Shown here: in pieces, positions 1 to 59,863 of the stretch
Layout: the number at the start of each line of letters is the position of its first letter
Numbering within the stretch: the stretch's first letter is position 1
Notes under the pieces: generated by a model
Database searches by the model: none
Seen by the model: the letters and a program-made list of their open reading frames with translations, nothing else
Told to the model about the DNA's origin: nothing
Translations under genes and position numbers: made by a program
Source of the DNA: a virus
Length of the DNA: 59,863 nt
Direction: 5' to 3' (one strand)
Virus record (IMG/VR): IMGVR_UViG_3300019477_000097

Positions 1-127
1 AATGCGCTGTAAGGCTCAAATTAAGCCAGTAAACGTGCATCTCTGTAACCACAATGTAAGGCGTTTGGTTTTTGGGCTGTTTGCCGTTGCTTTAAAGAGG
101 TTTGCAGTATAGGCGGATTTAAAATGT
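1..127. repeat. Terminal direct repeat, left copy (127 bp, identical to 59737..59863)
   Basis: Exact 127/127 identity between both window ends, read directly. The unit genome is therefore 59,736 bp. 127 is a common maximal assembler k-mer, so a circular-contig overlap is the simplest explanation. Confidence 0.9.
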
Positions 128-273
128 AATACTAGTTGTGATGTGTAGCTTTACATTAAATTTACATTTATAGGTAGGACAGGGTTGGTGATATGGTTTG
201 GTGATTTGGTAGGCGGTGTTAGTTGGAAGTAAAATTGAATTTAATACGCTTACCTACTTATTAAAAATTATAC

Positions 274-520
274 ATGCGAATGCGTTTGTATATGTATTAT
301 TTTTTTAATATTAATGTATTAATGAACAGCTACAGATTTAACAAAACTTTACAAAAAAACAGTATAAGCACCTTATCATTAATATATACTGTTCACAGCA
401 CCCCTTTTATTAAAAAAATAATAAAAATAAAAATTAATTATTATTCACTAATTAAAAACATATAAAAAACATATATTTATATATATCTATATAATATATA
501 TATTATTATTTATTACTTTA
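274..520. other. Extremely AT-rich tract (possible DNA-unwinding or curved region)
   Basis: Almost pure A/T with runs such as atatatttatatatatctatataatatatatattattatttatt (466-515). The only ORF here (274..465) translates to low-complexity I/N/K/Y sequence. Confidence 0.7.
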
Positions 521-522
521 TT

Positions 523-684
523 GGGGTATTAACTAGGGGTATTTTAACACATTAACATATTAACATTAAGCCCTCAACATAAACACTCCTTTTTACTAAT
601 TATTAAGTAAACGCAATTTTTTGGGTATTATTTGTTACCCCGACAAAAAATAATGCTTTTTGTAAATTGATTACCTGTTACCCC
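523..684. repeat. Five GGGGTAWT / GTTACCCC sites flanking the AT-rich tract (iteron-like)
   Basis: ggggtatt at 523 and 536, gggtatt at 623, and the reverse form gttacccc at 634 and 677. The 623/634 pair forms an inverted repeat. Confidence 0.6.
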
Positions 685-913
685 AATTTCTTAATGTAAC
701 TTGAGTTAGCATTACAAATTCGGTTATGCCATTTGCAAGTCAGTATGCCAAATGAGTTATTGGTCAGCGGTGATTGGTAGCTAGTGTAGTTAGGACTAGG
801 TCGGAAAGTTGGAACGGTTAAGGAAGCGTAAAAGTGGTTGTATGAGTCTAAGATGTAGGGTATAGTTTGGTTGTGGCAGGCGGTTAGCCTGTGGTTATAT
901 TAGGAGATAGGAA

Positions 914-1048
914 ATGGACTACGATGCATGGTTATTTACTGGTGAAAGAGACGAGGAAGAGGAAGCAGAAATTGAAGCAAGACGTAAGTTCTATGAGGAA
1001 CAACGTCAGGAACAAGAAGACGATAGGAACTATTGGGATTGGCAGTGA
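914..1048 (+). CDS. Possible small acidic protein (44 aa); not in the ORF track
   Basis: ATG at 914 is preceded by AGGAG (902-906, 7-nt spacer). Translation: MDYDAWLFTGERDEEEEAEIEARRKFYEEQRQEQEDDRNYWDWQ*. TGTGGTTATAT lies just upstream (890-900). The ORF is short, so support is weak. Confidence 0.3.
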   Translation: MDYDAWLFTGERDEEEEAEIEARRKFYEEQRQEQEDDRNYWDWQ

Positions 1049-1173
1049 GTGGGAGGACTCGGTCTTTGGACTGGGTAGTGGAGATTGGGTCTGCGGGCGA
1101 TGCCGATAGTGATGGTTGATGGCTTCCTTTGTGGTTATGACTGTTGATAGGTAGCGACGAGTTTCCGATTTGG

Positions 1174-1324
1174 TTCCGAAATCAGTTTTATTTGGTAGCG
1201 AACTGGTTCCGAATTGAATCGGAAATTTATTTTGACTGTTTGCTTCGGAACTGGAATCGGAAAGTGGTTCTGAAGAGGATTTCGGAATAGAAAGGAATGA
1301 TGTGATAGATATAGATGTTCGGAA
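1174..1324. repeat. Periodic TTCCGAA/TTCGGAA heptamer array
   Basis: Exact heptamers start at 1174, 1207, 1244, 1281 and 1318 (spacings 33, 37, 37, 37 bp). Related ATCGGAAA copies start at 1218 and 1256, and TTCCGAT at 1163. Confidence 0.8.
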
Positions 1325-1332
1325 TAAACACA

Positions 1333-1370
1333 AACACCAGCTAGTCTATTGGATTTGTCTAGCTGGTGTT
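1333..1370 (-). terminator. Rho-independent terminator candidate for 1391..1615
   Basis: Perfect 12-bp stem (aacaccagctag / ctagctggtgtt) with a 14-nt loop. On the minus strand it is followed by TGTGTTTATT. Confidence 0.6.
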
Positions 1371-1390
1371 GGATATGAGGTGTAGGATAA

Positions 1391-1615
1391 TTAGATAAAG
1401 AACTGGTCAAGGAAACGGTCAAGGACTCGCTTAGCTTCTCGACGTTTAATATCAGTAAAGCAGCAGCAATCCCGGATGTAGTAGCTTGGGATAGAGATAC
1501 GGCGAGCTATTGGGTCAGCAGAACGAGACTTTACGGTGTAATAGTTGTCGTGGATTGCTGACGGTAGATTGTTTTCTGGGAAGTTAATCGTGTATTTAGT
1601 AGTTTTTAGTTTCAT
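1391..1615 (-). CDS. Hypothetical small protein (74 aa)
   Basis: ORF-track ORF with a weak AAGG RBS. It is followed on its own strand by the 1333..1370 stem-loop. It is the only ORF in the control region with terminator support. Confidence 0.4.
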   Translation of the reverse strand: MKLKTTKYTINFPENNLPSAIHDNYYTVKSRSADPIARRISIPSYYIRDCCCFTDIKRREAKRVLDRFLDQFFI

Positions 1616-1784
1616 TTTAAGACCTTTGCTGTAATGGGTTAATTTTAGCGTATGCTGGCGTTTAGCCGTTTAACGTGGGTTAGGGTTAGCAACGGCTCAA
1701 ATAGGGCTTGTGGGCGAAATTTGGCGGGTTGCTGGCGGTTTTGCCGTGCCTTTGGGTGCTGGTGTGTCGTTTGCCGCGCGTAAA

Positions 1785-1868
1785 AGGGCTTTCGGCGTTT
1801 TTATACACAGGGCTGTCGCGATTTTTGTACGGCTTTCGCGATTTATTTGCAGGGCTTTCGGCGTTTTT
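1785..1868. repeat. Four tandem ~22-bp direct repeats (iteron-like)
   Basis: agggctttcggcgttttt at 1785 and 1851 are exact 18-mers. agggctgtcgcgattttt at 1809 and acggctttcgcgatttat at 1829 are related. Periods are 24, 20 and 22 bp. Confidence 0.85.
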
Positions 1869-2356
1869 CTGTGTAAATGCAGATAGCTCACTCGCTCCTT
1901 TTGGGCGGTTATTTGGTTATAACTACCTTAATAATCACAATAGTAACTATACAGGCGCAATAATACCCTTAGTAACCATTACCAAAGTTACGATACCATG
2001 TGCAATAGACGGACGCTATTGTTTGCGTGTTACCATTGCCAAAAGCAATTAGTATGGTAATGTTAATCTAAGTAGATGTGCGTTAACAAAATGTAAAGGT
2101 AGTGTAAAGTAAGTTTTACATGGCTAAAGTGTAAAATTGCTTGCATTTTGGCTAAATATAATGTATTTACGCGCTTTACATATAATAGCTTTTTTAATGC
2201 CCAATTACTTTTTATTGTTTACACAATATTTATAAACCTTAACGCCATTTAACAAAAGAGGCTGTATAATGCAAAGCATAGGCAGTAAGCAATAAACCGC
2301 CTAAAACGCAAAAAGGCAAAACGCCTTAACTTTAAAACTAACTAGGAGTATTAAAA

Positions 2357-2716
2357 ATGGCTGTTACATTAACTAAAACCGCAAAAACAACCCGTGCAAC
2401 CCGTGCAAAGGAGCAAAAAGCCGTAACCGAGCTTTTAAACGTGCCTAATGTTGCAAACCTTTTGCCCGCACCCGTTGAGCAACCTGCAAAACCGCAAAAA
2501 CAAGAGGCCAAAGTGCAAAACGGTATTAAAGCCCCAATGCGTGCCGGTAAATGTATGGCGGTTTGGCAAGCGTGCGAGGAGCTTTACAAAGCTACCGGCA
2601 AAGTACCTACACTTAAAGAGGTAATGGCAAGCGAGGCCATGCAAGGCGCAAACGCTACTAATACGCAAATTGAGTTTTACCGCTGGCGTAAATTTAACGG
2701 CTTAAACGTTAAATAA
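2357..2716 (+). CDS. Hypothetical protein; Lys/Ala/Thr-rich N-terminus plus C-terminal NGI[KR]xP...RWRKF domain (paralog of 42740..43429)
   Basis: AGGAG at 2344-2348, 8 nt before the ATG. By eye the C-terminal 65 aa align with the centre of the 229-aa Lys/Ala/Glu-rich protein. Confidence 0.75.
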   Translation: MAVTLTKTAKTTRATRAKEQKAVTELLNVPNVANLLPAPVEQPAKPQKQEAKVQNGIKAPMRAGKCMAVWQACEELYKATGKVPTLKEVMASEAMQGANATNTQIEFYRWRKFNGLNVK

Positions 2717-2728
2717 CATATTAATAAA

Positions 2729-2753
2729 TTGCACGGGTAAACCGCCCGTGCAA
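2729..2753 (+). terminator. Stem-loop after 2357..2716 (weak terminator candidate)
   Basis: ttgcacggg / cccgtgcaa gives a 9-bp stem with a 7-nt loop. There is no T tract on the + strand. Confidence 0.35.
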
Positions 2754-2788
2754 TACCCAAACAACATATTATTAAAAGGTTAATAAAA

Positions 2789-3391
2789 ATGCAAAACTTT
2801 AAAAATTATGTAGCAGGCTTAGCCATTGAGTTATTAAACAATTGTGAGGTTTACAACGTTGCTGAGGCGCATTTTGAGGGTAAAGCCGAGTTTAAGGAGC
2901 TCAGGCTTGCTGTTTGCCAAAACGTGTGCCATTTTAGCGTTTACCGTGTAAGCAATATGTGCAATTACTCAACAATGCAGTTATATACTGCAATAGCTAA
3001 GGCCATACTCGCTGCTATAAAAGAGCGTGCGAGCGAGGGTTATTACGCGCATAAAGCCATTTTTGGCTATATTGAGGGTTTAAAAACCAAGCCATTAGTT
3101 AACGTAGCGTTATATGCTGTTGAGGCTTACCTTAACTATTACAAACGGGCTACAAGCAACGAGTTTGGCGCAATGTTTGAGCGTGGCAAATTTACTATGC
3201 TGGCAAAGGCGGTGGAGCTTTGCCCGTTAGCAAATATTGAGGTATTTTGCAATAGTAACAATGTGCATAATTGCATTAAATGCATTACTTGCTATATTTT
3301 TGAGCAGTGCCAAGCATTACCAACGTTAAAAGAGGTTAAAAAATACCTACGTAGCACAGGCCTGTTTAACGGTTACACGCCTATTAATTAG
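2789..3391 (+). CDS. Hypothetical protein (200 aa)
   Basis: Long ORF in the AT-rich left module with an AAAGG-type RBS. I recognised no family. Confidence 0.7.
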   Translation: MQNFKNYVAGLAIELLNNCEVYNVAEAHFEGKAEFKELRLAVCQNVCHFSVYRVSNMCNYSTMQLYTAIAKAILAAIKERASEGYYAHKAIFGYIEGLKTKPLVNVALYAVEAYLNYYKRATSNEFGAMFERGKFTMLAKAVELCPLANIEVFCNSNNVHNCIKCITCYIFEQCQALPTLKEVKKYLRSTGLFNGYTPIN

Positions 3392-3399
3392 GCATAGCC

Positions 3400-3666
3400 A
3401 TGCAAACTATTACTAACAAAGTAATAACTCAAGCAACAGTAACCGCCTGTAATTGTGGCAAACCACACTGTAAAACCTGTAATTGTATTATTACTAATAT
3501 TAACCATAGTAACAATGCACTTGGTAAGCAATTACATGAGCATTATGTTGGTAAACCCGCATGGCATATTAATAACATGTTAACGGTTTTGCACGCCATT
3601 AATGCAACTATTACAGGGTTAACTATTACTGTTGAGCTATACGGCAAAGCATATACTATTATTTAA
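3400..3666 (+). CDS. Hypothetical protein (88 aa), Cys-rich N-terminus (CNCGKPHCKTCNC)
   Basis: The ORF is followed directly by the strong terminator at 3674..3710. Confidence 0.65.
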   Translation: MQTITNKVITQATVTACNCGKPHCKTCNCIITNINHSNNALGKQLHEHYVGKPAWHINNMLTVLHAINATITGLTITVELYGKAYTII

Positions 3667-3673
3667 GTTAATA

Positions 3674-3710
3674 TACCGCTTGCAATAATATGCAAGCGGT
3701 AATTTTTTTT
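3674..3710 (+). terminator. Rho-independent terminator
   Basis: taccgcttgca / tgcaagcggta gives an 11-bp stem with a 6-nt loop, followed by a T8 run. Confidence 0.85.
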
Positions 3711-3780
3711 ATTTGTTATAATAACGTGCATTACAATAAACAGTGTTACAAGCGAGCGTGTAGGAGCGCGGGTATATGTG

Positions 3781-3871
3781 CCAGCCGTTATAGTAACGCG
3801 CGGTACTATGGCGGGGGGGTATAGTTACATATGTGAGTAACCGCCGCGCCTTATTACCCCCACCCAGCCGT
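3781..3871. other. GC-rich structured element bounded by 8-bp direct repeats (CCAGCCGT)
   Basis: ccagccgt occurs at 3781 and 3864. Possible pairings are GGGGGTA 3815-3821 with TACCCCC 3855-3861, GTTAC 3824-3828 with GTAAC 3837-3841, and the crossing pair GCGCGG 3798-3803 with CCGCGC 3844-3849. It sits in a 370-nt non-coding gap. Confidence 0.4.
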
Positions 3872-4023
3872 CTCAAAATTCGGAAATAGGTCTACTTTCT
3901 ATTACATCTACCAACAACACATCTCCCTCTATCAAAATTCACCCTCGAAATATTATCACCAATCCTCTTCGCCAAAATACACGGCGTTGTTATTTTTCGA
4001 CACCAACTTTACAATTCCATTAC

Positions 4024-4052
4024 TTGTAATCCTCACGCCGCCGCCCTATAAT
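4024..4052 (+). promoter_or_regulatory. Sigma70-like promoter candidate (TTGTAA-17-TATAAT)
   Basis: -35 TTGTAA at 4024-4029, a 17-nt spacer, and -10 TATAAT at 4047-4052, 25 nt before the ATG at 4077. The -10 lies inside a GCCCTATAAT box related to GCCCTATACT at 59706 and at 34669 (minus strand). Confidence 0.45.
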
Positions 4053-4076
4053 ACCAAACTCTTACTAATTGTGGTT

Positions 4077-4793
4077 ATGACAAAGAAAATTAGAATTTTA
4101 GCTTTATTTGACGATGGGAACGGCAGTGTAAAAAAGGCACTACCAGACCACGAGGTCGTATCAGTAGGAATCGGCAACGCCGATATTGTGATGGATTTGT
4201 CAGACCTGAAAAATATTAAAAAGCTGGTCGATATACACAAAAAAAATCCATTCGACCTGCTGATGGCAAGCCCACCGTGCGAATCTTGGAGCTTCGCAAC
4301 AGCAGTTCCAGGTGGGAACGCATATCGAGATAAAGAAACATTGCAACTTAGGACTTTTGAAAATTGGAAAACGCTCAATTACTCATCAATAAGTAAGTTA
4401 GTAAAGCGAAACGCGCCTGAACTTCATGACACCTATTTAAGATACCAGAAGTCTGGAATCAATGGCGATTTAACCGCACTATTTGTTTGCGAGATTGTGA
4501 AAGTTTTAGAAATTCCGTTCGTTATTGAAAACCCACAAACATCAATGCTGTTTGAAAGAATGAAGCGTAACGGTCTGGATTTCGTAAAGAGTAAGGCTTG
4601 TTATTCAGCGTACAGCGATGAGTTCCCACTTAAAAGAACGGGATTCGCGTCAAATGTGGAAATGAGACTGAAAAATGCGAATAAGGCTGCATTTCGAATG
4701 AAACAGATTAAAAACAATAGAAAAATTCTTCGGTCATCTATTCCCGCAGATTTGATTCGGGACATTATAAGTTATTTTAACTTTGGGTCATAA
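4077..4793 (+). CDS. Compact DNA (cytosine-5)-methyltransferase-like protein (238 aa)
   Basis: Motif IV ASPPCESWS (catalytic PC), motif VI FVIENP, and motif X-like SSIPADLIRDII are present. Motif I is degenerate (LFDDGNG). I chose the ATG at 4077 inside ORF 3987..4793. Confidence 0.65.
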   Translation: MTKKIRILALFDDGNGSVKKALPDHEVVSVGIGNADIVMDLSDLKNIKKLVDIHKKNPFDLLMASPPCESWSFATAVPGGNAYRDKETLQLRTFENWKTLNYSSISKLVKRNAPELHDTYLRYQKSGINGDLTALFVCEIVKVLEIPFVIENPQTSMLFERMKRNGLDFVKSKACYSAYSDEFPLKRTGFASNVEMRLKNANKAAFRMKQIKNNRKILRSSIPADLIRDIISYFNFGS

Positions 4794-4830
4794 CGCCCAA
4801 TTATCTAATCCAACCAAAACAGGAGTAATT

Positions 4831-5064
4831 ATGAACAAATACGCAAAACCAATTCCGAAAGGGTTAACGTCCTTAGACGTTTATGACGTACTGATTATGT
4901 TCGACGTTCGTGACCCAGCCATTCAACACGCAATCAAGAAACTCTTGGCTTGCGGCCAACGTGGACATAAAAACGCATTTCAGGACTTGCGAGAAGCGCG
5001 TGAGTCTATTGACCGCGCCCTCGAATGCTTTCCAGTTCATTACGGAGAACAAAATGGGAATTAA
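4831..5064 (+). CDS. Small protein, DUF3310-like (77 aa)
   Basis: AGGAG at 4821-4825 precedes the ATG at 4831. The pattern AIKKLLACGQRGHKNAFQDLREARESIDRAL resembles the DUF3310 signature (recalled, not searched). Confidence 0.55.
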   Translation: MNKYAKPIPKGLTSLDVYDVLIMFDVRDPAIQHAIKKLLACGQRGHKNAFQDLREARESIDRALECFPVHYGEQNGN

Positions 5065-5503
5065 TATTCGTGCCAAAGGACAGGCGGGCGAACGTGAAAT
5101 TTGTCAGTTGTTAGAAAACTTGACGTTGCCGATACTCGCTGCTTGTGGTTACAAAGCACCCCTGAAACCTTTGTTCCAACGTAACCAGAACCAGTCAGCT
5201 GTTGGTGGATCCGATATTACAAATCCGTTTGGGTTGTGTATCGAGGTCAAACGCCAAGAGACGCTTCAGGTTAACGCGTGGTGGAAGCAATGTGTTACGG
5301 CGTCCGAAGAGTTTGGCGGTGTTCCTATTGTGATGTATCGCCAGAACGGTAAGCGTAAGTGGAACTTCGTGATGGAAGCGTTTTTGCCTGTTACGCTTAT
5401 GAAGCAGGTTCTGCGACGCGTTACTGTGGACCAAGAAGATTTTGAAAGTTGGTTTAAATATTACATTGAGACTTGGATTAAAGATGGTAAATATGAAGAT
5501 TAA
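5054..5503 (+). CDS. Putative PD-(D/E)xK-type endonuclease / Holliday-junction resolvase-like protein (149 aa)
   Basis: GGAG RBS precedes the ATG at 5054. The pattern GxxGEREI...D(x)n..IEVK is typical of Hjc/VRR-NUC-like nucleases. Confidence 0.5.
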   Translation: MGINIRAKGQAGEREICQLLENLTLPILAACGYKAPLKPLFQRNQNQSAVGGSDITNPFGLCIEVKRQETLQVNAWWKQCVTASEEFGGVPIVMYRQNGKRKWNFVMEAFLPVTLMKQVLRRVTVDQEDFESWFKYYIETWIKDGKYED

Positions 5504-5738
5504 GCAATCAAGCGGAAGTACGCATACGCACTGTGTGGGCGAATTTGAATGTTACGATGCGGCCTTAGTGCCGCCGCCGCTCAATACGAAAATGATTGTA
5601 GTGTCAAAATACGGCGTAGCCCGTATTGGTACTTTTGACCCGAATTATGACGTGGCATGGTTTCCGTTGTTGCGTATGCCGCAGACTGTAAAACAAAGGA
5701 TTGGTAATGGTTCAGATTTACAAAGCTCCGTTGAGTAA
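5493..5738 (+). CDS. Hypothetical protein (81 aa)
   Basis: ORF 5442..5738. The start is uncertain (5484 or 5493) and overlaps the neighbouring genes. Confidence 0.45.
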   Translation: MKIKQSSGSTHTHCVGEFECYDAALVPPPLNTKMIVVSKYGVARIGTFDPNYDVAWFPLLRMPQTVKQRIGNGSDLQSSVE

Positions 5739-6093
5739 TATCAAGTACGCTTATGTGGAAACACTCAAGCAATGCAAGAAGTTGTTCAAAAAATTGGATA
5801 TACCTTTTGAGAATCTTCCTACTAAACCTGCGGCGGCGCACACTCAGACGCTTACCTTAACAAAGGATTATAACGGGCAAACTGTTATAGATTGCGTCTG
5901 TATTGTATGGTTAATTCCTAGTAAAAATCCAACAGTAGATATCCCTTTGTTAGTTCACGAAGCGACGCACATTAAGCAGGAAATTGGAATTTGGATGAGT
6001 GAAGACAAGTTTTCGCCGGAAATTGAGGCTTATATTATGCAGGAGCTTGTGGAAAATTTATTGTCGGCGTATAATACGCTTCGCGGTGGTTAA
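5707..6093 (+). CDS. Small HExxH-motif protein (putative metallopeptidase-like, 128 aa)
   Basis: AAGGA RBS 6 nt before the ATG at 5707. The motif is VHEATHIKQE. The strong terminator at 6131..6168 follows. Confidence 0.6.
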   Translation: MVQIYKAPLSNIKYAYVETLKQCKKLFKKLDIPFENLPTKPAAAHTQTLTLTKDYNGQTVIDCVCIVWLIPSKNPTVDIPLLVHEATHIKQEIGIWMSEDKFSPEIEAYIMQELVENLLSAYNTLRGG

Positions 6094-6130
6094 TAGCCGT
6101 GTTTACTCCTTATCTCTCTGTGATGGACAC

Positions 6131-6168
6131 AAACTGGCAAGTTTAGGCTTGCCAGTTTTTTTTTTTTT
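6131..6168 (+). terminator. Rho-independent terminator
   Basis: aaactggcaag / cttgccagttt gives an 11-bp stem with a 6-nt loop, followed by a T run of more than 10. Confidence 0.9.
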
Positions 6169-6274
6169 ATTTGCCTATCGTAATAATGAATGTTATAATT
6201 AAGGTAATTGATATTATAACATAAGAATACGGGATTTGTAAACGTGAAGAATATTATTATCGTTGGAGTTTGAT

Positions 6275-6805
6275 ATGTCCAAAATGTCGCAACGTTATTG
6301 GATCCGAAAGCAGAATGTCCTTTTAATTCGAGCGTTACGGGTTAGTTACGGACTTTCCGTAATTGTCCTGATGCTTGTCCACCTTAATATATCAGGAACT
6401 ATTATGCATCGTGTCTACGAGAATAGTTCCTGGCTTGGTAAAGGTCTGATATGCTTTTTGGCGGCTTCCACTATCCTTTTGGTTATGGATGTTTTTGTGG
6501 AAACTATGTGGAATACCTCAAAAGAGTGGGTTAAAAAACACTGCGAGGGTTGCCATATCCGGATGGCACATTTTGAGCGTCTGAATTTTGTTGTCCGTGC
6601 GTGGTGTGCTTTTGCCACAAGATACAGACATTGGTTCTACCTACCAACAACGTTCGGGTTTTTATTTATTATCCCTTTATCTACTCACTTGAACATTCCT
6701 AGCCCGCCGATTCTCAAGATATTCTACCTGTGGTTATTCCTATGGGGTATGGGTTGCGCGTTATTGGAAGGCGCAATTAACAATGGAAAACTGGAAAATG
6801 CTTAA
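6275..6805 (+). CDS. Multi-pass membrane protein (possible holin/antiholin or immunity protein)
   Basis: GGAG at 6265-6268 precedes the ATG at 6275. There are several hydrophobic segments, and it is the first gene of the lysis cassette. Confidence 0.55.
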   Translation: MSKMSQRYWIRKQNVLLIRALRVSYGLSVIVLMLVHLNISGTIMHRVYENSSWLGKGLICFLAASTILLVMDVFVETMWNTSKEWVKKHCEGCHIRMAHFERLNFVVRAWCAFATRYRHWFYLPTTFGFLFIIPLSTHLNIPSPPILKIFYLWLFLWGMGCALLEGAINNGKLENA

Positions 6806-7232
6806 ACGGAAAACGAAGTGGATTTTAACCACATTGATTTATTGTTCCCTTACCAGCATTGCTTTGGCAGAGGTAAGGGAATCATTTCACAACACTATAA
6901 AAACAGGAACAATGGGATGGGATATACTTTATTCGTGTCTCGCTGGCGCGGCAGGTGGATTAGTTCAAACTATTCGTAACTTGCAAAATCCGCACAAGTA
7001 TAGCAAGAATTTAGCTGTGGAACTGTGTGCAAATTTGCTGATATCGAGCTTTGCGGGTATAATGACATTCCTGTTCTTCGCTGGCACAACAATGTTCAAC
7101 ATCAGCCCTGTATTAATGATGTTCTTTGCCTGCTGTGCTGGTGTGTTAGGTTACGAAATTATCCGCAAATATACCGATAATTTCACAAAAACGGTGGATA
7201 AGTCAAATGATAACGAAACTCCTGACAAATAA
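6783..7232 (+). CDS. Putative holin (membrane protein, 149 aa)
   Basis: Three or more predicted TM segments and a charged C-terminus. It lies immediately upstream of the spanins and endolysin. The start is uncertain (6783 or 6798). Confidence 0.55.
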   Translation: MENWKMLKRKTKWILTTLIYCSLTSIALAEVRESFHNTIKTGTMGWDILYSCLAGAAGGLVQTIRNLQNPHKYSKNLAVELCANLLISSFAGIMTFLFFAGTTMFNISPVLMMFFACCAGVLGYEIIRKYTDNFTKTVDKSNDNETPDK

Positions 7233-7740
7233 ATTGACTGTTTATGCCCTCGCAGGTGTGGTTATAGCCACATTTGCGGGCATAACGGGCGGCTACCTTG
7301 TCAACAGGCACTGGCAAGGTAAGTGGAACGAAGAAATGTTGCGACAACAAAAGGAAATTGTTAAGCACAAGACCGAAGTTCGCAACATGGAACGTAAATC
7401 TGTCGAAGCTGTTGCCAAAATAGATGAAGAAAAAACTGCACAATTAAAGGAAGCCCGAGATGAAATTGACACTCTTCGCAGTAAGTTGTCTAATGGTACT
7501 ATCCGCTTGCGGTCATGTCCAACCGCCGCCGTGTCAGTGCGAACAACCGAAGTTAGCCCCCGTGCCAGCGTGGATAACCGACACGAAACCAAACAAGAAG
7601 ACGATTCAGAACGAGTTGGACAACATATTCTCAACATCGCCGAGCAAGCAAACATCGCAATAGGTCAGCGTGATGCTTGCGTTGCCATTTTAAAAGCTGA
7701 CCGTGAAATAGGAACTCAAGATGGAAAAACAAATCAGTGA
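7207..7740 (+). CDS. i-spanin (Rz-like)
   Basis: N-terminal TM segment (VYALAGVVIATFAGITGGYL) followed by a charged coiled-coil region. An embedded lipoprotein ORF lies in another frame. Confidence 0.75.
   Translation: MITKLLTNKLTVYALAGVVIATFAGITGGYLVNRHWQGKWNEEMLRQQKEIVKHKTEVRNMERKSVEAVAKIDEEKTAQLKEARDEIDTLRSKLSNGTIRLRSCPTAAVSVRTTEVSPRASVDNRHETKQEDDSERVGQHILNIAEQANIAIGQRDACVAILKADREIGTQDGKTNQ
7460..7663 (+). CDS. o-spanin (Rz1-like lipoprotein), embedded in the i-spanin gene
   Basis: Signal peptide with the lipobox LSAC (MKLTLFAVSCLMVLSAC) and a Pro-rich mature part. The ORF is fully embedded, out of frame, in 7207..7740. Confidence 0.7.
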   Translation: MKLTLFAVSCLMVLSACGHVQPPPCQCEQPKLAPVPAWITDTKPNKKTIQNELDNIFSTSPSKQTSQ

Positions 7741-8200
7741 ACACTTCAGTTTTCGAGAACTGACACGTAGCGAGTCCGCTCGACGTGCTGGTATCGAAAA
7801 CACCCCTACCGCAGCAGAAATGGACAACATTTACTACACGGCGCAACAGTTGGAGAAAATCCGCGAATACGTTGGACGTGGCATTGTTGTAACATCTTGC
7901 TTCCGTAGTGACCGTGTAAATAAATTGGTCGGCGGTAGCCCGACATCCGCACACCGCTTCGGTTTGGCAGCAGACTGCGATGCAATCGGTTTGACTTCTT
8001 TGGCATTTGCCAAAGAGTTGATTAAGATGCGTGACGCTGGTAAATTGGTATTCGACCAGTTGATTCTGGAATTTCCAGAACGCGGTGACGGTGCATGGGT
8101 TCACATTGGATTCCGTCGTAACGCCCCTATGCGTAACCAAATCCTTACTGCAACCAAGAAAAACGGTAAAACTGTCTATCTGCAAGGTTTGCACGTCTAA
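7721..8200 (+). CDS. Endolysin, peptidase M15-type (L-alanyl-D-glutamate / D-Ala-D-Ala peptidase family)
   Basis: FSFRELTRS, SxxR..N and HRFGLAADCD metal-ligand pattern. It sits in the lysis cassette. Confidence 0.8.
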   Translation: MEKQISEHFSFRELTRSESARRAGIENTPTAAEMDNIYYTAQQLEKIREYVGRGIVVTSCFRSDRVNKLVGGSPTSAHRFGLAADCDAIGLTSLAFAKELIKMRDAGKLVFDQLILEFPERGDGAWVHIGFRRNAPMRNQILTATKKNGKTVYLQGLHV

Positions 8201-8209
8201 ATAATAACT

Positions 8210-8256
8210 CCCGCGCTTAGAAGAAACCAAAATATCGGGCGCGGGCTTTCTTTCTG
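8210..8256 (+). terminator. Terminator candidate after the lysis cassette
   Basis: cccgcgc / gcgcggg gives a 7-bp GC stem with a long 22-nt loop, followed by CTTTCTTTCT. Confidence 0.4.
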
Positions 8257-8265
8257 CTCACTATC

Positions 8266-8460
8266 ATGTTTAATTGCTTAAAATTTTGTGAAAGAATGTT
8301 GGAAATATCCAAAGAAAAATCTCGTGTAGCGAGTGAAAATGCGGACTTTAAAGCGTTTTCAGAAGCTCAAGTGGATATTCAGAATTACGAGGGAATGCGA
8401 GACTATTATAATCGGTCTATTGAGGAAGCGGCTGCTAAATCAGTTGACAAACGACAATAA
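8266..8460 (+). CDS. Hypothetical protein (64 aa)
   Basis: ORF-track ORF with no clear RBS. An alternative start is at 8296. Confidence 0.4.
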   Translation: MFNCLKFCERMLEISKEKSRVASENADFKAFSEAQVDIQNYEGMRDYYNRSIEEAAAKSVDKRQ

Positions 8461-8501
8461 TTGTGGTTATATAGGGGTTCAAAATTATTTGGAAGAATAA
8501 C

Positions 8502-8972
8502 ATGAACAAAGTAAATCCACTTGGTGTTCTGGATAAGGGCTTGTTAGCTCCTGAATTGAGCGAAGATGAAAAAGCTCTTCGTGACTTGTTCGTGCTTGAG
8601 TATGTTAAAGACTTCCATCCTGTTAACGCTTGCTTGAGAATGGGTTTGCAAGTTCCGTATGCGAACGACTGGGCTATCCGTTTTATGGAAGAGTCCTACG
8701 TCCAACAGCAAATCTCAAACGTAACAGGACGCAGACAGTTAACTGAAGAAGAGGTTAAAGCTAAGGACAAGGAACTTATTTTAACCACACTTCGCATTGC
8801 AATGCAGGACGGTCCACACGCATCGCGCGTATCTGCAGCAAAACAGATGGCAGCTATGCACGGCTTTGACCGTGCTGAAATTGAAGATGGTACTAAGGTA
8901 CTGATAGACGTGTTCAAGGACATTGCTGTCGGTATGGCACAACAGGATAGAAAAGATGGCAGTCAAAGTTGA
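8502..8972 (+). CDS. terS: Terminase small subunit
   Basis: The pattern FVLEYVKDFHPVNACLRMGL matches the small-terminase HTH pattern. It lies upstream of terL. Confidence 0.7.
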   Translation: MNKVNPLGVLDKGLLAPELSEDEKALRDLFVLEYVKDFHPVNACLRMGLQVPYANDWAIRFMEESYVQQQISNVTGRRQLTEEEVKAKDKELILTTLRIAMQDGPHASRVSAAKQMAAMHGFDRAEIEDGTKVLIDVFKDIAVGMAQQDRKDGSQS

Positions 8973-9528
8973 TACTTTGCCAAAACGATTGGCAGCAAGC
9001 ACGGTTTACGCGGCAGCGGATTACGGAATTGTGGTTACAAATGCCGCAAGTGACATCATTTTGAGCCTTTACGGGCAATACTATTATCGTATGTATGGGG
9101 ATTACTCTACCATACAAGAGATTCAGGCTGCAATGGCAGCCCGCAATTCGCTTGTACTTGTTGCAAATGGTGCAAACGGTGGCAATGCTGGGGCAGGGAG
9201 CGGCACAGGCGGCACACCCGCACCCGCTACACCCACACCAACACCAACGCCAAGCGGCGTAAATATAGGCGAGTTTTACGCCGAATATCACGAGGGTTAT
9301 ATTGATGTCAGCACTATCCAAAAAGAGAAAAACACTTATTTCTCTTTGGCTTTCCCTAAACCTTTTAGCAAAAAGCCCGATGTGTTTGAAATTACCGCAG
9401 AAACCACAGATAAAAGTAAGAAAATTGTCATCTACACGAGCGAGTTGACAAAAACTGGTTTCAAAGTTTCAACCAATTATCCGGAAGCTTTGCGCGGTAT
9501 TCTGTTCCGTGCTGGTGTTTTTAAATAA
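8956..9528 (+). CDS. Hypothetical two-domain protein between terS and terL (Gly/Thr/Pro linker; C-terminal H-type-lectin-like pattern)
   Basis: ATG at 8956 with an AGGA RBS. The linker is GGNAGAGSGTGGTPAPATPTPTPTPS. The C-terminal pattern FSLAFPKPFSKKPDVF...TKTGFKV resembles an H-lectin domain (weak, by eye). Confidence 0.55.
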   Translation: MAVKVDTLPKRLAASTVYAAADYGIVVTNAASDIILSLYGQYYYRMYGDYSTIQEIQAAMAARNSLVLVANGANGGNAGAGSGTGGTPAPATPTPTPTPSGVNIGEFYAEYHEGYIDVSTIQKEKNTYFSLAFPKPFSKKPDVFEITAETTDKSKKIVIYTSELTKTGFKVSTNYPEALRGILFRAGVFK

Positions 9529-10856
9529 TGTCCCAAGTATCAAAGCTAATCATTGAGCGTCAAAAAGCTCGATGGTATCCGTTAAAAGCACACCCTGTCC
9601 AGTTGGCATTGGACAGGGCGGTTGATGACGGAATACGCTTTCCTGTGGTTCCAGCAGGTCGCCGTTCAGGTAAAACAGAACGCGCTAAACGGTTTTTAGC
9701 GCGTCAAGCGATGTATTATCCGAATGAGAAATACTTTGCCGCAGCCCCGACTGTCAACCAAGCCAAGAAAATCTGGTGGGACGATTTAAAAGCTTTGACT
9801 ATTTCTTGTATGCACCCGCGCCCGCCGTCAGAGTCCGAGCTAAAAATCTTTTTACCAAACGGAACTGAGATTCACGTTATTGGTCTAGACCAACCGCAAC
9901 GTATCGAGGGTATTAACTGGACTGGTGGTATTATTGATGAGATTGCGGACGTTAAAGGGTCTGCGTTGCAAGAAAACATCATGCCTGCATTGAACACTGT
10001 TAATCCAACACGCCCTTACTATCGCGCTTGGTGCTGGTTTATCGGTGTGCCGGACGGTCTTAACCATTATTATGATATGTACGAGTACGCTATTAAAGGT
10101 GAAGACCCAGACTACAAAGTGTTCCACTGGAAGTCTGAAGAGATTTTGCCGGAAGACGTTATTGCGGCGGCGAAGCGTACCATGTCCGCTAGACAGTATA
10201 ATCAAGAGTATTGCGCGTCCTTTGAGACAGCCAGTGGTCGTATTTATGAGGACTATTGCGCGGATAACTTCACACACGCCGAGCTACAACCAACCGAAGA
10301 AATACATTGGATGCACGACCAAAACTTTACACCGTTGTCCTCTGCGATTGCGGTTATCCGTGACGACATTCCGTATTTTGTGGATGAAATTATTTTGGAA
10401 CACGCGGTATCCCGCGAGTCCGCCAAAGAGTTTGTGGAAAAATTTAAAGACCATAAGAATAAAAAGGTTTTCATCTACGGAGACCCCGCAGGTCGTTCTG
10501 GCGAGAAGCACGGTCACAAATCAGATTATGATGAGATTGAAGAAGTGTTGCGTTTGCACGGTTGGAAGTACGAACGCCGTGTAAAACACAAGCATCCGGC
10601 GATTAAAGACCGTCAAAATGCGGTACGCGCCCTTATTCTTAACGCAGAAGGTCAGGTGCGGTTGTTTGTGAACACCAGCAAAGCCCCTTACTGTCATAAA
10701 GGTTTAGCCACAGTTCAGCTGAAAGAGGGTTCTAGCTTTCAGGAAGACCAAACAAACCAGTATCAACATATCACAACCGCAATCGGTTACTTTGTGGACT
10801 GGCATTGGTCTGTTGGCTCTATTAAATTTACGTCCTCAAGGACAAAAGGAACTTAA
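9528..10856 (+). CDS. terL: Terminase large subunit
   Basis: Walker A-like PAGRRSGKT and Walker B GGIIDEIAD. It is 442 aa and lies directly upstream of the portal gene. Confidence 0.9.
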   Translation: MSQVSKLIIERQKARWYPLKAHPVQLALDRAVDDGIRFPVVPAGRRSGKTERAKRFLARQAMYYPNEKYFAAAPTVNQAKKIWWDDLKALTISCMHPRPPSESELKIFLPNGTEIHVIGLDQPQRIEGINWTGGIIDEIADVKGSALQENIMPALNTVNPTRPYYRAWCWFIGVPDGLNHYYDMYEYAIKGEDPDYKVFHWKSEEILPEDVIAAAKRTMSARQYNQEYCASFETASGRIYEDYCADNFTHAELQPTEEIHWMHDQNFTPLSSAIAVIRDDIPYFVDEIILEHAVSRESAKEFVEKFKDHKNKKVFIYGDPAGRSGEKHGHKSDYDEIEEVLRLHGWKYERRVKHKHPAIKDRQNAVRALILNAEGQVRLFVNTSKAPYCHKGLATVQLKEGSSFQEDQTNQYQHITTAIGYFVDWHWSVGSIKFTSSRTKGT

Positions 10857-12353
10857 ATGTCCATTAAAAATACTCATCCTGCTTATGCCGAGAAAGTTCC
10901 TGATTGGGAAGTAATGCGCGACACCTATAAGGGTTCCCGTGTGGTTAAATCTAAAACAACGAAATACTTACCTGCGACGGCAGGTATGCTTTTGGACGGA
11001 ATGTCACACGGGTGTGATGGACTGGCTGCTTACGACAGTTATCGTTTGCGGGCAGTGTTTCCGGAATACGTTAAGGAAGCTGTGGAAAACTATGTGGGTA
11101 TGTTGTGGAGACGTCCCGCAACAATTAAGCTTCCAAAAGGTATGGAGGGAATGCGAGATTTTGCCACGCCTAACGGTGAAAGTCTTGTAAACCTGTTACG
11201 TCGTATTAACGAGGAACAACTTGTTAACGGTCGTTGTGGTTTGTTGCTGGATTTACCACAGGTAACAGAAGATACTACGTTACCTTATATTGCGCTGTAT
11301 GATGCAGAAGCTATTATTAACTGGGACGAAAACGTTATCGGCGAGGGTCATACAGAACTAAACTTTGTGGTCCTCAATGAAACATCTGTCAAACGTACAA
11401 ACGGCTTTAATTGGGAAGTTTACGAGAAGTATCGCTTGCTTCTTTTGGGCGAATTGGATGCCAATGAGTCTAACGGTGAAGCAGATTATCATCAAGGTGT
11501 ATATACTCAAGATAGCACGTTTGAATATGACCCGTCCAACATGATTACGCCTGTTTACAAAGGCGTTCCTTTAAAGGAAGTACCTTTTGTCTTTGTAAAC
11601 ACAAAAGACTTGACGTCTAACCCTGACGAACCGCCTTTGTTGGCACTGGCGAACCAATCCCTTGCAATTTACCGTGCAGAAGCAGATTACCGCCAGACCC
11701 TTTACATGATGGGTCAGGACACCCTTGTGATTATCGGAGCTATGAATCGTGAAGAGGATGAAAAAGTGCGTATTGGTTCAGGCGCAGCCCTACACATTGA
11801 GCAGGGCGGCGACGCCAAATTCATTGGCGTTGACGGTCGTGGTTTGCCGGAACAACGTTATGCACTGGTAAACGACCGCTTACGCGCGGAAATCCAAAGT
11901 GGTCAGTTGTCTAATTCTAACGACAAAGTAGAATCCGGTATCGCCTTGCAAACACGTCTTGGCGCACAAACTTCCACACTGATGCAGATTGCCATTAGCG
12001 GCGCGGCAGCCCTTGAGAAAATCCTCAAACTATGTGCCAAGTGGATGGGATTGAACGAGAGTGAAGTTGAAGTTCATCCTAACCTTGAGTTTGCCGTTAA
12101 CGATTTGGAAGGTCAAGACTTGCTGATGTATATGCAGGCAATCCAACTTGGCGCACCGATTTCTCACGAAAGCGTCCACCGCCTTGCCCTGTCTAAAGGT
12201 TTAACCACAATGACATACGAGGACGAGTTAATCCAAATTGAAAAAGAGATTAAAGAGGGTCGTCGTGTTACAGTTCCACAAAATGCAGGTTTGCAAGTTC
12301 CAAACCCTGCTAATGACAAACCTGTTGACAAGCCGAAGGATAGCGAGGCATAA
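10857..12353 (+). CDS. Portal protein
   Basis: 498 aa, immediately after terL. The call rests on size and position. Confidence 0.75.
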   Translation: MSIKNTHPAYAEKVPDWEVMRDTYKGSRVVKSKTTKYLPATAGMLLDGMSHGCDGLAAYDSYRLRAVFPEYVKEAVENYVGMLWRRPATIKLPKGMEGMRDFATPNGESLVNLLRRINEEQLVNGRCGLLLDLPQVTEDTTLPYIALYDAEAIINWDENVIGEGHTELNFVVLNETSVKRTNGFNWEVYEKYRLLLLGELDANESNGEADYHQGVYTQDSTFEYDPSNMITPVYKGVPLKEVPFVFVNTKDLTSNPDEPPLLALANQSLAIYRAEADYRQTLYMMGQDTLVIIGAMNREEDEKVRIGSGAALHIEQGGDAKFIGVDGRGLPEQRYALVNDRLRAEIQSGQLSNSNDKVESGIALQTRLGAQTSTLMQIAISGAAALEKILKLCAKWMGLNESEVEVHPNLEFAVNDLEGQDLLMYMQAIQLGAPISHESVHRLALSKGLTTMTYEDELIQIEKEIKEGRRVTVPQNAGLQVPNPANDKPVDKPKDSEA

Positions 12354-12388
12354 TAGCCACGCTATTCACAATTAATTGGAGATTCAAA

Positions 12389-13198
12389 ATGGCATTACAA
12401 ATTATCGTAGAGACTCTGGATGACGTTGACGAAAAATACCATGACCTCTACACAGAAAAAGACGGTAAGTTCCAGCTGACTGGTGTTGAGGGTATGAAAA
12501 CCCAAGCGGACATCGACCGTTTGCAAACCGCATTGACAAAAGAACGTGCGGAACATAAAAACCTGAAAGAACGCGTCAAGATTTTTGAGGGTCGTAAGTT
12601 TGAGGACATTCAAGCAGACCTCGACCGTATTCCAGAACTGGAAGCCGCCGCTAAAGGCGACAAAAACGTGGACGAACTTGTTGAAGCCAAGCTCCGCGCC
12701 AAAATTGTTCCTATTGAGCGCGAACGCGACAAATACGCCAAAGAACTGGAAGAGGCTAAAGCCACTATCGGTAACTACGAAAACGCAAGCCGTGTTCGTA
12801 AAATTCAGGACAGTATCCGCTCGGCGGTCGGTAAGCAACAAGGCTTCCAAAAATCCGCTATTGAGGACGCTATCACATTGGGCGAACGCCTGTTTGAAGT
12901 TCTCGACGATGGCACTGTGGTTACAAAAGACAATGTCGGTGTAACTCCTGGAATTACCGCTGAAGATTGGTTGTCAGACCGTAAGAACGACAAACCTCAC
13001 TGGTGGGGTAGTTCACAAGGCGGCGGCGCGGCAGGTAGTCGCGGTGCAAGTTCAACTGCTGACAATCCTTGGACTAACGCTGGCTGGAACTTGACTAAAC
13101 AAGGTCAAATTATCCGCGATGACCCTAAACGTGCAGAACAGCTTGCCCGCGCCGCTGGCACTCAAATCGGCGGTCCGAAACCCGAAGCTAAAAAATAA
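12389..13198 (+). CDS. Scaffolding protein (putative)
   Basis: Highly charged coiled-coil protein located between the portal and capsid genes. Confidence 0.6.
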   Translation: MALQIIVETLDDVDEKYHDLYTEKDGKFQLTGVEGMKTQADIDRLQTALTKERAEHKNLKERVKIFEGRKFEDIQADLDRIPELEAAAKGDKNVDELVEAKLRAKIVPIERERDKYAKELEEAKATIGNYENASRVRKIQDSIRSAVGKQQGFQKSAIEDAITLGERLFEVLDDGTVVTKDNVGVTPGITAEDWLSDRKNDKPHWWGSSQGGGAAGSRGASSTADNPWTNAGWNLTKQGQIIRDDPKRAEQLARAAGTQIGGPKPEAKK

Positions 13199-13201
13199 TC
13201 G

Positions 13202-13230
13202 TTGACAATTTTAAGCAGCCGTGTTACAGT
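13202..13230 (+). promoter_or_regulatory. Sigma70-like promoter candidate (TTGACA-17-TACAGT) before the capsid gene
   Basis: Perfect -35 TTGACA at 13202-13207, a 17-nt spacer, and TACAGT at 13225-13230. It overlaps the stem-loop at 13213..13254, so its status is ambiguous. Confidence 0.3.
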
Positions 13231-13262
13231 ATCTTGAATGTAGCATGGCTGCTTTAATTTTT
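13213..13262 (+). terminator. Stem-loop plus T-rich tail between scaffold and capsid genes (partial terminator/attenuator candidate)
   Basis: aagcagcc / ggctgctt, extendable to 13 bp with 2 mismatches, followed by TAATTTTT. Confidence 0.45.
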
Positions 13263-13321
13263 GAGTCTAGGGTCTTGAGGACGTAGACTTTAACTCCTAA
13301 TTTCAATCTGAGGATATACAA

Positions 13322-14353
13322 ATGACAGTCCGTATTTCTGACGTTGTTGTACCGGAAATTTTCAACCCCTACGTCCAACAACTCACCCAAGAAAAATGCC
13401 GCCTGATTCAATCCGGTGCTTTGCAACTGGACAGCGGTTTGTCCGCTGACTTGGCTGGCGGTGGTTTAACTTTCAATCGCCCGTTCTGGAACGATTTGGC
13501 TAATGAAGACGAGAACGTCACTACTGATGACCCGTCTCAAAAATCCACTCCTTCCAAAATTACCACTGGTAACGAAATCCAAGTTCGCATGAATCGTAAC
13601 AAATCATGGTCTAGCATGGACTTGGTTGCTGACTTGGCTGGTTCCGACCCTATGGCTGCTATTGCCGACCGCGTTTCATATTACTGGGCGCGTCGCTTGC
13701 AAGCTGCTTTTATCGCAACCATGAAAGGCGTGTTTGCCGACAATGCCGCCGCTCCTACTGCTAACGAACACATTTTGAATGACTTGACATTCGACGTTCG
13801 CGGTACTACTTATCAACAAGGCGTGACCGACTTCAACGGTGGTTCGTTCCTGGATGCTTGCCTCACTATGGGCGACAGCATGGACCGTCTGTCTATGGTG
13901 ATGGTTCACTCCGTTGTCTACAACAATATGCTGAAACGCAACTTGATTGAGTTCATTCCGGTCTCAATCAACAACCACGCTGTCAAAATCGCTCACTACT
14001 TGGGTCGCCAAGTGATTGTGGACGACAGTATGCCTATGATTGAAAAAGGCGTATTCGAGTCCTGGCTGTTTGAGGGTGGCGCGGTTAAACTGGGTCACGG
14101 TATGCCCGCAGTTCCAACCGAAGTTGAACGCAAACCTGACGCTGGTAACGGCGGCGGTCAAGAAATCCTCTACAACCGTCAACAGTTTGCTATCCACCCC
14201 GTGGGTCATGCTTACGTTGGCACACCTGCCAAAGGCGGTCCAAGCAACGAAGCAACCGCAAACAATCTGGCGCACAAAGACTCTTGGAAGCGCGTGTTCC
14301 CTGAACGCAAACAAATCAAGATTGCTCGCTTGATTACCCGCGAATACAAATAA
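13322..14353 (+). CDS. Major capsid protein
   Basis: 343 aa in the position after the scaffold gene. There is a good GAGGA-like RBS region. Confidence 0.75.
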   Translation: MTVRISDVVVPEIFNPYVQQLTQEKCRLIQSGALQLDSGLSADLAGGGLTFNRPFWNDLANEDENVTTDDPSQKSTPSKITTGNEIQVRMNRNKSWSSMDLVADLAGSDPMAAIADRVSYYWARRLQAAFIATMKGVFADNAAAPTANEHILNDLTFDVRGTTYQQGVTDFNGGSFLDACLTMGDSMDRLSMVMVHSVVYNNMLKRNLIEFIPVSINNHAVKIAHYLGRQVIVDDSMPMIEKGVFESWLFEGGAVKLGHGMPAVPTEVERKPDAGNGGGQEILYNRQQFAIHPVGHAYVGTPAKGGPSNEATANNLAHKDSWKRVFPERKQIKIARLITREYK

Positions 14354-14361
14354 TCCTAAAC

Positions 14362-14399
14362 TGTGGTTATAGAGGGTTTAACGACTTTCTATAACCACA
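14362..14399. repeat. Perfect 11-bp inverted repeat made of two octamer copies (TGTGGTTATAG ... CTATAACCACA)
   Basis: Arms at 14362-14372 and 14389-14399 with a 16-nt loop. It lies between the capsid stop (14353) and the next start (14412). Confidence 0.9.
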
Positions 14400-14411
14400 T
14401 TGGAGACCGAA

Positions 14412-15074
14412 ATGCAAAACATTATTGACGCGTTGAAAAAATTGGACGTTTCAAATGACAATCACTGGACAGTCGATGGACAACCGCGTCTGGACACTGT
14501 CAAAATGCTCGCAGCAGACCCTTCTGTTACCCGAGACACCATCAATGCGATTGCGCCGGATTTCAACCGAGAAACCGCCGCAAGCTGGGAACCGAAGCAA
14601 GAAAACGAGCAAGTTCAGACCACGTCCGATAACGAACAAAGCACAGAAGACCAACCGCAAGAAAAACCTGTTGAAGCAACAGGAACAAGTGGAAATGATG
14701 CTGAACAGCAACCTCAAAATCCGGAAGCCAAACCGAGCGAAGAGGTAGCTGAAACTAATCTTGAACTCTTGGAAAAAGCTCTTGCGGACGCAGAAGCTAA
14801 AACGGCAGAAAAACGCTTGGCTAAAGAACAAGCTGACGCTGATTATGCCGCTGCTTTGCAAGAAGAGGATGCCGCCCGAATCGCTTTTGACAATGCAAAA
14901 CCAAAAACGCACGAATTGGATCCAATTCACGGCTATCTGAACGCTCAACTGGAACAGAACAGCGAACGTAGCCGCGTTGTTGAAGCATTGCGTGAAGCTG
15001 GTGTTACTCCAGAAGTTCTGCAAAAGTTAGCAGGCGTGAATCCAACGGATTTAGCTTACTCCACTAAGAAATAG
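14412..15074 (+). CDS. Acidic Glu/Gln/Ala-rich structural-module protein (220 aa)
   Basis: GGAG 6 nt before the ATG at 14412. It lies after the capsid gene and could be a decoration or head-associated protein. Confidence 0.6.
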   Translation: MQNIIDALKKLDVSNDNHWTVDGQPRLDTVKMLAADPSVTRDTINAIAPDFNRETAASWEPKQENEQVQTTSDNEQSTEDQPQEKPVEATGTSGNDAEQQPQNPEAKPSEEVAETNLELLEKALADAEAKTAEKRLAKEQADADYAAALQEEDAARIAFDNAKPKTHELDPIHGYLNAQLEQNSERSRVVEALREAGVTPEVLQKLAGVNPTDLAYSTKK

Positions 15075-15081
15075 GTTTATC

Positions 15082-15600
15082 ATGTCGCTCATTGTTGAAG
15101 ACGGTTCTATTGTGCCAGACGCGAATAGTTATGTTGCCCTCGTTGACGCAGATAACTATTTCACAGCACGGAATAACCATGTGTGGTTATCGCTGGAACA
15201 GGACGCTAAAGAAGCACTCCTAATTGCAGCAACAGACTACATAGAACTTCGCTTTGGGCGACGCTTCCTCGGAAAGAAGAAGCAGGATAATCAGCCGTTA
15301 AGTTTCCCTAGAACAGGGATTCCTTACATTGCCCCAATTCCGGAAGTTCTTAAAAAAGCGTGTTTTGAATACGCCATTCGAGCTAATAGCGGTCCACTTG
15401 TTCCAGACCCTAAGTTTGACGAATCCGGTATGGCTTTAACAGTTCGCCGCAAAAAGGTCGGACCGCTGGAAACAGAAATGCGGACGCCATCAAAAGGCGT
15501 TGGTTCTACAGTAACATTATTTAGACCCTATCCGGGCGCAGACTATCTGTTGACTGATTTGCTCGGAAGTTCTTGTGAAAACAGGTGGATTAGAAACTAA
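15082..15600 (+). CDS. Head-tail connector / DNA-packaging (gp6-like) protein
   Basis: The N-terminal pattern SYVALVDADNYF...EALLIAATDYIE is typical of head-tail connector family proteins (recalled). Confidence 0.55.
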   Translation: MSLIVEDGSIVPDANSYVALVDADNYFTARNNHVWLSLEQDAKEALLIAATDYIELRFGRRFLGKKKQDNQPLSFPRTGIPYIAPIPEVLKKACFEYAIRANSGPLVPDPKFDESGMALTVRRKKVGPLETEMRTPSKGVGSTVTLFRPYPGADYLLTDLLGSSCENRWIRN

Positions 15601-15971
15601 TGTTGCCAACCGAATATATGTGGGTGGAAGAAATGATTGCGGAAAACGGGCGTGAAGTAACGCTCGTTATTCCTAGCAACGAACCCGCAGATCCTGATAA
15701 ACCGTGGAACGGTTTTAAAAAACAAGACACTGAAATCAAACAGATGGGTGTCTTTGTTCCGTCGTACACGGCGCAAAAGGACTTCGGTTTGTCATTAAAG
15801 GAAGAGGACTTGCTTGCGGAATGTGAACAATTTGTCCTTTTCTCAGGTATTAACCGTCTTGTGGACGCGCGTTTCATTATTGACGATGGTGTTAAGTGGC
15901 GTGTCGTGTTCTTAAGTGAATTACGTCCAGGAAAACATGAATTGTTTTACGCAGTAGGGGTAAAACGATGA
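15600..15971 (+). CDS. Head-tail joining module protein (hypothetical)
   Basis: The ORF is translationally coupled (ATG overlaps the preceding stop). The call rests on position. Confidence 0.6.
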   Translation: MLPTEYMWVEEMIAENGREVTLVIPSNEPADPDKPWNGFKKQDTEIKQMGVFVPSYTAQKDFGLSLKEEDLLAECEQFVLFSGINRLVDARFIIDDGVKWRVVFLSELRPGKHELFYAVGVKR

Positions 15972-16378
15972 ATTACTTGGAAGCTCGCGATAAAATCCAT
16001 GCCCCTTTTTACAATATTTGGAAAGAGACAGGTTATCCTGTTGTCTGGGAAGATAATTTGGCAAAGCCACCGTCCATAGAAACTTGCTGGGCGCGTGTAA
16101 CGATTGCCCATGTCAGCGCAGGACAGACATCACTTGGCTGTGGTAATGACAAGCGGCGTTATGAACGAATTGGGCAGTTGAATATCCAGCTGTTTGCTCC
16201 CGTGCATGATGGTAATGTTAGGCTTTACGAACTGGGTCAGCAAATAGTTGATTCGTATCAAGCAGTAAGATACGACGATTTATGGTTTAGGCGTGTTTCT
16301 TTGTTAGAGGCAATGCCGGAAGGTGCGTTTCAGCAGATGAATGTGAGCGCGATTTTTACTTATGAAGATATAAGGTGA
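15968..16378 (+). CDS. Tail terminator/completion-like protein
   Basis: Lies just before the major tail gene. The pattern is DUF4128-like (weak). Confidence 0.5.
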   Translation: MNYLEARDKIHAPFYNIWKETGYPVVWEDNLAKPPSIETCWARVTIAHVSAGQTSLGCGNDKRRYERIGQLNIQLFAPVHDGNVRLYELGQQIVDSYQAVRYDDLWFRRVSLLEAMPEGAFQQMNVSAIFTYEDIR

Positions 16379-16384
16379 TTTAAA

Positions 16385-17908
16385 ATGGCAGTATGTCAGT
16401 CAAACCGATTAGACTCGAACGCCACAGGACTCCGTTACGCTGAAGAGGAATGTTTGCGTCAGTTACCCGCCAATGTTACATGGCATGGATTGGAACCGAA
16501 CTCCTATAACGATTTCGGTGGTACTATTACCACACAGGCGCGTGAACCGATTTCAGCGTCTCGTCAGCGTGAAAAAGGCGTTGTTACAGACTTGGAAGCT
16601 TCCGGAGGTTTCCAACAAGACTTGACAATCGGTAATACTTGGCGATTGTTGCAAGGCTTTTTGTTTGCCGACGCTCGCGAACGCCCTACCACTATGCCGC
16701 TAAATGGTGCGCCTGTTGCCCTCACAGCCGCCGCAGCCGCTGACAAAAGCGTTGCCGCTGCTGCTGGCTTGGCTGGCTTTAAAAAGGGCTATATTGTGCA
16801 ATTTGGCGGCTTTACCAAAGCCGAAAACAACGTTCGCCGCACTGTTGCAGCTGACGCCAGTGCGACAAAGGTTACTTTTAAAGAAGCTGTTTCGGACGAA
16901 ACTCCGCCTGCTGGTGCGTATATCAATCACGTTGGTATCAAGTTTGATACTAGTGCGCTCAATGCCGTGATGAATGGTAAACTGTTCCAGTTGACTGGTA
17001 GTAACCTGAATACATACGGTTTTGTTCCTGGTGAATGGGTTTTCATTGGTGGTGACAACCCTACATCTCGATTTGCCAATAACACAGGCTTTGCCCGCAT
17101 CAGTGTGGTTACACCGACTGCAATTACTTTTGACAAAACAGACTTTGCCGCTCAAGCGGAAGTTGGTACTAATAAATCCATTGAGATTTATGTAGGTAGC
17201 ATTATCCGCAACGAAGCAGAACCGTCATTAATCAAACGCCGTTCATATCAACTGGAACGTTATTTGGGCAAGGACAAGGACGGCGATATGTCCGAATACC
17301 TTGTTGGAGCAGTTCCTAACGAAATGACTGTTAACGTTTCGTCTGCGGACAAAGTTACTGTTGATATGTCTTTCATGGCATTGGACAGTGAACAGCGCGA
17401 TGGTAAAGCTGGCTTGAAAGCTGGCACTCGACCAATTTCTGCTCCTGAATCCGCGTTCAATACTTCTTCGGATGTGCATCGCATTAAGCTGGCTGAAGTT
17501 GTGGACGAATCTGCAGTTAAACCGTTGTACGCTTTTGCGACAGAACTGTCAATTAGCGTTAACAACAACGTATCTGCGTCTAAAGCGATTGGTACTCTCG
17601 GTGCTATCGATACTACCGCAGGTATGTTCGAGGTCGGCGGTAACATGACCGCTTACTTTGCAGATATCTCAGCGGTTAAAGCTGTTCGTAATAACGCCGA
17701 TATTACTTTGGACATGGTTATGCTCAAACGTAACAGCGGTATGGTTTGGGATATTCCGTTGTTAACACTGGGTAACGGTCGTTTGACAGTGGAAAAAGAC
17801 CAAGCAATTATGTTGCCGTTGGATACCAATGCGGTTAAAGGTAAATTCGGTTACACGTTGCAGATTCAACGCTTTAGCTACTTGCCAAACGTAGCAGGCG
17901 GCGTGTAA
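16385..17908 (+). CDS. Putative major tail (tube) protein, large (507 aa)
   Basis: Lies upstream of the chaperone pair and the tape measure gene, and is followed by a strong terminator. Confidence 0.5.
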   Translation: MAVCQSNRLDSNATGLRYAEEECLRQLPANVTWHGLEPNSYNDFGGTITTQAREPISASRQREKGVVTDLEASGGFQQDLTIGNTWRLLQGFLFADARERPTTMPLNGAPVALTAAAAADKSVAAAAGLAGFKKGYIVQFGGFTKAENNVRRTVAADASATKVTFKEAVSDETPPAGAYINHVGIKFDTSALNAVMNGKLFQLTGSNLNTYGFVPGEWVFIGGDNPTSRFANNTGFARISVVTPTAITFDKTDFAAQAEVGTNKSIEIYVGSIIRNEAEPSLIKRRSYQLERYLGKDKDGDMSEYLVGAVPNEMTVNVSSADKVTVDMSFMALDSEQRDGKAGLKAGTRPISAPESAFNTSSDVHRIKLAEVVDESAVKPLYAFATELSISVNNNVSASKAIGTLGAIDTTAGMFEVGGNMTAYFADISAVKAVRNNADITLDMVMLKRNSGMVWDIPLLTLGNGRLTVEKDQAIMLPLDTNAVKGKFGYTLQIQRFSYLPNVAGGV

Positions 17909-17913
17909 AATAC

Positions 17914-17945
17914 AAGGACGGCACAACGCCGTCCTTTTTAATATT
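17914..17945 (+). terminator. Rho-independent terminator
   Basis: aaggacggc / gccgtcctt gives a 9-bp stem with a 5-nt loop, followed by TTTAATATTTT. Confidence 0.85.
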
Positions 17946-17958
17946 TTGGAGATATCAA

Positions 17959-18378
17959 ATGTCATTATACAGTCAATTTGGAACAGACAAAACAGTTGAA
18001 AAAGAGGGTGTATTCCTTCAATACGGTACTACCAAAGACGGTAAACCAATTCAAATCAAAATCTGCCGTGCCGGTGGCGCAAACACTGCTTACAACCGCG
18101 CAATGGAAGCCAAGACTAAACCATACCGTCGCCAGTTACAAAACGGCACTTTAGACTTGGAAGTTATGAATTCCATTTTGCGTGAAGTGTATGCTGATAC
18201 TGTGGTTATCGGCTGGTCAAATATTGATGGCGCGGACGGTAAACCTATGCCTTTCAACCGCGATAATGTCATCAAACTGTTTACGGACTTGCCAGAACTG
18301 TTTGCAGACGTTCAAGAACAGGCGACTAACCTTGCATTGTTCCGCGTCGAAATTAACGAGCAAGACGCAAAAAACTAA
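17959..18378 (+). CDS. Tail assembly chaperone (gpG-like)
   Basis: 139 aa, immediately upstream of the tape-measure region. It ends in a slippery A_AAA_AAC heptamer. Confidence 0.7.
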   Translation: MSLYSQFGTDKTVEKEGVFLQYGTTKDGKPIQIKICRAGGANTAYNRAMEAKTKPYRRQLQNGTLDLEVMNSILREVYADTVVIGWSNIDGADGKPMPFNRDNVIKLFTDLPELFADVQEQATNLALFRVEINEQDAKN

Positions 18379-18707
18379 AAGACGTCCTGCTCTACCAGTT
18401 GGAGCAGGGCGCGACTGAACAAGCTATCTTGCGTCAGTGCGCTCAATTAAAACTTCCAATACCGGACGCCATTGCAAATGCACCTATTCTTACGGAAGGA
18501 CTAGAGTTGTATTTCATGGCGTTTTTAGATTTAACAACGTGTCGAAGTTACGGTATGTCTGAGGGTCCGATTCCTTGGACTGCGATACGAGATTGGGCTG
18601 CGTACAATAAGTTATCTGCTTATCAAACGGACGACTTATTTTACATGGTGCGAGAAATGGATAATGCGTATTTAGATTACCGTGCTAAACAACAGAAAAA
18701 GAAATGA
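17959..18707 (+). CDS. Tail assembly chaperone frameshift product (gpGT-like, -1 shift at 18369..18375)
   Basis: The -1 frame is open from 18357 to 18707 and has no ATG start (the track shows a TTG at 18399). A slippery A AAA AAC sits in the zero frame just before the stop at 18376. Confidence 0.6.
18369..18375 (+). other. Programmed -1 ribosomal frameshift heptamer A_AAA_AAC
   Basis: X_XXY_YYZ heptamer in the frame of 17959..18378, overlapped by the open -1 frame. Confidence 0.6.
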
Positions 18708-19123
18708 ACTTAGACCAATTTGCAAAACGTATGCGTGAAACGGCGGACGAAGTTGAAAAAGGTGCGAGCCGTATCATGAAAAAGGTGGCAGGCGATGTCC
18801 ATGCCCATGTGGTTACTGCGACACCCGTTTTGACAGGTAAAGCGCGTTCAAACTGGATTGTTAGTATTGGTACGGGCGTTGAAAGCATTATTGAAACTTA
18901 TGGTCGGGATGCCGCTATTCCTGGCGCATTAAACGCAGCGACAGCGGTTATCTCGGCTCACTCTGGAACTAAACCAATCTATATCCAAAACAATGTGGAT
19001 TATATCGTTAAACTTAATGAGGGTAGCAGTAGACAAGCTCCATCCAATTATGTTTTACGAGCGACAGAAGTAGCATTAAACTCGATACAGACAAATTCAA
19101 AGATTCTCTTAAAGGCGTTCTAA
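18704..19123 (+). CDS. HK97 gp10-like tail/neck component
   Basis: TPVLTGKARSNW and YIVKLNEGSSRQAP match the HK97 gp10 family pattern (recalled). Its position between the chaperones and the tape measure is unusual. Confidence 0.55.
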   Translation: MNLDQFAKRMRETADEVEKGASRIMKKVAGDVHAHVVTATPVLTGKARSNWIVSIGTGVESIIETYGRDAAIPGALNAATAVISAHSGTKPIYIQNNVDYIVKLNEGSSRQAPSNYVLRATEVALNSIQTNSKILLKAF

Positions 19124-22100
19124 ATGGCAAACGAAAACATCAAGATTGTTATTAGCGAAAGTGGTTCTCGTGTTGTCATCCGTAACATCAGAGACATTGC
19201 AGATTCTGCTGAAAATGCTGCCAAAAGCAGCGGCAAGATGAATAACTCTTTGGATAAAAGTAATAACCACAATTTTGGAAAATTGCGTTCTGAGTTTGGC
19301 AAGTTAGACAATTCGTTAACAAGAACTGTCTATAAAATACGCCAGATGATGACATTGTTTGCCGCGTTTGCAGGTACGACAATCAGCACTGGTGCAATCG
19401 TGAAAGCAATGGACAGCTATACTAACTTGCAAAACAGACTGAAGCTGGTTGCGGATAGTCAAGCGCAAGTTAACCAGCTGACAAAAGAGATGTTTGATAT
19501 TGCCAAGCGAAGCCGTGCGTCTGTTGAGGATACCGCAGTCGCTTTTAGCCGTTTTGACTTGGCTTTAAAATCTGTTGGACGTAGTCAAAAAGACAGTTTA
19601 ATGGTGACTGAAACTGTCAACAAAATGATTGCAATGTCCGGTAAGGGTAGCCAAGAGGCGGGCGCAGCTTTGCTTCAGTTATCACAAGCATTCTCAAAAG
19701 GTAAACTGGACGGTGATGAATTCCGTACCGTTGCTGAAACTATGCCTTTGCTTATGGACGCCATTGCGAAGAAGATGGGTGTTACTCGTGGCGAATTGTT
19801 GGAATTGCGTAAACAAGGCAAGTTAACGCTGGACGTCATGATTGAAGCTATTCGTGACGCTCAACCAGAAGTGGACAAACAGTTTTCCGGCTATAAAATG
19901 CGCGTGTCCGACGCTCTGACGGAACTCAAAAACCAATGGATTAAATTCTGGGGTGAACTCGATTCTAAAGTCGGCATTAGTTCTGGTATCGCCAATGCCT
20001 TATTGTGGTTAAGTCGGAACTTGAAACTGGTCGCTGCTATCGGTACGGTTGCGTTTCTTGGTTTAGCAGCTGCAATTTCTGGTCCAGTTATTAGTGCGTT
20101 TTCATCTTTAGCTGCTTATATTGTAGCTAATCCTTATCTTGCATTAGGTGCAGCTATTGCTGGTATCATAACTTACTTCTTGCTAATGGAAGATGAGTTA
20201 CGAAACAGTCAAGGTGTTATTGCTGATACAGGAACGTTCTTTTTAGATATGCTTGACGCTGTTGGTGCAGGCTGGGCAATGCTATATGACTTAGTCTATC
20301 AAACATTAACAGATATCGACATTACAACTGATAAAAGTGTTAATAAACAAACTAGCTTGTTTCAAGATTACTTCAAAACAACAGACTCTGGTTTTTGGGG
20401 TTTGCTGGAAACGGTTGGTAAAGTGTATGACATGATTGGTTCTGTAATTGCAGCTACATTGCATTATGTCATTTATAACATTGGTGTTGATTTCGATAAT
20501 CTGAACGCTAAGGTTATGAAAAGCGGTAAAGCTATTATCCAATGGTTTAACGATACCGTAGGTCCTACTTTAAAATTGAGTGGTTTCGATAATTCGTTTG
20601 CTAATGCAAATACAACTCCAGTTCCATATAAACAAAACGACACTTTCGAGCAATCCTTGTTGAAAAGCCAATCAACTTGGATGGAAGATATGATTAAAAA
20701 TGCGGCAGCTAGTCGTAAAGAAGCCCAAGCCCAAGAAAAATTGGCGCGTGATTCTAATGGTAAATTAGGTAAGATTGAAGATATTCTCCGTAAAGATAAT
20801 CCTGAAATTGCTAAGAAAATTGCAGACCTGAACCGTCAAGCGGAAGCTAAAAAAGCTGCTAAAGGCGGTCGTGTGGGTAAATCTGAAAGCCAAACATTTG
20901 CGGAAAAGACTGCTGAATTTGCGGAAAAGAACGCCCGTGCTTTGGATAAATATACAGGCGATTGTGCTAAGTATATCAATAATGCTGTGCAAGCGTTTGC
21001 CAAAAACTATAAACGCGCTGGCAGTGGCATCAATGTCGCTAGAAACGCGGTGGCGACAGGTAAATATAAATGGGTCAAATTTGACGAGAACTATACACCA
21101 CAAGTAGGTGACATTCAATCCATGTCCTCTTGGACTCAATTAGGACGTGTGCATGGACACAGTTCTATGTTCACTAAGAGTGGTTGGGTATCCGACGCTA
21201 AACAAAAAACCTATGGCGACGGTCGTATTGGTGCGGCAAGTTACAACCAATACAACAAGCTGAAAAACGGTATCGGTCAATTGATGATTGCTCGTCCTAT
21301 TGATTCTAAAGTGGACAACCGCACTTATAACAAGATTTACGAAAAACAAGAGAAAGCTCTTGAGAAGCAGATTGACTATTACAACCAAATTATTGAGAAA
21401 ACCGAGAAGGAAATCCAGAACCTGACCCTTGTGGGTAACGCGCGTCTTGCTGACGTGAAAACAATGGAGATGATGGACGCCCTTAAACAGCACGATGTGG
21501 ATTTAACCACAGAACAGGTTGCAAAAGTAGCGGAATTGGCTTTGAAGTATGAGGAAGCTAAGGTTGCCCAAGAACTTCGTGAAGTTGCAGAAGGCCGTGA
21601 AAAAGAGTTGACACACTTACGCGCTATTACCATCGAAGAAAAAGCTATTGCTGCGTTCAATGATTACATTGCAAGTAAACGTAAGGAAGGCATCTTCTAT
21701 ACAGATGAACAATTAGCAAAACTGCGTGAAGAAAGCATTGAACACGCTAAGATTCTGGAATTAGAACAAGCTAAACTGAACGTTCATAAATCCCAAGTAG
21801 CCGAAGTTGAAAAACTACGCATGGAACAACAGGCTATTATGGAAATGATGGCTTCGGGGGAAATTGGTGGTCAATATGCTGGTCGTAAGATGTTGGCAAA
21901 TCAAACAGCTATCGGACGTGCTAATCAAGCGCAAGGTTTAACCGCTGATGGTTCTCCTATGGGTAATTCATGGCAGGAAGTATTCGGCGCGATTATGCTT
22001 GGTAAAGACCAACTGCTGGAAGGATATACAGGTACTTTGAATGACCTTACAGACCAGTTCGGTACATTCTTCACTAACATTCAAGACGGTTTTGCGGACT

Positions 22101-22831
22101 CCATTGGTAAAGCTATTGTTCAAGGCGATAACTTGGGCGAAAGTCTTAAAAACGCTGCTAAACAGGGTTTGCAAAGTTTGATTTCAGGTTTGGTTAAACT
22201 CGGTACTCAATGGGTTATCACTCAACTCTTGATGTCAACTACAAGTAAATCAGCCGGTACTGCTGCAACCACACAAGGCACGGCACAAGCTGCGAGCCTT
22301 ACAAGTGCATACGCGCCCGCTGCAACCTTAGCGAATACCGCTACATTCGGTAGCGCGTCAGCAGCAGGTATGGCAGGCATGATGGCGGTTGTTGCACTGG
22401 CCGCCGCGTTGCCCGCTATGCTGGGTAAAGGGTTTATGACAGGTGGTTATACAGGTTCAATGGCTACTGACCAGATTGCTGGCGTTGTACACGGTCAAGA
22501 GTATGTATTTGATGCAGATGCAACTCGACGAATTGGTGTTCATAACTTGGAAGCTTTGCGAAATGGTAATTTATCATTACCCGCAACATCTTCCAAAGGT
22601 GGCACTTCTGGTTCTGGTGTTAACATTACTATCCAAAACTATGCAAGCGGTGTAACACACGAAGTAGAACAAATTGACGAAGAGAACATTCGCATTATCG
22701 CCAGACAGGAAGCTCAAGCTGTGGTTAGCAGACAAGCAGGTCGTGTAGTTGCAGGAGAACTGGCTAATCCGAACAGCCCTGTATCCAAAGCAATGTCCAA
22801 TAACATTCAAGCTAAAAGGAAAACGTCATGA
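19124..22831 (+). CDS. Tail tape measure protein (1235 aa) with an internal CHAP/NlpC-P60-like segment
   Basis: Supported by size, coiled-coil content, TM-like hydrophobic segments and position. An internal Cys...His segment is GDCAKYINNAV...RVHGHSSMF (about 20941..21230). Confidence 0.85.
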   Translation: MANENIKIVISESGSRVVIRNIRDIADSAENAAKSSGKMNNSLDKSNNHNFGKLRSEFGKLDNSLTRTVYKIRQMMTLFAAFAGTTISTGAIVKAMDSYTNLQNRLKLVADSQAQVNQLTKEMFDIAKRSRASVEDTAVAFSRFDLALKSVGRSQKDSLMVTETVNKMIAMSGKGSQEAGAALLQLSQAFSKGKLDGDEFRTVAETMPLLMDAIAKKMGVTRGELLELRKQGKLTLDVMIEAIRDAQPEVDKQFSGYKMRVSDALTELKNQWIKFWGELDSKVGISSGIANALLWLSRNLKLVAAIGTVAFLGLAAAISGPVISAFSSLAAYIVANPYLALGAAIAGIITYFLLMEDELRNSQGVIADTGTFFLDMLDAVGAGWAMLYDLVYQTLTDIDITTDKSVNKQTSLFQDYFKTTDSGFWGLLETVGKVYDMIGSVIAATLHYVIYNIGVDFDNLNAKVMKSGKAIIQWFNDTVGPTLKLSGFDNSFANANTTPVPYKQNDTFEQSLLKSQSTWMEDMIKNAAASRKEAQAQEKLARDSNGKLGKIEDILRKDNPEIAKKIADLNRQAEAKKAAKGGRVGKSESQTFAEKTAEFAEKNARALDKYTGDCAKYINNAVQAFAKNYKRAGSGINVARNAVATGKYKWVKFDENYTPQVGDIQSMSSWTQLGRVHGHSSMFTKSGWVSDAKQKTYGDGRIGAASYNQYNKLKNGIGQLMIARPIDSKVDNRTYNKIYEKQEKALEKQIDYYNQIIEKTEKEIQNLTLVGNARLADVKTMEMMDALKQHDVDLTTEQVAKVAELALKYEEAKVAQELREVAEGREKELTHLRAITIEEKAIAAFNDYIASKRKEGIFYTDEQLAKLREESIEHAKILELEQAKLNVHKSQVAEVEKLRMEQQAIMEMMASGEIGGQYAGRKMLANQTAIGRANQAQGLTADGSPMGNSWQEVFGAIMLGKDQLLEGYTGTLNDLTDQFGTFFTNIQDGFADSIGKAIVQGDNLGESLKNAAKQGLQSLISGLVKLGTQWVITQLLMSTTSKSAGTAATTQGTAQAASLTSAYAPAATLANTATFGSASAAGMAGMMAVVALAAALPAMLGKGFMTGGYTGSMATDQIAGVVHGQEYVFDADATRRIGVHNLEALRNGNLSLPATSSKGGTSGSGVNITIQNYASGVTHEVEQIDEENIRIIARQEAQAVVSRQAGRVVAGELANPNSPVSKAMSNNIQAKRKTS

Positions 22832-23334
22832 GTCGCTTGGAAGAGTTCTTTCTTAAAGGTCGTAAAGATGTTGTATATGTAGAGACTATTGAGATTATTC
22901 ATAGTCATTTTACAAAGCCTTTGAGAATTGTCCGTAACGTTACAAACGGCTGGACGGCTAAACTTGCCAACGGGGACGCGAATAGGGTACAATTTGATTA
23001 CTTTCCCCTCAAGCTCGAAGTAGGTAGCAGTAAAACAGACTTGGATCAAACCTTGAATATTACCATCGGCGATTTAGGCGAGGTATTACCCCAAGAACTG
23101 GAACGGGCTTTTGAAAACGAAGGAATGCTGGCAAAACCTATTCTTAAGTATCGTTGTTATGCTAGTGATGACCCTGACTTTGTGTTGTATGGACCGATAA
23201 CCTTGCAGATTGATAGCTTCAACTACGACCAGCAAGGCACGACTTTCCAAGCAACCGCGCCTAATGTGAACAAATCCAAAACAGGGGAATTGTACTCAAC
23301 TGTAAGATTTCCGTTCCTCAAGAGTTTGCTATGA
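22828..23334 (+). CDS. Minor/distal tail protein
   Basis: Lies directly after the tape measure gene, with an overlapping ATGA junction. Confidence 0.55.
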   Translation: MSRLEEFFLKGRKDVVYVETIEIIHSHFTKPLRIVRNVTNGWTAKLANGDANRVQFDYFPLKLEVGSSKTDLDQTLNITIGDLGEVLPQELERAFENEGMLAKPILKYRCYASDDPDFVLYGPITLQIDSFNYDQQGTTFQATAPNVNKSKTGELYSTVRFPFLKSLL

Positions 23335-23696
23335 CATTGGACGATTTGCTCAATAAGCAATATGATAAAATGAATTACAACTGCTTCCATTTTATGATGG
23401 AAGCATTTGAATATTTTTACGGCGTTGATATTAGCGAACAATTTAATAAGTTCTTAGAAGAGGGTATGACCACACGCCGACAAACAACTATGTTTCACAA
23501 GTGTGGTTATAAGGAAGCTCAAATTGTCCTGATAAACTATTGGGACGGACTTCACTGCGGTTTAATGGTTCACGGACGTTTGTTGCACATAACAGACGAA
23601 TACAATGTTAAATGGGAACCTTTAGAACAGGTTTCAATTTTTGCTTATAAGATAAGATATTATGAATACAATCAAAATCCTGCTCAACCCATTTGA
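23331..23696 (+). CDS. Small tail-module protein with weak NlpC/P60-like Cys/His pattern
   Basis: NYNCFHF ... GLHCGLMVHGRLLH. It occupies the position analogous to lambda K. Confidence 0.45.
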   Translation: MTLDDLLNKQYDKMNYNCFHFMMEAFEYFYGVDISEQFNKFLEEGMTTRRQTTMFHKCGYKEAQIVLINYWDGLHCGLMVHGRLLHITDEYNVKWEPLEQVSIFAYKIRYYEYNQNPAQPI

Positions 23697-26601
23697 ACAA
23701 AGTGAATACGAAGTTCATAAAACAGACAAACCTGTTGCGGAATACTTGTCAACTTTGTGGGATACTTTTCCGCAAGACGCCCACTTGTTTCATAAAAGCG
23801 TATCTGCTGAAAACGATGTTACCCCTTTTGACACCAACAGCATAAACGCCGTAAACGAGCTTACAGGCGAGTTTTATGTAGTGGTAGTACCTAAAGCCGC
23901 AGTGGCTGCTTTTATGGCCGCCTATGGTGCGTATGTGGCTATTGCGGTAGCTGTTGTAGCTGCTGTTGTTGTAGCTACAATGGCAAAAAATATTCCCAAT
24001 GCCGCAGCCTTAGCAAATAGCACCAATCAGTCCGGTAATAACGAATTATCTCAACGTACAAATAAAGCGCGCGTCTGGAAACGTATTCCTGATATTTACG
24101 GAACTGTATTGTCTGTCCCTGACCTTATCTCTAATCCGTATAAAATCTTTGATAACCACATTGAACGCGAGTTCTCCTTAATGGCTATCGGTAGAGGTAA
24201 ATACCACATTGCTAACTTAGCGGACATTAAAGACGACACTACACCTATCCAAGAGATTGATGGTGCTAGTGTGGAAGTTTATGAACCATTCAACTTGACA
24301 ACTCCACAATACCGTGTGGGTAAACCAATCGACCAACAATTCTATAACCTTAAACGTTCTAACAGTGTCAACGGTCAAGTTTTGAAACCTTACAAGGGCG
24401 CGTCCTACGAGGGTGAGCGCGGAATGCTGATTAACCGCGACGGAACAATCCGCATTCCTGATAACCGTGCTTCATTGTGGTTAAGACTGGCTGGTGGCAG
24501 AAACACTAACCTTGATATGCCTGGATTCCGTGGTGGTAGTAAAGTAGACCTTAAAGCCATTGTTCGTGAAGTAGTGGATATCCCGACTCAAGGTGTTAAA
24601 TTTAATCCTGAGAATAATGCGCTTATGTTCTATGGAGATGAAACTAAACTAGAACGGATTAAAGCCTTAAGATCTGGTAGCACAATTTATCTCAACAGTC
24701 GATTTATCACTAAGGTTGTAAATAATCAATCCTATACCGCTGGCTGTTCAGGATTCTTTACTGTTAAATCTGTATCCGCTGTTTTTGGTCGTAAGCGTGA
24801 TAAATGGTGGTTGCAGAATAACGCTTTCTTAGGTTATCGTGTTGAAGTACAGGAAGCTGTTTCAGTTAGCAAAAGCATTAAATATCCTTATGAAACTTTA
24901 GAACTTAAACAGTCCAACTTCAGCGCAGACTTGTCAGGTCGCTATGAAGTCCTTTCAAATGTCAATAATGTCCTTACACTCAAAGACCCTGTCAGAGTTA
25001 ATGCGGCATGGGCGACATTGCCCGCCGCACCTGTGCAGACTGTGGGTAAAGCAAGCATCAGGGATATTGAAACGGAAGTCATCGGTCCGTTTGTATGTGA
25101 CCATGCCGGTACTACTCAGATTATCGCCAATATTGTTGCAATGAGTGGTCTATATTCGCGCAATAATGACGGTGACCGCGCTCTTAATGTGGAAGTAACC
25201 CTCAAAGCAATGCAAGTGGACAATCAGGGTAACATCGTAGGCGATACTTATGAGACAAGTGGCGTTGTTCAAGGTAAAGAGAAGTGGCAAGGTACACGCG
25301 CGTTGACGCTAAGACTTACCGTCCCCAAAGGTCGTTACAAAGTGTTATGTTACAGAACAACACCTACAAACGAAAACTTTGAAGGAACTTGGGTAGATGA
25401 GATTAAGTGGCGAGACCTGTATTATGGTTCCGAACTGGACATTGGTAATCCAGGTGATATTACTATTGTCAAGTCTATCACAAATGGTACGGACGGCGCA
25501 CTGGCGGTTAAAGACCGCAAATTAAATCTTGTGGTTACTAGAATGTTGCCGCAAAGAATCGGCACAAGAGAGTTCAGCACTACTTTGCATCCGACAAATT
25601 ATGCCGCAGATATCTTTTGTGCTATTTGCTTAGACCCTAAGAACGGCGGTCGCACAATAGACGAGATTGATGTTGAGGGTATTTATGACACCTACGACAA
25701 GATTAAAAGCTATTTTGGCATATCGGACGCTGTTGAATTTGGATACACATTTGATGATGAGGATATGTCATTTGAGGAAATGATTCAATCTGTTGCGGAT
25801 GCCACATTTGCAACCGCTTACCGCACGGGCGAAAAGATTAAAATTGCTTCGGATACCAATGACAAGCTTCCTGTGATGATTTTCAACCATCGTAACAAGA
25901 TTCCAGGAAGCGAAACGCGAAGTATTAAGTTCGGCACTCAAAACGACTATGACGGTATCCAATACAAATACATTGACCCACAAGACGGTTCACAAACCAT
26001 TTATATGATTCCAGAAGATGGTTCAGCGCGTAAATACCAAAGCATTGAATCCTTAGGCGTTCGTAACCACAGGCAGGCGTATTTGCACGCTTGGCGGCTG
26101 TATAATATGCAACGCTACAAACGAATAAGCGTCAAATTCAAAAGCCTTGCTGAAGCAGATTTGTTAGTTATCAATGACCGCATTGCAGTAGCAGATAACA
26201 CACGCGCCGCTTATTCAGAAGGCGAAGTGATTAAACAAGATGGTCTTAAAGTGTGGTTATCGGGAGAGGTAGTAGCCACCGCAGGTAATTATATCTTCTT
26301 CCAACACTGGAATAAGACAACCGAGTCTATCAAAATCACTAAGGTTGAGGGTAATGTAATCACGTTGGAACGCGCCCCTAGTCTTCAGTTAGCTGCGGAC
26401 GATTTAAACTACGTCAACTCGATGTATATCATTGAAGCAAGTGATAAAATTAGCCGTAACAAACAGTTCATACTTCAGGAGAAAAGCCCTGAGGACGATA
26501 TGCAAGTTGAAGTAAAAGCTATCAACTATGATGAACGATATTATGATAATGACCACGATTACATGAACGGTAATAATCCGTATTCAGGTAAGGTGATATA
26601 A
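23662..26601 (+). CDS. Central tail fiber / host-specificity (gpJ-like) protein
   Basis: 979 aa, in the position after the minor tail genes. Confidence 0.6.
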   Translation: MNTIKILLNPFEQSEYEVHKTDKPVAEYLSTLWDTFPQDAHLFHKSVSAENDVTPFDTNSINAVNELTGEFYVVVVPKAAVAAFMAAYGAYVAIAVAVVAAVVVATMAKNIPNAAALANSTNQSGNNELSQRTNKARVWKRIPDIYGTVLSVPDLISNPYKIFDNHIEREFSLMAIGRGKYHIANLADIKDDTTPIQEIDGASVEVYEPFNLTTPQYRVGKPIDQQFYNLKRSNSVNGQVLKPYKGASYEGERGMLINRDGTIRIPDNRASLWLRLAGGRNTNLDMPGFRGGSKVDLKAIVREVVDIPTQGVKFNPENNALMFYGDETKLERIKALRSGSTIYLNSRFITKVVNNQSYTAGCSGFFTVKSVSAVFGRKRDKWWLQNNAFLGYRVEVQEAVSVSKSIKYPYETLELKQSNFSADLSGRYEVLSNVNNVLTLKDPVRVNAAWATLPAAPVQTVGKASIRDIETEVIGPFVCDHAGTTQIIANIVAMSGLYSRNNDGDRALNVEVTLKAMQVDNQGNIVGDTYETSGVVQGKEKWQGTRALTLRLTVPKGRYKVLCYRTTPTNENFEGTWVDEIKWRDLYYGSELDIGNPGDITIVKSITNGTDGALAVKDRKLNLVVTRMLPQRIGTREFSTTLHPTNYAADIFCAICLDPKNGGRTIDEIDVEGIYDTYDKIKSYFGISDAVEFGYTFDDEDMSFEEMIQSVADATFATAYRTGEKIKIASDTNDKLPVMIFNHRNKIPGSETRSIKFGTQNDYDGIQYKYIDPQDGSQTIYMIPEDGSARKYQSIESLGVRNHRQAYLHAWRLYNMQRYKRISVKFKSLAEADLLVINDRIAVADNTRAAYSEGEVIKQDGLKVWLSGEVVATAGNYIFFQHWNKTTESIKITKVEGNVITLERAPSLQLAADDLNYVNSMYIIEASDKISRNKQFILQEKSPEDDMQVEVKAINYDERYYDNDHDYMNGNNPYSGKVI

Positions 26602-26999
26602 TGGATAAATTAAAACTTCAAGCAGATAGCAGTTCTTACAGTGTGCAGTTCGCCAATGAAAACACCGTTGTCAAATTGGACGGCGGTGCTAGTCGCGTCC
26701 GCAAGACTATGATTAAAGGGACGCACACTGTCAACGTTACGCTTAAATTGAACCCTAAGTCCTATGAATACTTTATGGCATTTTACCGTAAATCCACTTC
26801 TAACGGTGCTAAAAAGTTTTTAATGGACTTAATCATTGACGGTTTAAAGGACGAATATGTTTGCGTTATGTTGCCCAATACATTACAATTACAATCACAA
26901 ACAGGTAACAGTTACGTCATTGCATTTAACGTTGAAGCAGAACCAAAAGAACACAATGACGCGGACGATGAACGTATCATAGCAGGATTTAAACCGTGA
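26601..26999 (+). CDS. Tail fiber-associated protein; paralog of the N-terminal 125 aa of 26996..30361
   Basis: By-eye alignment: SSSY.V.F......L.GGASRVRK......H..NV...LN...Y.Y.MAFYR.....GA..FLMDLI.D .... NT.QL..Q.G..Y.I.F.VEAEP. Confidence 0.65.
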   Translation: MDKLKLQADSSSYSVQFANENTVVKLDGGASRVRKTMIKGTHTVNVTLKLNPKSYEYFMAFYRKSTSNGAKKFLMDLIIDGLKDEYVCVMLPNTLQLQSQTGNSYVIAFNVEAEPKEHNDADDERIIAGFKP

Positions 27000-29900
27000 A
27001 AAAATTGCAGTTGCTCCCAGACTCTAGTTCCTATAACGTCAAATTTGGCGAGGGTAATATCGCAACACGCCTTAGCGGCGGTGCTAGTCGTGTTCGTAAG
27101 GACACTGTGGACAACGTGCATTCTATCAATGTTGGTTTTAATCTTAACAAAGAACAATATCAATATATTATGGCGTTCTACCGCCATATCACCAAACGCG
27201 GTGCTTTACCTTTCTTGATGGATTTGATTACTGACGAGGGAAGTCCGCAAACTCACAAAGTCCAAATTGTCCCTAACACATTTCAACTATCAGAACAAGC
27301 AGGACACAGATACGGTATTAGCTTTACAGTAGAAGCTGAACCGCTTAGTGAACACGCGGAAAGCGATACTCAACTTATCGCTAATTACGAATCTGGAAAA
27401 CCGCTTCATACAGACCCTCAACAAGGTTGGGGTAACTTCTTCAAGCCTACTGAACTGGACGAAAATGCGTCAAACGTTCAAGATGGCATTTATCGTATCA
27501 ATGGTGATGTTGTTGTTAGTTTGCGTGACGCTAAAGGTCGTATTTATCAGACACGTTACACTAAACAAGGTATTGATGTACGCTTCTTTGATACAAAATG
27601 GTCAACTTGGCTGAACATTGGCGGCAAACGCCTATTCCGCACATTCACAACCGCATATAAACACAATACAGGCGAAGTCGTTAAACAATTCGATGGCGCA
27701 GGTATCAGCGGCAATTTGCCCAATGGCGAATATGACATTGTGGTTACTGAAGAATACGCGGACGGTAGCCAACAAGAAGTCGCGCGTACTCGTCAGGTTA
27801 TTAATATCACTTCAGGTACTTTAACCACAATACCGTCTAACTACGCTATCTTTCTGCAATGGAGCGTTCCCGCTAAATCTGGAGGTTATACTGAAATCTG
27901 GGTGTCCAATAATACGGAATTATCCAATGCCAAGTTGATTAACGTTGTCGACTGGCCTCTAGACAGTTATATGTACACTGGCGCAAGTCAACATGAAAAC
28001 TATTATTTCTGGGTTAGACCTATTGACAAACGCGGTATCGAGGGTGCGTTTACTGGTCCTGTAAAAGGGGAAGTAGCTACACCGTTTGAAGAAGATTTCC
28101 GTAACCAGCAAAACCAGCTTCAGGAATCACTTAACCAAGCTGACGCAAAAGCGGATAAAAAACTTCAACAGCTAGAAGCAGAACTTAAGGATATTGTCCG
28201 CAAGACAACAAACACCCTTAACAGTGATATCCTTACTCGCTTGGATAGTTTTGATAACAGGTTTAGAACAGAAGCACAACAGCGAACCGAAGCACTTCAA
28301 CGCGAAGCGGACGCTCGCACACGCGCAATCCAAACGGAACAATCCGCACGAGTCCAAGCGATTAAACAATCCTCGGACAAAGCTGCTGCGGACTTGTTGG
28401 CTAAAAGTAATCAGCTTGGAACACGCATTACAACTGTTGAAACATTCAACAACAACCAAACACAACAGATTAATACTTTAACCACAAATCTGGGTAACGC
28501 TAACGCCGCTATTGAACGCGAAAGCAAAACACGCGCGGATGCTATTTCAGCTGAAGCCCGCACCCGCGAAACTTTGGTAGCTAAGATTAATAATAACACC
28601 GCCGCTATTAACGAAGAGAAAAAGGTTCGAACTGAAAAAGATAGAAGTCAGGCAGAACAAACTACTCAACTTTCTTCACGCGTCGCTGGCGCAGAAGCGG
28701 ATATTACTTCGTTCCGCAGAACTTATTCAGACTTTCAATCCAGTCAAGCTACGCAGTTGACAGAACTGAAAGCTGAATTTTCCAATATCAATGTCGGCGG
28801 TCGCAACCTTATTCGCAAGAGTAATCCAAACACTAACGACAACCAATACCTACACGCATTCACTATTACAGAAGCTCCTAAGTTCGGGGAAGATGTGATT
28901 GTTACATTGTGGGGCGATTTGGGAACAGGTCGTGATACATTTGGCATATTCAATTCTCGTGGTTTTGGGGAATTAGCTCAACTGAAGAAGATTTCAGATG
29001 GCGTGTATCAGGCTAAGTTCAAGTGGGCGGACAATACTTATACAGGTGGCGATAAGTTATCAAATACCACTTTGAACGTTTATGCTTACCCAAACACATC
29101 AACATCAACCTTTAACATCAAAAAAATTAAGTTTGAGAAAGGAACTGTACCTACAGACTGGACGCCCGCTCCGGAAGATGTAGGTATTGAAGTTGATAAG
29201 ACTAAAGCAACTATCAACGAGTTTAAACAGACTCAAGCGACCAAAGACGAAGCAAGCGCAAGAAAACAAACGGAACTTACTTCTAAGGTTAACGGCTTAA
29301 CCACAAAAGTGGAAACCAATGCTTCCACAATAAACGGCGTATCTGCTGAGAAAACCGTATTTATTGATAACAACGGATACTTAACAGGTTACAAATTGTT
29401 ATCAGACCGCAATAGCGGTCAACCACGAGGCGAAATCTACTTCTCCGTAGATAAGTTCAAAGTCGGTAAACCCGGATACAATAACATTACACCCTTTACA
29501 ATTGACACCGCTAACCGTATAATCGCCATTGACGGTAGCCTTGTGGTTAACGGCGAGGCATTGATTCGCAAATTAAATGCGGGGGTTATTGACGCTGCTA
29601 AGATTAAAGCAGGTAGTATTGATTCCAGCCGCATTGCGGCTAACGCTATCACAGCTGATAAAATTGGAGCGGGTCAAATTACTGCTCAGAAGATTGCAAG
29701 TAAGGCGATTACTGCTGACCATATCGCAAGTAATTCGATATCTACTGATAAATTAATGAGCGGTTCTATTACTGCTGCAAAAATTGCCACAGGTTCTATC
29801 ACCGCTGACAAAATGCACATTGAGAATTTGTCCGCTTTAAGTAGTGATTTGGGTAACGTAAGGGCAGGGGACATTAATATTGGCGGCGGAGCGTTTACAG

Positions 29901-30361
29901 TTGACCGAAGTGGTAACTTATACGCCAGAAACGGTAGATTTGAAGGAACTGTTTACGCTGATAAAATTGAGGGCGATGTCCTGAAATTTTATCCGTTCAG
30001 TAAAGCTAACACTGGGCGTTACCGTTTAGTCTATACAAATACTAGCCAAAAAGATGTTTTATTGAGCCTACAAAACCTATCGTTTTTAACACCTAATTCA
30101 AAATCCAGCTACTGGGTAAAGATTAAAATTAACGGTCAACAAGTATATCGGCAAGAATTTTGGTCTATATTTAGTCATACTTCGGGCGGTAGACACGCTA
30201 TTGATATTTATAGAGGGATTTTTTATAATGTACCTTTTATCTATATTGTAAACGGGAATACAACAAGTGAAATTATAGTTGAAGTAGATCATCAAACTGA
30301 TCGTAATACATCCGCTGTAGATATCATATCTATTCCTTATATCTTAGCTGCAAAAATTTAA
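26996..30361 (+). CDS. Long tail fiber protein (1121 aa; GTG start overlapping the upstream stop)
   Basis: FN3-like segment, long coiled-coil region, about 8 tandem 11-aa I-x-A-D-K-I-type repeats (about 29581..29830), and a C-terminal receptor-binding-type domain. Confidence 0.7.
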   Translation: MKKLQLLPDSSSYNVKFGEGNIATRLSGGASRVRKDTVDNVHSINVGFNLNKEQYQYIMAFYRHITKRGALPFLMDLITDEGSPQTHKVQIVPNTFQLSEQAGHRYGISFTVEAEPLSEHAESDTQLIANYESGKPLHTDPQQGWGNFFKPTELDENASNVQDGIYRINGDVVVSLRDAKGRIYQTRYTKQGIDVRFFDTKWSTWLNIGGKRLFRTFTTAYKHNTGEVVKQFDGAGISGNLPNGEYDIVVTEEYADGSQQEVARTRQVINITSGTLTTIPSNYAIFLQWSVPAKSGGYTEIWVSNNTELSNAKLINVVDWPLDSYMYTGASQHENYYFWVRPIDKRGIEGAFTGPVKGEVATPFEEDFRNQQNQLQESLNQADAKADKKLQQLEAELKDIVRKTTNTLNSDILTRLDSFDNRFRTEAQQRTEALQREADARTRAIQTEQSARVQAIKQSSDKAAADLLAKSNQLGTRITTVETFNNNQTQQINTLTTNLGNANAAIERESKTRADAISAEARTRETLVAKINNNTAAINEEKKVRTEKDRSQAEQTTQLSSRVAGAEADITSFRRTYSDFQSSQATQLTELKAEFSNINVGGRNLIRKSNPNTNDNQYLHAFTITEAPKFGEDVIVTLWGDLGTGRDTFGIFNSRGFGELAQLKKISDGVYQAKFKWADNTYTGGDKLSNTTLNVYAYPNTSTSTFNIKKIKFEKGTVPTDWTPAPEDVGIEVDKTKATINEFKQTQATKDEASARKQTELTSKVNGLTTKVETNASTINGVSAEKTVFIDNNGYLTGYKLLSDRNSGQPRGEIYFSVDKFKVGKPGYNNITPFTIDTANRIIAIDGSLVVNGEALIRKLNAGVIDAAKIKAGSIDSSRIAANAITADKIGAGQITAQKIASKAITADHIASNSISTDKLMSGSITAAKIATGSITADKMHIENLSALSSDLGNVRAGDINIGGGAFTVDRSGNLYARNGRFEGTVYADKIEGDVLKFYPFSKANTGRYRLVYTNTSQKDVLLSLQNLSFLTPNSKSSYWVKIKINGQQVYRQEFWSIFSHTSGGRHAIDIYRGIFYNVPFIYIVNGNTTSEIIVEVDHQTDRNTSAVDIISIPYILAAKI

Positions 30362-30381
30362 TTCACAACAAGGAGACAATC

Positions 30382-30741
30382 ATGTCACAAAATCAAATTA
30401 TCGGCGTTTTGCACGAGCAAGTCGATCCTGAAACAGATGTAACCTGTAAATTCCACCGCGTTACATCCTACTATGTAAACAAAGAAAGCAACATTGTTCA
30501 AGCGACATTACGTTCTTACGTTTCTCAAAAATCTTATGAGAATGGCAAATCCCCTGTCGGCGCATTGGGTATTGAGGTTCAGATTAACGCTGCACCCGAA
30601 AGTCATGAAAGTGCCGAAGAGTTTATTTACAACCATTTAGCAGAAGCATTGAACCCTGTGACGGGCGAAGCGTCTATCCTGACGAATGCTCAACTGATTA
30701 CTAAAACAGTAGCATCTGGGGCGCAGGCATCAGAAGCTTAA
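30382..30741 (+). CDS. Hypothetical protein (119 aa)
   Basis: AAGGAG RBS. A stem-loop follows at 30748..30779. Confidence 0.6.
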   Translation: MSQNQIIGVLHEQVDPETDVTCKFHRVTSYYVNKESNIVQATLRSYVSQKSYENGKSPVGALGIEVQINAAPESHESAEEFIYNHLAEALNPVTGEASILTNAQLITKTVASGAQASEA

Positions 30742-30747
30742 TAATTA

Positions 30748-30779
30748 GAAAGCAGTCTATGGAAACATAGGCTGCTTTC
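30748..30779 (+). terminator. Stem-loop (14 bp with one mismatch, GAAA loop); weak terminator
   Basis: gaaagcagtctatg / cataggctgctttc. The T tail is poor. Confidence 0.45.
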
Positions 30780-30800
30780 ATAAGTTTATGAAATGGATAA

Positions 30801-33800
30801 ATGATGGATCTGATTACTAAAGTTGAGGATTATAGCTTCTATAATCGAGAAGACAAAGCCCTCGTCATGCAACATCAGAACGATGTTGTGGTTATTAATT
30901 CCGTATCTGACATTCCAAAAGGCGTTCGTGAGAACTTGAACGACATTCTGGAAGGTAAAGGTGTAACCACAGGTAAGGATTACACTTCCAACAGTACGTT
31001 CGAGCTTTTGCTTGAGATTAAACGTGCGGCGGAAGAGGGCGACTTCATTCGCCTGCAAGAGAAAGAGTACGTTCTCGAGTCTCAAATCAAGATTACAAAA
31101 GCCAACAATAGCCGGATTAAAGGTATCAAAGGTGTTGGTAAAGGTAAGTCTATTTTGAAGTTTAATTGGGCGCAAGAATACGACTGGGATAGCAATACTA
31201 ACAAAACGGACAGCCGTCTGTCTTGTGGTATTCTCGCTCATAAAGTTGAGGATAAAGTCTTTGAGGACTTTACAATCAAATACGAGGGCGAATTCTACCG
31301 TCCGGATGATGTTTACTTCGGTCAAATTTCGTGCCTTGCTCTTATGGATACTAAGCGTTGCCGTGTTGAACGTGTTGAAGCTTGCGGCGGCAATCGTGCA
31401 GGTATCTTTGTCGGTGCAATTAGCCCTGAAACTTTGCAAGAAAACTTCGATTTCTACAGTGGTAGAATTAAACTTGACGACCTTAAATATCGCGGCGAAG
31501 CCAATGTGGTTATTGATTGCCATACTCACCACAACCGCAGCGCAGGCGTTCTTGTTCAAAATCAAAAAGGTAATATTGTTCGCAACTGTTTGTGCGAATT
31601 TAACGGCCACGAAGCCAGCGGCGGCACAGGTTACGGCATCACCGCTTTCAGCGGTTCAGTTAACGCGTCAGTAACATGGACAGGTAATACAACCCGTTCT
31701 AACTACCGTAAAGGTTTAGACACTCACGACGCTTGCGACGCTGAGATTAGCGACAACACATCTGATGGTGACCGCTTCTTTGGTGTGGCTATCGAGGGTC
31801 GTGGTTATCCTCAACGTAACATCCGCATTCTACGTAACCGCCTTATCAATAACCCGAACTTCATCCTTGAGCGCGACGTCACCCACAAACCGTGGACAAC
31901 GTTTGCCAGCCCGGACAACCCTTACCGCAACTTCGACTATTATCAATGGACAGGTGTGCGTGTGGAAAACAAACCGCAGTCCAACCAAACATGGAAAAAC
32001 CAACCTGACGTTGATATCCTGATTGAGGGTAACACTGTTGAGGGTGTGGATTGGACTGGACGTAAGGGACACCGTGTGTTCGAGTGGCGCAATAACGAGG
32101 GCGCGAAACACGTTAAGACCAACGTTGTTATCAAAAATAACACGGTTTCTGGTAAACGCATTCACCACATTTTCTTTGCGTCCGCAAACGATGTTGCCCA
32201 CATTGGTCTTGGTAAAATTGAGTTCGCCCACAATACCGTCAACTATGAAGAGGGCATGGACACGCCTATTTTCTTGCAAGAGAAAAACGGTTCGGCTGTT
32301 ATTCCAAATGATATGCCTATCCATATTCACCACAATGTCATCAAGGCAGGCAAGAACGTTTCTTGGTCGCAATTCCTTTATATCCAGTGCGCTCGCCATC
32401 CTCTCATTACTGTTGAAGATAACGAGGTACACTGGAAAACGGATGGCGTTCGTCGTGTTGTCGCATTTGAAATGGAAGAATCTGGCAGCGTTCACCTTAA
32501 CCTGATGAACAACAAGTTCGTTTGTGACCGTCCAAAAGAAGAGTTCATGCGACAGTTCTTGTTGAACAGCAAAATGCCGCTGAACCGCGCATTTGTATCT
32601 GGAAACACTTACAACGGCGAAGCGATTACCGTTGCAGGCACGGCAACAGAGAAGTTCACATTTGAATCCACTGTGGTTAAAGTTGTCACCTTTGAGGATA
32701 CTTACGTTAAACCTACATTCAACGGGGCTGTGCCCACACCGATTGATGAACTCGATTGGGCGAATGCTACGGTTGAAGAAATTCCAATCAAAGGTAAGAC
32801 TACTAAAGTTACAAAAGCAGGTTCTTACCCACCGCGTGGATATGAGGGCTTGGTTGATGTTGCTAACAAATACATCCGCGCGCGACTTCGTGATGAAGAT
32901 GCTTCTGCTGGTGTCTACGGTTTAATGCCTGTTACGAAATCCGCAAAAGCCAGTCTCATGATGGAAATTACCATTAAGAGTCTCGGCGGTCGTCCGACAG
33001 GAACTTCGTTTGTTGGTTTTGCCATTAAACAAGGCGAAAACTTAGTAGGTGCTGCGGGTGGATTTGGTATTCTGCGTGGTGGACGAGACGACCTGTTTGT
33101 AATGAAACGTCAAGACCGTATGTACGTTAACGGCGTTCCTTACACTGGACAAGAGTTAAAGATGAATACCAAGTACGTCATCACTATGACTCATCTGTCC
33201 GACATTGAACTTGTTACTTTGGGTTCTATTTGGAATGGTAACGGTCAAGTTAGTGCGGACATCTACAACGTCATGTACTACAACAAAGAACTGACAGCTG
33301 CTGAAGTTGGTAACGCTTACTTAGCCTTAAAAGGCGAGGCAGTCGCGCCCGCCGCCAGTGGGGAGCAAGCCAGCCCACCAGCAAGCCCACCAGCAAGCCC
33401 ACCAGCGGCGAGCGGGCAGCCAGCCAGCCCACCACCTACACCAGCGCAACCGCCCGCCAGTAACGAGCCAGCCGCGCCCGCCAGCCCTGCACCTGCTGCA
33501 CCGCAGCCCGCGCCCGCTACACCGAAAAAACTTGTTACGTTTAATATCCGTGACAACGTTGCTATCGGCGCGAAATCCGTTACAAATGCGGATGGCGTTA
33601 AGGTAACAGTGGAACCGTCCATGAACAATAATACCGTTGGTCCGAACTTTAACGGTATGGTTCAAGAGGACGGTGACCACAGGGTTCTGGTTAACAACCT
33701 GAAAGACCGTGAAACTAAGTATCTTGGTACTTATATCGACTTTGAAAATCTTCCATTTGCCGCAGGTGATGAAGTTACTTTAGTCGCACCGGTCAAGTTC

Positions 33801-34142
33801 ACAGGTATGGGTAATCGTAAGGTCGCCAGTGCCGTTGTAGCTTTTGCTGATGGTGACGGTCCAGATTTGATTTACGATGAACGTACAACACCTTACACTA
33901 TCAAAGGTGGTGCGGGTAAAATCAACGGAACTGTTACTTCTCCAGCCTTAACCGTTGAACGTGATAAATGGTATCTGTTGGAATTTAAAGTAACTTGGAC
34001 AGCAGGTATGAAAATTCGTATCGGCGCACCGTATAGCGGTAACGGATGTGTGGAAATGAAAGTTGGTGAAGGATTCTACATCACCGCAGGCGAAGTTACT
34101 GGAAAAACAGAACTTGCTGCAAAATACGGAATTACTCTGTAA
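30801..34142 (+). CDS. Tailspike / depolymerase-like protein (beta-helix, LamG-like lectin domain, Pro-rich linker, extra C-terminal domain)
   Basis: The Asn/Gly/His-rich repetitive central region is typical of right-handed beta-helix proteins. The LamG-like signature is ADIYNVMYYNKELTAAEV. The linker is PASPPASPPASPPAASGQPASPPPTPAQPPA. Confidence 0.65.
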   Translation: MMDLITKVEDYSFYNREDKALVMQHQNDVVVINSVSDIPKGVRENLNDILEGKGVTTGKDYTSNSTFELLLEIKRAAEEGDFIRLQEKEYVLESQIKITKANNSRIKGIKGVGKGKSILKFNWAQEYDWDSNTNKTDSRLSCGILAHKVEDKVFEDFTIKYEGEFYRPDDVYFGQISCLALMDTKRCRVERVEACGGNRAGIFVGAISPETLQENFDFYSGRIKLDDLKYRGEANVVIDCHTHHNRSAGVLVQNQKGNIVRNCLCEFNGHEASGGTGYGITAFSGSVNASVTWTGNTTRSNYRKGLDTHDACDAEISDNTSDGDRFFGVAIEGRGYPQRNIRILRNRLINNPNFILERDVTHKPWTTFASPDNPYRNFDYYQWTGVRVENKPQSNQTWKNQPDVDILIEGNTVEGVDWTGRKGHRVFEWRNNEGAKHVKTNVVIKNNTVSGKRIHHIFFASANDVAHIGLGKIEFAHNTVNYEEGMDTPIFLQEKNGSAVIPNDMPIHIHHNVIKAGKNVSWSQFLYIQCARHPLITVEDNEVHWKTDGVRRVVAFEMEESGSVHLNLMNNKFVCDRPKEEFMRQFLLNSKMPLNRAFVSGNTYNGEAITVAGTATEKFTFESTVVKVVTFEDTYVKPTFNGAVPTPIDELDWANATVEEIPIKGKTTKVTKAGSYPPRGYEGLVDVANKYIRARLRDEDASAGVYGLMPVTKSAKASLMMEITIKSLGGRPTGTSFVGFAIKQGENLVGAAGGFGILRGGRDDLFVMKRQDRMYVNGVPYTGQELKMNTKYVITMTHLSDIELVTLGSIWNGNGQVSADIYNVMYYNKELTAAEVGNAYLALKGEAVAPAASGEQASPPASPPASPPAASGQPASPPPTPAQPPASNEPAAPASPAPAAPQPAPATPKKLVTFNIRDNVAIGAKSVTNADGVKVTVEPSMNNNTVGPNFNGMVQEDGDHRVLVNNLKDRETKYLGTYIDFENLPFAAGDEVTLVAPVKFTGMGNRKVASAVVAFADGDGPDLIYDERTTPYTIKGGAGKINGTVTSPALTVERDKWYLLEFKVTWTAGMKIRIGAPYSGNGCVEMKVGEGFYITAGEVTGKTELAAKYGITL
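33372..33407. repeat. Three tandem 12-bp units (AGCCCACCAGCA) encoding (PASP)n
   Basis: Units start at 33372, 33384 and 33396. Each contains CCACCAGC, the complement of the E. coli Chi octamer. Confidence 0.85.
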
Positions 34143-34146
34143 AAAT

Positions 34147-34171
34147 AAAAGGGCGCGTTATGCGCCCTTTT
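34147..34171. terminator. Bidirectional rho-independent terminator at the convergence of the two transcription blocks
   Basis: aaaagggcgc / gcgccctttt gives a 10-bp stem with a 5-nt loop. It is flanked by an A run on one side and a T run on the other. Confidence 0.85.
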
Positions 34172-34172
34172 A

Positions 34173-34361
34173 TTATGCAAACCGGAAAGGAACACCCATA
34201 TTAGAGGCTAACTCAATCGCTTCGGGAATTGTGCAGATTTCCACTTTAGTTAAACCTTTCTGGTCATTTTCGAGATAAACTTCAATGTCGTTACCGCCAG
34301 TGTAAATTGAGACATAAACCTGTTTAGGGTCGGTTAAATCATATTTTTGAACAGAATACAT
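34173..34361 (-). CDS. Hypothetical protein (62 aa)
   Basis: ORF-track ORF and last gene of the leftward block. It ends at the bidirectional terminator. Confidence 0.5.
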   Translation of the reverse strand: MYSVQKYDLTDPKQVYVSIYTGGNDIEVYLENDQKGLTKVEICTIPEAIELASNMGVPFRFA

Positions 34362-34439
34362 TTTATTTTCCTAAGTTAAAAATTATCAACAATAAAAGGA
34401 ACAATAATAACAGTCCACCTGGACTAGTGAAATCACACA

Positions 34440-34607
34440 TTATTTACATTCCTTGTCGAAAGTACCCAAATAGTCTGGGTGCAAACCTGCTTTGACGTCT
34501 TTGCAATAGCGAGCTTGGCTGTCCAATTCGTCATCGTACGAGCAAGATGACATAATTAAAAACAAACCTAACGCAAAAACAGCAATAATATATTTAAAGA
34601 CCTGCAT
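34440..34607 (-). CDS. Small secreted/lipoprotein-like protein (55 aa); not in the ORF track
   Basis: GGAG 6 nt before the ATG at 34607. Translation: MQVFKYIIAVFALGLFLIMSSCSYDDELDSQARYCKDVKAGLHPDYLGTFDKECK*. It has a signal peptide with a lipobox-like MSSC. Confidence 0.55.
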   Translation of the reverse strand: MQVFKYIIAVFALGLFLIMSSCSYDDELDSQARYCKDVKAGLHPDYLGTFDKECK

Positions 34608-34654
34608 TTGTAGCTCCGTGCCGCGCGTATGCTTGGCGTTTGTGGTTAAAGTAA

Positions 34655-34677
34655 GGGTAAGTATAGGGCGAGTGGCT
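34655..34677 (-). promoter_or_regulatory. Repeated promoter-like box AGCCACT-N-GCCCTATACTTACCC (minus strand)
   Basis: The reverse complement reads agccactcgccctatacttaccc, about 50 nt upstream of the 34607 start. A near-identical box lies at 59689..59720 on the + strand. The -35 is poor, so this is not a standard sigma70 promoter. Confidence 0.35.
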
Positions 34678-34763
34678 AAGCGCGCTGTAACACGCCCTAT
34701 TGCTTATTTAATAAATGTAGTATAAAGTGGTTCTAAACGGACTACAAATACAATAACCTAACT

Positions 34764-34931
34764 TTACAAATCTGCATCCCTGTCTTTAAACCGTAACTCA
34801 ACCTGTCGTCTGATTCGCTTTTGCGTAACTTCTTTTTTTTCAGGTTTTCGGAACCCGCCAAGCAGAATAGCACGTTCTTCCTGTAAATTACGAATAAACT
34901 CACGTTGTCGTCTTCTAACCACATCTGACAT
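34764..34931 (-). CDS. Small highly basic protein (55 aa); not in the ORF track
   Basis: AAGGA 6 nt before the ATG at 34931. Translation: MSDVVRRRQREFIRNLQEERAILLGGFRKPEKKEVTQKRIRRQVELRFKDRDADL*. I prefer it to the overlapping 60-aa ORF 34742..34924, which lacks an RBS. Confidence 0.5.
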   Translation of the reverse strand: MSDVVRRRQREFIRNLQEERAILLGGFRKPEKKEVTQKRIRRQVELRFKDRDADL

Positions 34932-34944
34932 TTGTCATCCTTTC

Positions 34945-35211
34945 TTAATCAACTTCTAAACGTCTTATATCTGTTACACGCCAACCTTGTGTAAACTCTT
35001 CAAGAGTCTGGTTCAACGGCATCCAATATTTCTCTTTACAATTAGGGCATCTTGCGTGTAAACGACCATGATACACTTTACCATCAATAACCACATACGG
35101 CGCAGAGGAATCCAGCCTGTCAGTTTCAATTAACAAGTACGTTCCTTGTTCGTCGTTTAAAAGGCGGATAACGGTGTAAAGTTTGCCGTCATTTTTCGCT
35201 TCAATTTTCAT
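34945..35211 (-). CDS. Hypothetical protein (88 aa) with a CxxC pair (CPNC)
   Basis: GGAG RBS 7 nt before the ATG at 35211. It overlaps the polymerase stop. Confidence 0.6.
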   Translation of the reverse strand: MKIEAKNDGKLYTVIRLLNDEQGTYLLIETDRLDSSAPYVVIDGKVYHGRLHARCPNCKEKYWMPLNQTLEEFTQGWRVTDIRRLEVD

Positions 35212-37228
35212 GGACTGCTCCAATCTCTTTTAGGATTTTGTGTGCCTCTTCAATATACCAAGTGTGGTTAATATCGTCTGGAAATTCACTTGGTAATGTC
35301 AGGCATGGTTTAGCCCCGTCTGTTCGAGGTACTTTCTTTCCAGACTTAGCATAAACAATTTCGCCGTCCATATTGTTTGCGTAATACCAACGGATAGATT
35401 TACCTAAATAGTCCGTTTTGTCAGGATACACTTTAACCGCCCCGCCCGTAACACTACGGACGGTCAAGAACTTACTGATGTCCTTACAGTTTAAAATGTA
35501 ATCGTCCACAAGCCTACCTGTGGTTAAATAAGAACACACGGCATCAATGCAGACAATGTTTGTAGGATTTTTCTTCAAACGGTCAGCTAAATTTTTAGTG
35601 TCAGACCACGGATTAGCAAACGCGCCTTTGGTTTTAACAGACCCGTCAGGTTTGACCGCGATGTAGTTATTTACATCTCTTGAGTATATAGCGGAATAAA
35701 CAGTTTCTTCTGTTTGGAAAGCACAATCTATTTCCCACTGTTTAACAATGGCTTCCATTGTATCCTGCATTGTACGTTTACAATGGATAACAATGCCGTC
35801 AGTGTTCGCGCTAACCACACGGATTCCGGCTAACTCAAGACGTTCGATTAACATCAACAAAGATAGCTGTCCTGTTAGTGTAGTTTGGATAATAAGTTTA
35901 GGAGAATAAACAATAGAATATTTAGAACCAAATTTACCGTAAGAACCGTTAATAACGATTTTAAGACTGTCTGCTACAACCTTATCCCCGCGAGCTTTTG
36001 CGTCAACACGGCGATTTACAATGGCACGGTAAATTTGCAGGAATATTGGACCGAGATGTTCAGGGTATAACCCTTGATTAAGAATAATGTATGGATAGAA
36101 AGAGGTTACGTCCTTATCCCTGAGAATGTACTCTTCATCCTCTTTTACGCTTTGGCATTTTTCTGTCGAGTGTAACCCACCAATACCCATACGATAGACG
36201 GAAGTGTTAATTTCCAGCATGAGGTTTTTAATGGACGGCGGCAAGTCGATAGAACCACTTTCGCCAACTTCAAAAACGCTGTTTTGGATAATCTGTAACG
36301 CCCTTTGCATTAACGGCGTTTGGAACTTGATAAAGTGCGGCGTGTCATACCTGTATTGAGTACCAACGGGAATCTCAACACGTTTCGCCCGCCTACCTGT
36401 TGCGCGGTAATATTCGGCGGCAATAACCGCTTCAGCAATTTGCGCGTCTGATTTGGAACGCAAGTCCACGCCCTCTTCGTTGGACATGGCATAACGCAGA
36501 TTTAAATGTTCTTGAAGTGTTTGGTGTAGAAAACCTGTGGCTACTAAGTCGGCTTCCACGTTATACCATTTAACAATGTCCATTTGTTCGCGGGACAAGT
36601 TTTGGTTAACTTCAAACGGCAAGTCCTCAAGACGTGGCGTGTGCAAACGTCCACCGTAAATTTTAAGGGAAGAGAAAGAGGGTGCAACTTCGATAAGGTC
36701 AATATTATCCCAAGCTGGCATTTTAACGCCAAAATGTTTTAAGACATCCGATGGGCGCATTTGCTGGGCGACAATCATATCACTGGCTTGTTTGAGCAAG
36801 CCGTTATTTGCTCCATTTACGGCAAGGGCGGTGATTGGTAAGTCATAATTCAAGCTATTGAAGCCAACTGTGGTAAAATTATCCAGAATCCACTTCAGCT
36901 TACCAGCTTCAAAATTACTGTCCTTTGTCATTTCAAAATAGACGAGTTTGCCAGAAACAACGCTACGGAAAGAGGCGAGGAAGTAGTTAGGGTACGTTTC
37001 AATGTCGAACAACAAGCGTTCTTTGTTACCACAAGCAGCAAGCAGTTCCATGTCGTTCATCAACGGAACTTGCATATTTTGCGCTTCTTCTAAATTGGGT
37101 AAATAGTCCGGCGATAACCACACTGGTTCAGGCGGTTCAACTTTTGCTTTTACTTTTTGCTTTTTCTTTTCAGAACGTATAACGTGAGGAACATCTTCCC
37201 AAAATAAACCAACTGCATCTTTTCTCAT
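35201..37228 (-). CDS. DNA polymerase, family B, with 3'-5' exonuclease domain
   Basis: Exo I FDIET, Exo II NSLNYDLPI, motif A DVTSFYPYII, motif B KIVINGSYGKFG and motif C SANTDGIVI. The start at 37228 forms an ATGA overlap with the upstream stop. Confidence 0.85.
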   Translation of the reverse strand: MRKDAVGLFWEDVPHVIRSEKKKQKVKAKVEPPEPVWLSPDYLPNLEEAQNMQVPLMNDMELLAACGNKERLLFDIETYPNYFLASFRSVVSGKLVYFEMTKDSNFEAGKLKWILDNFTTVGFNSLNYDLPITALAVNGANNGLLKQASDMIVAQQMRPSDVLKHFGVKMPAWDNIDLIEVAPSFSSLKIYGGRLHTPRLEDLPFEVNQNLSREQMDIVKWYNVEADLVATGFLHQTLQEHLNLRYAMSNEEGVDLRSKSDAQIAEAVIAAEYYRATGRRAKRVEIPVGTQYRYDTPHFIKFQTPLMQRALQIIQNSVFEVGESGSIDLPPSIKNLMLEINTSVYRMGIGGLHSTEKCQSVKEDEEYILRDKDVTSFYPYIILNQGLYPEHLGPIFLQIYRAIVNRRVDAKARGDKVVADSLKIVINGSYGKFGSKYSIVYSPKLIIQTTLTGQLSLLMLIERLELAGIRVVSANTDGIVIHCKRTMQDTMEAIVKQWEIDCAFQTEETVYSAIYSRDVNNYIAVKPDGSVKTKGAFANPWSDTKNLADRLKKNPTNIVCIDAVCSYLTTGRLVDDYILNCKDISKFLTVRSVTGGAVKVYPDKTDYLGKSIRWYYANNMDGEIVYAKSGKKVPRTDGAKPCLTLPSEFPDDINHTWYIEEAHKILKEIGAVHEN

Positions 37229-38181
37229 TCTTTCATTCCAATAATCAAACCGCGTAAATTGTCCCCAAAGAACGCGCAAGGTTTAGGATACGTTGTAAGG
37301 TCTATCTGCTTCGCTACACCTTTTAAGAGGGCGAACATTTCATGGCGATAAATACCTTTTAAGGTTTGGTCGCTTATGGCGTATGTTGCACCTGTGGTTA
37401 AATCGGATTCAGTGGACATAATGCCGTTTGCAAAATGGATTTTGCCAAACTTACCGACAAAAGGTTTGATTGTTTCCAAGCCCTCAAATACGTCCTCATT
37501 TAAAGAGTGAGGATTGCTTTTCTGTCCGTCCAGCAAAGCAACGTAATCAGGGCAGCCATCCTCAAGTAATTGAGTTCTTAACCATCTGTCACCACTGTAA
37601 ACGAAAGTAATACTATTGTCGTGAAGCATCATTCCCATCGGTGCTTCCTTAATGCGTAACATTTCTTTTACGGCAGCACTTGGAATATTCACACGTTTTG
37701 GAAACGGCGTACCGAGCCAGTATTGGACAAGGCAGACGTTATTTGTGGCAAAAGCGGAAGAACTGTCCAACAATACACCCATACCCCACGCACGAGAAGC
37801 ATCGTTACCAATAAAAGGTAAAAGGACTTGGAAAGCCTTTACCACATCTTCGCCGTTAATGGGAACTTCCACACCCTCAGGATGAATACCTAACCACTCG
37901 CCATCCAAGCAGTTAACAAAGGCTTTAAACTTGCCAGATTGGATTCGCAAGCGATTAGTTTCTGTCATTGTAATGCTGACAGTGTCCTCGCATTTGGAAA
38001 TAGCCTTAACCATGTCGGCGGCTTTTGGTTTACAGTCGATATCGAGAGGTATTGGACAGGATAAAGCAAGCTGTCCGTTAAAAGCGGTAATGCGTCCGCT
38101 TTTGATTTCAAAGTGCGTCATTTCAGGAACAAAATCCTTTTTAGCAACAGCACCCTGAACAAATTTTAAAGAGTTAAGCAT
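37225..38181 (-). CDS. Putative sliding-clamp (beta-clamp-like) processivity factor
   Basis: By-eye resemblance to the DnaN N-terminal pattern (LKFVQGAVAKK...NGQLALSCPIPLD...RLRIQSGKFKAFV). It is coupled to the polymerase gene. Confidence 0.45.
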   Translation of the reverse strand: MLNSLKFVQGAVAKKDFVPEMTHFEIKSGRITAFNGQLALSCPIPLDIDCKPKAADMVKAISKCEDTVSITMTETNRLRIQSGKFKAFVNCLDGEWLGIHPEGVEVPINGEDVVKAFQVLLPFIGNDASRAWGMGVLLDSSSAFATNNVCLVQYWLGTPFPKRVNIPSAAVKEMLRIKEAPMGMMLHDNSITFVYSGDRWLRTQLLEDGCPDYVALLDGQKSNPHSLNEDVFEGLETIKPFVGKFGKIHFANGIMSTESDLTTGATYAISDQTLKGIYRHEMFALLKGVAKQIDLTTYPKPCAFFGDNLRGLIIGMKE

Positions 38182-38356
38182 GGACGTGGCCTTTTAAGAT
38201 ATTTGTCAAGGTAGAAGCCCATTTTTTTGCAGACTTATAATCTCCAAATTTTTTAGAAAATAATACTACTTCATCTCCGTAAATATTGGCGATGTATTCA
38301 CCGTAACCTGCTTTAAAAACTTCATAAGAAACTTTAACTCTTGCGTCAAATAACAT
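38174..38356 (-). CDS. Hypothetical protein (60 aa)
   Basis: ORF-track ORF, coupled between dpdA and the clamp-like gene. Confidence 0.5.
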   Translation of the reverse strand: MLFDARVKVSYEVFKAGYGEYIANIYGDEVVLFSKKFGDYKSAKKWASTLTNILKGHVHA

Positions 38357-39288
38357 TAAAATAACTCCTGATTGTGGGCTTGGAAATGGTTGTAATCGTT
38401 TGCAGCATTCATCATTGCATTAATTACACCATACGCCCAAAGATTGTAAGCCATGCGACTTTGATAAACTGTCGACAATCTTTCGTAAGTAAATCCTGCA
38501 CGTTCCAAAGCCTCTAAAACTTTGTCCTGTTCAGCAGGCGTTAATGTAGACAAGTGCATACCAGCGTCATGTCGTTGTGGGGATTTATCGGATATCGCTA
38601 TTGGTCCGAATTCCGGCGTTACAATAGAACCGAACGAACCTGTTTGAATCCAAGAAGACGAGTCACAACTCCACCACGGATATCGTTCCATGATTGGAAT
38701 AGAGGTAATACCGAAGCCATGCACTTTTATGCGAGGGCGTCCTGAACCATCAACAAGGAACTTGTCCCAAACCCTGTCTAACCACAACATAAGCTGTTTA
38801 GTGGAACTTCCTACCATGCCACCTAAGCTGATGTAGTCGTAGTTTTGGATATACCATTCCAAATAACGTTCGTCCTCGCCTGCGTGGAAGCACGGCATAG
38901 GTTTCACACCCAACGCTTCCATAGACAACTGGTTACGATACGTCTCTAAAGGGTCACCGATACCGTCCAATACGGCAGCCATTAAAACGCCGTCCTCAAC
39001 ACGAAGAATGTCGATATTGCGTTTGATATAGTCCACATACGTTGGTAAATGGATTTTTGCGCCCAATGTGTACGCGGAGAACGCGCCACTGTCAAGAAAT
39101 ATCTTTGCGCCGTCCTCGCGCATACCTTTCACATATTTGTCTTTCCAAACATAGTGGTAGGATTCAAGAATGTTTGGTAAATTGGATACGATATTACGTT
39201 CATGTTCGTTTAGCACGTCCCAACGAATAGGGCTGTGCATACCTGGAACATATTCGTTCGTATATACGGCAGCCGTGTATAACTTCAT
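38356..39288 (-). CDS. dpdA: DpdA-type DNA guanine transglycosylase (TGT superfamily)
   Basis: TGT-like motifs FLDSGAFS (catalytic Asp region), ISLGGMVGSS and WWSCDSSSW. It is adjacent to the folE/queD/queE/queC set. Confidence 0.8.
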   Translation of the reverse strand: MKLYTAAVYTNEYVPGMHSPIRWDVLNEHERNIVSNLPNILESYHYVWKDKYVKGMREDGAKIFLDSGAFSAYTLGAKIHLPTYVDYIKRNIDILRVEDGVLMAAVLDGIGDPLETYRNQLSMEALGVKPMPCFHAGEDERYLEWYIQNYDYISLGGMVGSSTKQLMLWLDRVWDKFLVDGSGRPRIKVHGFGITSIPIMERYPWWSCDSSSWIQTGSFGSIVTPEFGPIAISDKSPQRHDAGMHLSTLTPAEQDKVLEALERAGFTYERLSTVYQSRMAYNLWAYGVINAMMNAANDYNHFQAHNQELF

Positions 39289-39304
39289 TTGACATCCTCA
39301 TATA

Positions 39305-39335
39305 ATTAACGGCATAAAGGTATTATGCCGTTAAT
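39305..39335 (-). promoter_or_regulatory. Perfect 12-bp stem-loop between folE and dpdA (attenuator/processing candidate)
   Basis: attaacggcata / tatgccgttaat with a 7-nt loop. There is no U tract before the dpdA RBS. Confidence 0.45.
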
Positions 39336-39353
39336 CCGTTTAAATCGCAAGTA

Positions 39354-39944
39354 TCAGTTTGCCAAGTTTAAAAACTCGGCGCGTGTTTGGGGTTCATCAC
39401 GAATTGCACCACGCAACGCCGAAGTAATTGTTTCAGCACCTTGCGTCTCAATACCGCGACTTTCCATGCACATATGACGGCATTTAATAAGCACACCCAC
39501 GCCCAACGGCTGCAGATGCTCTTCAATAGCGTCAGCGATTTGCTGTGTCAAGCGTTCCTGCACTTGCAAACGGCGGGCGAAGATATTAGCTACACGTTTG
39601 AGCTTTGACAAACCGACAACTTTACCGTTTGGAATGTAGGCAATGGTTACAGTACCAAAGAACGGCGCAAGGTGATGCTCGCAATGGCTGTAAATCGGCA
39701 TATCCTTAACGATAACCATTTGGTCGTATTTTTCCGCCCCGTCCTCAAACACTTTAAGAACGTCCGCAGGGTTTTGGTTGTAACCTTGCGTCCAAAATTC
39801 CCATGCTTTTAAGGCGCGGGCAGGCGTTTCAATCAGACCACCACGTTCAGGGTTCTCGCCAATAACTCTTAAAAGGTCTCGAAAAACCTTTTCCTCTTTA
39901 GGACGAAAATCGCCTTTAGAGGATGTTTTGCAGTTTTCACACAT
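39354..39944 (-). CDS. folE: GTP cyclohydrolase I
   Basis: Signature SHCEHHLAPF and an overall FolE-like pattern. 196 aa. Confidence 0.9.
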   Translation of the reverse strand: MCENCKTSSKGDFRPKEEKVFRDLLRVIGENPERGGLIETPARALKAWEFWTQGYNQNPADVLKVFEDGAEKYDQMVIVKDMPIYSHCEHHLAPFFGTVTIAYIPNGKVVGLSKLKRVANIFARRLQVQERLTQQIADAIEEHLQPLGVGVLIKCRHMCMESRGIETQGAETITSALRGAIRDEPQTRAEFLNLAN

Positions 39945-39953
39945 AGTTGTTCC

Positions 39954-40463
39954 TTAATCCATAAACGGCATTAAGCCGCGAGATTGTTGAGATTTATCTG
40001 TGGTTACTGTTGCAGAACATTTTCGTGTCTCTTCAATAGTAACTTGAGTTACCGTCACGCCTGTTCCTTTTAATTGAGCAGGGGCAACGACTTTAATCAA
40101 ATGTTCGGCAAGGTTTTCCGCAGTAGGATTGAAATCCAACCAAACAAGGGATTCGTTGAAATGCTGGCGGTCTTCTTGCGATTGTTCGTCGTCATTGTTA
40201 ACCGAACAGTGAATGCCATACATTAAGGCATCGTTTTCCCAAACCAGGAACTTGTGGTCCCAGTTCTTTTCTAACCACATACAAAGGCGGTCTTTTATAA
40301 CTGAGAAATCAATCACACGACCCAAATCGTCCAGCTTTTCAGCTTCGCAAGTGAAGTGAATACGATAGTTATGGCCGTGTAGATGGCGGCATTTACCCTC
40401 ATGACCTACGACACGATGTCCGGCACAAATGTCGTGGTAACGGGTGATGGACGTTTTACTCAT
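39954..40463 (-). CDS. queD: 6-carboxy-5,6,7,8-tetrahydropterin synthase
   Basis: CxxxHGHxY motif (CRHLHGHNYRIHF). At 169 aa it is longer than typical QueD. Confidence 0.85.
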   Translation of the reverse strand: MSKTSITRYHDICAGHRVVGHEGKCRHLHGHNYRIHFTCEAEKLDDLGRVIDFSVIKDRLCMWLEKNWDHKFLVWENDALMYGIHCSVNNDDEQSQEDRQHFNESLVWLDFNPTAENLAEHLIKVVAPAQLKGTGVTVTQVTIEETRKCSATVTTDKSQQSRGLMPFMD

Positions 40464-40744
40464 TATTCGCTTCTTTCTGCCGTTGCAACGTGACGACCTG
40501 TTAAAAGTTTAACTTCACATTTAATGGCGTTAGGATATGTTTCCAACACGTCCTTAGCAATGTCCTCCATGAACATACGCTTCATAGAATAATTCTTGCG
40601 TAACTCTTTACGCACTTTGAACAATTCTTCAAAACCGTCAAAAGTTACATAAATGTAAATAACGTCCGGCAAAACCGCCAAAGGACAACGAGTGATAATC
40701 GGCAACCATGTAGACACGCGAGTTGTCATTTTAGGATTAGACAT
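40463..40744 (-). CDS. Small QueF-like tunnelling-fold protein (93 aa; alternative start 40729)
   Basis: CPLAVLPD aligns with the QueF catalytic CPxTGQPD. The following I.IYV..... and F.ED also align with B. subtilis QueF by eye. The NADPH motif E[SL]K[SA]hK[LY][YFW] is not evident, and FHED reads FMED. Confidence 0.55.
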   Translation of the reverse strand: MSNPKMTTRVSTWLPIITRCPLAVLPDVIYIYVTFDGFEELFKVRKELRKNYSMKRMFMEDIAKDVLETYPNAIKCEVKLLTGRHVATAERSE

Positions 40745-41133
40745 AATAACACGCTCCATAAAACGGCTAAGAATAAGCCAAGATAAAAAGATGAGTTGAA
40801 GAATTCCCATTCAGGCATAAAACTAAACCTTTTGGGGAGCGGGTATAGTAACACACTTCCCCACTCTTTGCCATGCGTAAATAAATCCAAATAGAGATGG
40901 CTCAAATACGCTAAAAATAACCCTGCATTGCCGTAAAGGGCATAGCCTGCTATACCCACAATAACAGCCGCTGCTAGGCTGTGTGTTGCATTGTAGGCGG
41001 GCGGCGGGCTTGGGTAACGCTTTACCCGCATAATAGGCAAATCGGCGGCAATGCCCGCTATTGCGCCTGCAATGGGGTGTCCAAAAAAGCTCCCCGTGTA
41101 TGCACCTACAACGGCGTGAGTGGTGATGTCCAT
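40726..41133 (-). CDS. Small His-rich integral membrane protein (YdjM/DUF457-like metal-dependent hydrolase pattern)
   Basis: MDITTHA..., THS and SHLYLDLFTH motifs, with about 4 hydrophobic segments. It lies inside the deazaguanine cluster. Confidence 0.55.
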   Translation of the reverse strand: MDITTHAVVGAYTGSFFGHPIAGAIAGIAADLPIMRVKRYPSPPPAYNATHSLAAAVIVGIAGYALYGNAGLFLAYLSHLYLDLFTHGKEWGSVLLYPLPKRFSFMPEWEFFNSSFYLGLFLAVLWSVLLCLILK

Positions 41134-41904
41134 TTAAATACCGATAATCGCTTGAGTTTCGTCAAACAGTTCTTCGCGGTAGTTTTTAGTTGTCGGCATC
41201 GGCATTACGCCCTCGACAACAGCGCGAACAACCAACGGGTCAGGCAATCCTGCTTCTAAAAACCCTTGCGCCCGCAGGATATTACTGTGGTTATTATCGG
41301 TTGGCGGGTATTTGCCGTCATAAGACGTGTGAGAATATGCCAACGCTTTCCAGCAATCTGGCATCTCATACGCCATTTCGACTGTTTCGCATTTAGTGTT
41401 GTAAAGTAAAGGTGCAACAACTTGGAAATTATCTACACCCAAAGATGTGCTGGCGGCATGGTTAAATGCTTCCAGGAACTGGGCTGTACAATCTGGATAG
41501 TTTGCATTGTCCGTTGCACAAATACCTGTAACCAATGTATCACAACCGAGATAGATTGCGCGGTTCATTGCGATTGTGAAGAACAGCATATTACGCATCG
41601 GAACAAAAGTAGATTCGACTTTCTTACCGACAGTTTTTTCCATTTGTTCAAACGATTCGTATTTTTCCAATTTTGTATCGGAAGTCAACGGGCTTGTGGA
41701 TTTCAGGCAGTTCGGAATTTCAACAAATTCGTGGGATTCAACACCTGCAATCTCTGCAACCTTTTCCGCAGCGTCGAGTTCGATAACGTGGCGTTGTCCG
41801 TAGTAAAACGTCACGGCGTGTACTTCGTCAAAGTTCTTTTTCGCCCAGAAAAGGCAAGTGGTGGAATCTTGTCCACCGGACAGAATCACTAATGCTTTAC
41901 TCAT
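41134..41904 (-). CDS. queC: 7-cyano-7-deazaguanine synthase-like (QueC family), lacking the usual C-terminal Zn-binding cysteines
   Basis: PP-loop motif ILSGGQDSTTC. E. coli TCYNG...[12 protein letters not shown] aligns here with TSYDG...DNNHSNILRA. Confidence 0.85.
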   Translation of the reverse strand: MSKALVILSGGQDSTTCLFWAKKNFDEVHAVTFYYGQRHVIELDAAEKVAEIAGVESHEFVEIPNCLKSTSPLTSDTKLEKYESFEQMEKTVGKKVESTFVPMRNMLFFTIAMNRAIYLGCDTLVTGICATDNANYPDCTAQFLEAFNHAASTSLGVDNFQVVAPLLYNTKCETVEMAYEMPDCWKALAYSHTSYDGKYPPTDNNHSNILRAQGFLEAGLPDPLVVRAVVEGVMPMPTTKNYREELFDETQAIIGI

Positions 41905-41909
41905 TGTGG

Positions 41910-42665
41910 TTACTCCATGTTGATAATCTTGTGAGTTTGGATTTGAAGCGTATAACCGCCTTTAAGACAGCTATTAATAGCTTCTTGTAAGTTCAATTTG
42001 TTCTTGACTTCGTCTTGTTCGTCCATTGGTTGAACGTAAACTGTTTGTACAAAGTCATGGGACGGACGTGCAACTCTTACACCAACAGGATGGTCTAAGC
42101 TGTGGATAGGTAAGTAGTCCATTGGATCCACGTCATTGTGCTTAATCACATACTTAAGGGCGCAGGCGTATTTACGAATCAGAGGATTGATTCCTCCAGA
42201 TTTAGGGGAACAAACAATATAAACGGCGGATATACCTTGAACGTTCACGTTTGTTACAAACGAAGAATAGTGATAATTCTCTTCCACACCATTGTCGAAT
42301 GGAACAGGTGGCAGTGTGCCGTTTGTTTCAATCTGGACTTTCATACCCATTTTAACAAGCAGTTCCAAAAGATAACGAATGTTGTATTGACGGAATGGTT
42401 CGCCGCCTGTGATAACCACAAGGTTATCCTTAGTTGTCATTTCAAGAATTTTAGAAACAATTTCTTGTGCGGACATAAAGTGGCGTTGGGACGTGTAGTC
42501 TGTGTCGCAGCCTGGACACTGTAAGTTACAACCTGCTAAACGGACAAATACGGCAGGACGGCCTGTAAACGGACCTTCACCTTGAATTGTGTAGAAGATA
42601 GAATGAACTGCAATAGCTCGATGGTCTGGTTGGAAAAACTTCTCAATAGGTTGAATGTTTATCAT
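41910..42665 (-). CDS. queE: 7-carboxy-7-deazaguanine synthase (radical SAM)
   Basis: CxxxCxxC cluster AGCNLQCPGCDT. 251 aa. Confidence 0.9.
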   Translation of the reverse strand: MINIQPIEKFFQPDHRAIAVHSIFYTIQGEGPFTGRPAVFVRLAGCNLQCPGCDTDYTSQRHFMSAQEIVSKILEMTTKDNLVVITGGEPFRQYNIRYLLELLVKMGMKVQIETNGTLPPVPFDNGVEENYHYSSFVTNVNVQGISAVYIVCSPKSGGINPLIRKYACALKYVIKHNDVDPMDYLPIHSLDHPVGVRVARPSHDFVQTVYVQPMDEQDEVKNKLNLQEAINSCLKGGYTLQIQTHKIINME

Positions 42666-42739
42666 TTCTATAACCTTTATTCACGATTAAGGTGCGTGGG
42701 TTTCATAGGGTTTCACACGCCTTAAACTAATCTACCGGA

Positions 42740-43429
42740 TTATTGTTGCGGTTCGCTTTTTTCCAGGTTCACGCCTTGCACGGGAGCTTTTTCAGCTTCA
42801 GCTTTGGCAGCAGCTTTTGCTTCTGCTTCAGCTTGCTTTTTAGCAGCCTTTTCAGCTTCTTTTGCTTCTTTGGCAGCTTGGCGTTCTGCTTCTTTTTTGG
42901 CTTTGGCTTCAGCTTTAGCGGCTTCGGCGGCAGCTTTCTTTTCGGCAGCAGCAGGGTTTTCAATTCGACCTGTTACGCCGAAGAATTTACGCCAGCGGGC
43001 ATATTCCACGCGAACGTTAGTCGGGTTCAAACCGCGTTCTTGTGCAATCGGCAAGCATTCGCCAATGGCAGCCGGAGAACCTTTGCTTTGGGACACTTCG
43101 TCAAAGATTGCCCATGCTTGACCGCACAAAGTTTCAGGTTTTGGACGGCGGATACCGTTTTGAATCGGCATACGATTTGCTTCTTTGGCAGCTTTAGCAG
43201 CTTCCTTAGCTTTAGCGGCTTCCTCTGCTTTGGCAGCTTTGGCGGCTTCGCGTTCGGCTTTGGCTTGCTCTTTGGCGGCAGCTTTTTCTGCAGCTTTTTG
43301 AGCTTTTTCAGCTTCCTTAGCGGCTTTTTCGGCTTCTTTCTTAGCCTTAGCTTCTGCTTTGGCTTGTTCTTTGTTGGCGGCTTCTGCTTGGTCTTGCAGT
43401 GCTTTTTCCATTTCGTTTGAAACGCTCAT
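42740..43429 (-). CDS. Lys/Ala/Glu-rich histone-H1/AlgP-like protein with a central NGIRRP...RWRKF domain
   Basis: Both flanks are KAEAKAKKEAEKAAKEAEKAQKAAEK-type repeats. The central 65 aa are paralogous to 2357..2716. Confidence 0.8.
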   Translation of the reverse strand: MSVSNEMEKALQDQAEAANKEQAKAEAKAKKEAEKAAKEAEKAQKAAEKAAAKEQAKAEREAAKAAKAEEAAKAKEAAKAAKEANRMPIQNGIRRPKPETLCGQAWAIFDEVSQSKGSPAAIGECLPIAQERGLNPTNVRVEYARWRKFFGVTGRIENPAAAEKKAAAEAAKAEAKAKKEAERQAAKEAKEAEKAAKKQAEAEAKAAAKAEAEKAPVQGVNLEKSEPQQ

Positions 43430-43527
43430 GATATTTCCTTTTGTTTGTTGGTTAATGAATGGTTGTTTTGTTTAGGAGTTGCCAGTATAACCCTAATCTC
43501 AAGTGACGTGTAGATTTTATTTGTAAA

Positions 43528-44202
43528 TTATTGTAAACGTTGTTTCTGCCATTTGCCAAGTTCGTTTGAAGCACTATTGCGCTTAATCCCATCCTCTTCC
43601 AGCACGTTCATAATCTCTTTGCGTAACTTGAGAACTGTGGTTAAATCTGTCGGTTTGCCAGCCGCTTCCCACATCTCGTCAGCTTTATCCCAAATTGCAT
43701 CACGAACGCCTGAACTTCTAGTTTTAAGTGTCATTTGGCGATACTGCTCGCTTTGCTCTATTTGCGTTATAGCGGGCGTTTGTTGCGCGGTAGGGGTAAG
43801 TGTAGGGGCGGTTGTATTTTGCGCCTGTGGCGTTAACGGCGGCGGGCTGGTGGGCTGTTTGCGTTTAAGTATTGCGCCTTTAACGTATTTGTAAGCATGG
43901 TTGTCAGTAGGACGAATCACGCTCGCTTGAAGTTTAACCTCTTCTTCATCCACATCAACAACGGGCATAGCGTCAATATAACCACAAAGAACGTCCTCAT
44001 GGTTCTCATGCAATTTGTCCGGCGCGTATTTACGAACCATCATTTTCTTTTCCAGTTCTGTTAAACCTCGCACCGCTGCAACAGTATCCGTAATTTTAAC
44101 AAAAGACTTTGGAATTTCAATATGTGCAAGGTTAAACAATACGGAAGTTTTAGGATGTTTGTGTAAAATATCCAAATTTTGCATATCAATAGAAACAAAC
44201 AT
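43528..44202 (-). CDS. Hypothetical protein (224 aa); C-terminal domain distantly like 2357..2716 and 42740..43429
   Basis: Thr/Pro/Gln linker, then GVRDAIWDKADEMWEAAGKP...NELGKWQKQRL (weak by-eye similarity). Confidence 0.65.
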   Translation of the reverse strand: MFVSIDMQNLDILHKHPKTSVLFNLAHIEIPKSFVKITDTVAAVRGLTELEKKMMVRKYAPDKLHENHEDVLCGYIDAMPVVDVDEEEVKLQASVIRPTDNHAYKYVKGAILKRKQPTSPPPLTPQAQNTTAPTLTPTAQQTPAITQIEQSEQYRQMTLKTRSSGVRDAIWDKADEMWEAAGKPTDLTTVLKLRKEIMNVLEEDGIKRNSASNELGKWQKQRLQ

Positions 44203-44219
44203 AATCTACTCCTTATTTG

Positions 44220-44504
44220 CTAGGCGTTTTCAATTCCTAAAGGGCAGTATTCAAATTTTTCAATAAATTCGTTAATCGGGCGGACAAATGTGCAACCGCG
44301 CGGATTCAATTCTTTGTAGATAGCCATTGTGGTTAATGTATCCTCCTGGATTGCTTCACCGAGATATAAATACATACCGCCTTTGTAGTGCTTGTATGTC
44401 GAAAGAACTTTCAGCGGCGGCTTTTTGGTAATTTCTTCAATTACATCATGCAAGCTGTTGCGGTTGCCAAGATACAAAGGTTGGATAAATGTTGATTTAC
44501 TCAT
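44220..44504 (-). CDS. DUF1653-like small protein
   Basis: AAAGGA RBS before the ATG at 44504. The pattern YKHYKGGMYLYLGEAIQEDT...FVRPINEF is present. Confidence 0.6.
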   Translation of the reverse strand: MSKSTFIQPLYLGNRNSLHDVIEEITKKPPLKVLSTYKHYKGGMYLYLGEAIQEDTLTTMAIYKELNPRGCTFVRPINEFIEKFEYCPLGIENA

Positions 44505-44514
44505 TTTAATTCCT

Positions 44515-46257
44515 TTAGAACGGGATATCGTCAATAATTAAAGGTTCGTTTGGAGATGTTGTAGTTACGGTATAGTTCTCAGTGTTCGGGCGGAAACCGT
44601 CGTCTTCGTCCACACCGAAAGCCGTGCCATCAAAACAGGTTGCGAGAATTTCAGGATACTTTTTGTTAGTCCAAACTCGCAAATGAGTTGGAACTTTCAA
44701 AATGTTAGTCATTTCCAAAGCCTGTTCGGTTTTCTCGGGAACAGGAATGTCCGTCCTCGCTCTCCACCAATCACGGGCTTTTTTACCTGCATAGTTAATA
44801 TGCTCGATGCACACATATTCCGAGAAGCATTTATAACCACAATAATAGGACACTTTCATCATCGGCGGTCGCCCGTCCTTACGATGCGTTGAGTATGCAA
44901 TATGGTCTATTTTAAACACTTCCACAATAGGCATATCTCCTTTAATAAGCTCTTTGGTGGACGCACCCTGCTTCAGTTTGGTCTCAAATGTAAACTCATG
45001 GTCGCATTGCATACCGTCTTTGTCCACGCCTGTACAAAATCGAACAGAAGCGTGTTGCCAAGTTCTGCATTTAGGACATTCTTTTACAGGTGGCGGTCCA
45101 GATTTAGACCCTTTCTTACGAGGAACGACAGGGTCGTTAATTGCACCCAAGCGGCGAGTATTATCCGCAAAGTCCAAAACTAAGCAGTTTTCTTTTCCAG
45201 GACAGGGTCTAGTACCTCGCCCTAACATTTGCACCCATAATACAGGAGAAGCCGTTGGACGTAAACACAAGATTAAGTCGATAGGTGGATGGTCGAAACC
45301 TGTGGTTAATACGCCGTTGTTCGTAATTGCTCGATATTTACCGCTTTTGAATCCTGCGATAGCTTCGTCGCGCTCGCTGTTGCTCATTTTACTATGCACG
45401 GCTACGGCGGGAATACCCATGTCGTTTAAAATGTCAGCTGCGTTTTTAGCGTGTTCAATCCCTGCACAAAATACCAACCAACTACGTCTGTCTTCACCCT
45501 CTTCGAGCGTTTCTTTAATCGCCTGGACGGTAATCTCATGTTTATCTACTGCATACTGCAATTCTTTTTCGATAAACTCTCCACCTCTCATGTGGACACC
45601 ATCAATATCGAGTTTGTAGTTAGTGGAACGAGGAATTAACGGTGCGAGATAACCCTCTGCGATAAATCGGTTGAAACATTCCACTGTGGTTAAGTCGATA
45701 CAGATATCCGTAAACAATGGCGGGCTTTCAGAACCGTCTTTTAAAACTTTACCGTCTGTCAACTTACCATGCCCTAAGCGATAAGGCGTGGCGGTCAAAC
45801 CTACAACTTTAATATACGGATTAATTCTTTTAAGTTCCCCAATGAACTTTTGATACATGGTTTCGTCATTAGGACTAACTAAGTGCGCTTCGTCAATAAT
45901 GATTAAATCAATATGTCCAAACAAATGCGCTTTTTTGGCAACGGACGCAATACCTGCAAATGTGATTGGCGCGTGTACGTCCTTGCGATTTAAACCTGCG
46001 GAATAGATTCCAGCAGGTGCAAAAGACCACATAGCCATCAGTTTGGAATAGTTTTGCTCGATAAGTTCCTTAACGTGCGTCAACATCATAATGCGCTGTC
46101 CAGGAAACTTGTCATAAACGCTTTTGAGGAATCCGGCAATCACAACGGACTTGCCCGTTCCGGTTGGAAGTGCGACCAAAGGATTTCCTGTTTTACCGGA
46201 CATAAAATAAGACCAAATAGCGTCCACGGATTCTTGTTGGTAATCTCGAAGTTGCAT
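44515..46257 (-). CDS. SF2 DEAH-box DNA helicase
   Basis: Walker A PTGTGKS, DEAH (IIIDEAHLV), motif VI QMLGRGTR, and a C-terminal Cys cluster CPKCRTW...C. Confidence 0.85.
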   Translation of the reverse strand: MQLRDYQQESVDAIWSYFMSGKTGNPLVALPTGTGKSVVIAGFLKSVYDKFPGQRIMMLTHVKELIEQNYSKLMAMWSFAPAGIYSAGLNRKDVHAPITFAGIASVAKKAHLFGHIDLIIIDEAHLVSPNDETMYQKFIGELKRINPYIKVVGLTATPYRLGHGKLTDGKVLKDGSESPPLFTDICIDLTTVECFNRFIAEGYLAPLIPRSTNYKLDIDGVHMRGGEFIEKELQYAVDKHEITVQAIKETLEEGEDRRSWLVFCAGIEHAKNAADILNDMGIPAVAVHSKMSNSERDEAIAGFKSGKYRAITNNGVLTTGFDHPPIDLILCLRPTASPVLWVQMLGRGTRPCPGKENCLVLDFADNTRRLGAINDPVVPRKKGSKSGPPPVKECPKCRTWQHASVRFCTGVDKDGMQCDHEFTFETKLKQGASTKELIKGDMPIVEVFKIDHIAYSTHRKDGRPPMMKVSYYCGYKCFSEYVCIEHINYAGKKARDWWRARTDIPVPEKTEQALEMTNILKVPTHLRVWTNKKYPEILATCFDGTAFGVDEDDGFRPNTENYTVTTTSPNEPLIIDDIPF

Positions 46258-47156
46258 TACATTGTCCTTTGACTGTAATGTTCACATCCTGTTAACTGTA
46301 ACTCTTTGGAAAGTTCTTTTTCCCCAAAGTCGATATTGCAAACCCATTTACCATCTGCAACAGGTTTGGAATAAGTGCAGGTTCGACAGTTTTTATCAGG
46401 TTTTGCGTTAAGGTGGCAGACTGGTCTGTGGTTACAAAAACGGCATTTATAAAATCCAGGAGACTCGCTTAATCGTTTCGGCGGTTCTGATAACCACACA
46501 ATCTTATGAGCGCGGTCGATATACTGGTCTGCAACCTCTGGATTTAAGGTTACAATTTCAGCGTGGATTTCGTCCGTGTTTTTGTTCACCGCCATATAAA
46601 GGGCGACAGCCAGACCCATCTTACGCATATAAACGTTCATTTGAACGTAATGTTCCCATTTTGCTTCACGGACACCTTTGGCTTGTAACTCTTTAAAAGA
46701 TTTTTCTGAATGTGTTTTAAATTCCAAAAGGCAGTAAGTGTTAGGGTCAATGTCTGGAACGCCCAATGCAACACCGTCGCCTGAACCACCAAAATGTCCC
46801 TCTACGTCGGAAATACGAAATTGATTACCGTTTGCGTCTTGTTGCCAAACTTGGCAACCAATCATCAGAAGTAACGCAATAAAACGTCCCTCTTCCAAAT
46901 GCCCACGATTAAACAGGCGTACCATACGTCCGTCAAATGCGGATTTAGTTGCCCAGAAGAAATCATACCAGATTGAGCGGGCGCATTCTTTACCAATAAG
47001 GGAAGCACCCATGTGTCCGCGATGCCCGTCATTACCTGGACGGTAAGCGTCGCCGATATGTGGTAATACTTGTCCTAACCACACTCGATATGCACTTCCT
47101 TGATCCTGTGCAACCATAGAATCAATCTTGTGCATTGTCTTTTTAGCTAGTTGCAT
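46257..47156 (-). CDS. PD-(D/E)xK exonuclease, Cas4/RecB-like with a C-terminal Cys cluster
   Basis: LLEFK-type nuclease core and CRFCNHRPVC...C..C. It neighbours the DUF669-like and Sak4-like genes. Confidence 0.65.
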   Translation of the reverse strand: MQLAKKTMHKIDSMVAQDQGSAYRVWLGQVLPHIGDAYRPGNDGHRGHMGASLIGKECARSIWYDFFWATKSAFDGRMVRLFNRGHLEEGRFIALLLMIGCQVWQQDANGNQFRISDVEGHFGGSGDGVALGVPDIDPNTYCLLEFKTHSEKSFKELQAKGVREAKWEHYVQMNVYMRKMGLAVALYMAVNKNTDEIHAEIVTLNPEVADQYIDRAHKIVWLSEPPKRLSESPGFYKCRFCNHRPVCHLNAKPDKNCRTCTYSKPVADGKWVCNIDFGEKELSKELQLTGCEHYSQRTM

Positions 47157-47174
47157 TTTGTATCCTTAAATAAA

Positions 47175-47198
47175 ACAGGCTCGCAAAAGCAAGCCTGT
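47175..47198 (-). terminator. Stem-loop plus T-rich tail between 47212..48000 and 46257..47156
   Basis: acaggct / agcctgt with inner GC pairs and an AAAA loop. On the minus strand it is followed by TTTATTTAAGG. Confidence 0.45.
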
Positions 47199-47211
47199 CT
47201 GTTACATCACT

Positions 47212-48000
47212 TTATTGTTGACCTTGTTGAGCTTGTGGACCCCACGGCGGTGTCGCGGCTTGGCTTTGAGCAATAGCAGCAGCTTCTTCAGGTGTCACTT
47301 GAACGTTATGTTGCTGTTGTGCGGTTGCTTGCGGTGCGGTTGGTGCAGGCTGTGTAGGCTCGTTGTTTGCCCATTGTGGAGCAGGCGCGGCGGGTGCAGG
47401 CTGTGCGGGTGCAACAGGCGCGGCGGGTGCGGTTGCTTGCGGTGCTACGGGTTGCGCCCATTGCTGCGGGGCATTTGCGGGCGGTTGCCATGTGCCGGCG
47501 GGCTGGGCTTGCGGTTGCGGTACAGCAGGGGCAGCAGGTGCAACGGGTGCAACAGGCGCGGCAGGGGCAGCTAAAGGAGCGGCTACGCCTTGTCCGTTAC
47601 CAGCACCAACGGCTTTATAACCGGAAATTTCGTTGGACGGGTCATATTGACCTGTTGGGTCGTTTGTAACCTTAACGCGGATTTGCATCGGCAAAGCATG
47701 GAGTTGCGAACTGTCTTGAACATTCAAAACGTTGACCGCGTGGCAGATTGTTGACAGTTGTTTTTGGGCAATGTCTTGTGCGACAGGGTTTTGGTTACGC
47801 AGGTTCAGACGGGTAAACACTTTACGACCAGCATATTGACCGTCAATAATGTTGAAACGCAATGCCAAGTAAGCACCGGAACCGTCGCGAGTAGGTTTCA
47901 TTTCGGATTCATCAATAACGGCGTTATACCAGCCAGCCGGAATCGGTTCAAAAGAGGTATCAGGTTGAATTGCATTAGCGTCAAAATTTAATGTTGCCAT
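47212..48000 (-). CDS. DUF669-like (putative ssDNA-binding) protein with a long Pro/Ala/Gln-rich tail
   Basis: The N-terminal pattern FEPIPAGWYNAVI...KPTRDGSGAYLALRF is typical of DUF669 (recalled). The C-terminal 130 aa are low complexity (APAAPVAP...). Confidence 0.6.
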   Translation of the reverse strand: MATLNFDANAIQPDTSFEPIPAGWYNAVIDESEMKPTRDGSGAYLALRFNIIDGQYAGRKVFTRLNLRNQNPVAQDIAQKQLSTICHAVNVLNVQDSSQLHALPMQIRVKVTNDPTGQYDPSNEISGYKAVGAGNGQGVAAPLAAPAAPVAPVAPAAPAVPQPQAQPAGTWQPPANAPQQWAQPVAPQATAPAAPVAPAQPAPAAPAPQWANNEPTQPAPTAPQATAQQQHNVQVTPEEAAAIAQSQAATPPWGPQAQQGQQ

Positions 48001-48011
48001 GATGGACTTCC

Positions 48012-48749
48012 TTATTGTTGAGTCGGTTGACTCATGATTTTCTGAAAAATTGCACCCAAAATCGGGGCTTCCATTGGATCCAGTGCGCCGCTTCGGTCTT
48101 TAGCTTCGTATTGCAAGTCGGGCTGTGTTTGCAAAAACCGGAAAGAATTACCTTGTTGGTCTTTGTTTACCCCTAAACGGAACACTTCGTCAAAGAAGAA
48201 AGGTAATTGATTACCTAACTTACTTCCGGGCATCGACGGTAAAAATCGAGTAACCCCAGATAGTTCGTCCTTTTGCGGTTCCATTTTAGCCGCAAAATAG
48301 ACATTTTTGTTTGGCAAGTCGCGGAACAAGCGAATCAGTGTTTGCATTTTTTCCAGCAATTCACCATAGGCTTGTCGAGGGTCTTTTACTTGCCGTTTTG
48401 CGTTGTTAAGAACAACTTCAGCAATTTCTGAAATACTGTCCAAAGCGATTGTTGCAAACCCTTGCGCTTCAGTGGAACGTGCCGCCCATTCGTAGGCTTC
48501 ACGCAGGTCGTCCACCGTGCTAATTTGGATAACAGGTATGTGGTAAGAAATCCACGGATTGCCCGGACCAAACAAGCGTTCCAAGTTTGCTTTACGGAGA
48601 GACAGCAAACCAGATTCTGCAGATAAAAGAATTGGCGTTGGACAGGTTGCTGTCAATACGGTTTTACCCATACCAGCCGGACCGTAAACCAGACATTTAA
48701 CGCCGTTTTGTGCGGAACTTTCTTCCGCTGTGGTAAATTTTAGTGCCAT
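48012..48749 (-). CDS. RecA-fold AAA ATPase (Sak4-like recombination protein)
   Basis: Walker A GPAGMGKT. About 245 aa, in the recombination module. Confidence 0.65.
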   Translation of the reverse strand: MALKFTTAEESSAQNGVKCLVYGPAGMGKTVLTATCPTPILLSAESGLLSLRKANLERLFGPGNPWISYHIPVIQISTVDDLREAYEWAARSTEAQGFATIALDSISEIAEVVLNNAKRQVKDPRQAYGELLEKMQTLIRLFRDLPNKNVYFAAKMEPQKDELSGVTRFLPSMPGSKLGNQLPFFFDEVFRLGVNKDQQGNSFRFLQTQPDLQYEAKDRSGALDPMEAPILGAIFQKIMSQPTQQ

Positions 48750-49123
48750 TATTTTCTCACAAATTGTTCGAGTTGTTTTGGAACTTCATTAATGAACTTC
48801 TCAAGCATTTCAGTTTCGTCCGAACCAATTTCATTTTCACAACGAATTTTAAAATGCTCAATCGCTTCTAAGGTTTTACGTTTACCGCCTTTTGCAGCAT
48901 AAACGGAACACAATAAATTAATAGTGAACGGAACTAATGAATCTCCTAATTCATTAAGTGCATATTCTCGTAACTCACTCTGGATTCTCTCGGAACGGCT
49001 TAACAACATTTCTTCTTCAACGTCCTCGTTCTCAATCCTTTTAAAAATTGCAAGTGCAAGTTCGTTGTTTGTGAATTCCGCCTCGCGGCGCATTTCCTCA
49101 AGTGTTGAGTTACTGAAAATCAT
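48749..49123 (-). CDS. Hypothetical protein (124 aa)
   Basis: ORF coupled to its neighbours. I recognised no family. Confidence 0.6.
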   Translation of the reverse strand: MIFSNSTLEEMRREAEFTNNELALAIFKRIENEDVEEEMLLSRSERIQSELREYALNELGDSLVPFTINLLCSVYAAKGGKRKTLEAIEHFKIRCENEIGSDETEMLEKFINEVPKQLEQFVRK

Positions 49124-49467
49124 TATTGTACTCCGCCTGCGGCGTTTAAAGCAACAACAAGCATATCAAAGTCCTCGTCCGGACCGAGAAGTTCTGCTGT
49201 TTGCTTAACGTGTTCGTAGTCCATGTCCAAGTCTTCCGCTAAACATTCCAAATACTCTTCGCGGTTTGAGTAGCCAGCTTCAATGTATTTGTTGTCGGTT
49301 GAGTCAATGTCCAAGTCCTCGCGGATACCCTCTGCACAAGACATAATTTGTGCCAAAAACCAGTCGAAAGACTCTGGACCGTAACCCGCATCTCCAGCGA
49401 GTTTGTTAATATAGTCGGCTGCTTCTCGCGCCTCAATATTGCTGTGGTTATTACAGATGACGTGCAT
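49123..49467 (-). CDS. Hypothetical very acidic protein (114 aa)
   Basis: Asp/Glu-rich throughout, with an AAGGAG RBS. Confidence 0.6.
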   Translation of the reverse strand: MHVICNNHSNIEAREAADYINKLAGDAGYGPESFDWFLAQIMSCAEGIREDLDIDSTDNKYIEAGYSNREEYLECLAEDLDMDYEHVKQTAELLGPDEDFDMLVVALNAAGGVQ

Positions 49468-49486
49468 AACTGCTCCTTTATTTAAT

Positions 49487-49528
49487 AAGGTAATTGTAGT
49501 TTTGTTCCGTTTGGATTACAATTACCTT
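49487..49528 (-). promoter_or_regulatory. Perfect 12-bp stem-loop between the ligase gene and 49123..49467
   Basis: aaggtaattgta / tacaattacctt with an 18-nt loop. There is no clear U tract. Confidence 0.4.
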
Positions 49529-49537
49529 TACACTTCA

Positions 49538-50446
49538 TTACATATCTAATTTATCACGAAAACCAAGAAAGACTGGGAAACGCGGGGCTTCTTTTACACC
49601 AATGAGAAAGGATTTATATTTAACAATCTTTCCTACAAGTGTCCCCTCTTTGTGCATATCCCAAAGTTCTTGGCGTGTTATTGCATCAAAACCAGTTCCG
49701 ATTTTGAACGTGATACCTGTTGTGATATCTTTAACCACAAGTGCGCCAAGTGTATCACCGCCGACTTTACCGTCTTTATGGTCTGAGCGAACAGTATTGC
49801 CGAGTGCATCGAGTGTTGCTTCATTGTGGTTATGCAATAACTCTTCCGCTTCTACAATTTCAGCTTCTGAGTCTGCAAACCGTTTTAACTTCAACAAGTA
49901 TCCTTGTTTAACCGTAGAACGACCGTATTTGTACGGGGCGTCGGGTTTGCGAATCATCACGCCCTCAAAGCCTTCCGAAAGAACGCGCTCTTCAAACCAA
50001 AGAAGCTGTTCTTTGTTATGCACAATTTCATGCGGAAGAACACGGACGCGCCCTTTTGTTTGTTTGAAGCAACCTTTAACTTCCCAAGAGGATAAATGGT
50101 CGAATCGTAAGTGATACGGGACTTCCGGGTTAGTCCAATAATCAAATACGAAGTATGTAAAATCAGGTTCACCGTCCTGGGACATAACCCCGCTTGTAGT
50201 GTTCTGCATACAGTTTTTGTCCACTGGCGAACCAACAATTAATTCACCGTCCAAACCGTTTAACAGCGGAAACTTAGAAATCTCGCTTTGGATAAACTTA
50301 TTAGGAATTGGTTTTAGGCTTCGACTTAAAGCCTTTCCATCTTTTATAACCGCTCGAATACCGTCGAGCTTTGCACTTACTAGCACCGGATACTCCAATT
50401 TTTCCAGTTCTGCTTCCACTGCCAGCATTGGTTTTAAATCTGCCAT
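49538..50446 (-). CDS. ATP-dependent DNA ligase
   Basis: Motif I AKLDGIR (adenylated Lys), motif IV EGVMIRK and motif V LLKLK. Confidence 0.85.
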   Translation of the reverse strand: MADLKPMLAVEAELEKLEYPVLVSAKLDGIRAVIKDGKALSRSLKPIPNKFIQSEISKFPLLNGLDGELIVGSPVDKNCMQNTTSGVMSQDGEPDFTYFVFDYWTNPEVPYHLRFDHLSSWEVKGCFKQTKGRVRVLPHEIVHNKEQLLWFEERVLSEGFEGVMIRKPDAPYKYGRSTVKQGYLLKLKRFADSEAEIVEAEELLHNHNEATLDALGNTVRSDHKDGKVGGDTLGALVVKDITTGITFKIGTGFDAITRQELWDMHKEGTLVGKIVKYKSFLIGVKEAPRFPVFLGFRDKLDM

Positions 50447-50906
50447 TTTTAAGACCTTTCTTTTGTCTTGCCTGCTTTAACGCTGCTTTTGCAGCACTAT
50501 CACAATGAGCATTAGATTTACTTCTCGCATCCTCTAAATTGGAATGCCCTTTAACGTGTTTAAAACTAATCTCAAGGTTAAACTGGTTCTTCAGTAACCA
50601 CAAATATTCTATTGCTTGGTTCTCCTTTTCCTGTTTAGGAATACGTTCTCCTGTAAACGCGCTTATAGCCGGAATGCTATCTAATTGTACCAGTATAGAA
50701 TCGCCTTTGTGAATCAGGAAACATTTTATGCCGTTATAAATGGCGTCTGCAACGGCAAGCATTTCTGCTTCACACGCGCTGACAACGTCAAACGTATAAA
50801 ATCCACTTCCTGCTTTTCTACCCCGCCCGCTGGCTATCCAAAAACCATAGCCTGCGGAACGGGTGCGGCTGCAATAACTGGCATCAGTCATCACAGTAAT
50901 AAACAT
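50301..50906 (-). CDS. RNase H-like nuclease with a basic C-terminal extension overlapping the ligase gene
   Basis: DASY..., EAEMLAV, LDS and HVKGHSN...NAHCDSAAK match the RNase HI catalytic pattern. The ORF continues 146 nt past the ligase start. Confidence 0.7.
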   Translation of the reverse strand: MFITVMTDASYCSRTRSAGYGFWIASGRGRKAGSGFYTFDVVSACEAEMLAVADAIYNGIKCFLIHKGDSILVQLDSIPAISAFTGERIPKQEKENQAIEYLWLLKNQFNLEISFKHVKGHSNLEDARSKSNAHCDSAAKAALKQARQKKGLKNGRFKTNAGSGSRTGKIGVSGASKCKARRYSSGYKRWKGFKSKPKTNS

Positions 50907-51244
50907 TAAGAACCCTCGCCAAAAGCACGGTCAAGTTCTTCGTTCATTGCGACGTAGTATTGCGGATATTCCGTTGTGGTTACTTTACGCAAAACATCCG
51001 CAACAGCTTCTTCACCGAATCGAGGTGTCAAACGTTCCAAGCGGTCCACAAACTCGTCTTGACATTTAAACACGTCTTTCCAGTAGTCGCGTTCGCTTTC
51101 GGTAAGTTCATAAGCCTGCGCTTCTTCGTTCCATTTATGTTTTAAGGAACGGTCCATACCGTAAGCCATAGCTTCAGAAATATCTTTGTGTTGAGGACTT
51201 TTTGCGGTCAATTCTTCCACAATACCGTTAACAATCACTTTCAT
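50906..51244 (-). CDS. Hypothetical protein (112 aa)
   Basis: Coupled ORF in the leftward block. Confidence 0.6.
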   Translation of the reverse strand: MKVIVNGIVEELTAKSPQHKDISEAMAYGMDRSLKHKWNEEAQAYELTESERDYWKDVFKCQDEFVDRLERLTPRFGEEAVADVLRKVTTTEYPQYYVAMNEELDRAFGEGS

Positions 51245-51256
51245 TTGATTACCTTT

Positions 51257-51643
51257 CTATTGTTTAGTAAAGTTTTCAGCTTCCTTTTGAACGTCTCGCA
51301 AATACATATCGTTCAAAATTTTTGCTTCCGGGGTTAAATGCCATGACAGCATCATATTCAGCATGGCTCGTAACCGAGTTACGAAAATCTTGCTTTCTTC
51401 TAAGTTACCTTTCTCGTGCAAATGTTGGACATAGTCCTCAAGTGTGGTTAACTCGTTAGCAATGAGATAGTCTGGTGTACGCGCTAAAGCACCAAGCATA
51501 ACGGAAATACCTTGTGGATGGCTCATAACGAACTTTTCCAGTTGCCCCGCTTCAAGTTGTAAATCCAAAGCGGCAGCAACCTTTTTGTCCATCATTTCAG
51601 ATTTGACAAAGGATTCCAAGTCCTTTAATTCTTTAGCGTTCAC
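51257..51643 (-). CDS. Hypothetical protein (128 aa)
   Basis: ORF with an RBS region, in the leftward block. Confidence 0.6.
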   Translation of the reverse strand: MNAKELKDLESFVKSEMMDKKVAAALDLQLEAGQLEKFVMSHPQGISVMLGALARTPDYLIANELTTLEDYVQHLHEKGNLEESKIFVTRLRAMLNMMLSWHLTPEAKILNDMYLRDVQKEAENFTKQ

Positions 51644-51855
51644 AGAACTAACCCTTTCAACTTAATTTCCATAGGTTTTAAAACTTTGACAATACCGTGA
51701 TTGACGACAGAACGAGAACTTACAAACCCACTAGTAGTTTCCTGTCCATACACACCTAAATTTGCGTAAATGTCATTTTTAGCAAGCTCGTCCAAAACAC
51801 TGTTCAAATTGTCAACAGCGGTTTTCAATTTGTCCGCTAATTCTTGTTCGTTCAT
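51640..51855 (-). CDS. Hypothetical protein (71 aa)
   Basis: Coupled ORF. Confidence 0.55.
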   Translation of the reverse strand: MNEQELADKLKTAVDNLNSVLDELAKNDIYANLGVYGQETTSGFVSSRSVVNHGIVKVLKPMEIKLKGLVL

Positions 51856-52196
51856 TACTCTACCTCCAAATCATCAATTAAATCTTTTAACATAAGGCTG
51901 ACTTGCTTTTGGACAACCTTGTGCATATCCTTTTGCAACTCGTCCCACCGTTTGTCAAACTGTGCTTCCAGCATAACGTACTGTTGCAAAATTTGCCCTG
52001 CCAAGCTCAAATGGATAAACGGATTGTCGTGTCCAATACGTTTATCCGCAACAAAAAGAATGCCACAACTTAAAAGTTTGTTGTAGTGCTTCTTGGACGT
52101 GAGATACTTTTCACCGTTAAACTCAACACCCTCTTCAGGGAACGTCCGCACGATGTATTTTTCGCCCCATTCAAATGACGCATTAATATCAATCAT
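51855..52196 (-). CDS. Hypothetical protein (113 aa)
   Basis: Coupled ORF. Confidence 0.6.
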   Translation of the reverse strand: MIDINASFEWGEKYIVRTFPEEGVEFNGEKYLTSKKHYNKLLSCGILFVADKRIGHDNPFIHLSLAGQILQQYVMLEAQFDKRWDELQKDMHKVVQKQVSLMLKDLIDDLEVE

Positions 52197-52618
52197 TATT
52201 CCGCCTCTTTAGGAGCAACAATTTCCAATCCAGGCATACCGTCTTTAATTACCAAAATTTGGTCAAAGAGTTTGGTTTGCTCTTCCGACAGTTTACGGTA
52301 GACCGACAGTTTTAATGACGGTTTCCATTCCACAATATCGTCCAAGCGAATACCGGCGGCTTGCAATTCCGGTGTCAGGCTGACCATTGCACCTTTATCA
52401 ATAGTACGGTTAATTACCCGTTTGCCGTTAAGCGTGTAACCACCCTGCAATTCGAGTTTGTTCGTACCCTCATGCGCTTCTGCAAAGTAAGCGGAAAAAA
52501 TCTTTTTACGCAACTCGGATTCGCGCTCTTTGAGTGCTTCCAATTTTAATTTCAAATTGTACCACTCATTGAATTCCTCTTGTGTTACGGTTACAAGAGG
52601 TTTACTGTTTAAAGACAT
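52196..52618 (-). CDS. Hypothetical protein (140 aa)
   Basis: AAGGAG RBS (reverse complement of 52626-52634). It is the first gene after the 52643..52708 intergenic element. Confidence 0.65.
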   Translation of the reverse strand: MSLNSKPLVTVTQEEFNEWYNLKLKLEALKERESELRKKIFSAYFAEAHEGTNKLELQGGYTLNGKRVINRTIDKGAMVSLTPELQAAGIRLDDIVEWKPSLKLSVYRKLSEEQTKLFDQILVIKDGMPGLEIVAPKEAE

Positions 52619-52642
52619 AATGTTAGCTCCTTTTTGGTTTGC

Positions 52643-52708
52643 TGTTTAAGTGTGGTTATAATAACCCGTAAACCAAACAGATGCAATGGTCCATATAGGT
52701 TTACGGGT
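52643..52708 (-). promoter_or_regulatory. Intergenic element: conserved 24-nt block with octamer, GGTTA-N3-TAACC palindrome and 11-bp stem-loop
   Basis: The block tgtttaagtgtggttataataacc (52643-52666) recurs at 55408-55431 with one mismatch. The stem is acccgtaaacc 52664-74 with ggtttacgggt 52698-708. A possible TTGCAT-17-TATTAT promoter lies on the minus strand (52686..52658). Confidence 0.5.
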
Positions 52709-52719
52709 GTAAAGTTACG

Positions 52720-53820
52720 TTAAATAAAACGGTCTAAATCTGGCTTGCTGTAATTCTCGCCTTTTTTGATTTTACCGTTTTCATCAAAGACTGGCGTACC
52801 GTTTTCGAACTTAGACCAGTTACTGCGGTTCACTTCGGAAAGAACACCGATTGGGTCGCCTGTCAGCTCGTACAGAACACCGATAGCTGTAACCACAGTA
52901 TCAGCCAAAGCGTCGACAACTTCACGTTTGCGCTCTTTATCGTTGAGGATTGCTTCCAAACATTCTTTAGAGAAAGATGTTTTTGTTTTCCAACTGTCAG
53001 CTTTAACTTCCAACAGGGAACCTACTGTGGATTTAACGTCCTGAATTGTGTCCGCTGCGTTTGCAAACTCGCCCATCTCTTCATAATGGCAACCAATTTG
53101 GACAAGCAGGTCGTCTTTGGTCGGGAACTCTTTGGCACGTCGGAACCACTCGGCAATATTTAAAGCAACGTCATTTTGGAAGCAGAAAGATTGAGTAACT
53201 TCTTCACCAATGTTACGGAACGTTATCGCTTTTTCTTCACCAAATTCTTTAAATGTTCCAACATCGAGTTCTTCAAACACGAAGCTGTGCATAAACAGAT
53301 TTCTGTTTTTATACTCTTTTACCAAGTTGGTTCCGATTTTTGCAAGTTCACTTATGGATAAACCCTCGTATTCAGGAAAGATTCGTACCAAGTATCCCGA
53401 CGCTAGGCATAAGTTTTTTAGCAAAATGGATTTTGCTAAAACGTCCGAACCTTTTGCCAGATAAGACTCAATAATAGAACGAGGAACCATTGGAAAATGA
53501 TATTTCGCTTCAACAGGATTGCTTTGTTCAATTTTACGTTTAATTTCGCGAACAATTTCACGTTCAACAGGATTAGTGTTGACAGTGTCATTAAGGCATT
53601 CAAAAACACCGCGCCAATTTGAGGACGTTACAAAATAAGAATACTTACCGTCATCATATTGTGTCATCGAGTTAACACATTGAGTTCGGTTTGTCAAACG
53701 ATACTCGTTAAAATCTGGTGCGTTTTTCAAAAACCCAATTTCACTTTCACTACCGATGACGGCAACTGTGGTTATTCGAGTGCCTTTAAAAATTGTATCT
53801 TTTTCAACAAGAACTTGCAT
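52720..53820 (-). CDS. Two-domain protein: N-terminal domain paralogous to 53839..54420, C-terminal MazG-like NTP pyrophosphohydrolase
   Basis: The C-terminal half has EEMGEF and EVVDALADTVV (MazG EExxE / ExxD pattern) and NRSNWSKF...GKIKKGENYSKPDL. The N-terminal half has PVEAKYHFPM, compared with PVERRFHLPF in the neighbouring gene. Confidence 0.6.
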   Translation of the reverse strand: MQVLVEKDTIFKGTRITTVAVIGSESEIGFLKNAPDFNEYRLTNRTQCVNSMTQYDDGKYSYFVTSSNWRGVFECLNDTVNTNPVEREIVREIKRKIEQSNPVEAKYHFPMVPRSIIESYLAKGSDVLAKSILLKNLCLASGYLVRIFPEYEGLSISELAKIGTNLVKEYKNRNLFMHSFVFEELDVGTFKEFGEEKAITFRNIGEEVTQSFCFQNDVALNIAEWFRRAKEFPTKDDLLVQIGCHYEEMGEFANAADTIQDVKSTVGSLLEVKADSWKTKTSFSKECLEAILNDKERKREVVDALADTVVTAIGVLYELTGDPIGVLSEVNRSNWSKFENGTPVFDENGKIKKGENYSKPDLDRFI

Positions 53821-53838
53821 AATATTACCTTTCGTTGA

Positions 53839-54420
53839 TTAAAATTCCACAAGACCAGTTAGGATTTCAAGTCCTGTGTTAAAAAATTCGTGTTTGCAAA
53901 AACGGCAATGGTCGAGATATGACGCATTACCGTTTTTAATATCCATATCTACTTCCGCCCAAATGTCCTCAAATGCTGCACGATTATCGTAACCGCCGTG
54001 TTTCATGTAATAGCCGGAAATCTTTAATGCTTTTTTGATACGGTGCTTTTGAAGCCGCCATGCGAATACCGAAAACATCATTTTAGCCAGTTCGTCTGGA
54101 AAGAATGGTAAATGAAAACGGCGTTCCACAGGTTTATGATGACGCACCATCGCGAACATAACGTTCAGGATGCGGTCTACAATCGCTTCCTCTTCATCTG
54201 GTTTGTCCATAATGAGTGAGTCCAAGATTTCATCCGGCGTCATTGTTACGTTAAAAGAAGGATGACCCTCAACATCACGACCCGTTGTAACCACATGGTC
54301 ACGGTAAACGAGAAAGTTCCGTATAAACCCGATTTGCTCGGCAGGCATGGAAATGTTGAACGTAACAATACGGTCTAAACCAAACGTGGTATCCAATTCG
54401 ATTTTAACGGCGTGTTTCAT
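53839..54420 (-). CDS. Hypothetical protein (193 aa), paralog of the N-terminal half of 52720..53820
   Basis: AAAGG RBS before the ATG at 54420. It shares the PVE[RA][RK][FY]H[LF]P motif. Confidence 0.6.
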   Translation of the reverse strand: MKHAVKIELDTTFGLDRIVTFNISMPAEQIGFIRNFLVYRDHVVTTGRDVEGHPSFNVTMTPDEILDSLIMDKPDEEEAIVDRILNVMFAMVRHHKPVERRFHLPFFPDELAKMMFSVFAWRLQKHRIKKALKISGYYMKHGGYDNRAAFEDIWAEVDMDIKNGNASYLDHCRFCKHEFFNTGLEILTGLVEF

Positions 54421-54640
54421 CTTGTTTACCTTTATAATTCCAGTTGCAATCCATTGCATAACCAGCGTAAACATCGCGGATTAAACATTCGATTTCACGA
54501 CCGTCATCTAATTTCATCCGCTTATGTTTAAAGCCGTAATAATGCAAATCATTACTTACACCATTCCCAACATCCTCAGGCGGCATTTCAGGTTCACAAG
54601 CAGTCAAAAGCACCGCAAACGCAAGAACGAGATATTTCAT
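54404..54640 (-). CDS. Small lipoprotein (78 aa)
   Basis: GGAG RBS. The signal peptide MKYLVLAFAVLLTAC carries the canonical lipobox LLTAC. Confidence 0.65.
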   Translation of the reverse strand: MKYLVLAFAVLLTACEPEMPPEDVGNGVSNDLHYYGFKHKRMKLDDGREIECLIRDVYAGYAMDCNWNYKGKQDETRR

Positions 54641-54641
54641 T

Positions 54642-55199
54642 TTAAACTCCATAATTTGTCAATTCCGACATAAAGACATGAGGACTAACATAACCGTCCA
54701 CTTCGTTGTGAAGGACACCACAATGATTAAAAGCAACTACCATCGCAGGGTTACGCAGTTCTTTAAGTTTGTTCAAAATAACCTTTTCAGGTTCATCGGA
54801 AGCACCGCACCAACACTGGTAAACGGACAAACCTACCATGTTTCGGAGTTCCTCTTCAAAATTCTCACTTTTGAGAACTTCTTCAATTTTAGATTCCGAA
54901 ATAAACGGTGCATGAATAGCACTTTTAGTGGAAATACTTTTATTCAACACTCTTAGCATTTCGTCCAGAAACAGACTTAACACTTTAGTAGTTGAATGAT
55001 AGGCTTCTGCAAAAGACTTCAAGAACCAAAAGCTATCAGTAATTAATAAGGCATCAGTGTTCTTCATGTTGGTACAGTAGGACAGTTGCTGTCTCATTAA
55101 GGACTCGATTGCGAGTAACTCGGAAGGACTTGCTCCCACTTGAAGCGTAACTTTACGATGTTTGCCGTAGTAACTGTCCTTTATTACTTTTACTTCCAT
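54642..55199 (-). CDS. Hypothetical protein (185 aa), possibly distantly related to 53839..54420
   Basis: ORF-track ORF. The shared pattern is weak (IHAPF). Confidence 0.6.
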   Translation of the reverse strand: MEVKVIKDSYYGKHRKVTLQVGASPSELLAIESLMRQQLSYCTNMKNTDALLITDSFWFLKSFAEAYHSTTKVLSLFLDEMLRVLNKSISTKSAIHAPFISESKIEEVLKSENFEEELRNMVGLSVYQCWCGASDEPEKVILNKLKELRNPAMVVAFNHCGVLHNEVDGYVSPHVFMSELTNYGV

Positions 55200-55205
55200 G
55201 TGACA

Positions 55206-55394
55206 TTATTCCTTATCCAAGCGTTTGTAAACTTCGCCACCACAAACAAAATGTACTAAGTAGACGAGACCGAATGCAACCGCGAAACCTGCAATGTCAA
55301 CTGGGCTTACCGAATCCAGCATACGGTTAAACAGAAATACGCTTGTAGCGTACACGGCGAATAAAACCAGACTACGAAAAATACCTTTAAGCAT
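55206..55394 (-). CDS. Small membrane protein (62 aa, 2 TM)
   Basis: CAAGGAG RBS and two hydrophobic segments. Confidence 0.6.
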   Translation of the reverse strand: MLKGIFRSLVLFAVYATSVFLFNRMLDSVSPVDIAGFAVAFGLVYLVHFVCGGEVYKRLDKE

Positions 55395-55407
55395 TTGTTG
55401 CTCCTTG

Positions 55408-55456
55408 TGTTTAAGTGTGGTTATAGTAACCTAGTTCTAAACAGATTACTATAACC
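55408..55456 (-). promoter_or_regulatory. Second copy of the conserved octamer-containing intergenic block plus 11-bp stem-loop
   Basis: The block tgtttaagtgtggttatagtaacc lies at 55408-55431. The stem is ggttatagtaa 55419-29 with ttactataacc 55446-56, with a 16-nt loop. Confidence 0.5.
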
Positions 55457-55472
55457 TTTACAAATCAATACA

Positions 55473-55724
55473 TTACACATCTAATTCCTTGCCAACAACG
55501 TCAATCATACGTTGAATAAAAGGTTCCAGAAGTGCAACGTGTGCGGGTTCGCATGACTCAACAGCACTTTCGAGATACTCTTTGGCACGGCGCATTCCCA
55601 ATTTGCTTTTGCAATCCAGAAGCAATGTCGCGTAGTGTTCCAGAACATCACACAATTCGCCATCAATCAAGCTAATAATAGCCTCATCACGTTCACGGTT
55701 GAAATCTTCAATAGTCTTTTCCAT
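55473..55724 (-). CDS. Hypothetical protein (83 aa)
   Basis: The ATG at 55724 lies just after the primase stop. Confidence 0.55.
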   Translation of the reverse strand: MEKTIEDFNRERDEAIISLIDGELCDVLEHYATLLLDCKSKLGMRRAKEYLESAVESCEPAHVALLEPFIQRMIDVVGKELDV

Positions 55725-55725
55725 A

Positions 55726-58128
55726 TCATAACCCACTAATAATATCAATGTTCAGTATCCGATAGCATTTACCGTAAAAACTGTAATTTTTAACAATGTC
55801 CACAGGCTTACATTCCATAATAAAGCCGTTAGCTATCAAACTTGCCAATGTTGCGTCCAATGCGGCATTACTACCTCTTGGATACTTAGCATAAGATGTA
55901 ATGCGAGACAATCTGCGGGACAAATAGCTACGCGGTATCACGCCGTCCACTTGCATCTGAGGTTTAATACCGTAACTATCCGGAAGCAACTCGCGGAGAT
56001 ACTCAACCATAATGGACAACATCTTACGCTCACGGCTATCATCGGACAAACCAATATCACCGTCCATAAGTTTTTGGCTCATGGTTCCGATGTCTCGTCT
56101 AACCACAGTAATAGCCCAGTCCAGATGTTCCTTAGTGATAATCGGCGTAATCCAGTTATCCGCAACGGCAAGCAAGGCGGAAAGTCGTGCAACCTTTAAC
56201 GCCGCACGGTTCCACATTTGTCGATAGCTTTCATCGTCCGTCTTGTTAATCTCGTTGTCGCATTCTAACTCGAACTTACTCAACATCTCCGCAGCTTCCG
56301 CGGTTTTATCCACAGGCTGTGAAGTTCTCATATTAAGTAAGTTTTGCGCTTGGAATGCGAGTTTAACCAGACCGTCTGTCAAAGCCTCGTCTGGAGATGT
56401 CAAAGTCTTGTTATTCATTGGTGGACGTTTACCGTCGTACTCAATAATAAGGAAACGGCTAAGGAAACCATCTTCCATCATGCTAGGTGTCAAGGACTGG
56501 TAGAAAGTATCAGGTGTCGTTTCGCCTATCATACTATAAGCAACACCACTAACGGACGCGATGTTGTTATCCTTATTCGAGTAACCGATACCACCAACAA
56601 CACTTTGCGGACCAGATTTTTGATACAAGTTCGTCATCTGTGTTCTAAGTGTGGTTAGCGGACCGTCTTTAAGGTCATCCGACAAGCGTTTGAGCTTACG
56701 ACCCCATTCACCGCTGACATTCACAAAACTAGGGTTCGCGGCAACAGCTTTCATTAACGCCGGACCGCTGGCATAGTCGGTAAAGTCAACAAAACTATGG
56801 AAAGTCGGCATCTTTTGGCTGGCAGCAGCAATTAAGGAAGAGATTCCCGAGTGCATGGCTTCCTTACCAATAGCACTTCGTGCGATAAGAACGATGTACA
56901 TATTGAGACCGGATTGTGGAATGTGCCACGCTTTACCACAGATACCCGCCAACAATCCTAAAGCTGACACAATAGCAACTTCTTTGACAGGGCGCGGTGC
57001 AGTTTGATAGATGTACTGTGCGATTCGCCCCGCAAACCCTGGACACCAACTCAATCCGACTTTACCGCTGCTTACAACTTCCGCGCTTACAGGGGCTGCA
57101 AGGCTCGCTACAACGGGGGCGGGGGTAGGGGCTGCTACAGGTGCGTTTTGCCCTACAACGTGCAAGGCAGGCTCAACACGGCTGGGCATTGGTGCGCCCT
57201 GTATGTTGGCAATGGCTTTAGCCGCTTTTTGCCGTATCGCCGCCGTAGCGTCAATGCTGGCAACCAGACAACTCAAATCCACCGCTTGTTCCGCAGCTTC
57301 GCGGCTGCGAATCATTTTCAGAGTTCGGTTCAGATACACATCGTTTTTAACAGCTTTTTCACGCTGTCCTAATGCACTAGAACGGAACAACCGACGGCAC
57401 TGTTCATTACTTGGAGAGTAGAACGTAAACATAGACATCAAAGCAACGTCTGCTTCTGACTGACTAGGATAACCTAGCTCATGCCAACGTCCTTCGTACA
57501 ACGCCAGGAACTTATCCTTGTTGTCTGCTTCCGCCGCCATTTGTAGGATATACCAATCGTCATCGACAGCTTCCAGTTCCTCAAGTTCGATTGCCGCGCC
57601 ACGAATAACGTCCATCTGACTCGCCATATTGCAAGCCATTTCATTCCGGTCTGCAATAGGCAAGTTCTCGACAACCCTACCTGTGGTTACAATAAAACGT
57701 TGACGAGAATATATCTCAACGTTACCGCGTTTACGACCTGCACCAACGTCTGCTCGAACCCAGATGTGCAAACCTTTACCGGATACACTGGATTCAGTAT
57801 AGCTGGCGTAAGTTTTCATCATTCTGTAGTACAAGTCGTAATCTTCTTGTGTCGTCCACAACTCCGGATGGTCTGGACAGTTCTCTGCGTCCTTAACATC
57901 CAAGTCAATACAAGTATAAGGGTCGTTTTCCGAAAGGATAAACCCAATGTTAAGACCACGACTATAAGCAGCTTGGCAAGCGTCTTCAAAACGCATCCAA
58001 GTGTTAGGCTCATTTACGGAAGCATAAGTCACCTTCCCGTTAACCACCGTGCAAGGTGCTTTATCTCCTCCGCAAATCGCCCATTGAGGACGTTCCCTCA
58101 ACTCCGCAGGAATTAAATTCCAACTCAT
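55726..58128 (-). CDS. Bifunctional primase-polymerase (prim-pol) fused to a helicase-like (DUF3987/D5-type) domain
   Basis: The N-terminus has CIDLDVKD and SGKGLHIWV, typical of prim-pol domains. The large C-terminal region has the P-loop-like segment ARSAIGKE. Confidence 0.7.
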   Translation of the reverse strand: MSWNLIPAELRERPQWAICGGDKAPCTVVNGKVTYASVNEPNTWMRFEDACQAAYSRGLNIGFILSENDPYTCIDLDVKDAENCPDHPELWTTQEDYDLYYRMMKTYASYTESSVSGKGLHIWVRADVGAGRKRGNVEIYSRQRFIVTTGRVVENLPIADRNEMACNMASQMDVIRGAAIELEELEAVDDDWYILQMAAEADNKDKFLALYEGRWHELGYPSQSEADVALMSMFTFYSPSNEQCRRLFRSSALGQREKAVKNDVYLNRTLKMIRSREAAEQAVDLSCLVASIDATAAIRQKAAKAIANIQGAPMPSRVEPALHVVGQNAPVAAPTPAPVVASLAAPVSAEVVSSGKVGLSWCPGFAGRIAQYIYQTAPRPVKEVAIVSALGLLAGICGKAWHIPQSGLNMYIVLIARSAIGKEAMHSGISSLIAAASQKMPTFHSFVDFTDYASGPALMKAVAANPSFVNVSGEWGRKLKRLSDDLKDGPLTTLRTQMTNLYQKSGPQSVVGGIGYSNKDNNIASVSGVAYSMIGETTPDTFYQSLTPSMMEDGFLSRFLIIEYDGKRPPMNNKTLTSPDEALTDGLVKLAFQAQNLLNMRTSQPVDKTAEAAEMLSKFELECDNEINKTDDESYRQMWNRAALKVARLSALLAVADNWITPIITKEHLDWAITVVRRDIGTMSQKLMDGDIGLSDDSRERKMLSIMVEYLRELLPDSYGIKPQMQVDGVIPRSYLSRRLSRITSYAKYPRGSNAALDATLASLIANGFIMECKPVDIVKNYSFYGKCYRILNIDIISGL

Positions 58129-58129
58129 A

Positions 58130-58912
58130 TTATTCACCCAAGTCAATTATCTTTTGTGTACGGTATTTGTCCCGTAAATACTCAATGTCAGCGTCAAGCT
58201 GTGCAATGATTTTCTTCTTCTCCGCAAGTTTAGCCTTGTACTCTTTAAAATACAAGTCATGCAACATAACTTCACCGTTACGTCTACGCTTCTGGTTCTC
58301 GTTATAGCGGATATATTTAATTAACCGTTCTTCTTCCTTAAAGTTCACCTTATCCACACCAGCTTTGACAAACTCTTGGAAAGATGTACCCACAGCTAAG
58401 GCTCGAGGACGGCTTAACAAGTATTGCAACGACAGCGTGAAGTTCCCGTTTTTAAGATGTGATGGTGAGCATTTCGCCCGCAAGTCCATATACTCGGTAA
58501 AGTCCTCTTCCGCAATCCATAATTCCGGCTCGGTTAATTCCAGTTCTTTCCCAAAAATACGATGGTAGTCGGTCAAGTACGCTTGAACCATTTCGTATTC
58601 CAGTTCCGAAGCAGCCAACTTATCCAAGTAAGCCAAGTTCCGCATCAGCATTAACGGCGATTCCGCTTTAGGGATTACCAAACGTCCACGCGCCGCCCGC
58701 AAGCCGTCTAATTTACTTTGCAGGTAGTGAACCGTCATTTTCTCAATGTCCACCATCACAGCGTCTTTTTTAAGTGTAGAGATAGTTTCCATAATATCTG
58801 CAACCGCAGTCGGAAACTCTCGAATCAACGCCTGCATTAAAATATCTTCCTCTAACTTAACAGAAGTCTCGTGTTCCACATTATCTGTGGTTAAAACTTT
58901 AACATCTTCCAT
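58130..58912 (-). CDS. Hypothetical protein (260 aa)
   Basis: I chose the ATG at 58912 inside ORF 58130..58978. Confidence 0.6.
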   Translation of the reverse strand: MEDVKVLTTDNVEHETSVKLEEDILMQALIREFPTAVADIMETISTLKKDAVMVDIEKMTVHYLQSKLDGLRAARGRLVIPKAESPLMLMRNLAYLDKLAASELEYEMVQAYLTDYHRIFGKELELTEPELWIAEEDFTEYMDLRAKCSPSHLKNGNFTLSLQYLLSRPRALAVGTSFQEFVKAGVDKVNFKEEERLIKYIRYNENQKRRRNGEVMLHDLYFKEYKAKLAEKKKIIAQLDADIEYLRDKYRTQKIIDLGE

Positions 58913-59213
58913 TTTTAAATACCTTATCTGTTGAGTTATCCCATGAAATAACCATACCACAGCCGATGTAACAAACACCGCTGTCGAAAGTTACCTTATA
59001 ACCTGCTTCGCGCAACTTCTGCACAACTTTGTAAGCGTCGGACTCTTTGTCCAACGAATCTTCACCATACAACCATAAATTATAAGGTGTAGAAGTAATT
59101 TTAACAGAAGTTAATCCGCTTTGAGCAGAGATTTTAATACACTTCTCAATATATTCCATATGCGTATCGTAAGTTCTAACCGATAAGCTACGAGCTTCTT
59201 CCGCGGTTATCAT
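58899..59213 (-). CDS. Hypothetical protein (104 aa)
   Basis: Coupled ORF. Confidence 0.6.
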   Translation of the reverse strand: MITAEEARSLSVRTYDTHMEYIEKCIKISAQSGLTSVKITSTPYNLWLYGEDSLDKESDAYKVVQKLREAGYKVTFDSGVCYIGCGMVISWDNSTDKVFKNGRC

Positions 59214-59612
59214 TTAAATATCTCCAAGTGATACAGCATTTAAGACTTTCGCGTGTTGTCTCGCGTCTTCAAGGTTTAAGTGAACTAAACCATGCTCAAG
59301 CAATTTCATTTCCCAACCCAATCCTTGCCATTTAGCTTGGTAATCATAGAAGCCATGTTCCTGTGAGTATGTAATGTAATGATAGCTTGTTCCAACGGTC
59401 AGCGGTTCCGTTTCCCCTTTAATGAATTCGTGTTTACCGACAGTAATAACCACAGTTGCGCGTCGATATTCGCCAACGTCCCAAAGTGGGTGGTCTTCGC
59501 ATTGCACCCATTCGCCGTCAATCTTATGTTGCCAACGTGTCCAAGGTTTGTCTGTAAGCATAGCGTCCATTGCATACAGTTGCATAAGTTTCGCGTGTTT
59601 ATAAGATGGCAT
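59214..59612 (-). CDS. Hypothetical protein (132 aa), first gene of the leftward block
   Basis: AAGGAG RBS before the ATG at 59612. Confidence 0.65.
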   Translation of the reverse strand: MPSYKHAKLMQLYAMDAMLTDKPWTRWQHKIDGEWVQCEDHPLWDVGEYRRATVVITVGKHEFIKGETEPLTVGTSYHYITYSQEHGFYDYQAKWQGLGWEMKLLEHGLVHLNLEDARQHAKVLNAVSLGDI

Positions 59613-59688
59613 AGTAGCTCCTTTAGTAAGTGTAACTGTGAACAGTTTTAAATAAGATTAAACAGCAACGGCTCAAATTCGCCCGCCA

Positions 59689-59720
59689 AGCCACTTTTAG
59701 GGCTTGCCCTATACTTACCC
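59689..59720 (+). promoter_or_regulatory. Repeated promoter-like box AGCCACT-N9-GCCCTATACTTACCC (+ strand), pointing across the genome junction
   Basis: agccacttttagggcttgccctatacttaccc. A near copy lies on the minus strand at 34655..34677, and a related GCCCTATAATACC lies at 4043..4055. Confidence 0.35.
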
Positions 59721-59736
59721 CTTACCCGTGCCTTTG

Positions 59737-59863
59737 AATGCGCTGTAAGGCTCAAATTAAGCCAGTAAACGTGCATCTCTGTAACCACAATGTAAGGCGT
59801 TTGGTTTTTGGGCTGTTTGCCGTTGCTTTAAAGAGGTTTGCAGTATAGGCGGATTTAAAATGT
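59737..59863. repeat. Terminal direct repeat, right copy (identical to 1..127)
   Basis: Exact identity with 1..127. Confidence 0.9.

Follow-up and report, generated by a model that had tools for sequence, protein, structure and literature searches.

The window analysed here, a 59,863-nt stretch of viral DNA, carries 79 exact copies of the octamer TGTGGTTA, 48 on the + strand and 31 on the - strand, and this enrichment is real. The likeness of the octamer to the template site of the NrS-1 PrimPol, its co-occurrence with a primase, and its conservation make a dispersed primase-site array the best explanation, and we therefore consider it probable that the copies are recognition sites of the phage's own primase-polymerase. 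Because bases 1-127 recur exactly at the end of the window, site 59782 is a duplicate of site 46, and the unique genome of 59,736 bp holds 78 copies.

Enrichment, spacing and conservation of TGTGGTTA

A preliminary description of this DNA had counted about 78 copies; all 78 coordinates that it listed are right, and it missed the - strand copy at 24153-24160. It had expected about 2 by chance; our own estimate is about 3: dinucleotide shuffles give 2.7 (maximum 8) and Markov models of orders 1-3 give 2.7-3.9, the expectation at orders 4-5 being inflated by sub-words of TGTGGTTA itself. Codon-synonymous shuffles within 73 ORF-derived genes, with 12 of the counted copies intergenic and left unshuffled, gave 16.8 copies on average and never more than 24, vs the 79 observed, and neither kind of null model reproduced the enrichment. 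All 24 one-mismatch variants stay at the background level of 0-10 occurrences each, and GTGGTTA is found 85 times, leaving the same 6 heptamers lacking the 5′ T that had been noted before.

Inside genes the word is read in several frames (sense frames 0/1/2, 4/11/23 copies; antisense frames 1/2, 21/8 copies), and the role given earlier to the copy at 41905-41912 in the queE stop and queC spacer is borne out by ORFs 41910-42665 and 41134-41904. In each of the two transcription blocks + copies outnumber - copies (about 26:13 and 22:18), and the ratio stays at a uniform ~60:40 along the entire genome, without any switch point or reversal towards its ends. Polarity thus tracks the genome rather than transcription, as had been suggested. 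Such an orientation is a poor fit to simple bidirectional replication from one origin.

On the + strand the copies are more regularly spaced than chance (CV 0.55), as are those on the - strand, with mean intervals of about 1.2 kb and 2 kb, respectively, and long gaps are absent. Per-strand regularity greatly exceeds that of random placement in most of nine genomes, with 14 of 18 strand tests at P<0.05 (CV 0.17-0.69); the - strand of Salva and both strands of phage 73 did not reach this level. In most lineages the 5′ flank is more informative than the 3′ flank, and several of them have A at position -2 in 52-84% of their sites. This flank is where a primer would start, which argues for the primase reading. 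The preliminary description did not include the even per-strand spacing or the spread of the word across whole phage lineages.

In relatives that are 13-15% diverged, the octamers differ at 3.1% of bases vs 9.8% in the ±12-nt flanks (P 1e-7), and 83-90% of octamers are intact vs ~30% expected. In a relative that is 30% diverged, octamer positions turn over and density is kept. We find that purifying selection at the DNA level keeps TGTGGTTA intact; the codon shuffles and the octamer divergence both bear out the earlier claim that selection acts on the DNA word rather than on protein.

Table 1. Features of the window. All TGTGGTTA copies were located by exact search.
Feature	Position	Strand	Remark
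TGTGGTTA copy	46..53	-	duplicated at 59782..59789
TGTGGTTA copy	890..897	+	
TGTGGTTA copy	1130..1137	+	
TGTGGTTA copy	4070..4077	+	
TGTGGTTA copy	5144..5151	+	
TGTGGTTA copy	6729..6736	+	
TGTGGTTA copy	6826..6833	-	
TGTGGTTA copy	7257..7264	+	
TGTGGTTA copy	8462..8469	+	
TGTGGTTA copy	8782..8789	-	
TGTGGTTA copy	9030..9037	+	
TGTGGTTA copy	10940..10947	+	
TGTGGTTA copy	12202..12209	-	
TGTGGTTA copy	12916..12923	+	
TGTGGTTA copy	14362..14369	+	arm of inverted repeat 14362..14399
TGTGGTTA copy	14392..14399	-	arm of inverted repeat 14362..14399
TGTGGTTA copy	15182..15189	+	
TGTGGTTA copy	17104..17111	+	
TGTGGTTA copy	18201..18208	+	
TGTGGTTA copy	18808..18815	+	
TGTGGTTA copy	19264..19271	-	
TGTGGTTA copy	20004..20011	+	
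TGTGGTTA copy	21504..21511	-	
TGTGGTTA copy	22720..22727	+	
TGTGGTTA copy	23502..23509	+	
TGTGGTTA copy	24153..24160	-	missed in preliminary description
TGTGGTTA copy	24476..24483	+	
TGTGGTTA copy	25530..25537	+	
TGTGGTTA copy	26064..26071	-	
TGTGGTTA copy	26252..26259	+	
TGTGGTTA copy	27739..27746	+	
TGTGGTTA copy	27822..27829	-	
TGTGGTTA copy	28479..28486	-	
TGTGGTTA copy	29298..29305	-	
TGTGGTTA copy	29542..29549	+	
TGTGGTTA copy	30887..30894	+	
TGTGGTTA copy	30964..30971	-	
TGTGGTTA copy	31505..31512	+	
TGTGGTTA copy	32672..32679	+	
TGTGGTTA copy	34641..34648	+	
TGTGGTTA copy	34916..34923	-	
TGTGGTTA copy	35088..35095	-	
TGTGGTTA copy	35263..35270	+	
TGTGGTTA copy	35519..35526	+	
TGTGGTTA copy	35812..35819	-	
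TGTGGTTA copy	37115..37122	-	
TGTGGTTA copy	37393..37400	+	
TGTGGTTA copy	38779..38786	-	
TGTGGTTA copy	39999..40006	+	
TGTGGTTA copy	40272..40279	-	
TGTGGTTA copy	41286..41293	+	
TGTGGTTA copy	41905..41912	+	complement gives QueE stop codon and spacer before QueC start
TGTGGTTA copy	42413..42420	-	
TGTGGTTA copy	43636..43643	+	
TGTGGTTA copy	43979..43986	-	
TGTGGTTA copy	44328..44335	+	
TGTGGTTA copy	44834..44841	-	
TGTGGTTA copy	45301..45308	+	
TGTGGTTA copy	45685..45692	+	
TGTGGTTA copy	46427..46434	+	
TGTGGTTA copy	46491..46498	-	
TGTGGTTA copy	47076..47083	-	
TGTGGTTA copy	49443..49450	+	
TGTGGTTA copy	49732..49739	-	
TGTGGTTA copy	49825..49832	+	
TGTGGTTA copy	50595..50602	-	
TGTGGTTA copy	50975..50982	+	
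TGTGGTTA copy	51443..51450	+	
TGTGGTTA copy	52651..52658	+	context GTTTAAG-word-TA(A/G)TAACC, common to 55416 site
TGTGGTTA copy	52890..52897	-	
TGTGGTTA copy	53767..53774	+	
TGTGGTTA copy	54288..54295	-	
TGTGGTTA copy	55416..55423	+	context GTTTAAG-word-TA(A/G)TAACC, common to 52651 site; about 300 bp beyond primase gene 3′ end
TGTGGTTA copy	56100..56107	-	
TGTGGTTA copy	56650..56657	+	
TGTGGTTA copy	57682..57689	+	
TGTGGTTA copy	58886..58893	+	
TGTGGTTA copy	59447..59454	-	
TGTGGTTA copy	59782..59789	-	duplicate of 46-53, terminal overlap
Perfect inverted repeat TGTGGTTATAGA...TCTATAACCACA, 2 words	14362..14399	.	directly 3′ of major-capsid ORF; ssDNA fold -11.1 kcal/mol, z -4.3
SF2 helicase and Cas4-like exonuclease	44515-47156		adjacent genes
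806-aa AEP primase-polymerase with helix-bundle domain and D5/DUF3987 SF3 helicase	55726..58146	-	proposed word reader
Exact repeat of 59737-59863	1..127	.	terminal overlap or terminal repeat

The word family and the primase-polymerase

The top 8-mer is TGTGGTTA, TGTGGTCA, TGTGGCCA or TGTGGGCA in NP1, DoCa3, slur01, JenP1, Salva, VpKK5, phage 73 and Halfdan, and the hosts of the word-family phages are E. coli, Pseudomonas, Xanthomonas, Stenotrophomonas and Vibrio. A word of this family is also the top 8-mer in 22 of 29 IMG/VR loci with a primase homologue (24 of 29 counting words offset by one base). The variants are specific to each phage lineage and conserved lineage-wide, and we find TGTGGTTA to be a feature of phage lineages rather than a host signal. 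Every word-carrying phage or locus encodes a homologue of the 806-aa primase-polymerase/helicase of the window. Mcat18 has no enriched word; it lacks the primase but retains a Cas4 nuclease, an SF2 helicase, DUF669 and Sak4. Counting against the primase reading, related primases are found in NrS-1, Listeria phage B025 and Salmonella phage 9NA, in which we observed clustered iterons only and no dispersed word. The word is independent of DpdA, of the recombination module and of DNA polymerase type, being kept in VpKK5 beside an unrelated DNA polymerase.

By sequence comparison the 806-aa protein belongs to the same enzyme type as NrS-1 PrimPol. Its phmmer matches include the SaPI5 primase-helicase 7OLA (7e-12) and NrS-1 N300 (2e-7), and a clade profile built with NrS-1 left out matches NrS-1 N300 at 2e-31 over residues 10-251, spanning the AEP and helix-bundle domains. 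The protein scores 785 bits against PHROG 3022 'DNA primase' and conserves the catalytic D81/D83, S120/S122 and the helix-bundle Tyr (Y271, equivalent to NrS-1 Y261). Counting against the primase reading, identity to NrS-1 PrimPol is ~26-28% in the N-terminal region.

NrS-1 PrimPol, a homologue of solved structure, is unusual among PrimPols in requiring an 8-nt template site (PMC7102993). In vitro this site is 5′-TTTGGTTA-3′, one mismatch from TGTGGTTA, and TTGTGGTT was primed better (PMC8718748 and supplement). On the template 5′-T15-G-TTTGGTTA-3′ the first primer nucleotide is pppC, set opposite the base that adjoins the site on its 5′ side (PMC8718748), and the more efficient template T14-TT-GTGG-TT (PMC8718748 and supplement) contains TGTGGTT, 7 of the 8 bases of TGTGGTTA. 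TGTGGTTA contains GTGG, and NrS-1 also uses GTGG/GTGA; its site is asymmetric, with recognition on a single strand. Directly 3′ of the NrS-1 primase gene, an origin-like region has 11 iterons together with TGTGGTCA (17360) and TGTGGTTA (17438 + and 17210 -), the words that are dispersed in the relatives of the window. The two systems differ in that the NrS-1 words lie in one origin-like cluster beside the primase gene, with no dispersed enrichment, whereas here 78 copies are spread evenly over both strands. A second difference is that the replicative polymerase of NrS-1 is PrimPol itself; the phage of the window has, in addition to its primase, a distinct DNA polymerase and a clamp. Two reports count against the primase reading: NrS-1 specificity was later described as flexible, with GTG sufficient, and a second NrS-1 paper has an oligonucleotide without TTTGGTTA. 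Flexible GTG specificity leaves the exact keeping of all 8 bases here without explanation.

The proposed primase-site array compared with known systems

The evidence for the primase reading consists of enrichment, purifying selection, spacing, conservation, primase co-occurrence and homology to NrS-1; from NrS-1 biochemistry we infer that the 806-aa protein may read TGTGGTTA and prime beside it. A replication fork would expose a single strand with 5′-TGTGGTTA-3′, to which the helix-bundle domain would bind, and priming by the AEP domain would begin opposite the one or more bases that directly adjoin the word on its 5′ side. Extension of the primer would fall to the DNA polymerase and clamp of the phage, so that the sites would fix the possible starts of discontinuous (Okazaki-type) or restart synthesis. 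By chance an 8-nt word would be met just once per ~20-30 kb per strand, and the genome must therefore carry its own supply. SF3 helicases track the leading-strand template, and the access of a fused primase to the lagging-strand template is a problem for this reading. A primase or replication signal was among four hypotheses raised in the preliminary description and is the one that the evidence favours.

Several known systems share part of this pattern. As cited by other papers, pRN1 ORF904 recognises GTG via its helix-bundle domain. Like the 806-aa protein it joins AEP, helix-bundle and SF3 helicase domains, and its GTG template core is in TGTGGTTA too. A 3-nt motif needs no genomic maintenance, and the GTG motif of pRN1 is not known to show enrichment or regular spacing. 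DnaG-type primases use trinucleotide sites (5′-GTC-3′ for T7 gp4, 5′-CTG-3′ for E. coli DnaG) that, in the manner proposed for TGTGGTTA, are cryptic template words 3′ of the primer start and set Okazaki starts, but these are unrelated Zn-finger/TOPRIM enzymes. Such sites occur every few dozen bases by chance, and we know of no selected, spaced array of them in genomes. The stoperators of cluster A mycobacteriophages (L5) are 13-14-bp asymmetric repressor sites, dispersed by the dozen in and between genes, that serve the repressor in temperate phages. Their orientation follows transcription, unlike that of TGTGGTTA, and the ORFs of the leftward block scanned against Pfam/PHROGs gave no repressor or integrase match. 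The iterons of P4 alpha and SaPI Rep primase-helicases are short words bound by the same broad superfamily, and NrS-1 and Listeria phage B025 have iteron clusters. Iterons are tandem repeats clustered at one origin, whereas the word is dispersed, and we found no iteron-type cluster in the window.

Other possible readers of the word

It is possible, though unlikely, that another conserved phage DNA-binding protein, such as the small protein encoded just ahead of the primase or a nucleoid or architectural protein, binds the word and that the array organises, marks or compacts the DNA instead of priming it. A protein-binding array would be expected to look like this one, with exact, dispersed and regularly spaced sites, and the comparative data do not distinguish the primase from the clamp or from a small gene always found just upstream of the primase gene. 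The small ORF, with an HTH/DNA-binding annotation in phage 73, lies ahead of the primase gene in several relatives and is not separable from the primase by presence/absence. However, NrS-1 PrimPol alone reads a near-identical word in vitro, and a duplex-binding architectural protein needs no strand-specific regular spacing. In the window the ORF ahead of the primase matched no family, and no candidate protein was identified; it is not the binders suggested earlier (the products of 2357..2716, 42740..43429 and 43528..44202) that track TGTGGTTA.

Chi sites are over-represented, asymmetric, strand-biased 5-8-mers that a translocating enzyme reads on one strand, such as GCTGGTGG in E. coli and its equivalents in other species. 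We regard as improbable a Chi-like signal that tames a helicase-nuclease, either host RecBCD/AddAB or the phage SF2 helicase with its Cas4-like exonuclease, and that would thereby protect phage DNA or turn it to recombination. TGTGGTTA resembles Chi as an asymmetric, strand-biased 8-mer at about 1 per kb, and the phage helicase and Cas4/RecB-like nuclease genes adjoin. Chi is host-species-specific, but one word family is used by phages of unrelated hosts and so cannot be host Chi, contrary to the earlier suggestion of a Chi-like host signal. TGTGGTTA also differs from E. coli Chi, with 1 copy vs 14 Chi in a 50-kb E. coli sample, and its bias is only 60:40. The word does not track the nuclease or helicase genes: Mcat18 shares this nuclease (at 47% identity) as well as the helicase, SSB and Sak4, yet has no enriched word.

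A target of site-specific modification or nicking, such as 7-deazaguanine insertion by DpdA or T5-like ligase-sealed nicks, is very improbable. The phage encodes DpdA, FolE, QueD, QueC, QueE and an ATP-dependent ligase, and TGTGGTTA has 3 G residues on one strand and 0 on the other. However, a dispersed TGTGG word is retained in phage 73, Halfdan and Salva, all of which lack DpdA/que genes, and a link to the deazaguanine genes therefore fails; nor is a ligase annotated in phage 73 or Halfdan. A modification target gives no reason for enrichment and even spacing. The sole mapped DpdA of the subfamily, that of Iggy, targets the dinucleotide GA, which is on neither strand of TGTGGTTA (PMC10484667).

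A degenerate DnaA box (TAACCACA vs TTATCCACA) that recruits or titrates host DnaA is a scarcely credible reading. CCACA is common to the box and all variants, and DnaA is universal and could account for conservation across hosts. However, the window has just 3 instances of the true core TGTGGATA/TATCCACA vs 79 of TGTGGTTA, so that the resemblance pointed out earlier fails. The A completing the 9-mer box follows only 23 of 78 copies, and the variants TGACCACA, TGGCCACA and TGCCCACA are further from the box. Readings of TGTGGTTA as Chi, DnaA box, uptake sequence or deazaguanine target did not hold up when tested.

We found no description in the literature of a hard-wired priming map, which is what a dispersed array of primase sites would, if true, represent in the genome of this phage.

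Exactness, conservation and spacing of the octamer

An exact search of the window yields 79 copies of TGTGGTTA, 48 on the + strand and 31 on the - strand. A 127-bp exact repeat of the two ends, which is a short terminal repeat or else an overlap from circular assembly, inflates this count by one, so the unique genome is 59,736 bp long and carries 78 copies. The word coordinates listed in the preliminary description are all right, but that list was incomplete, having missed the - strand copy at 24153. The excess over chance that it reported also holds: dinucleotide shuffles average 2.7 copies and never exceed 8, and Markov models of orders 1-3 expect only 2.7-3.9, orders 4-5 being uninformative because the octamer itself makes its sub-words. 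The next commonest 8-mers in the window all overlap TGTGGTTA, and its 24 one-mismatch variants all occur at 0-10 copies each. The boundaries of the word are sharp, with weak information outside the eight bases. Synonymous shuffling of the 73 ORF-derived genes leaves a mean of 16.8 copies and a maximum of 24, a figure that includes 12 intergenic copies that were never shuffled, and the copies occupy five of the six possible frame and orientation combinations. Synonymous shuffling thus rules out codon or amino-acid usage as the cause, in line with the earlier claim of selection on the nucleic acid; the enrichment is real and not a by-product of protein coding. The sole slightly raised one-mismatch variant in the window is TGTGGTAA (10 copies vs ~3-5 expected at low Markov orders), which has 3-5 copies in each partial locus of three close metagenomic relatives (L004-L006); these copies could be decaying or nascent sites.

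The same three relatives have primases 95-96% identical to that of the window and an overall nucleotide divergence of 13-15%. We found that 83-90% of the window octamers are intact in them, compared with ~30% that would survive at background divergence. Divergence inside the word is 3.1% vs 9.8% in its 12-base flanks (Fisher P = 1e-7, calculated over three non-independent relatives). A more distant relative, L007, differs by ~30% in alignable DNA and conserves none of the 3 sites that could be aligned, but its word density equals that of the window (24 copies in 18.4 kb), so individual sites turn over while the supply is maintained. The signal is real, strongly selected and lineage-wide.

Same-strand words in the window are far more evenly spaced than random points. 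The gap CV is 0.55 on the + strand, where no random placement was as even (4,000-5,000 per test) and the largest gap is 3,016 bp, and 0.69 on the - strand (P = 0.02); the mean gap between copies is 766 bp, again over-even. Orientation alternates above chance (runs test P = 0.004). The + strand share is ~60% along the whole genome, in both transcription blocks, and this bias is uniform, with no orientation switch marking an origin or terminus along the window. Such a 60:40 orientation without a switch point is not predicted by a single bidirectional origin. Spacing per strand is even in most related genomes too, with gap CVs of 0.24-0.31 in VpKK5 and 0.32-0.37 in JenP1; evenness at P<0.05 was not reached by the - strand of Salva or by either strand of phage 73. 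In every genome compared, the majority word orientation is that of the structural-gene coding strand. The most regular array seen is on the - strand of Halfdan, where twelve copies of TGTGGGCA lie at 2.7-4.5 kb spacing with the minimum CV of 0.17; as an E. coli K-12 phage, Halfdan is a convenient experimental system.

Several individual copies deserve mention for their context. The two facing words after the major-capsid ORF fold as ssDNA at -11.1 kcal/mol (z -4.3), and with no T-run after them they do not make a classical terminator. Two intergenic copies share an extended context, one of them ~300 bp past the 3′ end of the primase gene, where NrS-1 has origin-like iterons, and both could have a special role, for example as an origin or promoter. 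TA follows the word in 6 of 12 non-genic copies vs 4 of 67 genic ones. The copy at 8462 contributes TGG plus the first part of the -10 element (TTGACA-N14-TGG-TTATAT) of what looks like an extended -10 sigma-70 promoter, which a consensus promoter scan did not call.

Coordinates of the features discussed, by genome
Genome	Coordinates	Feature
Window	1-127 = 59737-59863	127-bp exact repeat
Window	185-503	AT-rich non-coding region with an (AT)n run and short direct repeats
Window	285-310 / 408-433	26-nt imperfect inverted repeat, inside 185-503
Window	1785 and 1851 (region 1785-1868)	Exact 18-nt repeats AGGGCTTTCGGCGTTTTT
Window	8444-8472	TTGACA, 17 nt, TTATAT preceded by TGG; upstream of ORF 8502-8972
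Window	13322-14353	Major-capsid ORF
Window	14362-14399	Two facing words, perfect inverted repeat, directly after major-capsid ORF and before next ORF
Window	41134-41904 (-)	QueC, stand-alone, 256 aa
Window	42740-43429 (-)	229-aa ORF with 9/18-nt tandem repeats (GCAGCTTTxGC...), Lys/Ala/Glu-rich repetitive protein; matches only function-unknown PHROGs
Window	52644-52666 and 55409-55431	Intergenic copies in common context GTTTAAG-TGTGGTTA-TA(A/G)TAACC
Window	55726-58146 (-)	806-aa primase
NP1 (L002)	32225-33625	Amidotransferase-QueC fusion, ~470 aa
JenP1 (L038)	31104-32519	Amidotransferase-QueC fusion, ~470 aa
NrS-1 (L001)	17062-17445	Eleven AAAGTGTAACC iterons in both orientations, directly 3′ of primase gene
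NrS-1 (L001)	17360	TGTGGTCA, inside 17062-17445
NrS-1 (L001)	17438 and 17210	TGTGGTTA, inside 17062-17445
9NA (L036)	3185-3422 and 40363-40543	Two tandem-repeat clusters

The word among related phages and the rival readings

The leftward block of the window encodes deazaguanine genes (FolE, QueD, QueC, QueE and a DpdA-like transglycosylase), replication genes (DNA polymerase, clamp, ATP-dependent ligase and the 806-aa primase), an SF2 helicase, a Cas4-like exonuclease, a DUF669 single-strand-binding protein and a Sak4-like ATPase. Since megablast of 20 kb of the window against GenBank phages gave no match, relatives were sought by protein search. Among described phages the closest are Nipunavirus members of the Queuovirinae (NP1, PaMx25 and DoCa3), whose primase is 62% identical. 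To judge from the annotation, the window phage may stop at another 7-deazaguanine derivative, preQ0-type and not archaeosine-type, because its QueC stands alone whereas those of NP1 and JenP1 are fused to an amidotransferase.

We ranked the 8-mers of each genome by their excess over an order-3 Markov model and found that word variants are specific to each phage lineage. Among 29 IMG/VR loci recovered by their primase (35-96% identity), the top word is TGTGGTTA or TGTGGTCA in 22, and in 24 when one-base-offset words are counted. One of these loci, L026 (69% GC), has 11 copies of CGTGGTCA (2.0 expected) vs 4 of TGTGGTCA, which may represent a C-initial form of the word in this very GC-rich relative. 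We found no description of the word in the literature searched: text searches returned only unrelated papers, for example on RUNX sites or with primer lists, and two Queuovirinae papers do not mention it, an empty text search being no proof of novelty.

Enriched words in named phages
Phage	Group or host	Copies	Length
NP1, DoCa3	Nipunavirus; 58-59% GC	TGTGGTCA 34 / 33 (1.3 expected) + TGTGGTTA 9 / 7	50 kb
slur01	Seuratvirus, E. coli	TGTGGTTA 37	50 kb
JenP1	Nonagvirus, E. coli	TGTGGTCA 27 + TGTGGTTA 20	50 kb
Salva	Beaumontvirinae, Stenotrophomonas	TGTGGTCA 31	50 kb
VpKK5	Vibrio	TGTGGCCA 19 + TGTGGTCA 18	50 kb
Phage 73	Septimatrevirus, Pseudomonas	TGTGGGCA 19 (0.3 expected)	43 kb
Halfdan	Lokivirus, E. 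coli	TGTGGGCA 20 (0.2 expected)	43 kb

One rival reading is a phage Chi site serving the phage's own Cas4-like nuclease and helicase. It is disfavoured by Moraxella phage Mcat18, which has the Cas4-like nuclease (47% identity), SF2 helicase, DUF669 protein and Sak4, lacks the primase, polymerase and clamp, and shows no enriched 8-mer whatsoever. A Chi-like signal for host RecBCD or AddAB, as the preliminary description proposed, is rejected. The word recurs in phages of several host genera and is nearly absent from a 50-kb stretch of E. coli K-12, which has one TGTGGTTA and one TGTGGTCA vs 14 Chi sites; words of the host are therefore excluded, and the word characterises phage lineages, not their hosts. 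A DNA uptake sequence (DUS/USS) is rejected because the E. coli sample is not enriched and phages of hosts lacking uptake sequences also carry the word, a test that covers the relatives' hosts only. The 7-deazaguanine system is not the reader, since phage 73, Halfdan and Salva keep a dispersed TGTGG word without DpdA or que genes; the one DpdA of the subfamily whose target has been mapped acts at the dinucleotide GA (PMC10484667). Origin iterons would cluster beside an initiator gene, whereas the copies are dispersed and over-even, and the window holds no iteron cluster, the search for one having turned up coding repeats and a few short direct repeats. The resemblance to a DnaA box noted earlier does not stand, because the word has A where TTWTNCACA needs T4 and the box core TGTGGATA has 3 copies in the window vs 79.

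The primase as candidate reader

We compared gene content with word content by local tblastn. The word accompanies every full-length primase homologue in this comparison (29-62% identity), and it is found in all eight named genomes and nearly all of the 29 metagenomic loci that carry one. VpKK5 keeps the word with a DNA polymerase dissimilar to that of the window. These comparisons leave three candidates, namely the primase, the clamp and a small ORF located upstream of the primase gene in every case; the latter two co-occur with the primase and are inseparable from it here. The clamp is not known to be sequence-specific. Nothing was found that ties the 229-aa ORF, put forward in the preliminary description as a binder, to the word. 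The distant primase homologues in NrS-1, B025 and 9NA are accompanied by no dispersed word, only by clustered iterons. The Salmonella phage 9NA has no enriched TGTGG word; its CCCGTGG/GCCCGTG words are dispersed and moderately in excess (25 and 20 copies vs 5.8 and 4.2 expected).

The primase is a homologue of the structurally solved PrimPol of the Nitratiruptor phage NrS-1, at low identity. In it an archaeo-eukaryotic-type (AEP) primase-polymerase precedes a helix-bundle domain and a D5/DUF3987 helicase. A phmmer search with it matched NrS-1 N300 at 2e-7 and the SaPI5 primase at 7e-12, and PHROG 3022 DNA primase scored 785 bits. A clade profile built without NrS-1 matches N300 at E = 2e-31 over chain residues 10-251 and both domains, extending through the helix-bundle domain that follows the AEP core. 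Catalytic motifs including DxD and SxSGxGxH are kept. In the helix bundle, Pfam PF22763 scores 26.3 bits at residues 229-277, slightly below the 27.9 cut-off, and the tyrosine equivalent to NrS-1 Y261 is conserved, the alignment near R249/K251 being ambiguous.

Unlike most such enzymes, NrS-1 PrimPol requires a template word of 8 nt (PMC7102993). The laboratory that defined it gives the site as 5′-TTTGGTTA-3′, one mismatch from TGTGGTTA; on the template 5′-T15-G-TTTGGTTA-3′ the primer starts with pppC opposite the base directly 5′ of the site, and a better template (T19) is T14-TT-GTGG-TT (PMC8718748 and its supplement). This template holds TGTGGTT, seven of the eight bases of the window word, which itself contains GTGG. 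The published record is not uniform: the PMC7102993 oligo does not contain TTTGGTTA, at odds with the site in PMC8718748; two copies of the 8-nt site were claimed in the centre of the NrS-1 genome (PMC7102993), whereas we find one copy of TTTGGTTA; and in a later description the specificity is flexible, GTG being enough. The pRN1 enzyme, as it is cited in the NrS-1 PrimPol papers, reads GTG through its helix-bundle domain. The NrS-1 region between the primase gene and the next ORF, a probable replication origin, holds the very two words found dispersed in relatives of the window. In most lineages the 5′ flank of the word, the side on which a primer would start, holds more information than its 3′ flank, and in several of them A occupies position -2 at 52-84% of sites; beyond this tendency no flank preference is shared between lineages.

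The word is most likely the template word of the phage primase, a reading in which we have moderate confidence; by analogy with NrS-1, we infer that a homologous enzyme reads the word here. The helix-bundle domain would bind 5′-TGTGGTTA-3′ on the exposed single-stranded template, the AEP domain would start a primer opposite positions -1 and -2, and the phage polymerase and clamp would then extend it. Words on the + strand would serve rightward forks, co-directional with structural-gene transcription, and those on the - strand leftward forks or restarts. Because an 8-nt word is too rare by chance, selection would have to maintain the words, keeping one per 1.2-2 kb per strand and removing long gaps. 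SF3 helicases travel on the leading-strand template, a weak point for this mechanism. The proposal belongs to the same mechanism class as the NrS-1/pRN1-type primase sites. Compared with every described case, however, the window word is long, it is scattered over both strands as dozens of copies that are under selection and evenly spaced, and it is conserved across several phage subfamilies in lineage-specific variants.

Implications for phage replication

Primase recognition sites are normally 3 nt long and come free in any genome, and the starts of lagging-strand fragments are therefore treated as essentially stochastic. We suggest, more tentatively than the primase reading itself, that a large group of tailed phages (Queuovirinae, Beaumontvirinae, Septimatrevirus and Lokivirus, including well-studied E. 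coli phages) may have swapped the ubiquitous primase triplet for a self-carried 8-nt word that is kb-spaced per strand and co-evolves with the helix-bundle domain, the array being a fixed Okazaki/restart map and a 'self' barcode. If true, these phages depend on an 8-nt word under selection, and their fragment starts are genetically fixed and readable from the sequence. Priming-site choice, control of Okazaki-fragment length and primase-template co-evolution would then be testable in E. coli phages (Seuratvirus, Nonagvirus), and it is this direct testability that makes the proposal of high interest. The pattern TGTGG-N-Y-A, evenly spaced and ~60% on the structural-gene strand, would serve as a metagenome signature of the replication module, and word sites would have to be kept when such phages are recoded or engineered. 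The reading also suggests a route for a phage replisome to tell its own DNA from that of the host: the word array would be a 'self' barcode because the primase would prime efficiently only on phage DNA, the host having about one site per 50 kb.
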